From assembly GCF_028641065.1 (NCBI RefSeq), contig NC_073398.1, forward strand, positions 23,746,001 through 23,810,000: 64,000 bases of DNA, given 5' to 3'. A program made the position numbers and the translations under genes. A model generated the notes under the pieces. It was given only the letters and a program-made list of their open reading frames with translations. It was not told the origin of the DNA and did no database searches. Positions 1 through 64,000 of this stretch are shown here, piece after piece. Each line of letters starts with the position of its first letter. Position 1 is the stretch's first letter. Source of the stretch: Leucoraja erinacea (lineage: Eukaryota).

Positions 1-213
1 ACACTCCAATGGCCGAAAATGGGAACAGAGGAGGGGAACTTGCAGTAAATCATTTTCAATAGAGAAAATCTGCTGGACAAACCACAATAGCTGGGAAATT
101 CTCTGGACCTAATTGCCTGCATCCAAGGAACCCTCTACAACACTCCGCAAGGCCCTGCCATTCACTGTAAAGGTCTTGCCCAGGTTAGACTTTCTAAAAC
201 ATAGCACCTCTCA

Positions 214-1815
214 CAGTGCCCTCCATGATGTTTGGGACCAAGACCCATCATTTATTTATTTATTTGTCTCAGTGCACAATTTGAGATTTGTAATAGAAAA
301 AAAATCACATGTTGTTAAAGTGCACATTGTCAGATTTTAACAGAGGCCATTTTTATACATTTTGGTTTAACCATGTAGAAATTACAGCAGTGTTTATACA
401 TAGTCCCCCCATTTCAGGGCACCATAATGTTTGGGACACAGCAATGTCTTGTAAATGAAAGTAGTCATGTTTAGTATTTTGGTGCATATCCTTTGCAATG
501 CAATGACTGCTGTAAGTCTGCGATTCATGGACATCACCAGTTGCTGGGTGTCTTCTCTGGTGATTCTCTGCCAGGCCTGTATTGCAGCCATTTTTAGCTT
601 ATGCTTGTTTTGGGGACTAGTCCCCTTCAGTTTTCTCTTCAGAATATAAATAGGCATGCTCAATTGGGTTCAGATCGGTTGGTTAACTTGAGCCACTCGA
701 GAATTGATCATTTTTTATCTTTGAAAAACTCCTTTGATGCTTTAGCAGTATGTTTGGGATCATTGTCTTGCTGTAGAATGAACTACCAGCCAATGAGTTT
801 TGAGGCATTTGTTTGAACTTGAGCAGATAGGATGTGTTAATACACTTCAGAATTCATTATGCTACAACCATCAGCAATTGTATCATCAATGAAGATAAGT
901 GAGCAGCCATACATGCCCAGGCCATAACACCCCCACCACCGAGTTTTACAGATGAGGTGGTATGTTTTGGATCTTGGGCAGTTCCTTCTCTCATCCATAC
1001 TTTGCTCTTGCCATCACACTGATAAGTTAATCTTCGTCTCATCTGTCCACAAGACCTTTTCCAGAACTGTGGTTGCTCTTTTAAGTACTTCTTGGCAAAC
1101 TGTAACCTGGCCATCCTACTTTTGCGGCTAACCAGTGGTTTGCATCTTGCAGTGTAGCCTCTGTATTTCTGTTCATGAAATCTTCTGCGGACAGTGGTCA
1201 TTAACAAATCCACACCCGACTCCTGAAGAGAGTTTCTGATCTGTCGGACAGGTGTTTGGGGATTTTTCCTTATTATAGAGAGAATTCCTCGGGTCATCAG
1301 CTGTGGAGTTCTTCCTTGGCCTGCTAGTCCCTTTGCGATTAGTAAGCTCACCAGTGCTCTTAATGTTTCAAACAGTTGATTTTGGTAAGCCTAAGGTTTG
1401 GCTGATGTCTCCGACAGTTTTATTCTTGTTTCTCAGTCTCATAATGGCTTCTTTGACTTTCAATGGCACAACTTTGATCCTCGTTGGTAAACAGCAATAA
1501 AAGTTTCCAAAGGTGATGGAAAGATTGGAGGAAAGACCAGGTGCTGAGAGCTCTCATGTATGAAGGAGGCAATCAAACAAGCCTGAGCAACACCTGTGAA
1601 GCCATGTGTCCCAAACATTATGGTACCCTGAAATGGGGGGGACTAGGTATAAACACAGCTATAATTTCTACATGGTGAAACCAAAATGTAATAAATACCC
1701 TTTAATTAAATCTGACAATGTGCACTTTAACCACATGCAATTTTTTTCTAGTACAAATCTCAAATTGTGGAGTACAGAGGCAAATAAATAGATTATGGGT
1801 CTTTGGAGGGCACTG
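214..1815 (-). mobile_element. Tc1/mariner DNA transposon with long IR/DR-type TIRs and frameshifted transposase, inserted in a CR1-like LINE fragment
   Basis: Begins CAGTGCCCTCCA (214) and ends TGGAGGGCACTG+TA (1815). Inverted terminal regions of ~230 bp contain the internal repeat CATAATGTTTGGGACAC. ORFs 857-1351 and 394-663 give Tc1 motifs (ARCKPL..RLQFAKKYL, VKLGGGGVMAWACM, SMNRRLTAVI). Confidence 0.93.
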
Positions 1816-2830
1816 TATTTGTATTAAAGGGCATTAACCATTCCTCAACTCACTTCCCCAGATGATCAAGATCCTGCTGTAATTTTTGATATTCATGTTT
1901 GTTATATATACCATCCACTTTGATGTCATCTGCAAAATTACTTATCATGGCATGTACATTCTTATCCAAATTATTCCAAAAAAACAAATAGCAATAGGCC
2001 TAGCACTGAACCCTGAGGCACACCATTAGTCACAGGCCTCCAATGCAAATAACAACATTCTACCGTCACCCTGGTTTCCTCCATGAAACCAATTGTCTAT
2101 CAGGACAGCTAGCTCTCCCTGGATCCCATGTGATATAATCTTTCACTGCAGCCTATTACATGAAACCTTAACAAATGCCTCGAGGCCATATAGATAATGT
2201 CTACAGCTTTCCTTCGACAAATGTTTTGGTTATTCCTGCGACTCCACATAGAGATGACCACATTGGTTTCTGAGGGGCCCTATTCTGTCCCTAGTTACCC
2301 TCTTTTCCTTAATGTACATAAAATCTCTTTGGATTTTTCTTAATCTGCCAGGTTTCCGTGCGGATCCCAGAGGTTGCAGGTTGTTGCCAGAGGTTGCAGG
2401 TTGTTGCCAGAGGTTGCAGGTAGTGGAAACAGGTAGGGAGACCGACAAAAACCTCCGGGAACCGCACGGAAACCATGGGTGAGGCGCAAAGACTCCAGAG
2501 GTTTCCGTTCAGGTTTCCTAAGTGGGACAGGGGCATAACCCACTGAGTTACTCCAGCTCTATGTGCCCATCTTTGGTATAAATCAGCATCTCCAGTTCCT
2601 TCATTACACCCACCTGCTTTGCCCTTCACTCTAACAGGAACAGGCATGCCCTGAACTCTAGTCATCACATTTTTAAAAGTATTCCACTTTCTAGATACTC
2701 ATCTGCCCACCAACAACCTACTTCAATCTAGTAAGATCCTATCTAATACCATCAAAGTTGGCCTTGCCTCAATTCAGAATTTTAACGTGGACCCGCCTTG
2801 TCTTTATCCGTAACTATTTTAAAGCTAATT
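1816..2830 (-). mobile_element. Degenerate CR1-like LINE fragments, continuing ~110-213 and interrupted by a MITE
   Basis: Antisense RT-type remnants (TGATGTCATCTGCAAA = FADDI; GAACCCTGAGGCACACC = GVPQGS); no intact frame. Confidence 0.65.
2351..2533. mobile_element. Partial non-autonomous MITE, same family as 61848-62052
   Basis: Ends GTTCAGGTTTCCTAAGTGGGACAGGGGCAT as in the copy at 62025-62054. Contains an internal 20-bp tandem CCAGAGGTTGCAGGTTGTTG (about x2.7). Confidence 0.75.
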
Positions 2831-2940
2831 GAACTGTGATCATTTGCATTCGGAATCTCATGTCTTCAAGTAATCTTTGGTCCACTTCAGTTCATAACAG
2901 TTTATAAAACTCATCACAAATTAGTAACTGAAAGACTTAC

Positions 2941-3080
2941 CGAAAATACTGTAGAAACCTTTCTCTTTTTGATAGCTTCTGCTTTTTTTTCTTATGTAGG
3001 TAAGCTTGGAAATATTCTTCATTAAAAACTCTGCGACTGACGTTATAGCTCAGTTCACTGCTCAATTCAGTATGGTTCAT
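2941..3080 (-). CDS. SLC26A5: First coding exon of an SLC26 anion transporter, prestin/SLC26A5-type; rest of gene lies left of the window
   Basis: Manual translation MNHTELSSELSYNVSRRVFNEEYFQAYLHKKKKQKLSKRERFLQYF(R), then GTAAGT donor in phase 2. Resembles the prestin N-terminus (MDHAE...YYVERPIFS...LH). Acceptor TTACCTGTTTTTATTGCAG would start the exon at 3141. Lies downstream of RELN on the same strand, as in mammals. Not in the ORF track (too short). Confidence 0.8.
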
Positions 3081-3532
3081 TTTGAAGTTGATATTTCAAT
3101 TAAATTGAGAAAACCTTTAAATGTTTCCTTAAATTAATGCACTGCAATAAAAACAGGTAATATTAGATTTATTTATTTCTCATCAACTTTGGTCAATGTT
3201 GCAAAAAAAGTGCATTAAGCATATAATATTTAAAAATAAAGAGGCATAACAGTATTTTAACCAGCTTCATAATCAACAGGTAAGATCATTTCAAGGTCAG
3301 TTCAAATGCTACAGTCAAAAACTTCAATTAGTGTTTCTCCAACTATTAGATATTATGCTTAACATTTTTTAATTAACTAGTCACAAAAGAATAGAAAACA
3401 CTAGCCTATATGATGATTTTCTTTTGCTCAAAATAATATTGAATCCAGCAGGAAAACTACATCAAGCCAAGAATCTTCTAAACAAATATGGCTAATTTAG
3501 GCAAGCCAAAAAGTAACACCCAGGCCACTTAC

Positions 3533-3581
3533 TCAATTGGGGAATGGGCAGCCTAGATTGACAAATATTCCATACTGACAA
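3533..3581 (-). other. Candidate 49-nt non-coding 5' UTR exon of the SLC26A5-like gene
   Basis: Minus-strand TGCAG acceptor and GTAAGT donor (plus ACTTAC 3527-3532); splice signals only. Confidence 0.25.
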
Positions 3582-4693
3582 CTGCATTCAAACAAGTACA
3601 TTCTTTGCATGGTGTATATAATATTGAAGTCTTCCACCAACCAGGATAGGTTCAGTGTTGAGAATAACTTATTGGAGCAAACTCAAGGGAGGGAGGATGG
3701 AAACCAATATGAAATGCTTGTGGGATAAGCTGCTGTTAGATAAATCTGGCTCAAAAAAATGCAGAGCTAAAAGAGTAAGCAAAACCCAACTAAATATGGG
3801 AAAAAGGCGGCCTATACGTTAATGAGAATGATGTACAGGTTGGTTGGAGCTCAGCTGGAGGATTTTGAAATGTGAAGCCTTTACAGTTGAAGATATAGCC
3901 TGCAAAGCTAGCCGAGAATGGCACATTTATCTAGAGCCTTTTACAATCTCAAAAGTAGTAATTAAATTATCAGACTCTGTCTCTGGTATTGATGAAGATA
4001 CATTATCAGTGAATACCCGAAAGCTGACATACAAGTGTCGCCCCCCACAGCCCCCAGCACAAATCCTTGGAAAAAAATCAGGAGATAAGAGCACGGTAAA
4101 TAATTGGAATCATTGTATCATATGATCAGGCTATTCTGTATATGTGGGAATAATCAAAGTGCATCTCAAAGCATTTAAAATCCAATTAAATACCATGGTG
4201 AAATACTAAATAGTTGAGGCTACTCTTTCATAATTTGCAAAAGATAAAGGTTCTTGAAAAAGGGAAATCTAACCAGATTATTTACACTATTGTAGAGTGA
4301 TGAATAAGAGAACACTTATTTAAACGTTATTAGATGATAATTTATGTTTACTGAAGCAAGATAAAATCCTTGACATTCCTTGACTGAGAGATAGGAGTTC
4401 TAAGAATATAACGTCAAAGAGTAACTTTTCAATGTGTATCCGATAAGTTCTAGGGTGAAAGTTTTAGGGTGGAACATGATCTCAGAACTTTGTGAGGCAA
4501 GATCGAATGTGTTACCACTACGCCAAGGATTACCTCTACTGTCTATTTAGCACAAATTTGACTGTAGTTTGATCAAACTCTAGTTCTGCAAAGAAACAAA
4601 TTCACAAATGTGTTCGTCCCATAAACTGCATTACCTAAAATGTATTCAATCTAGGTAAAGGGCAAAAAGAAAAACAGCACATATAGCTGCACT

Positions 4694-4880
4694 AGTGAGG
4701 ACCCAGAGAGAGTACCGTGAGAGCAATGTGATGTGTTTCACGGAGACATGGCTCCACAAGGACACGAGTGTGGACGGCTTTCAGACTGTTCAGGCGGACA
4801 GGGACTGCAGAGAGTGTGGCAAGTATAAGGGTGGGGGACATGCTTTTCTCGTTAACAACAAATGGTGCAACCCTGCATGG
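4694..4880 (+). mobile_element. Rex1/Babar-type LINE endonuclease-region fragment
   Basis: REYRESNVMCFTETWLH...DGFQTVQADR...GKYKGGG...VNNKWC is an APE-like motif set typical of these LINEs. Confidence 0.65.
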
Positions 4881-4928
4881 GTGGAAATCCTGTGGGGGGG
4901 GGGGGGAAGAGGGAGGGCTGTCTTGAGA

Positions 4929-5312
4929 GGGGTGACCGTGAAGCACAGCGACCTAAATTTTCAGGCAAAAAAAAAGATAGAAAGTAAGGTAATTACAAGA
5001 GGGAACTGAAGGTAGAAAACAGCGGAAGTGAACAGCAAACATTTGCCGTGGAGATTTAAAGATCCAAAATATCGGGAATTATCGCGTTTGCTCGCTGAAT
5101 TTCATCAAAAGTAAGGAATTATTAACTTACTTTTGATGAAATTCAGCGAGCAAACGCGATAATTCCCGATATTTTGGATCTTTAAATCTCCACGGCAAAT
5201 GTTTGCTGTTCACTTCCGCTGTTTTCTACCTTCAGTTCCCTCTTGTAATTACCTTACTTTCTATCTTTTTTTTTGCCTGAAAATTTAGGTCGCTGTGCTT
5301 CACGGTCACCCC
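4929..5312. repeat. Long palindrome: 187-bp inverted arms with 10-nt spacer
   Basis: 4929-5115 (GGGGTGACCGTG...CAAAAGTAAG) is the reverse complement of 5126-5312 (CTTACTTTTG...CACGGTCACCCC). Spacer GAATTATTAA. No mismatch seen by eye. Confidence 0.95.
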
Positions 5313-5924
5313 GACTAGCACAGAAAATTTCTATGTTTTTAACGGGTGGGAAAGTGCGTGTTTCCCCATTCACTAACATGTACCGAACTGAGATATGTCC
5401 TCCAGTTAAAATTTTTGGTCACGTGAGGGGGGATCTACGCTCATTTGACCTTTGGTGAAATCACCCTATAAATGCAAAAGGATCGTATGAAACTTATTCA
5501 TGGATGTCAAGTCACAGATTCGCCTAGGCATCAGAGGGCTGAAACTTTAGTAAAATGTGAGTCTAAAGAAACTGAAGATCTTCACAAACATATCATTAAT
5601 ATTTTTTTCAATAGACTACTGAACTGAAACAATTTATTTTGTGTACTACTGTTGCTCCTTGATCTAATAAGTATTGCCTCTCTTGAAAACATCCAGTGAA
5701 TTTGCCTCCAATGCCTTCTGTGGCAGAGAATTCCAGATTCACAACTCTCAGCGTGAAGAAACTGTCCACATCTCAGTCCGAACTGGCCTATCCTTTATTC
5801 TTAAACTGTGACCGCTGATTCTGAACTCCCCCAACATCTAGCAGGCAAGCAGGATGCCTTCTCCAACCACCCCCATTTGAAGGCCACTATCTTCCACCGT
5901 TTCTACCAAGTGCTTGGTACTTAC

Positions 5925-6154
5925 TTCCAACAACCACTGGTTGTCCTCAATGGTGCCTGATCCATGCCGGTCACCTGGGTGAATTCGGCACAGAGACTCT
6001 CACGGCAGCGGCGCAACGCTTCCGACTGCTCGGGACTCTTGCTCTGAGGCTGCTCAATGGCCGGAGCTGCAGCGAGCGACTCGCCAGCCCGGCAAACACT
6101 CGACAGCCTCGGCTCCCCGTCCGCATCTGTCCCCGCCGCTGTTTCTTTTTCCAC
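5925..6154 (-). pseudogene. Orphan, frameshifted TDP2-like exon 1 (UBA-like domain start)
   Basis: RRCRESLCAEFTQVTGMDQA, frameshift, then IEDNQWLLE followed by a GTAAGT donor. Resembles TDP2 RRLLCVEFASVASCDAAVAQCFLAENDWEME|intron. About 13 nt missing; no in-frame ATG; no exon 2 found. Confidence 0.65.
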
Positions 6155-7149
6155 TCCTCCCTCAGCCCCGGCTCTCCAACACCCGCGGCCCGTGCAGTTT
6201 TCACAGAATTTCTCACGACAGATTTGTGATCAACATGAATTTGGCGAAATGCGTGAGAGTTGACAGCCCTGGAGTATCAGCATTATACACAAGGATCAAG
6301 CACAGAAAAACTACATGTGCACTTTACAATGCCTCTACTCTTAGACGGCCCACATCACATGCTTATGGTGACAATTTTCTCTCGAGTCATATGCTTCCCT
6401 TTCAATGTTAAGGAAGTGTAGCCTTGCGACATGTGCGTACAGGGCAGCGATTGCACGTTTATTTGACTTCGATGCACAAATAAAATCAATTAAAATCAAA
6501 CTTTCACTTTAATACTCACGAACAAACAGAGTAGTTTAAACCGAGTACTTAGGCTAAAAGACCACTCAATCGGAATTCACGAAATCAAAACCAAAACACT
6601 CACAATCTAATAAAACATTTTGAAACTACAATAAAAACCTTTTTCAACCCCATTCAAAATCCGTGGTTAAAATAGGCTGTTTATAGTTGCCATTACAAAT
6701 TGGCAACTTTGATCCCCAACAACAATCACGTACTTCCCGAAGACTTCAGCAGCGAGTTAGTAGACTCTCCGGAATGATGACTCAATATTTCAAAGAATTT
6801 CCCCCGCGCCTCCACTAAAAAGTCAAGGGAACTTATCCTGCTCTTTATCGCTACTACTTTTTTGTTGATACTTGGAGGGAATGAGCACTGCTCTCGTTGA
6901 CAATACGGTGTTTAAGGAGGTAATGCTTTTCATTCCTCACCGCAACTCACAGACAAATAAGATTAAAAAGAGTACAAAAACCAATACAGATATTGAAAGT
7001 TCATTGTTTTATTCCCAGATAGTAAAATATTGATGTTAAATGTCTGTACACATCTGAGATTGAAGAAAGCAGCGCCTCTCAGGCATTGAACAAGTGTCAG
7101 GCACCGAGTCTTTAAAGCATCAGCGGTTCCCCTTGGGTTTAGTCATCTA

Positions 7150-7665
7150 GTTGCTTTGAGCTGACACGGGAGCCGGATGATAATGGAACCGGAGCCAAAG
7201 TGCTGACTGTGTGAGAGTGCGACCGTTAGGAGCGGTGCCCTTGTTGACAGCGGCTCGGTGCAGGGAGAGGGGAGATACCCGACAACCCGGCAACATGGAT
7301 GTCAACGCTCCCCTGCCTGGGGACCCAGGCCCACCCACCCAACTCCCGCGGTCAGTGGGTCACTCACCCTTCGTCCCTTATTGCCCTCTAGCCTCTCCGT
7401 ATACCACACGGTCCGGGCACCCTGCCGACGCCGTCTCTGAAACAAACCATCTTCACGCCGCCGCTCCAGCCCGTCGACCGCGCCAGACTCTCATTGGTCG
7501 GGGCCCCCTAATTAGCATCACGTGACCACAGGCGCTCCATCTTGGGAAAGGCCCACGGATTCCTGCTGCTGAGTGCGCCTGCGCGAACCTCACCGCGCCA
7601 GGGGATGGGAGTCTAAATGGCCGTGGGTGGAGCGTATTTATTTTTATAACGCGTGTTTCTGTTCC
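7150..7665 (-). promoter_or_regulatory. CpG-island promoter and probable non-coding first exon (donor after 7368), probably for the SLC26A5-like gene
   Basis: Sharp GC/CpG enrichment. Minus-strand AGG|GTGAGT donor (plus ACTCAC 7362-7367), CCAAT (plus ATTGG 7493-7497), TCACGTGA E-box 7518-7525, YY1-like CCATCTTG 7537-7544, NRF1-like TGCGCCTGCGC 7574-7584. Confidence 0.7.
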
Positions 7666-7825
7666 TCACTGCGGAGCACTTGTTAACGCCAGTTGCAGGA
7701 AGGAACGGCAGGTGTTGGTTACACCGAAGATGGACACAAAATGCTGGAGTAACTCAGCGGGACAGCATCTCTGGAGAAAGGGAATGGGCTAGGATAGGAA
7801 TGGGTGAGGCTGACAGTCTGAAGAA
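7611..7825 (+). repeat. Copy 1 of a ~200-bp direct duplication (copy 2 at 9449-9648)
   Basis: GTCTAAATGGCCGTGGGTGGAGCGTATTTATTTTTATAAC...GACAGTCTGAAGAA aligns with 9449-9648. Confidence 0.9.
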
Positions 7826-7826
7826 C

Positions 7827-9442
7827 GTGTTTAAGAAGGAACTGCAGATGCTGGAAAATCGAAGGTCCACAAAAAAGCTGGAGAAACTCAACGGGTGCAG
7901 CAGCATCTATGGAACGAAGGAAAAGGCGACGTTTCGGGCCGAAACCCTTCTTCAGACTGATGGGGGCTGGGAGAAGAAAGGAAAAAGGAGGAGGAGCCCG
8001 AAGGCTGGGGGATGGGAGGAGACAGCAGGAGGGCTGAGGAAGGGGAGGAGATAGCAAGGACTAACAAAATTGGGAGAATTCAATGTTCATGCCCCCAGGG
8101 TGCAGACTCCCCAAGCGGAATATGAAATGCTGTTCCTCCAATTTCCGGTGTTGCTCGCTCTGGCCGTGGAGGAGACCCAGGACAAGAGAGGTCGGATATG
8201 TAGTGGGAGGGGGAGTTGAAGTGCTGAGCCACCGGGAGGTCAGGTAGGTTCCTGCGGACCGAGCGGAGGTGTTTGGCGAAATGATCGCCCAACCTCCGCT
8301 TGGTCTCACTGATATAGAGCAGTGGATGCAATAGATGAGGTTGGAGGAGATGCAGGTAAACCTCTGTCGCACCTGGAACGACTGCTTGGGTCCTTGAATG
8401 GAGTCGAGGGGGGAGGTAAAGGGACAAGTGTTGCATTTCTTGCGGTTGCAAGGGAAAGTGCCCGGGGTGGGGGTGGTACGGGAAGGGAAGAATGAAAGAA
8501 AGAATGAAGAATGGGGGTTCCCCTCCTCCACCATAGTTGAGGCTCGCACCAGGGTCTCTTCCATACCCCGCAACACTGCTCTCTCTCCCCATCCCTCCAC
8601 TTGCAACAAGGGCAGAGTCCCCCTAGTCTTCACCTTTCATCCCACCAGCCATCACATACAACAAGTAATCCTCCGTCAGTTTCGCCACATCCAACGTGAC
8701 CCCACCACTCGCCACATCTTCCCATCTCCCCCATATCTGCCTTCCGCAAAGACCGCTCCCTCCATAACTCCCTTGTCAATTTTTCCCTTCCTTCCCGTAT
8801 CACCCCCTCCCCGGGCACTTTCCCTTGCAAGCGCAATAAATGCAACACTTGGCCCTTTACCTCCCCCCTCGACTCCATTCAAGGACCCAAGCAGTCGTTC
8901 CAGGTGCGACAAAGGTTCACCTGTATCTCCTCCAACCTCATCTACTGCATCCACTGCTTTAGATGTCAGCTGATTTACATCGGTGAGACTAAGCGGAGGT
9001 TGGGCGATCGTTTTGCCGAACACCTCCGCTCAGTCCGCAATAACCTACCTGAACTCCCGGTGTCTCAGCACTTCAACTCCCCCTCCCATTCCCAATCCGA
9101 CCTCTCTGTCCTGGGTCTCCTCCATTGCCAGAGTGAGCAACACCGGAAATTGGAGGAACAGCACCTCGTATTCCGCCTGGGTTGCTTGCATCCGGCTGGC
9201 ATGAACATTGAATTCTCCCAATTTTGCTAGCCCTTGCTGCCTCCTCCCCTTCCTTAACCCTCGAGCTGTCTCCTCCCATCCCCCAGCCCTCGGGCTCCTC
9301 CTCCTCCCTTTTTCCTTCCTTCTCCCCCCCCCCCACCCCCCATCTGTCTGAAGAAGGGTTTCGGCCCGAAACGTCGCCTATTTCCTTTGCTCCATAGATG
9401 CTGCTGCACCCGCTGTGTTTCTCCAGCATTTTTGTGTACCTT
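7827..9442. mobile_element. Penelope-like retroelement: two GIY-YIG/pseudo-LTR 3' ends in inverted arrangement
   Basis: ORF 8904-9230 RQRFTCISSNLIYCIHC..C..IYIGETKRRLGDRFAEH...RKLEEQHLVFRLG...GMNIEF is a PLE GIY-YIG endonuclease. A mirror copy lies on the minus strand at 8061-8490; the terminal ~200-bp segments are reverse complements. Confidence 0.9.
9348..9375 (+). ncRNA. Minimal hammerhead-ribozyme-like motif in a Penelope pseudo-LTR (mirror copy 7928-7955 on minus)
   Basis: CTGAAGA-A-GGGT(TTCG)GCCC-GAAACGTC: CUGAnGA box, stem II with UUCG loop, GAAA box, palindromic ACGT and GUC cleavage triplet. Stem I is weak. Confidence 0.6.
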
Positions 9443-9448
9443 GGAGAT

Positions 9449-9648
9449 GTCTAAATGGCTGTGGGTGGAGCGTATTTATTTTTATAACGTGTGTTTCTGT
9501 TGCTCACTGCGGAGCACTTGTTAATGCCAGTTGCAGGAAGGAACTGCAGGTGTTGGTTTACACCGAAGATAGACACAAAATGCTGGAGTAACTCAGAGGG
9601 ACAGCATCTCTGGAGAAAAGGAATGGGTGAGGCTGACAGTCTGAAGAA
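9449..9648 (+). repeat. Copy 2 of the ~200-bp direct duplication
   Basis: Aligns with 7611-7825, with several CpG>TpG differences. Confidence 0.9.
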
Positions 9649-10073
9649 GGTTCTCGACCCAAACGACATCCATTCCTATTTTGTGTCCATCTACTTGTTA
9701 ATACAATATGTTCAGATTTCGGCCTGTAATGAAAACGCCAAAATCAATGAGAAAAATGATTCCTTAGGGTAAAGCTTTTCCCATTAGAAGATGCTTCTAA
9801 GGTTTAAGGCACAGGGACTTAAAATTTGTGGCAAATGGTTAGAATATTTTAATTTTATAATCTTAATGTAAGACCTGAAGCTCCCTGCTGATAACGATAG
9901 TGTAAATAACTGCAATTCTGAGCTTTCAAAGAAATGTGGGTTCGCGCTTGAGGCAAGAGCATTTCCAGGGAATAGGAAAAGGATGTGAGCATAGTACAAA
10001 CACAATCGCTTTATCTCAAGACATGTCTTGTCACATGTTGTCACATGTACAAATTGGTACAGTGACATTTGTG

Positions 10074-11270
10074 GTCTTCTTGGTTCTTGGTTTCTTGGTC
10101 CTCCAAAATATTCCAAATGGAATTTAAACTGGAAGGTGGTGGAGGGAGGACTTAAGCCAGGAAGGGTTATTGGGAAGAAAGAGCTACTTTAAATTTAGTT
10201 GCATCTGGTTGGGTAACTATAGTAGGGTGGAGATTATTCCATGCTTTAATTGTGCGGGGGAAGAACGAATTGCTGTACACATCTGACTTTGTAGCTGGGA
10301 TCACAAATTGGATCGAATGCCCTAATCTGCTCCTAATTGGTTTGGGTTTCGTGTAGGTCTTGTAATCTATGTCGAGCTGACCATTTAACATTTTGTAAAA
10401 ACTGGTCAAACGGTGAGCTTCACGTCTGTCTTGGAGAGGGTTCCACCCCAGAGAATTCAGAAGTTTGGTGACACTCGCTTCTCTCTCATAGGTGTTAGTA
10501 ACAAATCGAGCTGCCTGTCTTTGGACACGTTCGATGGAAGAAATGTTTTTATTTGTGTATGGGTCCCATGCTGCAACTGCGTAGTCCAAATGAGGTCTAA
10601 CGAGGGTGAAGTATAGCTTCTCCTTGACAGAAGTTGAACAATGATGAAAGTTGCGTCTCAGAAAGTTTTGGACACCTGTTGCTTTCACCTTTGCATGATG
10701 AGTCTGACCATTCCAACGCAGATCATTCTGCAATTTGATGCCAAGATACTTGGTTTGTTTGGATTCTTCAAGGGTGGTACCAAGTATATTGTAAGATGTT
10801 TCGCCTGGATTCCTCTTTCTGGTGACACGCATGGTTTCACATTTGTAAGGGTTGAACTGCATGCCCCATTGTTGTGACCACTCAACCATAGTATCAAGAT
10901 CCTTTTGGAGAGTATCTTCATCATCAGCTGACTTAATTGGGTGGTACAGCAAACAATCATCAGCGAATAGCCTGGTTGTATTTGTGACTTTTTCATGGAT
11001 GTCATTTATGTAAAGCAAAAATAGATGTGGGCCAAGTACTGTGCCCTGAGGTGTACCACTCAACACTGGATACCAATTGGAGCTCTTTCCATTCACACAC
11101 ACATGCTGAAGACGTTTTGTCAGGAAACTGGAAATCCATCGTTTCGTGTTGGAACGAATACCATAGAAGTCAAGCTTCTGAAGCAGTCTCTAGTGTGGGA
11201 TGATATCAAATGCTTTAGAAAAGTCCAGCACAACTAAATCCGTGATGACGTTACTATCAAGGTCACCATA
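10074..11270 (-). mobile_element. 5'-truncated LINE (RT C-terminal half and 3' UTR), possibly RTE-X-like
   Basis: Open 311-aa frame with SGTPQGTVLGP, LFADDCLLY and NSFFPRTIKAWNNL. Upstream LDFSKAFD followed by a stop. 3' tail of ACCAAGA repeats. Clade assignment tentative. Confidence 0.85.
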
Positions 11271-11764
11271 CAGCCATACAAATAAAAAAGAGCACAGAAC
11301 ACGATAGTCTTTAACATAGACATCCCCACACAGCGTAATCAAAGTTTCCCACTGTGAGGGAAGGCACCAAAGTGGGACAGACTGATACCCATTCCTATTT
11401 TCAGGATACAGACTTATGAGGTCGAATGTTATAATTGTTCTCTAAATATGGTAATATTTATAAAGCACTTTGCAACATATCTGTAGGAGCCATTAAGCTT
11501 GTGAGCATATTATAGCCATGTCTAATATTTTTTGGTTTTTATCGGCCTGTACTTTTGTAGGTGGGATTTGATACATAGAGTGGATGTGTCTACTAGCGCA
11601 GACTCATAGATTTGAGTTTTAATTTGTCTTGAAGGATGTGAAGGCTAACAGTTTTTACCACGATCACATGAGATGCCACACTCTTATAAGAAGACACTCT
11701 TATATGATTTATATGCAATGAATGGAACGGCTATTGAGAATGGAAAGTTATGAGTTATTGCTTT

Positions 11765-11929
11765 GTTATGTATTACTTCAGTAAAAAACAATCAAGAAGC
11801 AATGTCTGGAGAATTCGTTTTTGCTATCATATGAGTTCATACGCACTCACTGAACTCGTATGATAGCAAAAACGAATTCTCCAGACATTGCTTCTTGATT
11901 AATTGGTTTTTACTGAAGTAATACATAAC
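11765..11929. repeat. Near-perfect fold-back: ~75-bp arms with 11-nt loop
   Basis: GTTATGTATTACTTCAGTAAAA...GAGTTCA (11765-11839) is the reverse complement of TGAACTC...TTTTACTGAAGTAATACATAAC (11851-11929), with one short indel and few substitutions. Confidence 0.92.
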
Positions 11930-12519
11930 CAAGAAATAATTCATCGTAGCTCCATCACATTCTCGAGAAGTAATGGCTATTGAAGATGGATTTTGGGAAG
12001 GTATAGAAACTGCCATTACAGTATCAGAATGTTTCACTAATGGCGTCATTGAGCACAATTTGCCCATTCTGACCAAATGCCCCATCTGGGTCATAGGTGA
12101 TAGCAGCTGAAGTCTACTCCACCATTCAATCATCGTGGCTGATCTATCCCCTCCTAACCCCATTCTTCTGCCTTCACCCCGTAACCCCTGACACCCGTAC
12201 TAATCAAGAATCTATCTATCGCTGCCTTAAAAATATCCATTGACTGCTTCCTGAGGCTGACCTCTAATTCTACACTCTCCCACGAGTGGAAATATCCTCT
12301 CCACATCCACTCTATCAAAGCATTTCACTATTCATCTTAACTAGTCCCATTTGCCTGCCATCAGCCTATATTGATCTAAAAAAAGCTCCCCTATCATGTA
12401 TCTGTCCAAATGTTTATTGAATGTTGTTATTGTACCTGCCTCAATGACCTCTTCTGGCAGATCTTTCTATTGACCCATTGTCCTATGTGACTGAAAAAAT
12501 GACCATGAGATTCTTTATT

Positions 12520-12798
12520 TTAGACTTTAGAGATACAGTGTGGAAACAGGCCCTTTGGCTCACCGAATTTGTGCCGACCATCGATCACCCATTCACTAAC
12601 ACTACCCTACATACTAGGGACAATTTTACCAACACCATTTAATCTACAAACCAGTACATTTTTTAAGTGTTGAATGAAACCGGAGCACCCAGAGAAAACT
12701 TGTGTTGTCACAGGGAGAATGTACACGCACCATACAGGCAGGATCGAACTCTGGTCTGTGACGCTGTTAGGCAGCAACTCTATTATTGCACCACTGTG
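12520..12798 (-). mobile_element. tRNA-derived SINE (HE1/V-SINE-like)
   Basis: Minus strand has GCACAGTGGTGCAA head and GAGTTCGATCC B box, with a CR1-like 3' tail (GGGCCTGTTTCCACACTGTATCTCTAAA). Homologous to 43348-43670. Confidence 0.7.
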
Positions 12799-12937
12799 CT
12801 GTCTTATTCCTATTACATCTTTCTCCTCTTAACTTAAACCCATGCCCTCCACTTCTGCATTCTCCTACCCGAGCGAAAAAGATTATGTTCATTCATCCTA
12901 TCTATACCACTTTATTTTATACACCTCAATTAGATCA

Positions 12938-14659
12938 TCTCCTGTTTAAGGAGGTGTTGCCCACTGTAGGACCATCTGTTATCGCTGTCGTTAATAGCAG
13001 TTTGTCCTCGGGTGTTGTTCCTGCACTTTTTAAACATGCAGTAGTACAACCCCTGATTAAGAAACCTGCTCTTGACCCTGCAGTTCTTGGGAATTTCAGG
13101 CCTATCTCCAAACTGCCTTTTTTATCAAAAGTCCTAGAGAGGATCGTGCACAGGCAATTGATGGCCTTTTTGGAGGAACATGACGTTTTGGAGGTTTTCC
13201 AGTCCGGTTTTAAGTCCCGGCACAGCACAGAATCGGCCCTTTTGAGGGTTTTTAATGATATTTTTTTGGCTACTGATCAAGGTGACTGTGTTGTCCTCGT
13301 GCTTTTAGATTTGTCAGCTGCCTTTGACACAGTGGATCATGAAATTTTGATCTCCCGTTTGGAGCAGTGGGTGGGCATCAGGGGCATAGCACTGGAGTGG
13401 TTCAGGTCGTACTTGGCTGATCGAACTTTTTGTGTCAGCCTTGGGGACTCTGTATCCTCCTCTGCTCCTCTGTCGTGTGGGGTCCCACAGGGCTCAGTTC
13501 TTGGCCCTCTCCTCTTTTCACTCTATTTGCTCCCACTCGGTTCCATCCTTAGGAAGCACGGGATTTCATTCCACTTTTATGCTGATGACAGTCAGCTTTA
13601 TGTGCCTCTGGGAAAGGGGGGTGTACACTCTGTCGGCCTCTTGCTTGAGTGTCTCAGTGACATAAAGGCCTGGATGTCACTGAACTTTTTAAAATTTAAT
13701 GATGACAAGACAGAGGTAATGATCTTTGGTGGCACCTCTGGGGCCCCCCCTGTTGATCTAGGCTCTTTGTCTGCATATCTCAAACCTAACATCACGAACC
13801 TGGGGATTAAAGTGGACCCTGAGCTTAGATTTGACTGTCAGGTAAGGGCTGTTGTTAAATCTGGTTTTTTCCATCTGAGGCAGCTGGCAAAAATAAAGCC
13901 GATTTTGTCAAGGAAGCACTTTGAGACGGTAATCCATGCCTTTGTTACCACCCGGCTGGATTACTGCAATGCACTGTATCTGGGGGTTAGTCGGTCCTCC
14001 ATCGCCCGTCTCCAGATGGTACAGAATGCAGCTGTTCGTCTCTTGACAGGCACACGAAAGCATGATCATGTTTCTCACCTTTTGGCCTCTCTCCACTGGC
14101 TGCCTATTCAGTATAGGATTCGTTTTAAAATTCTTTTATTTACTTTTAAATCCCTAAGTGGTCTTGCCCCGTCCTACCTATCAGAGCTTCTTCACCCTTA
14201 TTCGCCCTCCCGCTCTCTCAGGTCAGATGATCAGCTGCTCCTGATTGAGCCAAAGACTAAGTGGAAGCTCAGAGGGGACCGTGCCTTTGCTGTGTCGGCT
14301 CCGAGATTGTGGAATGAATTGCCTCTGCACGTTAAACAGGCCCCTTCTCTAGCTGTTTTTAAATCACTCCTGAAGACATATCTATTCTCCATGGCCTTTG
14401 TAGACCAGTGAGGTGTCGAATTGTTTATTAACTTTATTTGCTTGGTTTTGCTGCGTTGTTTGTACTTGTGTTTTATGTTTTTTAATTTATTGTTTGGATT
14501 TTTGTATGTAATTTATGCGCCTCGTGTTAGTTGTATGTTCTGTTGTTCTGCCTGTTTTATGATGTCTTGCTTGTTTTCTTTTTTCTGTACAGCACTTTGG
14601 TCAGCTTTGGTTGTTTTTAAGGTGCTTAACAAATAAAGTTATTATTATTATTATTATTA
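12938..14659 (+). mobile_element. Young 5'-truncated L2-clade LINE with uninterrupted RT frame to 14411
   Basis: [71 protein letters not shown]-rich 3' UTR, AATAAA and (TTA)n tail. Inserted in a minus-strand CR1 fragment that resumes at 14660. Confidence 0.93.
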
Positions 14660-15774
14660 GTCTTTTGCACTCCAAGGAATGAAGTTGTAGACTGCCCAAC
14701 CTCTCCCTATAGCTCATGCCCACAAGTCCTAGCATCATCTTTGTAAATCTTCTCTGCAGTCTTTCCAGCTTAATGGAATCTTTTCTATGGCAGGATGACC
14801 AAAACTGAACATAACACAAGAGCAACCTCACCATTGATTTATGCAACTGTATCATAACATCCAATTTCCATTCTAATTTCCCTGACTGATGATGGACAAT
14901 ATGCCAAACACCATCCTTGCCATCCTTTCTACCTGTGATCGATCACGCAGCCTTGAAGTGTTGACAGCTAGGAGGAAATGCTGTTACTGATCAGCCATGA
15001 TCACAATGAATGGCAGTGCTGGCTCGTAGGGCCGAATGGCCTTCTCCTGCACCTAATTTCTATGTTTCTATGATCCACAATGTTTGAGGTCTGCCTAGAA
15101 GAATGTCAGGGATCCAGTTGCAAAGTGAGGGCAAGGGGCCTAGCTGGTGTGCTTGGATAGTGTTGAATGCTGAGCTGTTGTTGATGAATAGCAGCCTTTA
15201 ATAGACACACAATCAAAAAAATAGATAGGGAAAAAGATGAGGATGAAGAACAAATTAAAAGAGACAATCAGAAATCTTGTCAGAGCTTTGTCAAACTTTT
15301 TCAGATTAGGCTTTTCTGGAAGAGAGGAGGCAGTGAATCATTTGCAAAAGCAAGAAAATGCTGTAGATAGCAGACAAAAATTTAAAAAATGGTGAATTAC
15401 CCATTTCTGCACTAATTTGGTGAATATTTCCTGGATTTTCTGTTTTTTCATGTTTCAGATATTTTGTTTCAGGATTAGCTTTTCCTATTATTTTTTCACA
15501 GGATTTACGCAGAAAAAAAATCGATAATGAGTTATTGACTTTCTGTCTTGTCTTTGGATGTACAGTGGCATCTCTTCTACCCCGTTTTGAAAAGCAGAGT
15601 TTCCCGTGTCTTTTCAGGAAGAAATACTGTAATTAATTATTCTCTAAGCTTACTGATCTTATTTTACGGGAAATTGTAACTTTATCCTTGATTCTTCTTC
15701 TTCTCTTGTTGATGACAATGGCTAGCTTTGCCTGAATAATCTTGTTCTCAATATTAGCAAGACCAAGGAGCCGA

Positions 15775-16310
15775 TCCTGACTTCAGGAAGGAAAGCCAAA
15801 GAACCGTGCGTCTACCTTCATCGGCGGGATGGCAGTGGCATGAGTCAACAACTTCAATTTCTTGGTTGTACACATCTTTGATGATCTGTCCTGGGCTCAG
15901 CACATTGATGTAATCACAAAAAAAGCTCACCAATGCCTCTACTTCCTCGGATGTTTGAGGAGATCCAGGTGTCACCGAAAATATTGAACTTTAACAAATG
16001 GAGAGCAAAGTGACTGGTTGCACTACGGCATGGTTCAGAATTTCAAATGCTCAGGAATGAAGGTGGGTGCAGAAACCACCTTCACCCAAACCAAACAACC
16101 ATGGAATTTGTAGAACCACGGTTGCTCTGTGTACTTTGCTTTTTTGCACTAACATGGCCTAGTTTACTTAGAATAACTGATAGTGTATTATATATTTATA
16201 TGTGTTGTTGCATCTAATGTATGTTTAAAGCTGCAGCATGTAACAATTCCATTGCTCCAGTTCTTATCCTATCAAATCTTATATTTATATGACAAATAAA
16301 AACTCTTGAA
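15775..16310 (+). mobile_element. Decayed Rex1/Babar LINE 3' fragment
   Basis: Homologous to 27330-28070 (AACTTCAATTTCTTGG..., CACCAATGCCTCTACTTCCT). Confidence 0.65.
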
Positions 16311-16599
16311 CAAAAGGGAAATACAGCCTCTCAGCTCCATCCTGCAAAATAAGGCTGGAAGTGTTCTACCTTTGATTGAGTGTTCTGGGCAGATGCCTAG
16401 ATATTTTCAAGTATCCCAAGATGCAAGCTTTCTCTTTATACATTTTTTATCAATGTATATATTTGTCTGAATTAAATTTGTAACTGAAGTGATGAACTAA
16501 AAGTAGTTGTGAGCTTAAATACAAATCATTTTTTAAACTGATGACAGCCCCAATATTATTTTTGGGGAAAAACAGGTAAGTTCAGCAAAAGAGATTTGA

Positions 16600-16923
16600 A
16601 CATTACTGTGTTAATCTTAGACCAATATTTTCAAAGTCATCTCCGTATATATGTTTTGGGCTTTGACCCATCAGGAAGATCTTCTGGTATTGTCCAAGTA
16701 AACAGAGAATATATACTCTTCTTGACCTAATATCAGGATGTTAGTTTACTTAGTAATAAACAAACTATTTCAACAAAGCTCTGAGTGCATTAGGCAAGTC
16801 ATGTGCGAAAGTCCCACAGAAAATTCAGGTTGAGATTTTTTCCAGAGCAAATGGTTGTAAATTGAAACTTGCTTTTATTAATTTTATAATCCATTTCTAC
16901 AAAAAAAGACTTCAGCTCTGAGC
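16600..16923 (+). promoter_or_regulatory. Putative promoter of the triple-cystatin gene with hepatocyte-type motifs
   Basis: DR1/HNF4-like TGGGCTTTGACCC 16657-16669, forkhead GTAAACA 16698-16704 and TAAACAAA ~16757, GTTAAT half-site 16610, TATA-like TTTATAA ~16883. Motif matches only. Confidence 0.35.
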
Positions 16924-17127
16924 ATGGCTTGTGGCGTTTTAGTGTATGTTCTACTTTGTTTCAGTCTCCTGCTTTTAACCATTAAGTCGGCAGAAATATT
17001 TATCCAGGTTCCAGTTTCTGATAGGGAGGCAAACCTGGCTGTAGATTATGCTGTGAATGCTTACAACAGAAAGTCTGCCAATCCTTACCTCTTCAAGCAG
17101 CAGCAACTAAAAAGTGCGAAGTATAAG
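16924..17127 (+). CDS. Triple-cystatin (kininogen/fetuin superfamily) gene exon 1: signal peptide and domain 1a
   Basis: AGCATGG Kozak; MACGVLVYVLLCFSLLLLTIKSA hydrophobic leader; DREANLAVDYAVNAYNRKSANPYLFK cystatin helix; AAG|GTGGGT donor, phase 0, 204 nt. Confidence 0.88.
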
Positions 17128-20058
17128 GTGGGTAATAATTATTTATGTAACTATGCTTCCACATGTACTTAACAATGAATCTGGATAACTAACCATTACT
17201 CATAGAATTAATGATTACCATAAAACATATTTTTGAATTACATAAACAATAATTTAACATGGAGTACATAATTAGAATAGATTATTGTGTTGGGCATAGC
17301 CAAATCTAAATTATTTATTTTGTTATTTATATATTGTATCCAGATTATATATTTACTGCATTAAATTAGCATCAATTTGAAGTAGAAAAAAACGACGAAT
17401 GTCTGGAAATTTTTCTTAGATTCAGTTCACTGGATTGGATTGAAATTATAGATATGAGACACATCCTATATGGTTTACAAAGTTCACAAATCAGCCTAAC
17501 TAAAAATAAAACAGCTAGTTTCCAACAATAAGTAACTGTAATATGACAGGTAACTGAATATATCTGATTTTATGTGAGTTTTATTGTAATATGAATATGA
17601 ATTACCTGTCATTTTTAAGTTACATTTAACTTCAGAACACATGAAAAGTGGATTAGAAGCAGGCCACGAGGCCCCTCAAGCCCGCCCCTCCATTCAAATG
17701 ACAGGCTGATCCATGTCGGCTTCAACTATTGTGCCATTTCCCCAAAACCCTCAATTCCTCAATCTTTGAAATATTTATTTATCTCAACCTTAACTATATT
17801 AAATGATCTGGCCTCCACCAGACGTAGAATCGGAGATCTCCAAAAATTTACGACTAAGCAAAGAGATATATGTGTACTTAACTTTCAAAACCAAGTCCCT
17901 ATATGGGACGTGCTATAGCATTGATGCGTTGTAATAATGGTATAAATATACAATGACAACTGATGTTGTCATGGACAGCATTTATGAGATTGTAAAACTT
18001 AATTTTTGAGAAATTGCAATAGACTTTTTCATACACAGATTCGATTTGAATTAGATTTTCCTACTGAAGAATAAAATTGTGATAACATTGTTCCTTAGAC
18101 AAATAACATCCCTCATTTTGCTAGAACCATGTCTACTTAGTAATTTTACAGCACCAGTTACCCAGTGCCTTGGATTAATAATCTAGAGATCTGAGATTCA
18201 AATCACATGGTGGCATCTTGAAAAGATGAATTCATTCTATACAGAAAAACTACAATAATAACCATGAAACCGTTGAAAGTTGCAATATCCTCATAGTGAT
18301 TTGATTTAGGCATGTACATGGTTTGCATTCTGAAATGATGTGGTAAACAAATAAATTGTATCAAAAGCCTGGGATACTAGGGATTCAATTATACTTTATT
18401 GTCATTGCAATAAATGCCAATCTTGGCAACATACCGATAATGAAAAGAAACAGGCAGTTGCAAAATGTGCTTTCTTCCTTGTGGAGAATTGGAGCAATGT
18501 TAAACTGTACATGCAAATTTCATAGGATTGCCATGATTATTCCAACTGAGATCAATTGTTAGTGTAGTTTTTGGATCATTTGACCACTCCATTTCCCTGG
18601 CATAGCAACCCAATGGGTTAATGGACTGAACTAATAGGTGAGCCACCAGGAACAAAATGTTGGGTTAGCTGCACTACTCTTTGCATTAAAAAAAGTCATG
18701 TGTTTCTGCTGACACAATGGCTCTTCCGTCATTTTTATTATTTTACCCACAAATTCAAATACACTCAAACTGGAAGGCAGAACGAGAACAATTCATTCTA
18801 CAGCAGTGCAATGGAAGGTGTTTATAATATATGGGTTTATAGTTGTATCTTACGCTGAAGGATGCAGTACTATACAGAACATGGTCAGGAATGTGACATT
18901 GTGAGAAATATAAGAAAGGCAAGCCTCATGTTTTTTTTATCAACAGACATTAATGGTAGAATAAAGATGTCCAGTTAATAATTTTGGGGGGGCTCAGAAC
19001 CTAATCCTGCAGATCAAGGTGAATGTTTCCTCCTATGAGGTTACGAGATCGGATGGGCTTAGCATGTCAGAGGCATGGGTAGGAAATCAAACATAGCTTC
19101 AATGTTTCTTTGTAGGTTAAAAAAACTGTCAAGCCTTTCCTGGCCTATAAATCATGGAGTCGTAGAATCATAAAGCTACATGGCACTGAACCTGGCCCTT
19201 TGGTTCAACTTGTCCATGCCGACCTAGTTGTCTAACTGAACTATTCCCGTCTGGCCCATATCCCTGCAAACCTCTCCTATCTTGTACCTGTCCAATTGTC
19301 TTTTAAATGTTAAAATTGCACCCACCTCTACCACTTCCTCTGGCAACTTGTTACAATAGACAAAAAACAATAGTGTACTGTATACGCACCATCCTCTATG
19401 TGAGAAGGCATCATCAGAAATTATAAATCTTTTCTTACCATCTCTCTTTTGGCCCTCACGAACCGTACATCAGCTAAAACCTCATGAGGAAATCCCAAAC
19501 AAATATGTAATCAGAACCAAATTTGTATTTTGAATGAAAAAGCTTTCTTTACTTGCTAATGGCATATTGGGTTGAGATTAAAGTAACTTCAATACGTTGA
19601 AACTTCCATGCTCACCTTGTTCCAGTAACTGCAGAAGGGCAGGGGATTAAGGAAAAGGGAAGGGAGTTAATTCAGGCAGACCTTATTTTTTCCTTAGCAA
19701 CAGGAAAGCTCCATGCAGTGGACAAGATAGTGGCAAGGATTGCAAATCAGATTGCCTACTGAACTTTCTCTTTCAGCTGAAATGTTACAATATGAAAAAA
19801 GAGTTCAAAGAAAATTAAAACATGGGATAAAGAAAGAGAATAACTGAAGTAAAATGAGACCCAAATTTATGCTTCATGAAAATGTTTCACTTCAATGGAA
19901 ATTCAGTTTTCTATACTTAATGCTCTTGCTTGGGCAAGTTCAAGCCATGATAAACATTGCATTGTACATTTTGGTTTTGTATGGAGAACTGGTTTTATTG
20001 GTAAACAGTTGTACATGCCAGTGCAAAAGTACGATGTCTGCTGCACTGTAAGAATAAA

Positions 20059-20291
20059 GTCAAAGAAAGCTTAAAGTCTTTAATATCTTCTTCACCCTTT
20101 AGTAACGGTAGAAAATTAATGAATCTGACTAATTGATGTCAAAGAAAGCATAACGTCTTTATTATCTACATCCTTTAATAATAGTGGAAAATATGAAAGC
20201 ATTAATGAATCCGTATAATTGATTTTACAGAAAGTTTGAAGTCTAATATCTTCACCCTTCACTATGGTGTAAAATACATGTATTAATGAAA
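20059..20291 (+). repeat. Imperfect ~80-bp tandem triplication just upstream of cystatin exon 2
   Basis: Unit AGAAAGc..AAGTCTttAaTATCT..caccctt...AAAAT..ATTAATGAA recurs at ~20059, ~20138 and ~20225. Confidence 0.6.
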
Positions 20292-20384
20292 GGAGAAGTT
20301 ATGTTTACTTTACAGGCTTCACATAGTTTAATATAAGTGACGGAGAGAGAACAATATTTTCCTGTGTTGTACGCATCTTAACAG

Positions 20385-20495
20385 ATCACTTCTCCAGGGG
20401 TGAAAGCATACACTGTGATATTTGATATTAAGGAAAGTGTTTGTCAAGAACAAGTGGAACTGAGAACATGCCGTTTTAAATCTGACGGTGATGCT
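20385..20495 (+). CDS. Triple-cystatin gene exon 2 (domain 1b)
   Basis: CAG|ITSPGVKAYTVIFDIKESVCQEQVELRTCRFKSDGDA|GTAAGT; 111 nt, phase 0-0; F.I.E..C...C.FK cystatin pattern. Confidence 0.88.
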
Positions 20496-20739
20496 GTAAG
20501 TATCTTTACATTCATTATGCCTGCTGATAAAGCACGTTTAAAGAAATAATGCTTTGCATATAAAATTTATTATCCAATATAAACATATTAAACAAGTTCC
20601 TCATGCAGCTAGAACAACATTTGTGAATGGTATTGTTTGAGATTTGTGTTTTTAAATTTATTTTCCCGGTTGCTAAACATTTGGACTCCCCTTCCAATTC
20701 CCATACTGTCATTTCTGTCCTTTGGCATCCTCCACTGTC

Positions 20740-21207
20740 AAGGAGCTGTCCATTGAGAGTTTGAAAAATGTCATGTTGAAGACCTCTTTCGACTATGTAG
20801 AAGACCTCCTTCGACTATGTTGAAGACTAGCTACGACTAAATTCGGGAAAATTGGGCACCGAATAGTGGAGACTGAAGACGACCTCCCTCGACCTCCCTT
20901 TGACTATGTTGAAGACTCTCTACGACTACCTTCGACTGCCCTCGATTACCTACGACTAACATGCCAACCTACTACGACACACTATGACTAAATCTACGAG
21001 TATAAAAAGTGTTAATTTGTTCCTTGGCGACCTTTTTTTTCTTGCGGGCATTTTTCAACATGTTGAAAAATAAGCCGCAACCTAGCTGAGGCCTCGAGTA
21101 CACGGGGCCTACTCTCAAGCATGAAGGAGAGTTACAAAGACCTCCTACGACCCTGTGTCGACTATGCTGCGAGTATGAGTCGAGGACAAACTCGCCAGAA
21201 CTCGCGC
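20740..21207. mobile_element. CpG-rich non-autonomous DNA-transposon-like element with short internal repeats
   Basis: Many CTTCGACTA/CTACGACTA units, small palindrome TTTTTCAACATGTTGAAAAA, no coding capacity. Confidence 0.5.
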
Positions 21208-21254
21208 CCCTCTCCCTCCACCTTTTTTCTTTCACCAGCATGCCCAGCCTGGAT

Positions 21255-22660
21255 GCATACCCATTTACATAGAAAAATAGAAAATAGGTGCAGGAGTAGG
21301 TCACGGCCCTTCGAGCCAGCACCGCCATTCAATATGATCATGGCTGATCAACCATAATCAGTACCCCGTTCCTGCTTTCTCCCCACATCCCTTGATGCCA
21401 TTAGTCCTAAGAGCTACAGTATATCTCACTCTTGAAAACATCCAGTAAATTGGCCTCCACTGCCTTCTATGGCATTGAATTCCACAGATTCACAACTCTC
21501 TGGGTGAAAAGGTTGAAGGGGAACATTTTTCCGATCCCGATCCCTTAAGAATTTTGTATGTTTCTATAAGATTCCTTCTCATCCTTCGAAATTCCAGTGA
21601 ATATAATCTCAGTCGATCCATTCTGTCAACAAAATAGAGAGAGTACAGAGGAGATTTACTAGAATGTTGCCTGGGTTTCAGCAACTAAGTTACAGAGAAA
21701 GGTTGAACAAGTTAGGGCTTTATTCTTTGGAGCGCAGAAGGTTAAGGGGGGACTTGATAGAGGTCTTTAAAAGAGTGATAGACAGAGTTGACGTGGATAA
21801 GCTTTTCCCACTGAGAGTAGGGAAGATTCAAACAAGGGGACATGACTTGAGAATGAAGAGACAGAAGTTTAGGGGTAACATGAGGGGGAACTTCTTTACT
21901 CAGAGAGTGGTGGCTGTGTGGAATGAGCTTCCAGTGAAGATGATGGAGGCAGGTTTGTTTTTATCATTTAAAAATAAATTGGATAGTTATATGGACGGGA
22001 AAGGAATGGAGGGTTATGGTGTGAGCGCAGGTATATGGGACTAGGGGAGAATACGTGTTCAGCATGGACTAGAAGGGTCGAGATGGCCTGTTTCCGTGCT
22101 GTAATTGGTATATGGTTATAAAAGGTTTTTTTCTCATCTCAGTCCTAAATGGCCTACCCTTTATTCTTACACTGGTTCTGGACTACCCCAAGATCGGGAA
22201 CATTTTTCCTGCACCTAACCTGTCCAATCCCTTAAGAATTTTATATGTTTCTATAAGATTCCTTCTCATCCTTCGAAATTCCAGTGAATATAAGCTCAGT
22301 CAATCCATTCTTTCATCATATGTCTGTCCCGCCATCCCAGGAATTAACCTGGTGAACCTACGCTGCACTCCCTCAATAGCAAGAATGTCCTTGCTCAAAT
22401 TAGGAGACAAAAACTGCACACAATACTCCAGGTGTGGCCTAACCAGGGTCCTCTACAACTGCAGTAGGACCTCCTTGTTCCTTATCTCAAATCCTCTCGC
22501 TATGAAGGCTAACATGCCATTTGCTTTCTTCATTTACTTCACTTCACTTTGTACTGCATTTGCCCACTCACCCAACCTATCCAAGTCACTCTGCAGCCTC
22601 ATAGCATCCGCCTCGCAGCTCACCCTGTCATCCAGCTTTGTTTCATCCACAAAGTTGGAG
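21255..22660. mobile_element. Nested CR1-type LINE 3' fragments (minus-strand copy interrupted by plus-strand copy 21635-22120)
   Basis: LSYRERLNKLGLYSLERRRLRGDLIEVFK...TRGH...FFTQRVV..WN.L on plus; antisense equivalents at 21255-21630 and 22125-22660. Confidence 0.85.
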
Positions 22661-23456
22661 GTGTTACATAATTTCTCCCTTCCCCCCCACCCCCCGATCC
22701 CTTCTGCCTATATTCCTTTCTTTGGCTTCAAAATTTGTGCTTTGTCCTTATCTCCTACTTTTTGTCTTTTGCTCTGTGGCCTTTGTCCAATTACCTGCCA
22801 ATGAACCCCCCATCCCTATCCACCTTTCACTTGCCAGACTTTGTCCTGCAACCAACTCTCTTCCAGCTTTCTCCACACCTCTACAACAATCACTCTGAAG
22901 AAGGGTCCTTGATCAAAACACCTATCTGTATTCCCCAGAGATGTAACCCAACATGCTCAGTTACTCCAGCACTTTGTATCTTTGTTTATGACAAAACATT
23001 CCTGCCTTACAATAAATAATTTATTGAAACATAGAAACATAGGTGCAGGAGTAGGCCATTTGGCCCTTCGAGCCTGCACCGCCATTCAATATTTGTCCAA
23101 AATGGACAATTTGGTTTGGGTTTGGAGTAAATGTGGATAGTTTGTCAACCCGTCCTCACTTGGATCCATATAACACTAGCTCTTGCCCCACCGCTTCTCC
23201 TCACTTCTTTCTACTCCATCAGTCTGAAGAGGTGTCCCAACCCAAAAGGTCAATTGGCCATTTCCTTTCACTGACATTGCCTGGTCTATTGAATGTCTCC
23301 AGCTGTTTTTTTGCATTTGTCTACCCTTACAGATGCGTACATACAAACGCACCCGATCAATTTGGATTATGCATTTTAAATGTAATAATTTGAAAGCAAT
23401 ACAATAGGGAAAAGATGAAACTGAATCATATTGGATGTGTGTTTCATTTGCCCCAG

Positions 23457-23559
23457 GTTGAGGGTGTGTGCAAAGCAGAAATCTTTTTTCAATTTGGGTT
23501 CCACATTAAAGTGCCCAAGACACCTATGTGTGATCTACGAATGCCCATCAAAAAAGTGG
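23457..23559 (+). CDS. Triple-cystatin gene exon 3 (domain 1c)
   Basis: CCCCAG|VEGVCKAEIFFQFGFHIKVPKTPMCDLRMPIKKV+G|GTGAGT; 103 nt, phase 0-1. Confidence 0.87.
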
Positions 23560-24545
23560 GTGAGTAACGGCGTTGTGTATATTACATGTTAAAAATAGAT
23601 CTGCTTTGGTAATACCATCAATTACTATACTGGGAAAAGTTCAGAATTCTTTGGCATTTACTGGAATGAAATTCTACAACTGACAGTATTCCATTTTGCC
23701 ATCTTACCATCCTGTGCATGCTTAGTCAATGAATATACACATGGCTGAAAGTAATAGATTTTTTGACACCAAGAGAACCAAGGAAGATTGTGGTTGGGAG
23801 GGAAGCAGAAGAAGATACAGGATTGGTTATGAGGTTATTGAATGGCAGCACCAGCTCAAGGAGCTTCTATTTGGTATGTTTCTTGTGTTCTGCTGTCCCT
23901 CTCTTCTAATGGAAATATTTATAAGGGGATATTGATGTATTTTCCAAATGTCTTTCATCTGCATAGAAACATCAGATTTATCTGGTGTTGGCCAGGTGAA
24001 CCAATGAATAATCAGCCAACTAATGGAATATGGCTTCAACAGTACTATCTCCAATGTACCACTCACCTATGCCCAGTTTAGATTTTACCACAAATACTGG
24101 ACTTTAGGAAATCAGAAGAAGAAAAAAATTATGGTGGGGATGATGGGCGATGATTACAGATGGCTCAGTTACTTGAACAGAGCTCCTTCAATTGAAACCG
24201 TCCACACAAACATGCAAAGATATGAAGATCCAGACATTCTTCAGGCATGGGATGATAAGTGGCAATTGCATTTTCTTTGTAAAAGTGCAAGGCAACATTC
24301 AAAAGCCATTCTAATCATCAAGTCCTCTATCATGACCATCCTGGGATTGCCATTGACCAGAAGCTTAATTAGAAACAGACATAAAGAGGTCAGAAGGAAA
24401 GTGCCTTGCAGTGAGTAAGCCATCTTCTGAGGCGCCATAGTCTTTTAACTTCCATTATTCGTTGAAGCTTTATTTCCAGATCTCTTTGAAACTATTCTTC
24501 AACTTGCCTTTGCTCATTAATCATTTTTCTCTTTTATTTTGCTAG

Positions 24546-24706
24546 TGGAGACCATTGCTATTCCTTGTGAAGATTGTCCAGTTTCTGCAAGCCTTGACAA
24601 TCCCATGGTGAAAGCATCAGTGGAATTGGCATTGGAAATCTTCAATTATGAAAATAAAAAGAAAAGGACATTTGCGCTTAACAAGATTTTATATGCAATA
24701 AAAGAG
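24546..24706 (+). CDS. Triple-cystatin gene exon 4 (domain 2a)
   Basis: TAG|(V)ETIAIPCEDCPVSASLDNPMVKASVELALEIFNYENKKKRTFALNKILYAIKE|GT; 161 nt, phase 1-0; CxxCP linker as in fetuin/kininogen. Confidence 0.9.
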
Positions 24707-25188
24707 GTACTGGATAATCCAACATTACGTAATCAACACAATAATATCTTTAGAGGATTGTGAAGTTTGCGGCTCAGAGAGATAGAGAAAGAATAAAGGC
24801 ACATGTGGTTATGAAAATTAAGATGATCATTTTAAAATAGTGTAGACAGTGTAGTTTAAGCACAGGATGATGGTTGCAAATAACTTGTTCAGTTAGGTAA
24901 TGGGCTGCAAAGTTTCAATTAATATTTGCGTATTGTCTAGCAAAGCATTAGAATAACTGAGTCTACAAGTTAAAAAAAAGACAGTGAAACAACCAGACAT
25001 ATTTATGTCACTTCTCTTTCTGTGGCTGCAAGGCAAAGATGATGTAACCTCACCTATTTTGAGTTCAATGACTGGAAAATCACCAGTTACGCAAGGGTGA
25101 CCTGTTCAAATCCACTTACCTTTCATTTCACCAGGGATGAAAAGAACTAGAGATTATCACAAAGAACTAGTATTGTTTTCTTCGTCAG

Positions 25189-25299
25189 GTGGTGATGGGA
25201 GAGATATACTGGGTGCACTTCCGAATTCGGGAAACAGAATGTGGAGAAAACAAAAAAAAGCACTGGTCAGACTGTCCACTTAAAGCAATCGATGAAGCA
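25189..25299 (+). CDS. Triple-cystatin gene exon 5 (domain 2b)
   Basis: CAG|VVMGEIYWVHFRIRETECGENKKKHWSDCPLKAIDEA|GTAAGT; 111 nt, phase 0-0; E|VVMG occupies the QVVAG position. Confidence 0.9.
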
Positions 25300-26022
25300 G
25301 TAAGTTCATGCGTAATTAACGTCCAATTTTTATTCAAGATAAAAGGAAAATCATATTAGAAACAATTGTCATTTGGTGATTTAAAAAAAGAGCACAATGT
25401 AAACAGAAGTATCTGAATGTTGAATGATTCTTCAAATAACATTATAAGCAACAGAGAATTAAGAACATACACTTCTACCTATCACAGCATGCAGGCCAAA
25501 GAAAAAAAAACATGGACTATGCAGTTGATCACTGAAGAATCATTGTGTGAATTCTAGATTCTTTAACTCTCATTTGAACTCCATCTTTATTAATTTTCAC
25601 ATCTTTTGTTGATCCAAAACTCCATCCTATCTTCATCTCAGCTAATAACAAGATTGAAGGGTTTCGGCCCGAAACGTTACCTATTTCCTTCGCTCCATAG
25701 ATGCTGCTGCACCCGCTGAGTTTCTCCAGCTTTTCTGTGTAACCTTCATCTCAGCTAATCTGTTTGATATCCATAATTTGCAGAGTCTCCTTCGACCACA
25801 GATCAGTCTCCAGGCAAGTAGTCTCCATTGCAGTAATAACAACAAGAATCTGTGCAAAGGATTTGCTAACCTTTAGAAAAAACTTTCACACTAGATTTCT
25901 ACTGTGCCCTATATGCATTTGCTTTACAAGAAGGTGCCTGAATTGTTATTGAGTTGTTTATGCACAGAATCATGATACCATCAGGCTGAATTGTAATTTC
26001 TATGCCTTTTGTAAAAATCAAG

Positions 26023-26128
26023 ATAATCGGAGATTGCCGTGCAGAAGTTTTGTTTCCAATTGGTGATACAACAGGTCAGATAAGAGGAATTCCCAAATGC
26101 CAGCTGATCCAACTGATTATGGATGAAG
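26023..26128 (+). CDS. Triple-cystatin gene exon 6 (domain 2c)
   Basis: AAG|IIGDCRAEVLFPIGDTTGQIRGIPKCQLIQLIMDE+G|GTAATG; 106 nt, phase 0-1; paralogous to exon 3 (G.C.AE..F..G...P.C.L). Acceptor is a weak AAG. Confidence 0.83.
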
Positions 26129-26393
26129 GTAATGTTCAACGGTGAAGAAATTCTTTTGTTTAAAACTTTGAAAATGTATACATGGTGAATGAATAGAAAA
26201 TAGAAAGGTCATCCATCATTTCTCCCTCCTCCCTCACAGTCTTTCAGAAACACATGTATCTAAAAATAGAACAGCATAACCATAATCCCTCAGAAATATT
26301 TTATTTGCATAGTCATAGGGATTAAGAGAAAACATATGTAAAATGTAAGTCACATTGCCTCTGATTGGCTTACATATTGAAATCTAACCTGTA

Positions 26394-26668
26394 ATAATAA
26401 TAATAAATTTTATTTATGGGCGCCTTTCAAGAGTCTCAAGGACTCCCTTACAAAAATTTAGCAAGAAGAGGAAAAACATGTAAGCGGAATGAAATAAATA
26501 GTAGAGACATGACTAGTACACAAATTAAAGACAGAATTCAATTCAAAACACAATATGAGGCAATTCAAGCACAGATGAAAAGGGAGGGGGACGTGGGGCT
26601 AAGGATAGGCAGAGGTGAAGAGATGGGTCTTGAGGTGGGACTGGAAGATTGTGAGGGACATGGTGAGG
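26394..26668 (-). mobile_element. L2-type LINE/SINE 3' end
   Basis: Antisense (TTA)n tail followed by AAGGCGCCCATAAATAAAAT; TCCAGTCCCACCTCAAGACCCATCTCTTC (FQSHLKTHLF) on minus. Confidence 0.6.
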
Positions 26669-27194
26669 GACCCTGTAGATCAGTTTTTCCTCTATTACAG
26701 TTGAAATAATAGTTTCTCTTAAACACAATTTAAACCTTTTTTTATGTTCATTCTTGATCAAATTTCCATGAAGTCCATGCTCTTTGAAAATATACATATT
26801 CAGTTATTTTGTTCATTTATGTTATTTTTAAAACCCTTTATTAATTTTCAAAGGAAAGGTAATTGACCTGAAAGATTAATTCTGATTCTTGCTCCACAAA
26901 GGTTGCAATACCTGCTAAACTCTTCCAAAATGCTATGTTTTAATTATCATGGTGACCTTTTTTGCAGAGCCTTAAAATCTCCTCACAGAGATAAAAACTA
27001 GGCACAAATCACCACTGAACAATATTCAAAAGTATTAAAAAATTAATTTATGACCCATTGATTTTCATTCATTTTAATAAAAACATATCATCCCAGAGGA
27101 CATATCCTAGGGCTGATTCTTTTAAATGTTTACTTTTATTATTCTTGAGGTGCTGTATTGCTTCATCAGAATCATAGTTTCTGAATCATTGAAT

Positions 27195-28072
27195 CATTGA
27201 ACTCCATCATCAAGTTCGCCGACGACACCACTGTTGTAGGATGTATCACTGATGGGGACGAGTCAGAGTATAGAAGTGAGATCGACCGATTGACCAAATG
27301 GTGCCACCACAATAACCTGGCTCTCAACACCAGCAAAACCAAGGAACTGATGGAAGGGGTAGGATAGGGACCCACAATCCCGTTTATATCAACGGGTCGA
27401 TGGTGGAAAGGGTCAAGAACTTCAAATTCCTGGGCGTGCATATTTCCAAAGATCTCTCCTGGTCCCAGCACACTGATGCAATTATAAAGAAAGCACATCA
27501 GCGCCTCTACTTCCTGAGAAGATTACGGAGAGTCGGTATGTCAAGGAGGACTCCCTCGAACTTCTACAGGCACACAGTAGAGAGCATGCTGACCGGTTGC
27601 AATGTGGCTTGGTTCGGCAACTTGAGCGTCCAGGAGCGGAAAAGGCTGCAAAAAGTTGTAAACACTGCCCAGGCCATCAACGGCTCTGACCTCCCCACCA
27701 TCGAGGGGATCTAACGCTGTCGCTGCCTCAAAAAGGCTGCCAACATCATCAAGGACCCACACAATCTTGGCCACACACCATTAGGTAGCAGGTACAGGAG
27801 CCTGAAATCTGCAACATACAGGTTGAGGAACAGCTTCTTCCCCACAGCCCTCAGCCTATTAAACACAACTTCAAACAAACTCTGAACTATAACAGCCTTT
27901 TGCACTTTATCAGTTTATTTATGTGTAGATAATATTATGTCTATATACTTATGGTATATAGACACACTGATCTGTTTTGTATTTATGCCTACAATATTCT
28001 GTTGTGCTGCAGCAAGCAAGAATTTCATTGTCCTATCTGGGACACATGACAATAAACTCTGACTTGACTTGT
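27195..28072 (+). mobile_element. Rex1/Babar LINE 3' fragment
   Basis: IIKFADDTTVVG, FKFLGVHIS.DLSW, KAHQRLYFLRRL; 3' end ACAATAAACTCTGACTTGACTTG; stops and indels present. Confidence 0.88.
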
Positions 28073-28830
28073 TTAACAGCAGTAGTTAACCTACAGTTGA
28101 ACCCTGTCCATGCATGTTGGAGTGTTTACTACACGCACTTAAGCAGGTGGTAAATCAGGTTATCAGTCTGAACCCAATCACCCTTTGTATCTTTTCATAA
28201 TCAGTGTTCTTTGCCCATAAGCTTATTCAAAGCTTTGCCTTGACCATGTATTAATTTATTGAAAGTACACTCAAATAAGAATTGGCCTACGGAAATCCTA
28301 TTTCCCAATGTATATAATTCATTTATTATTTGATACAGCATAAGTTTGAAACCTGTAGGCAATATGGTGAAAGATTTTGTAAATCACAGTATGTAAACAT
28401 ACTCCCAAGTCCCTCCGCACCTCCATTTCTGAATCCGCTCCCCATTTAGAAAATAGTCTATGGCTTTTTTCCTACTGTCAAAATGCATGTCTGCACACGT
28501 TGCTACCTGCATTCCACCTGCCACTTTTTTGCCCATTTTCCCAAACAGTCCAAGTCCTTCTGCAGTTCTTGCTTTCTCTACACTACCTTCCCTCCACCTA
28601 TCTTTGTATCATTCACAAACCTGACCACAATGCCTTCAATTCCCTCAACCAAATCATTGATCACCAACATGAAGAGTAGCGGCCCCAGCACTGACTGCTG
28701 TGGACCACCACGAGTTACTGGCAGCCAACCAGAAAAAACCCTTATTACTCCAACTCTTTGCCTTCTGCCATTCAGCCAAGAGTAGTTCGGAGAAATAAAC
28801 TTACATTTATTCTTGTGTAGGAGAATTTTG

Positions 28831-28861
<31 letters not shown>

Positions 28862-29218
28862 CTTGGCCTCTCTACTGAAACATGCAACAGATGAAGTCTG
28901 CCAGAGTATTTTACTATACAAGAGGGTAGAGCCAACAATAAAGCTGAAGACATAAATAACTTTAAACATGGCACAGATGCTGTGCCTGATCTGGGATAAT
29001 GTGATCCCTTCAAACTTCTGGTGTGTAGATTAAATCTGTGGTTTCACCTCACAAGAGTGTAAATAAAGCATATATTACATTAAAATTCCATTTCTGCAGG
29101 GATTCATTATTATAACCCATATACAATTTCCCAAGGGTGCTCAGTTTAAGCAAGTACGGAACTCACACTTTTTGGAGAAAATTGTATTGTCATTCCCTAA
29201 TAAATGTTTGTTTTCTAG

Positions 29219-29376
29219 ATGTTAGTTCGGTGCCATGTATTGATTGCTTACGACCTCTGAAGGTTACTGACCCAAGAGTGCACAAGGTTGTGGAGCATTC
29301 CATTTCTAAATTCAATGACAACAGCGGGCAGCTTTACAAATTTGTTTTGGCTCGAGTTCTCTGGGCAGTACATGAG
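29219..29376 (+). CDS. Triple-cystatin gene exon 7 (domain 3a)
   Basis: TTTTCTAG|(D)VSSVPCIDCLRPLKVTDPRVHKVVEHSISKFNDNSGQLYKFVLARVLWAVHE|GTAAAA; 158 nt, phase 1-0. Confidence 0.9.
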
Positions 29377-29809
29377 GTAAAACATGGTTGTGTGCTTGAC
29401 ATTCACTTTATCACCGGCTTAGTTGCAAATAATTGAACCCAGAAGAGATAGCATAAGTAAACTTTTAAAAAGTGGTGCAACTTATCTCAAGGTCAATAAA
29501 TTACATTTGTAATGTTGAAACACAACTCTATTCTATATTTTATGGTGTTTAAATGGCAGACGGCACAGTAATGCAGCAGTTGGCATTGCTGCGACACAGC
29601 CCCAGCAAGCCAATTTTGATCCTGGCCTCGAGTGCTCAGTTCAGAGTTTGCGCATTCTCCCATGACTGTTCACGTTGCTCTTGGGTCCCCTGGTTTATTC
29701 TACTTTTCAAAGATGCATTAGTAAGTTATTTGGCCTCTATAAATTACCCTTTGGCAGAATTAGTGACAGAAAGAAGAACAGGATAGTTGATGGGCATACA
29801 AAAGAGATA

Positions 29810-30648
29810 ATGCAGTATAATGTAGATAAATGTGAGGTTATTCACTTTGGCAGCAAGAACAAAGAGGCAGATTATTATGTCAATGGTGTCAGATTAGGAA
29901 AAAAGGAAGTGCATCGAGATCTGGGTGTCCTTGCACACCAGTCACTGAAAGTAAACATGTAGGTACAGCAGGCAGGGAAGAAAGCCATCATAATGAAAGC
30001 ATCACATTGGCCTTCATAACGAGAGGATTTGAGTATAGGAGAAAATAGGTTCTTCTGCAGTTGTACAGGGCCCTGGTGAGCCCACATCTGGAGTATTAGG
30101 TGCAGTTTTGGTCTCCTAATTTGAAGAAGGACATCCTTGCTATTGAGGCAGTGCACCGTAGGTTCACGAGGTTAATCCCCAGGATGTTGGGACTGTCATA
30201 TGAAGAAAGATTGCAAAGATTGGGCTTGTTTTCACTGGAATTTAGAAGGACGAGAGGGGACCTTATAGAAATGTATAAAAGGACTGGACAAGCTAGATTC
30301 AGGAATAATGTTCCCAATGTTGGGGGAGTCCAGAACCAGGGGCCACAGTCTAAGAAAAAAGGGGAGGCCATTTAAAACTGAGATGAGAAAAAACCTTTTC
30401 ACCCAGTTGTGAATTTGTGGAAATCTCTGCCACAGAAGGCAATGGAGGCAAATTCACTGGATGAATTTAAAAGAGAGTTAGATAGAACTCTAGGGGCTAG
30501 CGGAATCAAGGAATATGGGGAGAAGGCAGGCACGGGTTACTGATTGTGGATGATCAGCCATGATCACAATGAATGGCGGTGCTGGCTCGAAGGGCCAAAT
30601 GGCCTCCTCCTGGCCCTATTTTTTTATGTTTCTATGTCTATGTTTCTA
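29810..30648 (+). mobile_element. CR1-type LINE 3' fragment
   Basis: MQYNVDKCEVIHFG, QFWSP, LSYEERL..LGLFSLEFRR; tail TTTCTATGTCTATGTTTCTA. Confidence 0.85.
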
Positions 30649-33203
30649 AGTCGCAGGGATAAATGTTAAACATTGCATTTGTCTTCCTTATAACCGATTC
30701 AACTTGCAAATTAACCTTTTGGGAATCCTGCCCTTCTGTTGGTTTTTAAATGTTTCCCAATCCACTAGCCTCCCACTAACCTTTGCAATATTATATGCCC
30801 TCTCTTTTAGTTTTATACTGTCTTTGACTTCCCTTGTTAGCCACGGTTGACTCATTCTCCCCTTAGAATATGTCTTTCTTTTTGGGATGAAAAGATCCTG
30901 CATCTTCCAAATTACTCCCAGAAACTCCTGCCATTGCTGCTCCACCATCATTCCTACCAGGGTCCATTTCAATAGGATGTATAACCATGGATATTCCATT
31001 CCCAGCTCAGATCCTCGTTCAGCCATGTCTCTGTGATGTCCACTACGTTGTACCTGCCATTTACTAACTGCACTAGAAGCTCATCCACGTTGTTCCGCAT
31101 GCTGCATACATTCAAATATAACATTTTAATTCAATACTCAGCATCGCTCTTCTCATATTAATCCCCAATTTGTCTGACCTTAGACTCTTATCCCTTCTTA
31201 AACTTTCTGTCCTATTTCTTCTGGAGACTTTAGTAACCTGCACTTTAACTTCATCCTTACAATTCCTTACTTATTGATTGTAAATATTACTTGCTAATTG
31301 TTATAATTAATACATCATTATTTTTTCTTATGGAAGATTGTAACTATTAAAAAGATAAATTCAGTTGAAGTTTTGAGTCACCTTATGTCTATTTTTTCAT
31401 TTGTAATACTTCAATATATTTTAACTAAATGTATTATGATTTTATTGTGAATTACAAGAATCCCTCATTATAAGGTACTATAGGAGGTGGAATGGCTCTC
31501 ACACAGCCCACTGTTTCCACCTCTTCCATTCTTCTTCCTGCCCCCCCCCCCCCCAACCCCACATCAGTCTGAAGAAAGGTCTTGACCCGAAATGTCGCTT
31601 ATTTCCTTCGCTCCATCGATACTGCTTCACCCGCCGAGTTTCTCCAGTATTTTTGTCTACCTTCGATTTTCCAGCATCTCCAGTTCCTTCTTCAACCATA
31701 AATGTTAACGTGTTTTCTCCTTCCAAAGACACTAACCTGCTGAGCATACAAATTTCATTTTAACAAAAATGTATTTTTGTTACTGCTGGCTACAAATACT
31801 AAAGATTGTTTGTTAGGTTGTTTAATAGAGTTAATTGTGATAGAAGCAATTGCTTGTCAATATCAATGGCCTCCACAGTGTAACTGGCAACCTATGTTCT
31901 TAAAGAGGCGGGTGTCTAATTACTGTGGGGATGCTCCATCTGCTATAACCGAAATTTGTTATAAAGAGGTCCGCAATTACAAGGGTTTACTTATTTTTAA
32001 ACAATTTTAAAATAAATTATGATTTATTTAATAGTTTCTATCAAAGTTATTTAAGAACAATGAAACGTATATTTCATCAAGGCAAAGGTAGAAACCCCAT
32101 CATGGAGTCCAGAAATGGGGACTGTGTTCTGTTGCCTGCTCAGCAGACTGGGCGATTTCACCTGGTGTAAAGGCTCTGTAGTAGAGGCCCCCAGGCCCAT
32201 GGACCTGACGAATTAGTGCCACCATAGCAATTACATGGGGGGGTTGGAAATGGGAGACAGTTGTCAAGTTAAGCATGATCTGGCCAAAATTTTGCTAATG
32301 TGTCATGATACACTAATAAGTTTCATCTTGCTTCTAAAGAACCTAAAATGTTATAATAGTTAAATTGGCAAATATGCATTACAAATCATCGTTTTACTCT
32401 AGAAAGTTAAGTTAATATAAGAAAACACTTGCCAAGGAAAAGTTAATAGTTATTGAAAATTTTAAATATTGCAACTGCTGCAAATCTGGAATAAAAATAG
32501 AAAATGTATGAACAGTCAGCAGGCAACGGATGATACTGACATACTGTTTTCAGAGTTAATGATTTAACCTGAAATGTTGACTGTTTCAGTTTCCACAGAT
32601 GCTGCCTTATCTGCAGAGTGTTTTCAACATTTCTGTTTTGGAATAGATTCTTTAGATGCACCTAAATAAATGCATATTATGTACATGCACATTCTTTTAT
32701 CACATGCATTTGCCTTTCATCTCTGGCCTTTCATCTCGTGCCTTTATCCAACCATCTTCCAATCAAAAAGTCCCCCTTGTTTGCCAGACTTTGTCCCGCC
32801 TCCTCTCTTTCAACTTTCTTTCCCCTTACTACAATCAGTCTGAAGAAGAGACCTGTTCTGCAGAGATGTCGTCTGACCCATTGATTTACTCCAGCACTTT
32901 GTATCTTAAAAGCTATAACCTATCCTGTAAGCTTGATTCACAAATTGCAACCTTCAAGTAGGGCATTAAATAAATACAATTAAACATTAAGTGTTTAAGA
33001 AGGAACTGCAGATGCTGGAAAATCGAAGGTACACAAAAATGCTGGAGAAACTCAGCGGGTGCAGCAGCATCTATGGAGCGAAGGAAATAGGCAACGTTTC
33101 AATTAAACATTAACATCTTTAACAATATGATGTGGCTTGCAGGTGATAATACAGCTCTACGATATTTCTAACATTTTTCTCTCCTGTACTTTAATGTTTA
33201 CAG

Positions 33204-33314
33204 AACTCCATCGGGGAGAACATTACTCTGAATTTCGAGCTTATTGAAACAACCTGTCCTAACAATAATGAGACTGTACCAGACATGTGTGGTCCAAAGA
33301 TCCCTGCAACAGCA
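33204..33314 (+). CDS. Triple-cystatin gene exon 8 (domain 3b)
   Basis: TTTACAG|NSIGENITLNFELIETTCPNNNETVPDMCGPKIPATA|GTAAGT; 111 nt, phase 0-0. Confidence 0.88.
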
Positions 33315-33464
33315 GTAAGTTGATGGCGTTGAAGCTTTATTACTTATTACTGCATTTTATATCAGAAAATGTAGATCACTACTTTGATGAAAGCTTGTTT
33401 ACATCCAATAATAAGTCTCTTCGAGACTTTACCAGATTTGATCTGACATATTTATTCTGCATAG

Positions 33465-33578
33465 GGTTCTGCTGTCTGTTTCACCGTGCAGACCTATGGC
33501 ATCTTTGGAAAACTAGTCTACCACAAGTTAACGTGCAACATGACGATAGATTGGAAACTCTATATACTCAATTACACG
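33465..33578 (+). CDS. Triple-cystatin gene exon 9 (domain 3c)
   Basis: ATAG|GSAVCFTVQTYGIFGKLVYHKLTCNMTIDWKLYILNYT|GTAAGA; 114 nt, phase 0-0; two Cys at the expected spacing. Confidence 0.82.
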
Positions 33579-33864
33579 GTAAGAGGTGATTAATTAAACT
33601 TTCTGTATATTTAGTTTGAGATTTTCATCTAGTTTAAGATGACGAGAATCTTACAAATCTAGACAATTTACTATTTGATCCCAGTCTGTTTATGCAAGTA
33701 AAAATCAACAGCGTATCTATCAGTTGGAGTGCTTTAACAGTACATTATAATCCCTGATTAGAGGAAAATATTGGCAATCTCTGTTTATCATTATTTAATA
33801 ATCCTTCTTAATGTATGTTTTGTGAATCACCTTCTCGTTCTCCTGGTTTTTCTTACCTTCTCAG

Positions 33865-35252
33865 ATTTTCCTCAGGGTTGAAAAAGAAAGGTAACAAAAT
33901 GGGCAACAGAGGATTCTTTCCTCAAGTCTTCAGGATCGATGTTTGCTAATGTCAGGAGCCAGTTGATGTATAAATGCTTGGGTGTTATAACACATGGCTG
34001 TGATGTTGCACATCCAGTATTTTGCTGCCATTCCAAGTCTATGACTTCTGAGGTGGTTGATGAAGCCAGTATGCAAATGATAGATTGTATAACGGAGAAG
34101 GGTTGGGGTGGGGAGTGCTTGATGGAGGGGGTGATCTGCCATTTACGCTGGGCTTCTGCCTGCATCCACTGATGGGGAAAGAAGTCCTCAGAACAATCCA
34201 GAATTCTCCATTTTGAGCAGTCATTAGTAAGGGATTTCTTTCAAGGATGCTTTGGGAACATCCTTGAAATTATTTCCTCTGTCCTCTGTTAATTTCTTGC
34301 CATAACAGAGCTTCATAGAGAGTGCCTTTTTTGACTGATTGCAAGGTCAACTTAGCATTTTGTCTACCCGTAGTAAATTTTTAACCTTGCTTATCACCTA
34401 TCAATCTACCTCTACCTTAAAAATATTCAAAGATAATGCTTCTACCGCCCTTTAAGGAAGAGAGTTTTAAAGATTTATGAGCCAATGTGGGGAAAACATT
34501 GCTCAATCTCTGTTTTAAGTGAGTAATCTATGATCAAAGGCTATAGTCCAGATGAATATCATTAGGTTAAACAAAGTTTAGTAAATCCTGTGAAACCTCC
34601 ATCAATAGCTTTTGATGAGATAATGGACATCATTAAGACCAGCCAGAAAAGATACCCTAATCACAAACACTTGCACTTTTTACACTTTTCTATAGAATTA
34701 TATGCATCGCTAAAATATGCAGCCAGAAAGAACCAGGTATGGCTGTGCTCTGATCCTAACGTAATACAGTTTTGCAATCATAATTGCCAATCGTAATACA
34801 TCTTCTGTGGGGTGGGAATGCCATGATGAAGGGTTTGCTTTATGCTCTGGCATTTTTGCCAAAGTGATGTGGCAGAAATTTGGGAGGAACAATTTGCATT
34901 GTTTTAAAATGACTGAAGTTTTATGGCTTTGGTCGAGGCTATTATTGCAGGGTAATACACATGTTCATATCTGCTGCGACCCAATTTATTTATTTATTTA
35001 ATCTCCTCTAATTGACAACTGACTGCAGTAAAATTGTAGCACTGTTTTACTGTCCAAAGTACAAATTATCTGGCAGATTTTGTGTACACCTATATTTGTA
35101 TGGAAGTCATAGTCGTTTCTTACTGGTCTGTTTCACTCATTTTTTAGCTCTTTAATTCACTTTCATAAATCATGTTGACTTTGCCCAATTATTATTTTTT
35201 CCCTGTAGCCTCCTATTACTTCCTCATTAAAGCTTCTCACATTTTCCCTATG
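33865..35252 (+). CDS. Three candidate mini-exons (33865-33890, 34696-34736, 35209-35252) of the triple-cystatin gene
   Basis: Each has a pyrimidine tract+AG and a GTA donor. 26+41+44=111 nt keeps frame: IFLRVEKERIICIAKICSQKEPASYYFLIKASHIFPM. No homology support. Confidence 0.4.
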
Positions 35253-36183
35253 GTATGTTAATTGGCCTTAGTTTTCTGAATTTCTGATAATGTACAATGA
35301 AGTAAAATTACTTTTTGGAAAACACATATTGAAAGGGGAAAAATAGATCAAGATTTTAATATTTTCTATGTAAATCTTGTAAAATATATTTAGCAAAGCC
35401 AATAAATAAAATTAGTATGACCCCTATGTTAATTTAATTTCTTAATTTCTCATCCAAAACTAATGGGTATCCTATATCTTGGCAAGAAAATCCTCTTACT
35501 ATTTGTAAAAATGTCACTGATATTAGGGATTTTCTTCTGAGCATAATGAATTTTGCAGGGGGAGATGACAAACTGTTCAGCAAATGATGCTAACAGATCA
35601 TATTTACATCCGTATATCTGTTATTTTTCCATTAAAGACACATTTGCATAACGTTTCATTGTATTTATGTGCTGCAAGTGTTGCGTCTATTTTTAAAATC
35701 AAGGCCAGTCCTTCACAGAAATAGCAGAAGATTTATTTAAAGTATAAAGTTTGATTACAAATAGCAGTTTATGCCAGTTTCCTCTGACCTGGAAGTGAAA
35801 ATTTACGAACATGTTCTAATTTTCACACTTTCCTCATTAACATGAATCAATCTTCAGTTCAGATCTTCTATTTTACCAATTAGAGGTCTGGATTTAAAAA
35901 GCAGCTCTATTTACATACAGCTGCAGTGGAACAATGCTTCATGCATTTGATAATATGCACCTGTCATAAGCACATAAGCAATGCCACTTATAATCCAGTA
36001 ATTAGAGAAATAAACTAGCATTATCAAATAACTCAGTTAATGCCTCTCTTTCGTATGGATCATTTCTTGATAACAATGTACAGTCAGTAAAGCAACAGAG
36101 AAATAAGCTTTGAAGATGTGATTACTAATTACACCGATAGTTACTTCCCATATACTCATAGCTACTTCCCATCATGTCTCTAG

Positions 36184-36387
36184 GAAGTCTTCTGGAATGA
36201 AGCTGATTACTTGAAGGAGCTGCAGCCTGAGGAGTCCACAGTGTCTGAATTTACAATCAAAACTTCTGTTGAACCAACTCCGCTTCCTGCTGGACCTCAA
36301 AGCTCAGAAGTACCCGTGATCATGCTGGAAGAATCTAGGCCCACAGTGGCAGGTGAAATCACTGGTTCTGAACTAGTAGATGAGTAA
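36184..36387 (+). CDS. Triple-cystatin gene probable last coding exon (acidic S/T/P-rich tail)
   Basis: CTCTAG|EVFWNEADYLKELQPEESTVSEFTIKTSVEPTPLPAGPQSSEVPVIMLEESRPTVAGEITGSELVDE*; phase 0 fits exon 9; locally raised GC; followed by poly(A) signals. Confidence 0.7.
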   Translation, partial: EVFWNEADYLKELQPEESTVSEFTIKTSVEPTPLPAGPQSSEVPVIMLEESRPTVAGEITGSELVDE

Positions 36388-36527
36388 GAACAGAAGGCAT
36401 GGAAAGAAGATTGAAAGATTTTGTCTAATTTTCAAACAAATCTTTTGGTTAGTTTGGTTACACTCACAGATCAATGAAATAACTTGCTCCAAGTGCCATG
36501 GCGATCCTTCTTTTTCTGAAAATGTAC

Positions 36528-36556
36528 AATAAAATAATATGGAAATACACAATAAA
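36528..36556 (+). terminator. Tandem AATAAA polyadenylation signals of the triple-cystatin gene
   Basis: AATAAA at 36528 and 36551, 140-165 nt after the stop, with GT-rich sequence downstream. Confidence 0.6.
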
Positions 36557-38547
36557 TTGTTGTATCTGGAAAGGGAGTGGATTGGTTCATATTTTAATAT
36601 TTTCTATGTAGATCTTTCAAATGATTTTAGTGCATCAAATAAATATAATTAGTAAGTCTTTTACTTGTGTGGTTTTGGGATATGCAAATCGCCCGTATTG
36701 ATGCATTGTGATTGTGGCACTGGAGAGTAAACGAACACTGTATAAAATGACAGCGTTCTTCAGCTTGAAGTGTTCAAAACCCTTAGCACAATTTTTGAAC
36801 TAAAACACTCTTGCTGTGGTACTTTTGTTTAACATAGTGGAGTAGAACTTTCACACAGAGACTCCTGATCTTCTGTATCCACATTGGAAAATATTTAGTG
36901 GAATCTCTGGTCATGTGGTACATGATAGCTATTTATAGCATCTTCTCAGATTACTGCATTACTTTTGCCAAAGATTTGTTGGCAATCAGTGGAAACCCTG
37001 CAAAAATTAAATCTAGTTGTATTTTAACATTGATTCACTGTAGCAAACCCCAAATCAGTTTTCATTTTAAAGTTTACTTATGTTTTAATGACTCAACAGA
37101 CACTTTGGTCCATTATTTACCTGCTGTTAGTACAATGCCATCAATTACACTCCTGCCACCAACTTTCCTGTCAGTTATTCTCTCTCACATGCCGATCAAT
37201 TATACTGTACTAGCAACCATCTACAATGAGAGTAATTTACAGTGGGCTGTTAGTCTATGAGTTTGGGGCATTAAATTGTCACATTTCAAGATCCACAATA
37301 ATTTACAGCTGTATGTATCCTCACTGTATTAAGGCAGATTCCCATTTATATATTATCCTTAGATTGAAAAGGTAACTTGAAGAAGTTGGAATATTATCAA
37401 GGTTACATTTTAGGCGAGTGATGTCTATCTGAAATATAAACATTACAAACAGTTGGTATTAAGCTGCATAATACCAGCTTAAGGTGTGGATGGAGAGAGT
37501 TTACTTGAACCACTAACTTGTTTCTTACTCTTTACTTTGTCTGAACTGCTGCTCATTCCCAATATTTTCCATTTTTATTTCAGTGAACACAATAATTTGT
37601 TTGAGAACTTACCAATATGTTTGACAGCTAACTAAAGATCGGTAATTTCAATTCCTCCCTCCATAAATATTAACAATGCAATTAATATCTTTAAAAGAAA
37701 CATTGGCCCACCATTTATTTAAAGTTCTTTGGTTTGGTATCCACAGCACATTGCTTTGAGTAATTAGGCAACATATCAAAATCAAGGTGGTAAAGAAATA
37801 GTGTAATTATACTCAATAAGATGGAAAATGTGAGCGATAAAATTCAATGACTCTTTCTGACATGAGTTATCCTAAAGAGTCAGGTTTTTATAAATTGCTT
37901 ACAAAAAATACATGAAAAAAGTGTAAAAATGCCAAGAACTTTAATTCCAATAACATCGTTTGCATCCTCAGTATATGTCAAAGACCTTTACAACCGAAAA
38001 GTGCTTTTGAAGTATGGTTACTGTTGTAAAGTAGTTAAAACCTAACTTCAAAAAGATAACCACAAAGCAATAAGTGGTATCAGTGATAGTTGGTTTATTG
38101 AAAGTAACTTTGGACTATCTCAGTAAATAACATTGTGATATATTAAGTTACTCTACCTAATTTTAGATCATGTTACATTGCAGTTATAGCTATGCTAGGT
38201 CACCACAACACTAGTTCACTCAGAAGTTACAAACATGACCCAGCTTTCAATCAGTAGAAACAAGTTAAAAATTAACACAATTAACAACAATTTGTCATAC
38301 TGAATAAGCATCATCACCATTAAATTACTGCCAGAGGACACAAAGCTAGATTAAAGATTTACATGAAAACCAATATTAATGTCCAACTAGGATATACACA
38401 TTTAAACTGCAACACACTGTTATTTCTATGGTGTTGAAGGCTTTAAAAGGCAAACTACTTTGTTTCACAAAAAATTCAACATGTTTTAATAACTTCCCAA
38501 ACTCTGAAGTTCTTTGAACATAGGAATTTTTTTTTAGTTTTGTTACA

Positions 38548-38553
38548 TTTATT
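38548..38553 (-). terminator. Candidate reelin poly(A) signal
   Basis: Plus-strand TTTATT (minus AATAAA) ~670 nt past the stop; other candidates at ~38977, ~39124 and 39181. Confidence 0.35.
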
Positions 38554-39223
38554 GATAATAGAATGCAAAGAAAACCGTTGTTTGCTATTTAAGATTATAC
38601 AGTCATCTCATCATTTGATTTACAATTTGTTAACTGTGGCAGATCTATCTAAAGCCTTTTTTATAATTCTTTATATGCCTAAAACTCTCACGTAAATAAC
38701 TGTTTTAGAACACTAATTCTGCATTTATAGCCATCTGGAACAGTGCATTCCACATTTGTACATGGTGTGAAACTCCTATTATCAATTTACTTTTAACTGG
38801 CTCAGTTTGAATTCTACTTTCTCTTTGTTTTAGTTTCCACTTTAAGATCCTCTTATATTAAACATATTTAACTTACACAGATTCATATGTGATGAGCACC
38901 ATTCAATATTGTTTGTGTCATTGTGCCACGAGACTATAAGAACAAATATATTGCAAATTAAATTGTACTTTTACATTTATTTATAATACTGCCACAGTAA
39001 CTGACATTGCAACATACCACATAACACACAACCACAAAAATGAGCAAAAGACAATACATTTCAGAATATAAGCCACTTCATTCATCAATTCACAGTGTGT
39101 AAAATATGTATCTTGTAGACTCATTTATTTCATTACTTTCCTATATCTGATATTGGCCCCTTATTAAAAACAGTACTTTGTTTATTGGAATAATGAAGCA
39201 GGTCAGAGATGTATTGTAATTAC

Positions 39224-39320
39224 TTAAATGTTTCGTCTGAGGGACCTTCGCCTTCTGCTGTAGTAATGCCTGAGCATATGTTGCCTTGAGAAGTTCATCA
39301 TGTAATTCTGTTTACGAGTC
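39224..39320 (-). CDS. RELN: Reelin last coding exon (basic C-terminal region)
   Basis: TGCAG|g [31 protein letters not shown]; 97 nt. Confidence 0.97.
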
Positions 39321-39506
39321 CTGCAATCAAAGGAAATGAGCTGAATAAACCTCTGGTGTTGCAATAGACACTCAGATAGATTAACTTCCCATCCTTCAGA
39401 AAAGCCAGCTATTGACTTTTCTTGAAGCTTCGCAAATTGCCAGTGACTGCACACAAATAAAATGGAAAAAATCATTATCTTCATGACACAGAACTCAGAT
39501 ACTTAC

Positions 39507-39605
39507 AGGACCACCTCCACGTGATCTAAAGCCCATTGATCATGGCCTGTTCCATTGTGACGTGGTTGCCACCATCTTAGTTGTACACCCTTAACTCGTG
39601 CCTCT
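39507..39605 (-). CDS. RELN: Reelin exon (human exon 63 equivalent)
   Basis: [32 protein letters not shown](L)|GTAAGT; 99 nt. Confidence 0.97.
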
Positions 39606-40599
39606 CTGTAGCAAGAAAGAGCAAGATTTAAAGGAAATTTCAAAACATTTGAGGGTATTTAGTTTTTAAGCTTTCCATTACCCATAATAGGCGCCACAGG
39701 AAAGAATTACTGGTTTGGTTCCACTGAAAATAGAGCATGTATCGCTTCATCTCAGATGGAGAGGCAGCTGCGTGCAGAATTAGAATGCACAAGGGAGGCA
39801 GCAAGGAAGCCCCTGAACTACTCTCTAGGGTTTTGTTAACTGATCTTTCTTTAAGACTAATCTCTAACACCCTCTGATTGTGTTAGATATAGTAAAATAG
39901 TTCCTTACAGTTGCAAGTACTATCAATGATCGAGGTTGATGTGTACTTTGAATGTCTGTAACTTAATGTCATTCGAAGCGTTCTGCACGCTTGCTTCTTG
40001 AAACAGTGCGAGTCATTTTCATGAGGAACCAAAGATGGTTATGTAAGTTTTCAGTGCTATTCATTTTCAATATACATATTCCTATCATATAACACATATG
40101 TTAAGTTTGACCTGATCTATTTTTCTTTACATGCATCATATTTATGCAACTTGTGACATATACAAGATGAAGATATGGATAACAATAAATCCTAACATTA
40201 TGAAACAATCAAACAACTGCTAAGACAAACCATTTAATAGATGAATAGATAGATCCGTTGAACAAATCTGTATAAATATGACTTAACTCAGGGGAGTTTG
40301 TGTTAACTAGGAAATTAACATTGTTTTGATAAATAACTCATCAATAAAAATGATTTGATAACAAATAATTACTAATCAATAAAAATTGGTGAAAAATGTA
40401 GCAAAGAGCCAAAAGTAACAATGTATTAGGTTGTTCTCTACTCAATCTTGATGCTATTGAATAATTTAAATTCAAGCACCTCCTTCCCATTGTTTAATAA
40501 GGACATGTCACTGACAAGGTGTCACTGACATGTGCTTGAGTTATTGATGGTGAGCCAGTTTCCGAAACTTCAGGAATCCTGGCTCCAAGCTTACCAAAG

Positions 40600-41670
40600 T
40601 AAGGGAACTGAGTCTCTGGGCATCCCTTTGCAACTGGATCCTCAACGTCCTCATCAACAGACCACAACCAGTATGAATTGGTAACAACACATCCTCCTCA
40701 ATGACCATCAGCACAGGGTCACCTCAAGGCTGTGTGCTAAGTCCCTCGTTCTACTCACTCAATACCCATGACTGTGTAGCTGAACACAGTCCCAACTCAA
40801 TGTTTAACTTTGCTGATGACACCACTGTTGTTGGATGAATTACAGGTAATACCGAGTCAATGTAAAGGAGGGAGATCGATCGTCTGATTGAATAGTGCCA
40901 GAACAACAACCTTGCTCTCAACGTTAGTAGGATCAAAGACTTGAATGCTGACTGGAAGAGGAAGGCTGAAGATCCATGAACCTGTCTTCGTCAATGGGTC
41001 GGTGGTGGATAGAGTCAACAACTTCAGGTTCCAGGGCATGCAAATCTCTGAAGATCAGTCCTGGGCCCAGCACACTGATGCAATCATATAGTAAGCCCAT
41101 CAACACTCAACTTCCTTCGAAGATTGAGGAGATTTGATATGTTGACGAATGCTCTCATGTACTTCTACAGGTGTATCGCAGAAAGCATGTTGACTGGTTG
41201 CATCACAGCCTGGTTCGGCAACTTGAAATCCCAGGAACAAAGGAGATTACAAAAAGTGGTGAACAGTGCCTGGTTCATCACGGGTTCTGGCCTCCCCACC
41301 ATTGAAGAGATCTATAGGAGGCGCTGCCTCAAAAAGGACCCACACCACCCATTGCCATGCTCCCATTGCATTCCCGCCACCGGGAAGAAGGTATAGGAAT
41401 CTGAGAACTGTGAACTCCAGCTCAGGAATAGCTTCTTCCAAACAACCATCCTGCTATTGACCACTATGAATACCAACTAAACTTCGAACCACTAACTGTC
41501 TTGGTTGCACTAGGAACTTAGGGGTTTTGAGTTTTTTTTGCACTAATTTTGGCAACAACAAATTACTCGATAATCATCAAAATTGAAGCACCTCAAGGCG
41601 GTATGCTAAGTCCTCTGCTCTACTCTCTAAACTCACAACTGTGTAGACACTCACAATTCTAACACCATCC
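40600..41670 (+). mobile_element. Decayed Rex1/Babar LINE in a reelin intron
   Basis: CNWIL, PQGCVLSP, FADDTTVVG remnants with multiple stops. Confidence 0.8.
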
Positions 41671-42259
41671 TCTTCCTTCTGTGGTCATCAGTATTAATGA
41701 TGGCTTTTATTTCAGTTAACAACCAAGAACTTAAAAAGATTAAAGTTATTCATCACAAAATCAAACACAAACTTCCTAGAGTAACTCTGCATGTCTTGAC
41801 CCAAAATATAGCCTCCCCATTCCCTCCACAGATGCTGCCTGACCTGCTGAGTTACTCCAGTACTTAGTGTTTTACTCAGGATTCCAGCATTTTAGAGGGA
41901 GATGAACTAAACACAGGCAAATGGGACTGGCTTAGTTAGGGCACATGGTCAGCATTGACAGGTTTGGACTGAAGGGTTTGTTTCCATGCTGTACAACTAT
42001 GACTCTAAGATGCATTGGGTAATAACTAGAGTTTAAAGGAGCTACTGGTGAGCACTCAAAAACATATCCAGGAAATATATATTTTTTAACTTGGCAGTGG
42101 TTAAAAAAGGTGGGCCTCTCCATCCCATGCCTAAACAGATGCTGCAATTTTTCATAAGAGGCTTTCTTTGCCTATTTTCTTTGCCTATTTTCACAGAGGT
42201 AGACCTTTTATTTTCCAAAGCATCATATTCTGACTGATTTCATACAATTGGATACTCAC

Positions 42260-42457
42260 AGTGGGACGTTGTAAGATATCCTCTGGGCATGTATGAAATC
42301 CTTTGGTTGGTGCTGAGCAATAACATGCCATGTAATTCCTCCATTCAAACTGTACTGCAGCAGGATGGCTTTGTCTGCAATGTTGGGGTTCGTCAGGTCA
42401 ATATTGCAGCTTGCTGTCTGCGATATGCTACCGATCTGCAGCACAAACATGATTTTG
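42260..42457 (-). CDS. RELN: Reelin exon (62 equivalent)
   Basis: [65 protein letters not shown]; 198 nt; AG/GTGAGT. Confidence 0.97.
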
Positions 42458-43347
42458 CTGAGGACAAAAGAAAACATTTCCTATTTAGTAATTACGTCAT
42501 CATAACAATGAATGAATTGGAAGTTCAGAAAAGTAACCAAATCCAAAGCAGTTAACATGTCAATCTAATCAGTTAATGTGCAAGTTATTTTAGATGAGCG
42601 GAGTTCTACAAAGTAAAGAAGATCGAAGGAATTACTTTTGTAAAATAATTCACACATTGCATGCATTAAAATATAAAATTACACCAATTTTAAATGGTGT
42701 TTCAATAATATTTTCAGAATACCGGCCCTAATTGATGCCAAGGCCTCTTGGAAATAATTTTTTTTAAAAACACAAAATGCTGGAGATACTTAGCAAGTCA
42801 AGCTGTATCTCTGGATAGAGATGGTGTTAATACTTCAGGTGATGACTTTTTGATCACTGACCTGATATTAGAACAGTGATGATAGGTCATTGAACTAAAA
42901 TATAATTCTGTAATTTATTTCAGATTTCCAGCACCTGCAGCAATTTGATTCTGCAAGTGCCTTTGACTTCTGGAACACCTCTTGTTTATTTTAGTAGGAG
43001 AGGTCACATCGGACCAGCCAGGTACCTGATTGCTGGGCATTGCTGCTGCCTCAGGATAATCTGTCAGAGTAGGGAGCTCCAGATCGCAGATTGTTGTGGT
43101 CACTCACACTCGCCACATTTGTCAGCAGTTTGTGGGTGGAACAGAAAATTCAAGGTGCAATTCCAGCTGTCCATCTCGTCCCCATTTTAATAGACGCAAC
43201 TCTTCAAGCATTGGAATTTAACATCGCAAACATACAATTTAGGATACGATGATCCAAGACTTACTTAGATTGCTGCATGGTTGAACTTTATCTGGGACTA
43301 TTCCCCTTTCCATATAATTACAGAATAAATGTTTTTATTATCTAACA

Positions 43348-43670
43348 GGTAGCATTGTGGCACAGCGGTAGAGTAACTGCCTTACAGCGCCGGAGGCCAG
43401 GTTCGATCCTGACAATGGGTGCTTGTTTGTACGGAGTTTGTACGTTCTTCCCATCACCGTGTGGGTTTTCTCCGAGATCTCCGGTTTCCTCCCACACTAG
43501 ATAGACGTACAGGTTTGTAGGTTATTTGGCTTTGGTATAATTGGAAATGATCGCTAGTATGTGTAGGATAGCATAAGTGTGTGGGATCACTGGTCAGTGT
43601 GGACTCGGTAGGCCGAAGAGCCTGTGTTTGCGCTGTATCTTTTAGTTTAGTTTAGCGATCTCTAAACAAA
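43348..43670 (+). mobile_element. tRNA-derived SINE (HE1/V-SINE-like)
   Basis: TGGCACAGCGGTAGAG A box, GGTTCGATCC B box, GTGGGTTTTCTCCG..CTCCGGTTTCCTCCCACA core, CR1-like tail. Confidence 0.8.
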
Positions 43671-43717
43671 ATTAAAATTTACTGAAACCATTGGCATACA
43701 TGCAATAAAGAAAATAT

Positions 43718-44352
43718 GTAGGAAGGAACTGCAGATGCTGGTTTAAACCGAAGATAGACACAAAATGCTGGAGTAACTCAGCGGGACAGGCAGCATCTCT
43801 AGAGAGAAAGAATGGGTGACGTTTCGGGTTGAAACCCTTCTTCAGACTTAAAGTTACGGGAAAGGGAAACGATAGATATAGACACTTGCGCTCAGTCCAC
43901 CTGGACATACCCGATCTCCCGGTAGCTAAACACTCTAATTCCCCTACGCATTCCCACACTGACCTTTCTGTCCTGTGCCTCCTCCATTGTCAGAGTGAGG
44001 CTAAATGCAAATTTGAGGAACAGCATTTCATATTTCTCTAACTTCAAGTAACCCCTGCATTTCCTCTCTCTCTCATTCCCCCTCCACCCCACCCAGGTCA
44101 CATCAGCTTTCATTCTCACCTAGCTACAGCTAACAATGGCCTGTTTACTTTATCATTGTTACTTTTTTGCATATCTTTAATTCATTTGTTCTATATCTCT
44201 CTACATCATCGTATATATCGTATATATCTCTCATTCCCCGTTCCCGTGACTTTCAGTCTGAAGAAGTGTCTCAACCCGAAACGTCACCCATTCCTTCTCT
44301 CCAGAGATGCTAGCTATCCTGCTGAGTTACTCCAGCATTTTGTGTCTATCTA
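43718..44352. mobile_element. Short Penelope-like remnant with inverted pseudo-LTRs, each with a hammerhead-like motif
   Basis: HLRSV..DLPVAKH.NSP.HSHTDLSVL..EEQHFIF fragment; motifs at 43818-43845 (-) and 44258-44285 (+). Confidence 0.8.
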
Positions 44353-44710
44353 CAGAAAATATGTAATCACCTTGATGTCAATTTCATTTTTAAATGGTAG
44401 TTTTCTGTTTTCAGCTGAACAGTCCCCTGGATAGCATATTTGTTGGAACATCCATTAGTTAGTTTCAACCAGGGACTATCAGGTTGTCCTTTAGATATAA
44501 TTTTCATGAAATGCATTATTCTGCTCTCAACATTCATTTGTCATTCGAGGGGAGGAGAAGAAAGTTTATTTTGCAACCTCATGACCACTGAAAGATGCTT
44601 TCTCTTTAAAAGTAGATTTGGAAGGTTTCAGCTGTATTTGCAGAAAGCCGCAATGGATTTAACACTTTCCGCAAAACAAAGCTGACAGTTGTTTTTTAAC
44701 GGATATGTAC

Positions 44711-44930
44711 CTGGCCCTGGTCAGATCCAGAAGTTTGGTTACAGCCTGTCTCATCTGACAGCCATTAAAGTACAGAGACTCGCCGTGGGCATAGGGTGCC
44801 AGCTGCCCACATCCACTGCCAATCGCACCGCCCTGGATCACCTGCCAGTTTGTTTCTCTGACGCGGGCCAATTCAAAGTTGTCTTTGATGTAACTGGGCA
44901 GGTCATTAATTGGAACAGAACAGTCATCTC
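44711..44930 (-). CDS. RELN: Reelin exon (61 equivalent)
   Basis: [72 protein letters not shown]; 220 nt; AG/GT. Confidence 0.97.
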
Positions 44931-46497
44931 CTGCACATGGAAGATAAACAGCTTTTAGCTACAATTAAACAAAGGGGAAAAATGAATTACGTGGTATGAT
45001 ACAGATGTGAAGCAAATACAGGTCCAGCTGAGAAGCTATTTTTTTAAAGCAAGGGTTCAATTTTAATTAAGACTGTCAAACACTTGTTAAATAATTAACA
45101 ACAAGTTAATCACAGGTTTATTCATATTGTTAAACAATATTACAAAGCCAATATTTTTTACTGTTCCAAAGGAGAAGAAAATTACTGTTCCGAACTGAGT
45201 GATATAATTGAACATTTCCATCCTGCATGCTATTCCCCTCATCTCTGCAATTGTCTCCAATACTGCAGGCATTGGCACTCGGCTTATTCCAATATTGGCC
45301 TCTTATGTATCCTTGATTTCATTCACCTCAGCATTGCTGACTACAAGGCCCATTGTCAAATGGCTTAGTTACACTCACTGCTAAACTAATGCAGAAGGAA
45401 TAGACGAGATACTAATTTGCGACTGAAATCTGTGGAAGAATGAATGAAACAGCCGGAGAACACTTGTTGAAACAGGCAGGGCTATGGTGTTGGAAGAATT
45501 GATGTACAAGCATGAACAAAGTTTAAAACAATAGAACATTTAAGACTGAAAACATCAGGCTCAAGTGTAAAGATGAAGATTTGATGCTGGGGAGAGTAGA
45601 AGTGGTGCTGCAAGAGGCGGTGATTGCTACGAGAGTGAGGATCCTATAGGCAGGCCAGCCAGGTATCTGCACACATTTTAGGTGATTTATGCTGAATCGT
45701 TTATGGAAATACTTTTTACAGGATGGCTTGCAGATCTCAAGGAATAAGATTCCTTCCTCCAATTCCATTAATCTATTCTTTATACCCTATCCAAATGATC
45801 TATCTAATCCACCGCCACTAACCCCTTAAGGTGCCCAACAAATGGTTCTTGTATTGACTCCCTTACTAATTTTGGAGCCACAGGGTTCTCCCATCCCCTT
45901 GGACCACTGCATTCCCTTTCCATTCTGTCAGACCCACTCCAATCTTTGCATATCTCCATCCCTGTTTCAATCTTCCCTCAGAGCCTCCTTTCCCAGTTCT
46001 CTGAATGCCCTTCTATTTTCTCCCTAAACCCTACAGTCACCATGACCACCTGCACATTTCACTTACAGCCGAACAAGGCTGTATCCAAAAACAAAAAAAT
46101 ATCTCTAATATCTAGCAGTGACAGGTTTCTGCAGAACATCCTCAGTAGACAAGGTTTCAACTCTTTAAACAGACTAAATCCCGAGTGGCGTGTTGGTTTA
46201 AATAAAACCTCTGCTACTTTATAATTACTTCCTCAAACCACCTGCTGACCTTTATCTTTTCTCCATCCCTACCCTATGCTCCAAAATGTTTCTCTTGATT
46301 TGTACTCTCAGTTTCCAGCAATTGTATTACGCGCCTTAATATGAGTCTTCAGTCTTTTACCAGACTTGAAAGGGTTTTGGAAAAAATAACTGCATCTTTT
46401 ATTGAACATATGATGCTATCACAATCAAACCCGCAAGGTTTTTGCTCCATCACGGTATCAATTTATTTTGGTTTATAGTGAAAAATAGAGCAGGTAC

Positions 46498-46655
46498 CTT
46501 GATAACCTTCATCACAAATGCAGACAGTTCCAGTTCTACAATATCCGTGTCCACTGCAGAGCTTAGGACAGGATTCACCAATGTAGACGTTGTCAATTCC
46601 CCAGCTTTGTTTCTCTGCGTTGCCTTCCTTCTGAATCCATCGGAACTGAGTGGCG
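46498..46655 (-). CDS. RELN: Reelin exon (60 equivalent, EGF motif of repeat 8)
   Basis: [52 protein letters not shown]; 158 nt. Confidence 0.97.
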
Positions 46656-47744
46656 CTGAAAGCAACAACAATGATTGAACAGGTTGAACAAGTTGCTTCT
46701 GTTTTTTTCCAAAAAGTGGTCGGCATTAAATTTAGGGAATAAGAAATAGTATCAGATAAGAAAACAAAAAAGAAGTTGTGAAGTGAATATCTGACTGGAT
46801 TGCAAGAAAAGACGACTTGGCAGGTTCAGGATAATTCAGTTGCTGGTATTCTAATCCATAACTAGACAAACTTACTGAGCAAGATCATTTAGCAAAGATT
46901 TTGTTCAGGTAGATCCTGTTCTTCATGATTTATGGAATCGTTCAAGGGTAATAATTAACAGAATAAGAGAGTAAATTTCATCATGTATTTTTGTGTGGAT
47001 GTCACTGGCCAAGGCAGCATTTGTTGCTGAGTAGTTAAGAGGCAACCGCATTGTTGAGTGTCTGAGTCACATAGAGAACCAGACCAAGTCAAGGCACCAG
47101 GTGTCCTTCCCTGGTGTACATTAGTGGACCAGGTTGTTTTTTTTACAACAATCATGGTTAACATACAATTAATGATTCATTTAATTACTTGAATTTAAAC
47201 TCCATAGCTCCCGTGATGAAATCTAGAGGCAATATGATGAATTGCCCAGACACTGGATATGAATCCAGTAGCTTTTCTTTTCATTTTTTTTATTTATTCG
47301 AGAGAAGTAGGCTTCCTCTGCTGAGTCAGCATTTAATTGTACATCCCTATTGCCCTTGAGGAGAAGGTCGTGGTAAGCTGCGATCTCGAATAGTTGCAGT
47401 GCTGAAGAGTAGGTGTACCCACAATCCTGTTTGGGAGGGAATGGCAAGATTCCCGTTCCCGTGTCTTTCAGTCTGAAGAAGGGTCTCAACCCGAAACGTC
47501 ACCCATCCTATTTCTCCAGAGATGATGCCTGACCCGCAGAGTTACTCCAACACTTTCTGTCTATAATCCCAGCACTAACCGGCCGATCAAGAGTGATGGA
47601 GAAAACATTAAAAAAACAATGCACCTTTAACATACTTGTCATTTAAAAAAATATAAACATCAAGGTGAAAATGTGGATTAAAAAGTTTTGAATGGTAAGG
47701 AGCTGTAATGCCACAAAGTGACCTCCTCCCCTTCTGAAACATAC

Positions 47745-47906
47745 CTGGATGCAACGTAATCTGGTAGTTGGATGGTGACCCGATTCCAGGTGGAGCAGTT
47801 GACAGAAGTGTAAACGCTGGCCTCATGGAACTGGAATGGAGAACAGCCAATGTTGCTGCTTGTAGAAGGAAGACACTCTGTTTGGACAAGTGACCAGGAG
47901 TCCTTT
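47745..47906 (-). CDS. RELN: Reelin exon (59 equivalent)
   Basis: [53 protein letters not shown]; 162 nt. Confidence 0.97.
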
Positions 47907-48586
47907 CTGCATAAAGGAAAAAGAGAGCACCTCACTGATGCGCTTGTCACAACTGATCCTCACGACAGACTGCAAAATTGATGGGAATTGCTTAATATTT
48001 TGCTGCCAACTGCTCGCGTTACTATTTCCTAATGAAACATTTCAAAAGGAAGAAAGGAATCCAATTCAAAAGGAAGAAAGGAATTTAAACCAAAAACAAC
48101 CAGGCGGAGGATGCCCTACAGAAACTTTATGTTCAGCTGCCACACTCATTGTGTTCAAATATAAAACAAATACATCGAAAGAGCAGATGACAGCAGTAAG
48201 AGAGGTCAGGATCATGGGGAAACAATATAAATGTTTGCCTATTATCAATCAAGCTAGCCAGTCAGCTTAAAGACAATACGCAGGTATATTTGTTGGTATA
48301 TAACGCTGGTATATAACGCTGCAATATAACACTGGTTTTGTGTGCAGCACACAGCTCAGCAAGGCAGACAGTATTCCCACAATGTGGATGTCATAGGATA
48401 CAATTAAGAATAATTTGCGAAGGGAAAATGGGGAAGGGAGAAATAAACTCAAGTATTTGTTATATCTGAGATCACAACATATGATTTTATTGCGGGTACA
48501 GTGGGGAATTTTACCAACAGGTCGCTGAATTCACGTAACATTCTGATGGCAAAAATGTCACAATCTTTTCACAGGTTGCAACTTAC

Positions 48587-48660
48587 CTTGGATCTTTACT
48601 GTACTCCAGCAATACAGGCTGGAGATCCCCACAGGAATCAGCTTCACAACCAACCACAAT
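48587..48660 (-). CDS. RELN: Reelin exon (58 equivalent)
   Basis: TTTCAG|[24 protein letters not shown](R)|GTAAGT; 74 nt. Confidence 0.95.
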
Positions 48661-48677
48661 CTGAAAGACATTACAAA

Positions 48678-49113
48678 NNNNNNNNNNNNNNNNNNNNNNN
48701 NNNNNNNNNNNNNNNNNNNNNNNNNNNNNNNNNNNNNNNNNNNNNNNNNNNNNNNNNNNNNNNNNNNNNNNNNNNNNNNNNNNNNNNNNNNNNNNNNNNN
48801 NNNNNNNNNNNNNNNNNNNNNNNNNNNNNNNNNNNNNNNNNNNNNNNNNNNNNNNNNNNNNNNNNNNNNNNNNNNNNNNNNNNNNNNNNNNNNNNNNNNN
48901 NNNNNNNNNNNNNNNNNNNNNNNNNNNNNNNNNNNNNNNNNNNNNNNNNNNNNNNNNNNNNNNNNNNNNNNNNNNNNNNNNNNNNNNNNNNNNNNNNNNN
49001 NNNNNNNNNNNNNNNNNNNNNNNNNNNNNNNNNNNNNNNNNNNNNNNNNNNNNNNNNNNNNNNNNNNNNNNNNNNNNNNNNNNNNNNNNNNNNNNNNNNN
49101 NNNNNNNNNNNNN
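48678..49113. other. Assembly gap (436 N)
   Basis: Run of N, 17 nt from a reelin splice acceptor and abutting a Tc1 terminus. Confidence 1.
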
Positions 49114-50606
49114 TATTCCAACCCCTTCACTTTTTCCACATTTTTTTACGTTACAGCCTTATTCTAAAATGGATTAAATTCTTTTTTTTTAGCATCAATC
49201 TACACTCAAGACATCATAATAACGAAGCGAAAACCAGTGTTTAGAAATGTTTGCAAAGTAATTAAAAATAAACAACTGAAATATCACATTTACACAAGTA
49301 TTCAGACCCTTTACTCAGTACTTTGTTGAGGCACCTTTGGCAGTGATTACAGCCTCAAGTCTTCTTGGGTATGATGCTACAAGCTTGGCACACCTGTATT
49401 TGGGTAATTTCTCCCATTCTTCTCTGCAGATCCTCTCAAGCTCTGTCAGGTTGGATGGGGAGCGTCGATGCACAGCTATTTTCAGGTCCCTCCAGAGATG
49501 TTCGATCGGGTTCAAGTCCGGGCTCTGGCTGGGCAACTCAAGGACATTCACAGATTTGTCACAAAGCCACTCCTGCGTTGTCTTGGCTGTGTGCTTAGGG
49601 TTGTTGTCCTGTTGGAAGGTGAACCTCCGCCCCAGTCTGAGGTCCTGAATGCTCTGGAACAGGTTTTCATCAAGGATCTCTCTGTACTTTGCTCTGTTCA
49701 TCTTTCCCTCGATCTTGACTAGTCTCCCAGTTCCTGCTGCTGAAAAACATCCCCACAGCATGATGCAACCACCACCATGCTTCACCGTAGGTATGGTATT
49801 GTCCAGGTGATGAGCGATGCCTGGTTTCCTTCAGACATGACACTTGGCATTCAGGCCAAAGAGTTCAATCTTGGTTTCATCAGACCAGATAATCTTGTTT
49901 AAGTGCCTTTTGGCAAACTCTAAGTGGGTTGTCATGTGCCTTTTACTGAGGTGTGGCTTCCGTCTGGCCACTCTACCATAATGGCCTGATTGGTGAAGTG
50001 CTGCAGATATAGTTGTCCTTCTGAAGTTTCTTTCATCGCCACAGAGGAACTCTGGAGCTCTATAAGAGTGACCATCAAGCTCTTGGTCCTTCCTTGACCA
50101 AGGCCCTTCTCCCCCGATTGCTCAGTCTGGCCGAGCAGCCAGCTCTATGAAGAGTCTTATTGGTTTCAAAGTTCTTCCATTTAAGAATGATGGAGGGCAC
50201 TGTGCTCTCCGGGATCTGCAATGCTGTAGAAATTGTTTTATACCCTTCCCCAGATCTGTGGACAATTCCTTCATCTTTATGGCTTGGTTTTTGTTCTGAC
50301 ATGCACCGTCAACTACGGGACCTTATATAGACAGGTGTGTGCCTTTCCAAATCATGTCCAATCAATTTAATTTCCCACTGGTGGACTCCAATCAAGTTGT
50401 GGAAAGATCTCAAGGATAATCAATGGAAACAGGATGCACCAAAGCTCAATTTTGAGTGTCATAGCAAAGGGTCTGAATACTACGAATAAATGTGATATTT
50501 CAGTTATTTCTTTTTAATTACTTTGCAAAAAAATCGAAACACCTGGTTTTGCTTGTATATTATGAGGTATTGTGTGTAGATTTATGATTAATAAAATGAA
50601 TTTAAC
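49114..50606 (-). mobile_element. Tc1 (DD34E) transposon with long TIRs and an internally deleted/frameshifted transposase
   Basis: ORF 49315-49785 KHGGGCIMLWGCF...FQQDNNPKH...SPDLNPIEHLW...AKGASTKY. HTH remnant GEGYKTISTALQIPESTV at 50075-50302. Inverted repeats 49160-49312 vs 50465-50605. Confidence 0.95.
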
Positions 50607-51409
50607 CGGGGGAAGAAGGTTTTTGCAAAACACAGAGTATTAAATAAGTAACAGGAGAAGATGTAAATAATTAACAGGAGAAGAAAGAATACAAGAATGA
50701 ATAAATTCCAAAAGAATATTCAAAGTTACAAAATTACAAAATAATCTGTCAAAACACAGAACAAGTAGAAGCATCAAGTAGAACGTGATGTGAACAATTA
50801 TTCACTTTTGGTTCAGTGTTCCTATGTAACAGCTCAAGAGTTTTAGCAGGAAGTCAGCAAAACCCTATACTCTCGGTATGGGCTGGTGACAGAGTTGCAA
50901 AAGGGGACTGGTGTGCCAAAATAAACACTTGAAAATTGGGGGGGGGGGTGCCCGGAATAATGCGTTTGGAAGCTACCTTTTGAGGCTCACTATCACACTT
51001 ACCCAGTGTCTCCCACAGCCTCTTCAGTGAAAGATCTCATGGATTCACCTATATCTGTTCATGTTTTCTTAAAGCAACCTTGCCCAGTGGCCCCGTTCTC
51101 TGTACACCTGATAGCCTCTCACCCAGCACCCAGTCATCTTCCCAACCCAATCTGCACTTCTTCAGAAGTTAGACACAAAATGCTGGAGAGAAGGAATGGG
51201 TGACATTTTCGGGTCGAGACCCTTCATCAAATGGGCGGGGGGTGGGGGGGAGACAAAGAAAATTGATATGTAGTGTTGAATCAATGGAAAAGTAAAATAA
51301 TTAAATTCCAAAATGTTTTGTGTTCTGGATAAACAGAACTCCCTTGGGTTGTTTTGATTTGAAAGCACTGAAGCACGAGGATTATTAAATTAACCAAACA
51401 GAACCTTAC

Positions 51410-51585
51410 TCTGAATTGCAGAACATATCCGGGTGCTACAATAAGTTCCCGTGAAGCCAGGAAATTATGCGTCTTATCTTTCTTTTTATTAGGCCAGTAC
51501 AGATGGAAGGAGGGGTTGCCACAGAAACCGGCTGTACGGACTGCATTGGGGTAGAACATCCAGTTCCCATCGTGGTTAATGCCTT
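51410..51585 (-). CDS. RELN: Reelin exon (57 equivalent)
   Basis: [58 protein letters not shown]; 176 nt. Confidence 0.97.
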
Positions 51586-52014
51586 CTGTAGGAAAAATGT
51601 ACAATCCTGAGAAACACATTTGCAAGATTGATCGATATTTTACAGCCTTAAAGCAAAGTTTAAAGTTCAGACCCAGTTATTCTGCATGAATGAAACCTAG
51701 GTGTCGTGAGATGCACTTTTACCATCTAATTTATCTAGATCCATGATCTAATAATGGATGTTCTATATTTATTGTTCTCCCCTTGGCAAATCAAAACTAT
51801 TTATCTTTTATGCACTCTGTGTGCATCCATTCCTCAATGTAAAATGTCCTTTTATGAAGCAACGTATGATTAAAACTCTCACCACATTCACACCTGCTAT
51901 CGCAGATCCTAATCATCATGGTCACGTGATAATATCTGGCTGCTTACTAACATCAGGCTGGTTTATAAGTTCGGCACATGTTTATCCCACCATGCATTGA
52001 CATTTTCAGAGCTC

Positions 52015-52470
52015 TACTGCAATGGAACAGGCCTTTCAGCCTACTTTATCCATGCTAACTGAGGTGGCATTTTAGGCAAGTCCCATTTGTCTGCATTTGG
52101 TCCATCAGCCTCTAACCTCTTCCTATCCATGTCCCTTTCCAAATGTCTTTTAAAAGTTGTAATTGTATCCGCTTCTATAGCTTCCTCTAGCAGCTCTTTC
52201 CAGATACAGACTACCACCTGCACCTGAGTGAAAAAGAAATTGCACCTCAGGTTCCTCTTATATCTCTTCCCTCGCACCTTAAGCTTATGCCCTCTAGATT
52301 TAGAACACCGCACCCTAGGGAAAAGACCGTGAGCATTCATTTTATCAATGTTCCTCATGATCTTGTACACCGTAATAAGGTTACCACTTAGTCTTCCAAG
52401 CTCCAAAGAAAAAAAGTCCCAGCCTATCCAACCTCTCCCTAAAATTCAAGTCTGCAGGTCCAGGTAACTG
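52015..52470 (-). mobile_element. CR1-type LINE 3' fragment
   Basis: ORF 52041-52406: L.GNLITVYKIMR.IDK...SRGHKLKVRG...TFKRHL. Confidence 0.8.
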
Positions 52471-52933
52471 GCCGTATTCAACACCATGGATGCATTATCA
52501 TCCTATTTAAGGATCTGAGGTATTTTGTAGCGTGACCAATAGCTCCACTGGACACACACCCCGGGACAATGTCTGCTCAGGCCACAATTATGCAAGTGAA
52601 GCTACCTTGGTGCAGTCCTGTTGTATGACCCTTGATCCTCCATTGACCCCAGGAATCCCCAGGGAATGCTGAGCATTTTGGTTTTGTATAGTGGAAAAGA
52701 GACGGAGAATGAGGGGGCAGGTGGGGAGAGAAGAGAGTGGGGGCTTCAGAGTTACCTAGAATAGGAGAATTCAGTGTTTATACCTAAAATAGGAGAATTC
52801 AATGTTTGTTCAGGAGTCTAATGTGCCAATAAAGTTGCAGCAGGTAAGAATGTCATTGTTCGAGTTTCAATCCCATGCGTCTGACAAATAAATACCAACA
52901 GTGCCATTGGCCAGCCTAATATTTTCATCTTAC

Positions 52934-53176
52934 CATCATCAAAGAAATCCATGAGTTGACTTGGGTTGATCTCAGATCCTCCGATCAGGATGTTGTCCAG
53001 TGCCCACTGAGCACGGTCTGTGCTCGCCACCATCAGACTGTTTTGAACAACAAAGGGCTGCCACCATCGCAGGCGGGTGGTGTTGGTGTGGGCCTCCTCC
53101 GGGAGCAACACGTAGTCCTGGCGCACAGAGATATATTTCTGGTAATCCATTTCATGCAGCATGTTCCAGGTCATTC
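52934..53176 (-). CDS. RELN: Reelin exon (56 equivalent)
   Basis: [41 protein letters not shown]...[26 protein letters not shown]; 243 nt. Confidence 0.97.
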
Positions 53177-53559
53177 CTGCAGCACATCACAAGAATGAAT
53201 CAGGCACAGGATATACCTCAATGGAAAAAAAATGTTTAAAAGATTCTTCTAAATGAAGCTCAATAATATGTCAATGATTTCAATCACTGCTGCTTGCTGA
53301 TGAAGGCTGGTACTGATGGGTTCACACATAATAACACTGTATATGAGCAGCCAGTCATAGCACTCGATCTATGCTGATCACAGTCATAGAGATGAGCAGC
53401 ACAAAAACAAACCCTTCGTTCCATCGCACCTATACTGGCCATTGTGCCTATCTATATGAATCCCACGCCTCTATGCTGTGCTCATTCAAGTATATATCCA
53501 GATGCCTGTTAAATATAGTTACTGTTTGTACCTCCACCACAGTGGGGGGTTAGTTATTG

Positions 53560-53697
53560 GAGGGGATTGAGTGAGGCGGGATCTACATGCATTTGGAAAG
53601 GCAACGACTGATTATGGATAACCAGCAGGCTGTGTGTATGGGACATCGTGTCTCACCGAGTTGATTGCGTTTTTTGATGAAGTAACCAAGAAGATTG

Positions 53698-53728
<31 letters not shown>

Positions 53729-54630
53729 TGACATTGTCTACATGGATGAGCATGGATGAGAAGTTCTGGAAGCTCAGATCACATAGGATCCAGGGCAGGC
53801 TAGCCAAATGGAGAAAAAAATGGCTTGAAGATTAGAGACAGAGAGTGGTGGTAGAGGTCTGTTTTTCAGACTGGAGGCCTGTAACGGGTGGATTACCACA
53901 GGGATCAGTGCATGGACCACGGTCGCTCATTATTTATACCAATTTGGATGTGAATATAATTGACACGATTGATAAGATATGACATGATTAGTAAGATAGC
54001 GGATGGCAATAACATTGGTGATATTGTGGATGATGAAGGAGGTTATCTCTGATTACAATGGGATCTTAATCAACTGGGCCAATGGACTGAGGAATGACAA
54101 ATGGAGTTAAATTCAGATAAATGAAAGGTGTTTATAGGAGGGCCCTGGGGAATGTTGTCAAATATAGAGGTCTAGGGGTGCAGTACATAGTTTCATGGAC
54201 GTGGCAACACTGGTATACGGGATGGGGAAGAAGGTTTTTAGCACACTTGTCTTCATCGGTCAGTCTATTGAGTATTGAGGTTTATAAAAGTATGACGGGA
54301 TTAAATAGTGTGAATTGCCACAGTCTTTTCCCGAGGGTTGGGATGTCTAAAACTGTAGAGTACATGTTTATGGTGATTTGAAAGGAACCCGAGGGGCTAC
54401 TTTTTCCACACACAAGATGTTGCATATATGGAATAAACAGCCAGAGGATATGGTAGAGATGAATACAATTACAACATTTAAAAACCACTTGGAGTGGTTC
54501 ATGGAGAGTAACGGTTTAGAGGGATATGGGGCACATATAGGCCATGGGACTAACTCAGTTAGGCAATTTGGTCAGGATGGAGGAATTATGCTGAAGGGCA
54601 TGTTTCCATGTCATATGGTTCTATGACTGT
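53560..54630 (+). mobile_element. Heavily decayed CR1-type LINE fragments
   Basis: Remnants of QQAV, FFDEVT, GLPQGSV and 3' tail; internal poly-G at 53701-53728. Confidence 0.7.
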
Positions 54631-55000
54631 ATGGCCTCCTCCTGTAGATGCCAATAGGTCTGCATGTGAAAATCTTCCCCTTCAGATTCCTTCCTGCTCC
54701 TCACACAAGCCTCTTTCCATTTTACTTCATCCTAATGCACCAACATGTTTTTCAATCCTTCTGTTCATCACATACCTACCTACAAAGGTTTATGAGTTAT
54801 CTCCCCCAAAATGCCCACTGACATGCCTTATGTCTTATGTCCAAATATGCCAATGAAATGCTACAAATTCAGTCAATTACTAATGCTGGTTGGGTTTCTA
54901 CTTCCTCTTTCAAACGTCACAGTGATTCGTCTGATTAATTTGGACAGGAAGAAGTGTTTCAACTAATTACACAATTAGTAAGACAGTGAATAAATCTCAC

Positions 55001-55107
55001 CTCCATCAGTTGAATAGTCCAACAAAACTCCCTCCTTCCGACAGATGGGTTGGTGACAAGTCGTCATGTTGCTCTCACTACCAATTCTGGCCCAATACTG
55101 CACAAAC
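55001..55107 (-). CDS. RELN: Reelin exon (55 equivalent)
   Basis: [35 protein letters not shown]; 107 nt; TTCCAG/GTGAGA. Confidence 0.96.
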
Positions 55108-55582
55108 CTGGAACAAAAAGATCAGCATTCATTTGTAAACTTGTACTTATAGACACAGTAATGAACTATCTATTGGCACTGATCGGAAACAGACTACGAG
55201 CAGAGGGGACTTTCAGGCTGTTTGCTAAAAAATAATAAAAACTAGAATCAACACATACATTTAACAAGACAAAAAATTTAAAAAAGACACACGGACTGCA
55301 GTCGAACCGCTGCCGTTAGGCGCCACCACACCAAAAATGGACAGACTACGTTTTGGGTCGGGATCCTTCATCAGACTTCATTCATAGATGCTGCCTGACC
55401 CACTGAGATCTTCCAGCAGATTGTTTTTAGGCACAAAGTGTTATCTTAGTCATGGATGTTTACTGTGTATTCTCAGGTGCTTTAGCTCAAGAAGCATATT
55501 ATCGGAATATTCCACAGCTGTCTCAAAACCCTTGCCTAATTGTGATTTTTCATGCCATGAATGCTGTCTGACTCGTTAGAAG

Positions 55583-57022
55583 TTAGAAGATAGAAGATAG
55601 AATATTTGCCACACGACCAGGGTTGGTGGTACTTGGGTTCGGTACATGATGGTACACTGCTTTAGTCACATTAACACTAAAAACAACACAGATCACAGTA
55701 ATAAAGTGCACCCATACCACATCACAAACCTCACCAACAATACATAGTGCAAAAGAACAGACAAAGACCATAGACAAGACACTGTATACATCAAAAGTCC
55801 TTAATATTGACTGTTATTGGAGGGAATTGAGTGTTCTTATTGCTGAGGGGAAGAAACTGTTTTTAAAGCGGGTGGATTTTGTAGCAAGTGACCTGAGGCG
55901 CCTCCCTGAAGGGAGAGGCTGGAAAAGGTAGTTTGCTGGATGGGAGGGGTCCGAGATGATCTTTATTGCCCGTTTTGAGGTACGTTGGAGGTAAATGGAA
56001 TGGATTGAGGGGAGGAGGTAGTTGATGATCCTGGAGGCCTTGGAGACAATGCGCTGTAATCTGTGTAGTGAGTGACTGTCAGTGTTTCCGTACCAGACTG
56101 TGATTGAGGAGGTGATGATGCTTTCAATGATGGATTGATAAAAACGGACCAGGAGGTGTTTGTGGACTCTGAACTTTTTGAGCTGTCTGAGGAAGTATAG
56201 GCGTTGTTGTCCTTTCTTGATGATGTGGTCTGCGTTGATGTGCCATTTTAGATTATTGCAGATATAGGTGCCCAGAAACTTAAATGAGTTTGTGGAGGTT
56301 ATGGGATGGGAGTTGACATGGACCGGGGGTTTGGGGTTTTGTTTGCGTCTGAAATCTATGATGATTTTTAAGGTTTTTGAAGTATTAAGCTGGAGGTTGT
56401 TGTCTGCGCACCATTTGACTGCGCTGTCGACTGTTTGATGGTATTGTGATTCGTTGTTGTCTGAGATGAGGCCAATTATTGTTGTGTCGTCTGCATATTT
56501 AAAAATTTTGACTGAGCTGCATTGGGATGTGAGGTTGTTGGTGTAAAGTGAAAAGAGCTGAGGTGACAGAACGCACCCTTGGGGGGCTCCTGTGTTGAGA
56601 GTCAGAGGGCTGGAGAGTTTTTCACCCACCTTGACTCTTTGCTGTCTGTTTGTCAGAAAGTGCAGAATCCAATGGCACATGGCTGGGTGAATGCTCATGT
56701 CCAACAGTTTATTGTAGAGTTTAATTGGGTGTATAGTGTTAAAGGCCGAGCTAAAGTCTATAAACAGGATGCGTGCATAAGTGTTCGGTGATTCCAGATG
56801 ATGTAGGGAGTAGTGAAGAGCTAAGTTGATAGCATCCTCCACAGACCGGTTGGCGCTGTATGCAAATTGGAAAGGGTCCATGATGGGGGCAGTGTGTGTT
56901 TTCAGATGGGTGAGGACTATGTGCTCAAAGGCCTTCATGGCAACTGATGTTAGTGCAACAGGTCTAAAATCATTCAGACAGCTCACCTTGGAGGACTTGG
57001 GCACAGGGATGATAATAACCAC
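55583..57022 (-). mobile_element. Young 5'-truncated Rex1/Babar LINE with uninterrupted ~400-aa RT frame
   Basis: IIPVPK...NDFRPVALTS, QFAY, FIDFSSAFNTI, GAPQGCVLSP, KYADDTT, SFFPSAIR.LN; 3' (TTCTATC) repeats at 55584-55603. Confidence 0.93.
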
Positions 57023-57454
57023 ATAACCATATAACAATTACAGCTCGGAAACAGGCCATCTCGGCCCTACAAGTCCGTGCCGAACAACTTTTTTCCCTTA
57101 GTCCCACCTGCCTGCACTAATACCATAACCCTCCATTCTCTTCTCATCCATATGCCTATCCAATTTATTTTTAAAATAAATGCATAATGAATGATTTAAA
57201 ACACTGCGGGACTCTACATTGGCTGAGGGAAGTGTTAAAGATGGAGGTGAACACAGGAGCCAGCTGAGCTGCACAGTGGTTGAGAGCAGCGGGGCTAAGG
57301 AATGTGACTTTGCCGCAGATTGAATTCCATTCTGTTTGCAGCTCTCATCCCTGACCTTCTGAGTAAATGCAATCAAGCATATTTACACATTTTCTCAGGC
57401 TCATGCATCAAAAATGAACAAGATGCAAAATGCCAGAGGCCCAAGCTCTAACAT

Positions 57455-57935
57455 TAAAGTGGGTGGTATCGTACATAGCGAAGATGGTTATCAAAAATTA
57501 CAGCATGATTACAGTTGGGCAAGTGGACTGAGGAATGGTTAATAGAGTTTAATGCAGATAAGTGTGAAGTGTTGCATTTTGGGAAATTAAACAAGGGCAG
57601 GATAGTGAATGCCAGGGCTCTGGCAAGTGTTGCAGAGTGCCTAGGAATGCATTAGATCGGGTGGTCAAAAAGGCTTTTGGTATATTGTCCTTCATCAGTC
57701 AGGGTATTGAGTATAGAAGTAGGGATCTTATGTTACAGTTGTACAAGATGTTGGTGAGGCCATATTTGGAGTATTGTGTTCAGTTTAGTTATAAAAAGGA
57801 TCTTGTCAAGTTGGAAAAAATGCAGAGAAGATTTATGAGTATGTTGCCAGGATTTGTGGGCCTGAGCTTTAGGGAGAGGATGGGCAGAGTAGGCCTTTAT
57901 TCCATGGAGTGCAGGAGGCTGAGGTGGTCTTATAG
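57455..57935 (+). mobile_element. CR1-type LINE fragment
   Basis: FNADKCEVLHFG; LYKMLVRPYLEYCVQF. Confidence 0.8.
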
Positions 57936-59199
57936 ATTCCCTTTCCTGATTTTCCACCAAATTCTCTTCCCCAGAAACAACACTGTTTCCTGCTGATCAA
58001 GTTGCTCGGAGTCGGCAGGAATGAAGGCTGGAATTTCAAGAGTTCTGATCAGGTAGCAGCTTCTTCAACCTCTGCTTCGTTTTCACAACATGGTCCTTAT
58101 GCAAGCTGTGTGACAGCTGCCCCCTACGGAGAGGTTTGATGATTCTGGGTTGGGATGGAAGAGTATGGAACAGGGGATGGAAGAGTAGAAGTAGGCAGTT
58201 CAAATGTTTTATTTTATCTCCAGCAGAGAATTATGGACCTCATCCTCTGTTCTCAGATATTTTTCATTATTTCTTTCTCTTAAATGGTTTAGGATTTATT
58301 TTGTTCTCATCTGGTAAAGGATCCATGGCATTTGGAATGTTTTCCGTTTCAGACATAGCCAGGCTAAGGGCCGAGTGCTGACAAATGGAATGAGCTAGTT
58401 AGGTTGTCGATGGTCACCATGGGCAAGGTGGGCCAAAAGGCCTGTTTCTGTGCAGTGGACCTATGACCTTAAACAGTCGTTTTTTTTTCTTACTTTCACT
58501 TGAATGTAAATAAAAGTATTACAAGCTACACTTTAGCAGCCACACAAAGGGTATGTATTTGCAGTTCCTCCTGAGAAATACTGAAAGTTTCTGTACAAAT
58601 GCTTGTCTTTTTCAAAACAAACAATTAACATATTGCACAATTAAAATGGATGGTGTTGTTTATTTCCTCATTGTAGATTTATAATCTTGCTCAATTTTCA
58701 AGCCCTGATAATAATCTCCAGACATTGGGTAGGCAAATCAGCCATTGTCAACAATAGTTCAAATAGGCATGATGTTCCCTTGAATTTGCCAAACAAGATG
58801 CCTCATCACTAACATCAGACTAGAACTGTCTCCGCAGCAAGCTGACATTTCTCCTTTTACCATGCCAATATTTTGTGAACTCCTGAAGCCAGATTATCAG
58901 CAAAGTACCAAAATCAGCAACAATTTGACAAGAGTAGGTGATGATCAGATTGAGTTCTTAGGGCTCATGGGATCAAGGCATATGGGGGATAAGCAGGTAA
59001 TGATTTTGGATGATTTGCATGATTTTGGATGCTCAGCCATGATATATCAGCCATATCAAAGGTCAAAATGGCCCACTTCTGCACCTATGTTCTATGTGTC
59101 TATGATCAGTAATTCACAACGTTTTAAACATTTTAATACATTTTTGATTGATCTTTTATGAAACAGAGTTTTACATAAAAACAATGGTGTCAAACTCAC

Positions 59200-59375
59200 T
59201 TTGTACCCCTGAGATCAAGGTCCTTGGTTATTGCCTGTCTCATGCCTACTCCACTGAAATAGAGGGGCAAATCTTCCACCAGAACACCGCAGTCTGTGCA
59301 AGCCTTTCCACCATCCAGAGAAATCCATGTATCTGATTTAATGTCATCAAGCTCAAAGCGTTCTTTCAATGAAGT
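59200..59375 (-). CDS. RELN: Reelin exon (54 equivalent)
   Basis: [58 protein letters not shown](K); 176 nt. Confidence 0.97.
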
Positions 59376-61391
59376 CTGCAACACATAACATTGCCATTTA
59401 CTAGATCAGAAAAGCCAAGGCAGCATTCCTATTTTCATCTGGAGCCAACGTCAAAAAGTTTAAGCTGTTTTGAAATCTCCTCCTCATCCCCTTTCTCTAG
59501 CCACCAGTTTCCAAAATACTATCATGTGATGAGAGGTGACATGCTGTGAAAAAAGGACAAAATCCCTAGTTGCACGACTCACATTAGAGAATATTGGAAC
59601 ACCAAGTTTTCCTTTATACCATCCCTCATTCCCCAATTGCTGCCATCAAAAATCTAGTCTAATGTTACATCGCATGTTACAGACGGACTAATTTTGACAT
59701 AAAATTAAACTTGAAAGAAGCTCATTAAATGTGCTTTATGGTCCGTAGAACTGAGTGGGCCGCAGTAACTAATATTAAATATAAATATTAATTAGATAAA
59801 ATTCCTTCCTGTTTCACAATAGCAGTCATCTTAAGAGGAATTTTGTTGTGGGTCACCCTGAAATAGCCACGAACATTTCAGTAGAAATGCACGTCTTTTT
59901 CTTCACAAACATCCACTGTAAAGAGGACACTGTGTTTTTCTTCTCCTTCTCCATGCTTACTCATGGTGTGTATTGAATACAACTCACTCAGTACCTTGGC
60001 ATTTGCTCTGTGTAAGCTTGTCTCTGCCCTTTATGACTGCTGGCATAATCCCAATCCCAACCAATGCCCAACACTTTCCAAGAGAGGTTACTGTAGTAGT
60101 GATTGGATATGAAAGGTTAGCCCACGGGCTACAGATACCTTTTTACCTCAAAGGTTGATTTGCCCAAGGTCAGCTAACTCAGCTGAAATAGGAAATTAAA
60201 TTTAAAATCATCTGGTTCGTACATTTTGATACTACATCATAAGATGTAGGAACAAAAGTGAGAAGTTTATAAAATTCTGAGAGTGATAGATAGAGTAGAT
60301 AGTCAGAATCTTTTTCCCCAGGGTGGAGCTGTCAAAGCCTGGAGGCCAGGGCATTAAGGTGAGAGGTAAAGGAAACGTATGAGGCAAGTGTTTTTTATGC
60401 AGAGAGTGGTGGGTGCCTGGACTACACTATTAGGGGTAGTATTAGAGGCTGATACGATAATGGTATTTAAGTCTGTAAGATAGGCACGTGGATATGAAGG
60501 GAAAAGGGGATATGGATCACATGCAGGCAAAGGAGATTAGTTGAACACGTGTCATGTTCAGCAGGCATTGTGGGCTGTAGGGCCTGTTCCTGTGCTGTAC
60601 TGTTCTATTGAACAGCTTTACTGTTCTAACAGGCTATTCAGTCTCAGATGTTCTTGTCCAATTTTCTGTCCTTTCCCCAGAACTGTTGTTTTCCCAAATA
60701 GCCAATGATTAAGGCTTAAATGTTCCCAGAAGTTATTTCTCATCATTTGAATCGTAATTATTTGGAGACACTGCCCTTTGGCCCTGGACTCTTCCATGAG
60801 GGGAAACATCCCACCAGCACTTATAATCCACTAAAACACTTACATATTTCAATAAGATTGTTGCTTATTCTTCTAGACTCTTATGTGTGGAGCCCAAACC
60901 TTCCAACCTGCACTGTAGGATGGGCCTTCCTTACCCATGATCATTCTTGTAAACCTTGTCTGCACCACTAAATAGGGGGTCAATCAGTGCCTTTATCTAT
61001 GAGGTATTTTAGGCAATATTTTTAGAAGGCAATGGACATATTTTTCATTACATTGTGCTTAAGTATTACACCTCAGAAAGCCACAGTTATTTTAGCCACC
61101 TGTGTAATGTGAAAACAGACCTGACCATCATCCAAAAGAAAATAATTGTTCAATTTGAGTTTTTAGCGAGAAGAAAGAGAGTTTTATATATATAACGTAT
61201 TGTGCATCAAAAGAATGACCCAAACATCCAGTATTAATGCAACACAGAAGGTGAAAGTAAGGTTCTGGACCACGCTGTTGCTCTTGACCCAGTATATCAC
61301 AAGTCTGGACTCAAGAGCCATGTGAAATTTGCATAGTTTCAATATTCCAAGAACACAAGATGATAAGAAACCTCATCTAATCTAACTTTAC

Positions 61392-61569
61392 CTTTAGAGG
61401 GTGACTCAAATAGCAATTTGACCCAGTGAAGCCAGGATCACAGTAGCACTGTTTGTGCAGGCAGTCTCCATGGCCTCCACAATTGTTTGGGCAGGAAGGT
61501 CCCACGTAGAAATTGTCTATGGCCCACTGAAGATCAGAATACTTCTGATAGAAGCGGAATCTCACTGGG
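61392..61569 (-). CDS. RELN: Reelin exon (53 equivalent, EGF motif of repeat 7); upstream exons lie right of the window
   Basis: [59 protein letters not shown]; 178 nt. Confidence 0.97.
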
Positions 61570-61847
61570 CTGGAATAAAACATGTTAGTTTTACTTTCAC
61601 CTGCAGAATGACAAAGTTACATCTATCAATAAACCAAATGCAGATATAACTAAACAGGTCCTTGAATAAAGGGCCTCATTTCTCCAGTCAAATTGCTTAC
61701 TTTCTCTTTATCACACAGAGCACTTATTTAGCTGAAGGTGATGGTGAAATTTAAAGGTAAAGGTAAATTTAAAGTCGTCTGTCGGTTCCAGCATTTTGTG
61801 TTTTTATTTTCAGTTTCCAGCATCTGCATTTTTTTTCTGATTTCTGG

Positions 61848-62052
61848 CCCACTTAGGAAACCTGAACGGAAACCTCTGGAGACTTTGTGCCCCACCCAAG
61901 GTTCCCGGAGGTGTTTGTCAATCTCCCTACCTGCTTCCACTATCTGCAACCTCCGGCAACCACCTGCAACCTCCGGGAACCGCACGGAAACCTTGGGTGG
62001 GGCGCAACGTCTCCAGAGGTTACCGTTCAGGTTTCCTAAGTGGGACAGGGGC
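61848..62052. mobile_element. MITE with ~40-bp TIRs (Harbinger-like termini, tentative)
   Basis: CCCACTTAGGAAACCTGAACGGAAACCTCTGGAGAC...GTCTCCAGAGGTTACCGTTCAGGTTTCCTAAGTGGG inverted ends; second copy at 2351-2533. Confidence 0.8.
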
Positions 62053-62124
62053 ATAAAAAGGGAGTCTGCTTCACTGCTACAAAAGAATGGTCACTTGCTT
62101 GAGGAATTCCAATTAATGCTAAAG

Positions 62125-63003
62125 GCATTCCACAGGATGCCACCACACTACATATCTTCCTGACCCATCCTTTCTGCAGAGACCACTCTCTCCATAAAAT
62201 CCTGCAGATGTAACACGTCCACCCTTACATTCATGCAGGGGCCCTGTCAGCCCTTCCAGGTGAGGCAGAGGTTCACGAATACCTCTTCTAACCTGATCTA
62301 CTGCATTCAGTGTTCCTAATGTAGCCTCCATTACATCTGTGAGACCAAGTGTGGAGTAGGCGACAGATTCATCAATCACATGCACTCATTAATCAAGGCC
62401 TTCTAGATCTCCCGGTCGTTAACCCTCCCCCTCACATTCACATCTAAATCTTTCTGTCCTGAGCCACCTTCATTGCCAGTGTGAGCCCACATGCAAATGG
62501 AGGAATTGCACCTCATATTCCACTTGAATAACTTACAACCTAATGGCACGAACATTGAATTCTCCAGCTTTTGGTAATGCCCCACCCATTTGTTTGTCTC
62601 TCTTCTTCTCCCCTCCTCTCTTTCCTAAACCTGGTGCACTCCTATTCATCCACTATTCCTCCTCTCCCCACTCCTTTCTCCCTCCCTCAGGCTTCACATT
62701 TCACTCCTCCTCTTTCCTTATATACCACCCTTGTATCTCCTTTGGTCCCCTTTCATCTCATTTTCAAATCCAGCCTTTGTACATCGATCAATCAATCAAT
62801 CCCTGCCTCATCTGTATTCCGCTACCACTTGCCAGGCTTTGTCCTGCCTCCAACTCTTGTCCAAGTTTCTCTCCCCCACATCGATCAGACTGAATAAGGG
62901 TCCTGACCAGAAACATCACATCCATACTATGCCTGACCTGCAGAGGTACTCCAGCACTTTGTGTTCTACTTAAGATTCTAGCATCTGCAGTTCCCTGTGT
63001 CTA
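62125..63003 (+). mobile_element. Old Penelope-like fragment with pseudo-LTR
   Basis: FQVRQRFT.TSSNLIYCI remnant and GCACGAACATTGAATTCTCC end, homologous to 8690-9230. Confidence 0.75.
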
Positions 63004-63277
63004 ATGTCATAGGATTCTGTTCACTATTGCCCTCTGGATCAGTATGTCATTAATGAGCCGTCAACGTATCCTCAATAATGATTCATGAAACATATCAAAG
63101 ATTGTTCCTATTAAACATTTCCTTTTCTAATTTACATTATGGGTTTCGGTTTCAAACACACTGTTTACTCTCCTCCAGCCCTGCGTTGGCATTCACTCAA
63201 GCAGAGAGACAAAGCTTGCCCGTGTATAAGTTGATAGAGTCAAGGTCAGCAGCAGTCGTCAACTAGAACAGAGCGCG

Positions 63278-63298
63278 CACACACACACACACACACAC
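63278..63298. repeat. (CA)n microsatellite
   Basis: About ten CA units. Confidence 0.9.
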
Positions 63299-64000
63299 TG
63301 GCAGTTCAGAGATGATTCATCAACCTGCAACTCTATTCCTTACTGAAAGATGCTGCCATACCTACTGAGTAAATCTAGCAACTTTTGCTTTTATGGTGTA
63401 CAAAGCTCTTCATGTGGCTTTAGTCTAGTTGTTGACAAGGGACAAGAGGAGCAGAGAGACGGTGGAAGGGATGAGAAGCAGGGGGAAGAGTGAAAGTGAG
63501 GGGGAGAGGGAGGGTAGGGGAGGGGGGGGGTGGCGTTGAGAAGAGGGTGTTGGGGGTGGATGGCGCGGCGGGGATGGTGGTTAAGAGGAAGAGGATGAGT
63601 GAAGGAGAAAAGAAGGGAGAATGGAGGGGGGGGAGGAGGGGAGAGGAGGTAGGAAAGAATGAGGTGTGTCAGTGCGGAGAGAATATGAAAGCAAATGGAG
63701 GGATGGTAGAAAGTTGTTGCATCTCTGAGGTTTTTCCAGTCGTCAGCTCCAGTTTCTGAGATGGAGACAGAGAAAGGGTGAGGAATGGGAGCATGGTTAG
63801 GCAACCTGTTATTTCATCAGTTTATTTCCAATTCAATTTAATAGGAGATGGCAAATGTAGTATAACTAGATCTTGTCTGATGTCAACATTGGGCAGGGTT
63901 TATTTTCTCTATGCTGAGGAGCTTGGAAGTTTGGGTGTGGACCTCTAGGGAACAAATCAATGCAGCACACTCCTCACTGCAACAGCTCGGCTTACTCACT

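What the first reader, a model, noticed from the sequence alone, without database searches (positions are those of the whole stretch)
16924..36556. Intact secreted triple-cystatin gene with kininogen-type exon layout, sitting between RELN and SLC26A5
Seen: nine exons splice by GT-AG into one 393-aa frame (phases 0,0,1,0,0,1,0,0,0; middle exons all 111 nt). This gives a signal peptide and three cystatin folds with 4+6+6 cysteines and CxxC linkers (CEDCP, CIDCL), then a 67-aa acidic tail (about 460 aa total). Known: three exons per domain over three domains is the KNG1 layout; mammalian KNG1 lies in the AHSG-FETUB-HRG-KNG1 cluster, and RELN and SLC26A5 are direct neighbours in human. As I recall, fish kininogens are described with two cystatin domains. 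Inference: this is either a relocated, highly diverged kininogen paralogue or an independent triplication specific to cartilaginous fish, and may be an undescribed plasma or secretory protein family. The ORF track shows only exons 1, 4 and 7.
Basis: partly seen in the sequence, partly recalled or inferred. Interest (0 to 1): 0.85.

Follow-up and report, generated by a model that had tools for sequence, protein, structure and literature searches.

The report
Kinin-less kininogen-like gene of skate
This is a real, expressed skate gene for a secreted protein with three cystatin domains; public annotation already calls it "kininogen-1-like", yet it lacks the bradykinin segment that defines a kininogen and seems to be an old sister lineage of true kininogen.

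Summary
Ten GT-AG exons on the + strand (16924-36387) give 393 codons in nine exons plus a 67-aa acidic tail. cDNA-type contigs from three studies carry four junctions, and loose ends show two more.

The gene is not undescribed as a sequence. All ten exon translations lie exactly and in order in RefSeq XP_055509150.1, "kininogen-1-like [Leucoraja erinacea]". Relatives were found in 13 elasmobranchs, a chimaera and the West African lungfish, so it is not specific to cartilaginous fish.

The 16 cysteines of kininogen domains D1-D3 are kept. Absent are the kinin (0 of 26 family proteins; none in the window), the QVVAG glutamine, the PW hairpin, the linking cysteine and the D6 motif. Domain trees reject one-to-one orthology of D2 and D3 with tetrapod kininogen (AU p 0.005, 0.03).

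Best reading: a secreted, probably non-inhibitory type-3 cystatin glycoprotein and an ancient kinin-less paralogue of KNG1. RELN lies tail to tail beside it. SLC26A5 is not visible in this window. The joined protein was never searched; an orthologue stood in.

The parts
16883..16889 (+). TATA-like TTTATAA about 35 nt upstream of the ATG (possible core promoter)
   Evidence: Read directly. Not tested further. The X4 contig has about 134 nt more 5' sequence than the CDS, so the true start is open.
16924..17127 (+). Exon 1: ATG, signal peptide, helix part of cystatin domain 1 (68 codons, ends in phase 0)
   Evidence: Pfam Cystatin 19.5 bits, profile positions 4-42. Exact at residues 1-68 of P0047.
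20385..20495 (+). Exon 2 (111 nt): first hairpin of D1; ITSPG stands where QVVAG would be; 2 Cys
   Evidence: The end of this exon appears as the loose end before 23457 in the X1 contig. Exact in P0047 at 69-105.
23457..23559 (+). Exon 3 (103 nt, ends in phase 1): second hairpin of D1; 2 Cys; no PW
   Evidence: Joint 23558/24545 GT..AG in X1, X3 and X4.
24546..24706 (+). Exon 4 (161 nt): CEDCP linker and helix of D2
   Evidence: Joints on both sides seen. Weak positional match to the start of fetuin-B CY2, E about 2.
25189..25299 (+). Exon 5 (111 nt): D2 hairpin with (E)VVMG in place of QVVAG; 2 Cys
   Evidence: Pfam Cystatin 20.4 bits, profile 45-76. Joints. The tool prints the first GTG codon as M; P0047 and P0030 show V.
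26023..26128 (+). Exon 6 (106 nt, ends in phase 1): second hairpin of D2; 2 Cys
   Evidence: Joints 25299/26023 and 26126/29217.
29219..29376 (+). Exon 7 (158 nt): CIDCL linker and helix of D3
   Evidence: Pfam Cystatin 21.2 bits, profile 2-39. This exon was the query of the exhaustive protein search.
33204..33314 (+). Exon 8 (111 nt): D3 hairpin with (E)NSIG; 2 Cys; NIT and NET sequons
   Evidence: The start of this exon is the loose end behind 29376 in the X1 contig.
33465..33578 (+). Exon 9 (114 nt): second hairpin of D3; 2 Cys; NMT and NYT sequons
   Evidence: Exact in P0047 at 356-393. Not seen in laid reads. The equivalent exon is skipped in the predicted white-shark isoform P0002.
36184..36387 (+). 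Exon 10, coding part: 67-aa acidic, Ser/Thr/Pro-rich tail ending ...EITGSELVDE, then TAA
   Evidence: D+E 15, K+R 3, pI 4.05. Modelled as disordered in the orthologue, pLDDT about 30.
36388..36670 (+). 3' UTR with AATAAA at 36528-36533, 36551-36556 and 36638-36643; the end near 36670 is inferred
   Evidence: The X1 contig has 712 nt after exon 7, which equals 111+114+204+283 (arithmetic).
39224..39484 (-). Context: ORF over the last coding exon of RELN (basic C-terminal region), tail to tail with the cystatin gene
   Evidence: The ORF is. Its likeness to the reelin C-terminus is recalled, not tested. Pfam gave only a weak unrelated hit.
42256..53174 (-). Context: RELN exons (reelin subrepeat B, EGF)
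   Evidence: Pfam PF21471 at E 3.8e-11, 1.4e-06, 2.1e-13 and 6.7e-08 for the ORFs at 42256, 46463, 52818 and 44659.

Best explanation
The locus is the little-skate gene that RefSeq names "kininogen-1-like". It is a ten-exon, transcribed gene for a 460-aa secreted glycoprotein.

The protein has a signal peptide and three type-3 (kininogen-type) cystatin domains with 2+3+3 inferred disulfides. A disordered, acidic, probably O-glycosylated tail follows.

It has the heavy-chain build of kininogen but cannot act as one, because there is no kinin segment to release. It also lacks the cysteine that ties the heavy chain to the light chain, and the D6 motif.

Its three papain-binding wedges are degenerate: the Gln of QxVxG is Ile in D1 and Glu in D2 and D3, and no PW hairpin is present. 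I therefore infer that it works as a circulating or secreted binding protein in the manner of fetuins and HRG. At most D2 keeps weak or altered protease inhibition. It is not a kinin precursor.

In evolutionary terms I read it as an ancient kinin-less paralogue of KNG1, kept in cartilaginous fishes and lungfish. Its three-domain layout did not arise by the same duplications as that of tetrapod KNG1.

Shown: the gene, its splicing, its identity with the RefSeq model, its distribution, and the missing motifs. Inferred: secretion, disulfides, loss of inhibition, a binding role, and paralogy.
For: Gene and splicing:
- Exon model and frame.
- Spliced contigs in 3 studies with 4 of 4 laid junctions, plus 2 more from loose ends.
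- 10 of 10 exon translations lie exact and contiguous in P0047 = XP_055509150.1.

Fold:
- Pfam Cystatin in 3 stretches, 101.8 bits, in the 97%-like orthologue P0030.
- AF2 of P0030 gives three helix-plus-sheet cystatin folds (mean pLDDT 72.5) and a disordered tail.
- Foldseek best matches are fetuin-B (E 1.8e-11), then single cystatins.

Relatives:
- Exon 7 against 1.84 billion representatives gave 14 hits: 3 family clusters (sharks/rays, chimaera, lungfish), 8 true kininogens, 3 spurious repeat proteins, and 0 fetuin-only or HRG-only proteins.
- phmmer bits of P0030 are 76-106 against three-domain tetrapod KNG and 55.5 against fetuin-B.
- The 16 domain cysteines are invariant or nearly so across the family and KNG, and the domains are collinear.

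Missing kininogen features:
- Kinin pattern: 0 of 26 family proteins, against 15 of 23 tetrapod KNG proteins (3 further KNGs show variant kinins). None in six frames of the window.
- D6 motif CPG.PW: 0 of 26. The linking Cys is replaced, and Gln is replaced by Glu in D2 and D3 of every member.

Paralogy:
- Tetrapod KNG D2+D3 form a clade at 100/99 support. AU tests reject an all-D2 clade (p 0.0047) and an all-D3 clade (p 0.030).
- A clade of the family's own D2+D3 is not rejected (p 0.216).
- Teleost and coelacanth KNG have two cystatin domains plus the kinin, and lamprey KNG has one (PMC3835742, passages).
- HK is listed as present in the West African lungfish (table reprinted in PMC10499198, passage). 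That lungfish also has the kinin-less member P0007.
Against: - I could not fetch any kinin-bearing kininogen from a cartilaginous fish or a lungfish. Co-existence of the two genes in one genome therefore rests on literature tables, not on my own data.
- The tree holds only tetrapod KNGs. There is no teleost, coelacanth or lamprey KNG and no fetuin.
- Its one outgroup is an HRG N1 piece cut from a chimeric database model, on a very long branch (3.74). All deep nodes are open.
- The AU groups were written down after the first tree had been seen.
- Gene conversion between D2 and D3 in tetrapods would give the same picture.
- The family's C-terminal tip resembles that of HMW kininogen, which ties it closely to KNG1.
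- Kordis and Turk 2009 score "kininogen" as present in Chondrichthyes (PMC2784779, Table 2). They may mean this very gene.
- Loss of inhibition is inferred from motifs only; D2 keeps V-V-x-G.
- Tissue and protein-level expression are unknown. The one raw RNA run had no reads on the exons.
Confidence: 0.6

Rival explanations
1. It is the one-to-one orthologue of KNG1 in cartilaginous fishes (and one of the lungfish copies). It moved next to RELN, and its kinin segment was lost or changed beyond recognition.
For: - The nearest non-family hits are kininogens.
- All 16 domain cysteines and the domain spacing are shared.
- The C-terminal tip is of the HK type.
- NCBI names it kininogen-1-like in 11 of 15 listed proteins.
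- Kininogen is scored as present in Chondrichthyes (PMC2784779).
- A review speaks of cartilaginous-fish kininogens as LK-like (PMC8706920).
- An all-D1 clade is not rejected (p 0.235).
Against: - No kinin in 26 of 26 members.
- D2 and D3 are not one-to-one with KNG D2 and D3.
- Teleost and coelacanth KNG have only two cystatin domains. An orthologue with three old, mutually 11-29% identical domains would need a loss and a re-gain.
- The lungfish is reported to have HK besides P0007.
- As I recall, a bradykinin-like peptide was isolated from little-skate plasma. Only the paper's title was seen here, in a reference list. My recalled motif for it is absent from the window and from P0047.
Confidence: 0.27
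2. It works as a fetuin-B-type inhibitor of astacin or meprin metallopeptidases. The Asp of the CEDCP linker would plug the catalytic zinc, as the CPDCP trunk of fetuin-B does (mechanism recalled).
For: - The best solved-structure matches by sequence and by fold are fetuin-B in complex with astacin or meprin.
- Exons 4 and 7 align to the fetuin-B C-P-D-C-P stretch.
- The atlas ranks fetuin-A at 0.91 and fetuin-B at 0.90 beside kininogen-type at 0.90.
Against: - The exon-level matches are not significant (E 0.1-2).
- The Asp is not a family feature. Most sharks, the chimaera and the lungfish have CxGC or CEHC, as kininogens have CxGC. Asp occurs in skates, sawfish and Heptranchias only.
- No kininogen heavy chain turned up among solved structures in these searches, so fetuin-B wins by default (the review seen in the listing says crystallisation failed).
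Confidence: 0.08
3. It is not a working gene: a chance open frame, a pseudogene or an annotation artefact.
For: - The X1 contig lacks one A in the A8 run of exon 5.
- The raw RNA run X14 shows no exon reads.
- About 6 of 9 codon differences in the related skate run X4 change the residue.
Against: - Spliced contigs occur in three studies at depths of 3.4-49.
- X3 and X4 have the full A8 run.
- The frame and all 16 cysteines are kept from skates to lungfish.
Confidence: 0.02

Closest known systems
Kininogen (KNG1), heavy chain D1-D3 and the C-terminal tip of the HMW form
   Same: - Three tandem cystatin domains, collinear within about 10 residues: 27-133, 150-259 and 275-382 here against 20-125, 141-247 and 261-368 in KNG.
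- All 16 domain cysteines and the CxxC start of D2 and D3.
- Three exons per domain plus one tail exon (the KNG1 layout is recalled).
- A C-terminal [FI]-[TS]-D-x-D-L-L-like tip, as in amphibian HK.
   Different: - No kinin, no His-rich D5, no CPGxPW D6 motif and no N-terminal linking Cys.
- QVVAG is changed: Gln to Ile or Glu.
- No PW hairpin in D3.
- D2 and D3 are not one-to-one with tetrapod D2 and D3.
- The neighbour is RELN.
Fetuin-B (and fetuin-A, HRG): non-kinin type-3 cystatin plasma proteins
   Same: - Secreted multi-cystatin glycoprotein with degenerate papain sites and a disordered C-terminal region.
- Best solved-structure match.
- The skate linker CEDCP resembles the CPDCP trunk.
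   Different: - Three domains, not two.
- The linker Asp is not conserved in the family.
- Lower sequence score than to kininogens: 55.5 against 76-106 bits.
- No fetuin appeared in the exhaustive exon search.
Type-2 cystatins (cystatin C, E/M, F)
   Same: The single-domain fold; Foldseek TM up to 0.81 on the target.
   Different: The inhibitory Gly / QxVxG / PW wedge is not kept in any of the three domains.

Membership tests
Kininogen (KNG1) | Tandem kininogen-type cystatin domains with the conserved disulfide cysteines | tested here: met
   Three domains were found by a profile in 9 of 9 full-length family proteins examined; a tenth family protein, the partial P0018, showed two. The 16 Cys are invariant or at least 90% conserved with 8 tetrapod KNGs.
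Kininogen (KNG1) | Kinin (bradykinin-like) segment directly after the last cystatin domain | tested here: not met
   Pattern PG[FWL]SP[FL]: 0 of 26 family proteins, against 15 of 23 tetrapod KNGs. There are no hits in six frames of the window. The aligned region carries no kinin.
Kininogen (KNG1) | QVVAG cysteine-protease-binding loops in D2 and D3, and PW in D3 | tested here: not met
   D2 has E-V-V-[MI]-G and D3 has E-x-S-x-G in all aligned members. There is no PW.
Kininogen (KNG1) | N-terminal Cys bonded to the light chain, and the D6 motif CPGxPW (HMW form) | tested here: not met
   IDCND of KNG aligns with VPVSD here. CPG.PW occurs in 0 of 26 family proteins.
Kininogen (KNG1) | One-to-one orthology of the domains with KNG1 D1, D2 and D3 | tested here: not met
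   AU tests: all-D2 clade p 0.0047, all-D3 clade p 0.030, all-D1 clade p 0.235. The tree has tetrapod KNGs only and its deep nodes are open.
Kininogen (KNG1) | Position in the AHSG-FETUB-HRG-KNG1 cluster | tested here: not met
   In this window the 3' neighbour is RELN. No cystatin-type gene was noticed elsewhere among the ORFs listed for the window; the flanks were not scanned for cystatin domains. The cluster itself is recalled. Fused HRG-KNG1 database models P0008 and P0009 fit adjacency in mammals.
Kininogen (KNG1) | Nine exons for the signal peptide plus D1-D3, three per domain, then a tail exon | tested here: inconclusive
   The layout is shown here. The KNG1 layout and its phases are recalled, not compared.
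Fetuin-B | Two cystatin domains joined by a CPDCP trunk whose Asp blocks the metallopeptidase zinc (recalled) | tested here: not met
   There are three domains. CEDCP and CIDCL occur in skates only, while the family consensus is CxGC.
Inhibitory type-2 cystatins | Gly / QxVxG / PW tripartite wedge | tested here: not met
   Activity itself cannot be tested with these tools.
Cystatin superfamily (Pfam PF00031) | Match above the curated cut-off | tested here: met
   Orthologue P0030: 101.8 bits against a cut-off of 22.2, in 3 stretches. Single exons of the window stay just below it: 19.5, 20.4 and 21.2 bits.

The most novel reading that the evidence does not exclude
Jawed vertebrates began with two kininogen-type genes. 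One is the kinin-bearing KNG1 (one to two cystatin domains in lamprey, teleosts and coelacanth). The other is this RELN-adjacent, kinin-less, three-domain gene, which survives only in cartilaginous fishes and lungfish and is mislabelled "kininogen-1-like". Its three domains arose independently of the tetrapod D2/D3 duplication. Yet it shares with HMW kininogen the C-terminal D-x-D-L-L tip. If so, an HK-type terminal exon would be older than the lobe-finned fishes, where HK is said to begin.
Probability: 0.4. Interest if true: 0.55.

Novelty: new variant of a known kind. Interest (0 to 1): 0.42.

Why it matters
Work on the evolution of the kallikrein-kinin and contact systems treats kininogen as present in all vertebrates. 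[quoted passage not shown]

Here that structure is laid out for the gene that databases call kininogen in skates and sharks. It has nine cystatin exons plus one tail exon, three domains and no kinin. If this is a separate lineage, surveys that count it as KNG1 overstate what cartilaginous fishes have. The source of the skate kinin would then still be unknown.

It would also add a new non-inhibitory type-3 cystatin plasma protein beside the fetuins and HRG.

The sequence itself is already in RefSeq, so the gain is in interpretation, not discovery.

Tried and rejected
- Per-exon Pfam search: only sub-threshold cystatin hits, but the profile positions fit the exon order.
- Per-exon PDB searches: nothing significant. 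The top hits were chance matches to retron proteins.
- NCBIfam: no family for any of the 4 proteins, as expected for a prokaryote-centred library.
- Search for a kinin-bearing kininogen in fishes with an axolotl KNG query: 17 hits, all tetrapod. This is uninformative because of the word index.
- Lungfish query: only itself and two shark members.
- Ponczek et al. 2020 (PMC7757006) is not held. I saw only its table as reprinted in PMC10499198.
- The supplements of PMC8706920 and PMC3835742 would say which cartilaginous-fish and lungfish sequences were used. I did not ask for them, because the brief says supplements are closed.
- Literature searches for a description of this gene found none. [quoted passage not shown] I could not tie it to this family; the S. 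torazame member here is A0A401PH50.
- Searches of the scan's own notes for SLC26A5/RELN/cystatin, kininogen and fetuin met no finding.
- SLC26A5 was not found in the window.
- Recent internal triplication is rejected: the paralogous exons are only 11-29% identical.
- Pseudogene is rejected (see rivals).

Full report
THE OBSERVATION

The window carries, on the + strand, ten exons with canonical AG|..|GT borders: 16924-17127, 20385-20495, 23457-23559, 24546-24706, 25189-25299, 26023-26128, 29219-29376, 33204-33314, 33465-33578 and 36184-36387. Exons 1-9 add up to 1179 nt, which is 393 codons. The phases are 0,0,1,0,0,1,0,0,0, and the three middle exons are 111 nt each. The last exon adds 67 residues and TAA, for 460 aa in all.

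Each of exons 1-9 holds two cysteines. The two in exon 1 lie in the signal peptide, so the domains carry 4+6+6. CEDCP opens domain 2 and CIDCL opens domain 3. The tail is acidic (D+E 15, K+R 3, pI 4.05).

I checked the frame by exon lengths and per-exon translations only.

IS IT TRANSCRIBED AND SPLICED AS PREDICTED?

The look-up of sequencing runs listed five small runs holding 5-8% of the sampled words of 16900-26200. That is about the exonic share. I laid X1, X3, X4 and the raw RNA run X14 on 23420-29400.
- X1 has a 1652-nt contig (depth 33) and X4 a 1536-nt contig (depth 49). Both carry exons 3-4-5-6-7 without introns.
- The four joints (23558/24545, 24704/25187, 25299/26023, 26126/29217) are GT..AG. 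They are also present in X3 fragments.
- Loose ends of the X1 contig read on into the end of exon 2 and the start of exon 8.
- So 6 of 9 junctions are seen, including both inter-domain junctions, in three studies.
- X14 had no read on any exon (about 5% of the run read; tissue unknown).
- Junctions 1-2, 8-9 and 9-10 rest on the database models below.
- The "RNA?" label of X1-X5 is the tool's guess, but intron-less contigs in three studies are hard to explain otherwise.

WHAT IT IS

Single exons give only sub-threshold matches to Pfam Cystatin. The profile positions are the right ones: exon 1 at 4-42, exon 5 at 45-76, exon 7 at 2-39.

Exon 7 was searched exhaustively against 1.84 billion representatives and gave 14 hits:
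- three family clusters: "kininogen-1 isoform X2" of Carcharodon, "kininogen-1-like" of Callorhinchus milii, and "kininogen-2-like" of Protopterus annectens;
- eight true kininogens of amphibians and mammals;
- three spurious repeat proteins;
- no fetuin-only or HRG-only protein.

A search with the shark protein found 15 proteins of ten chondrichthyan species. Eleven are named kininogen-1(-like), one T-kininogen 2-like, and three hypothetical or uncharacterized.

The 90% cluster of the Amblyraja protein holds XP_055509150.1, "kininogen-1-like [Leucoraja erinacea]", 460 aa. All ten exon translations of the window lie in it exactly and in order. The only gaps are single residues at 140 and 266, where the two split codons fall.

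The gene is therefore already in RefSeq with the same exon model, and the window is little skate or something identical at protein level.

FOLD

For full-length work I used the 97%-like natural orthologue P0030 (Amblyraja radiata).
- Pfam finds three cystatin stretches (101.8 bits).
- AlphaFold2 with an 18-row alignment gives three helix-plus-sheet cystatin folds (mean pLDDT 72.5, pTM 0.48) and a disordered tail from residue 402.
- Foldseek puts fetuin-B complexes first (E 1.8e-11) and single cystatins after them.
- By sequence, fetuin-B is also the best solved relative (55.5 bits).
- No kininogen heavy chain turned up among solved structures in these searches, so this says little about family.
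- phmmer scores against three-domain tetrapod kininogens are higher (76-106 bits).
- The protein atlas cannot separate fetuin-A (0.91), fetuin-B (0.90) and kininogen-type (0.90).

LIKE KININOGEN, AND NOT

An alignment of ten family members with eight tetrapod kininogens shows the following.
- The 16 cysteines of D1-D3 are invariant or nearly so.
- The domains are collinear within about ten residues.
- The kininogen N-terminal cysteine (IDCND) is replaced (VPVSD).
- QVVAG is KITSPG in D1, E-V-V-[MI]-G in D2 and E-x-S-x-G in D3 throughout the family.
- There is no PW hairpin.

A kinin pattern is found in 15 of 23 tetrapod kininogen proteins fetched. Three of the misses show variant kinins. It is found in 0 of 26 family proteins and nowhere in six frames of the window. 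The D6 motif CPG.PW is likewise 0 of 26.

The Asp in the linkers (CEDCP, CIDCL) recalls the CPDCP trunk of fetuin-B. It is confined to skates, sawfish and Heptranchias. The family consensus is CxGC, as in kininogens.

ORTHOLOGUE OR PARALOGUE?

The three domains are old: paralogous exons are 11-29% identical.

I built a tree of 54 domains: 29 of the family, 24 of eight tetrapod KNGs, and one HRG N1 outgroup cut from a chimeric model.
- Tetrapod KNG D2 and D3 form one clade (100/99).
- The family's D3 is a clade of its own (100/99), and its D2 likewise (74/88).
- All deeper nodes are open.

AU tests:

| Constraint | p |
|---|---|
| all D2 as one clade | 0.0047 (rejected) |
| all D3 as one clade | 0.030 (rejected) |
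| all D1 as one clade | 0.235 (not rejected) |
| the family's own D2+D3 | 0.216 (not rejected) |
| all D2+D3 | 0.173 (not rejected) |
| all family domains | 0.388 (not rejected) |

Caveats: the groups were named after the first tree; only tetrapod KNGs were available; the outgroup branch is very long; and gene conversion could mimic the result.

The literature fits an independent origin.
- Teleost and coelacanth KNG have two cystatin domains (D1, D3) plus the kinin, and lamprey KNG has one (PMC3835742, passages).
- HK is tabulated as absent in whale shark and present in coelacanth and West African lungfish (table after Ponczek 2020, reprinted in PMC10499198).
- That lungfish also has the kinin-less P0007, which is 43-45% identical to shark members.
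- I could not fetch the lungfish HK or any chondrichthyan kinin-bearing gene (one search returned tetrapods only; one search was closed), so co-existence is not shown by my own data.
- Kordis and Turk score kininogen as present in Chondrichthyes (PMC2784779, Table 2). A review calls cartilaginous-fish kininogens LK-like (PMC8706920). Either may refer to this gene.
- As I recall, a bradykinin-like peptide was isolated from little-skate plasma (Dasiewicz, Conlon and Anderson 2011). I saw only the title, in a reference list. My recalled motif for it is absent here.

NEIGHBOURHOOD

RELN exons lie on the minus strand from 42256 to beyond 53174. An ORF ending at 39224 looks like the reelin C-terminus (recalled). 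The two genes are thus tail to tail, about 2.5 kb apart.

SLC26A5 was not found in the 16.9 kb upstream, which is mostly repeats, nor anywhere else in the window.

HOW IT MOST LIKELY WORKS

It is a secreted, N-glycosylated protein (four sequons, all in D3) of three disulfide-locked cystatin domains with an acidic, Ser/Thr/Pro-rich disordered tail. It cannot yield a kinin. Its papain-binding wedges are degenerate.

It is therefore best seen as a binding or carrier protein of the fetuin/HRG kind, with at most residual or altered inhibition by D2. This is inference from motifs. No tissue, ligand or activity is known.

VERDICT

- It is partly wrong: the gene is neither restricted to cartilaginous fish nor unannotated.
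- Interest is moderate.

Noticed in passing
window 36340-36384; proteins P0015, P0018, P0007 versus P0035-P0040: The family's very C-terminus (skate ...EITGSELVDE, white shark ...EITESDLLDE, chimaera isoform ...EFTDSDLLIK, lungfish ...GLSDLDLLDLL) resembles that of HMW kininogens (caecilian ...TFSDADLLP, newt ...ELSDDDLLSLFS, birds and mammals ...FDLxDAL). It may be a shared terminal-exon motif, older than the reported origin of HK in lobe-finned fishes, or it may be convergence.
   Followed up: partly
window 24560-24575 and 29236-29250: The linkers CEDCP and CIDCL carry an Asp where most family members and kininogens have Gly (CxGC). The Asp is seen in skates, in sawfish and Heptranchias (D2 linker), and in D3 of skates only. 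It mimics the fetuin-B CPDCP stretch.
   Followed up: partly
window 25245-25252 (exon 5): The X1 contig lacks one A of the A8 run, which would shift the frame. X3, X4, the window and the RefSeq protein have the full run. It is probably an assembly or sequencing slip, or possibly a rare allele.
   Followed up: no
P0002, P0023, P0031 (white shark, zebra shark): Predicted isoforms skip in-phase exons. The white-shark isoform X2 lacks the exon-9 equivalent. The zebra-shark isoforms lack the exon-2 equivalent or a block from D1 to D2. The 111/114-nt in-phase exons allow cassette skipping; it is not known whether this is real.
   Followed up: no
window 25620-25819 and 26400-28200 (introns 5 and 6): Repeats with very high depth in all four runs (up to 110,000 summed word depth at 25620-25819), with strand-switch joints. 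Reverse-transcriptase-like ORFs lie at 27316-27711 and, in intron 2, at 21607-22041. These are SINE/LINE-type elements.
   Followed up: no
window exons 3-7, run X4 (organism B): Ten listed base differences in the related skate run X4 fall in 9 codons. About 6 of them change the residue and 3 are silent, which is fast protein evolution for so close a relative. One further silent change (23495) belongs to run X3.
   Followed up: partly
P0008, P0009: Two mammalian database models fuse HRG-like N-terminal domains to kininogen. They are read-through models of adjacent genes. I used one as the source of the HRG outgroup.
   Followed up: no
window 6000-10000: A GC-rich stretch (0.50-0.51 against about 0.40 elsewhere) holds duplicated ORFs on both strands (8061-8633, 8398-8973, 8904-9230). 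It could be a repeat cluster or a CpG island of the unseen upstream gene.
   Followed up: no
window 25189 (tool behaviour): The translation tools print a leading GTG codon as M, so exon 5 appears as MVMG. The real residue is V (VVMG), as in P0047 and P0030.
   Followed up: yes
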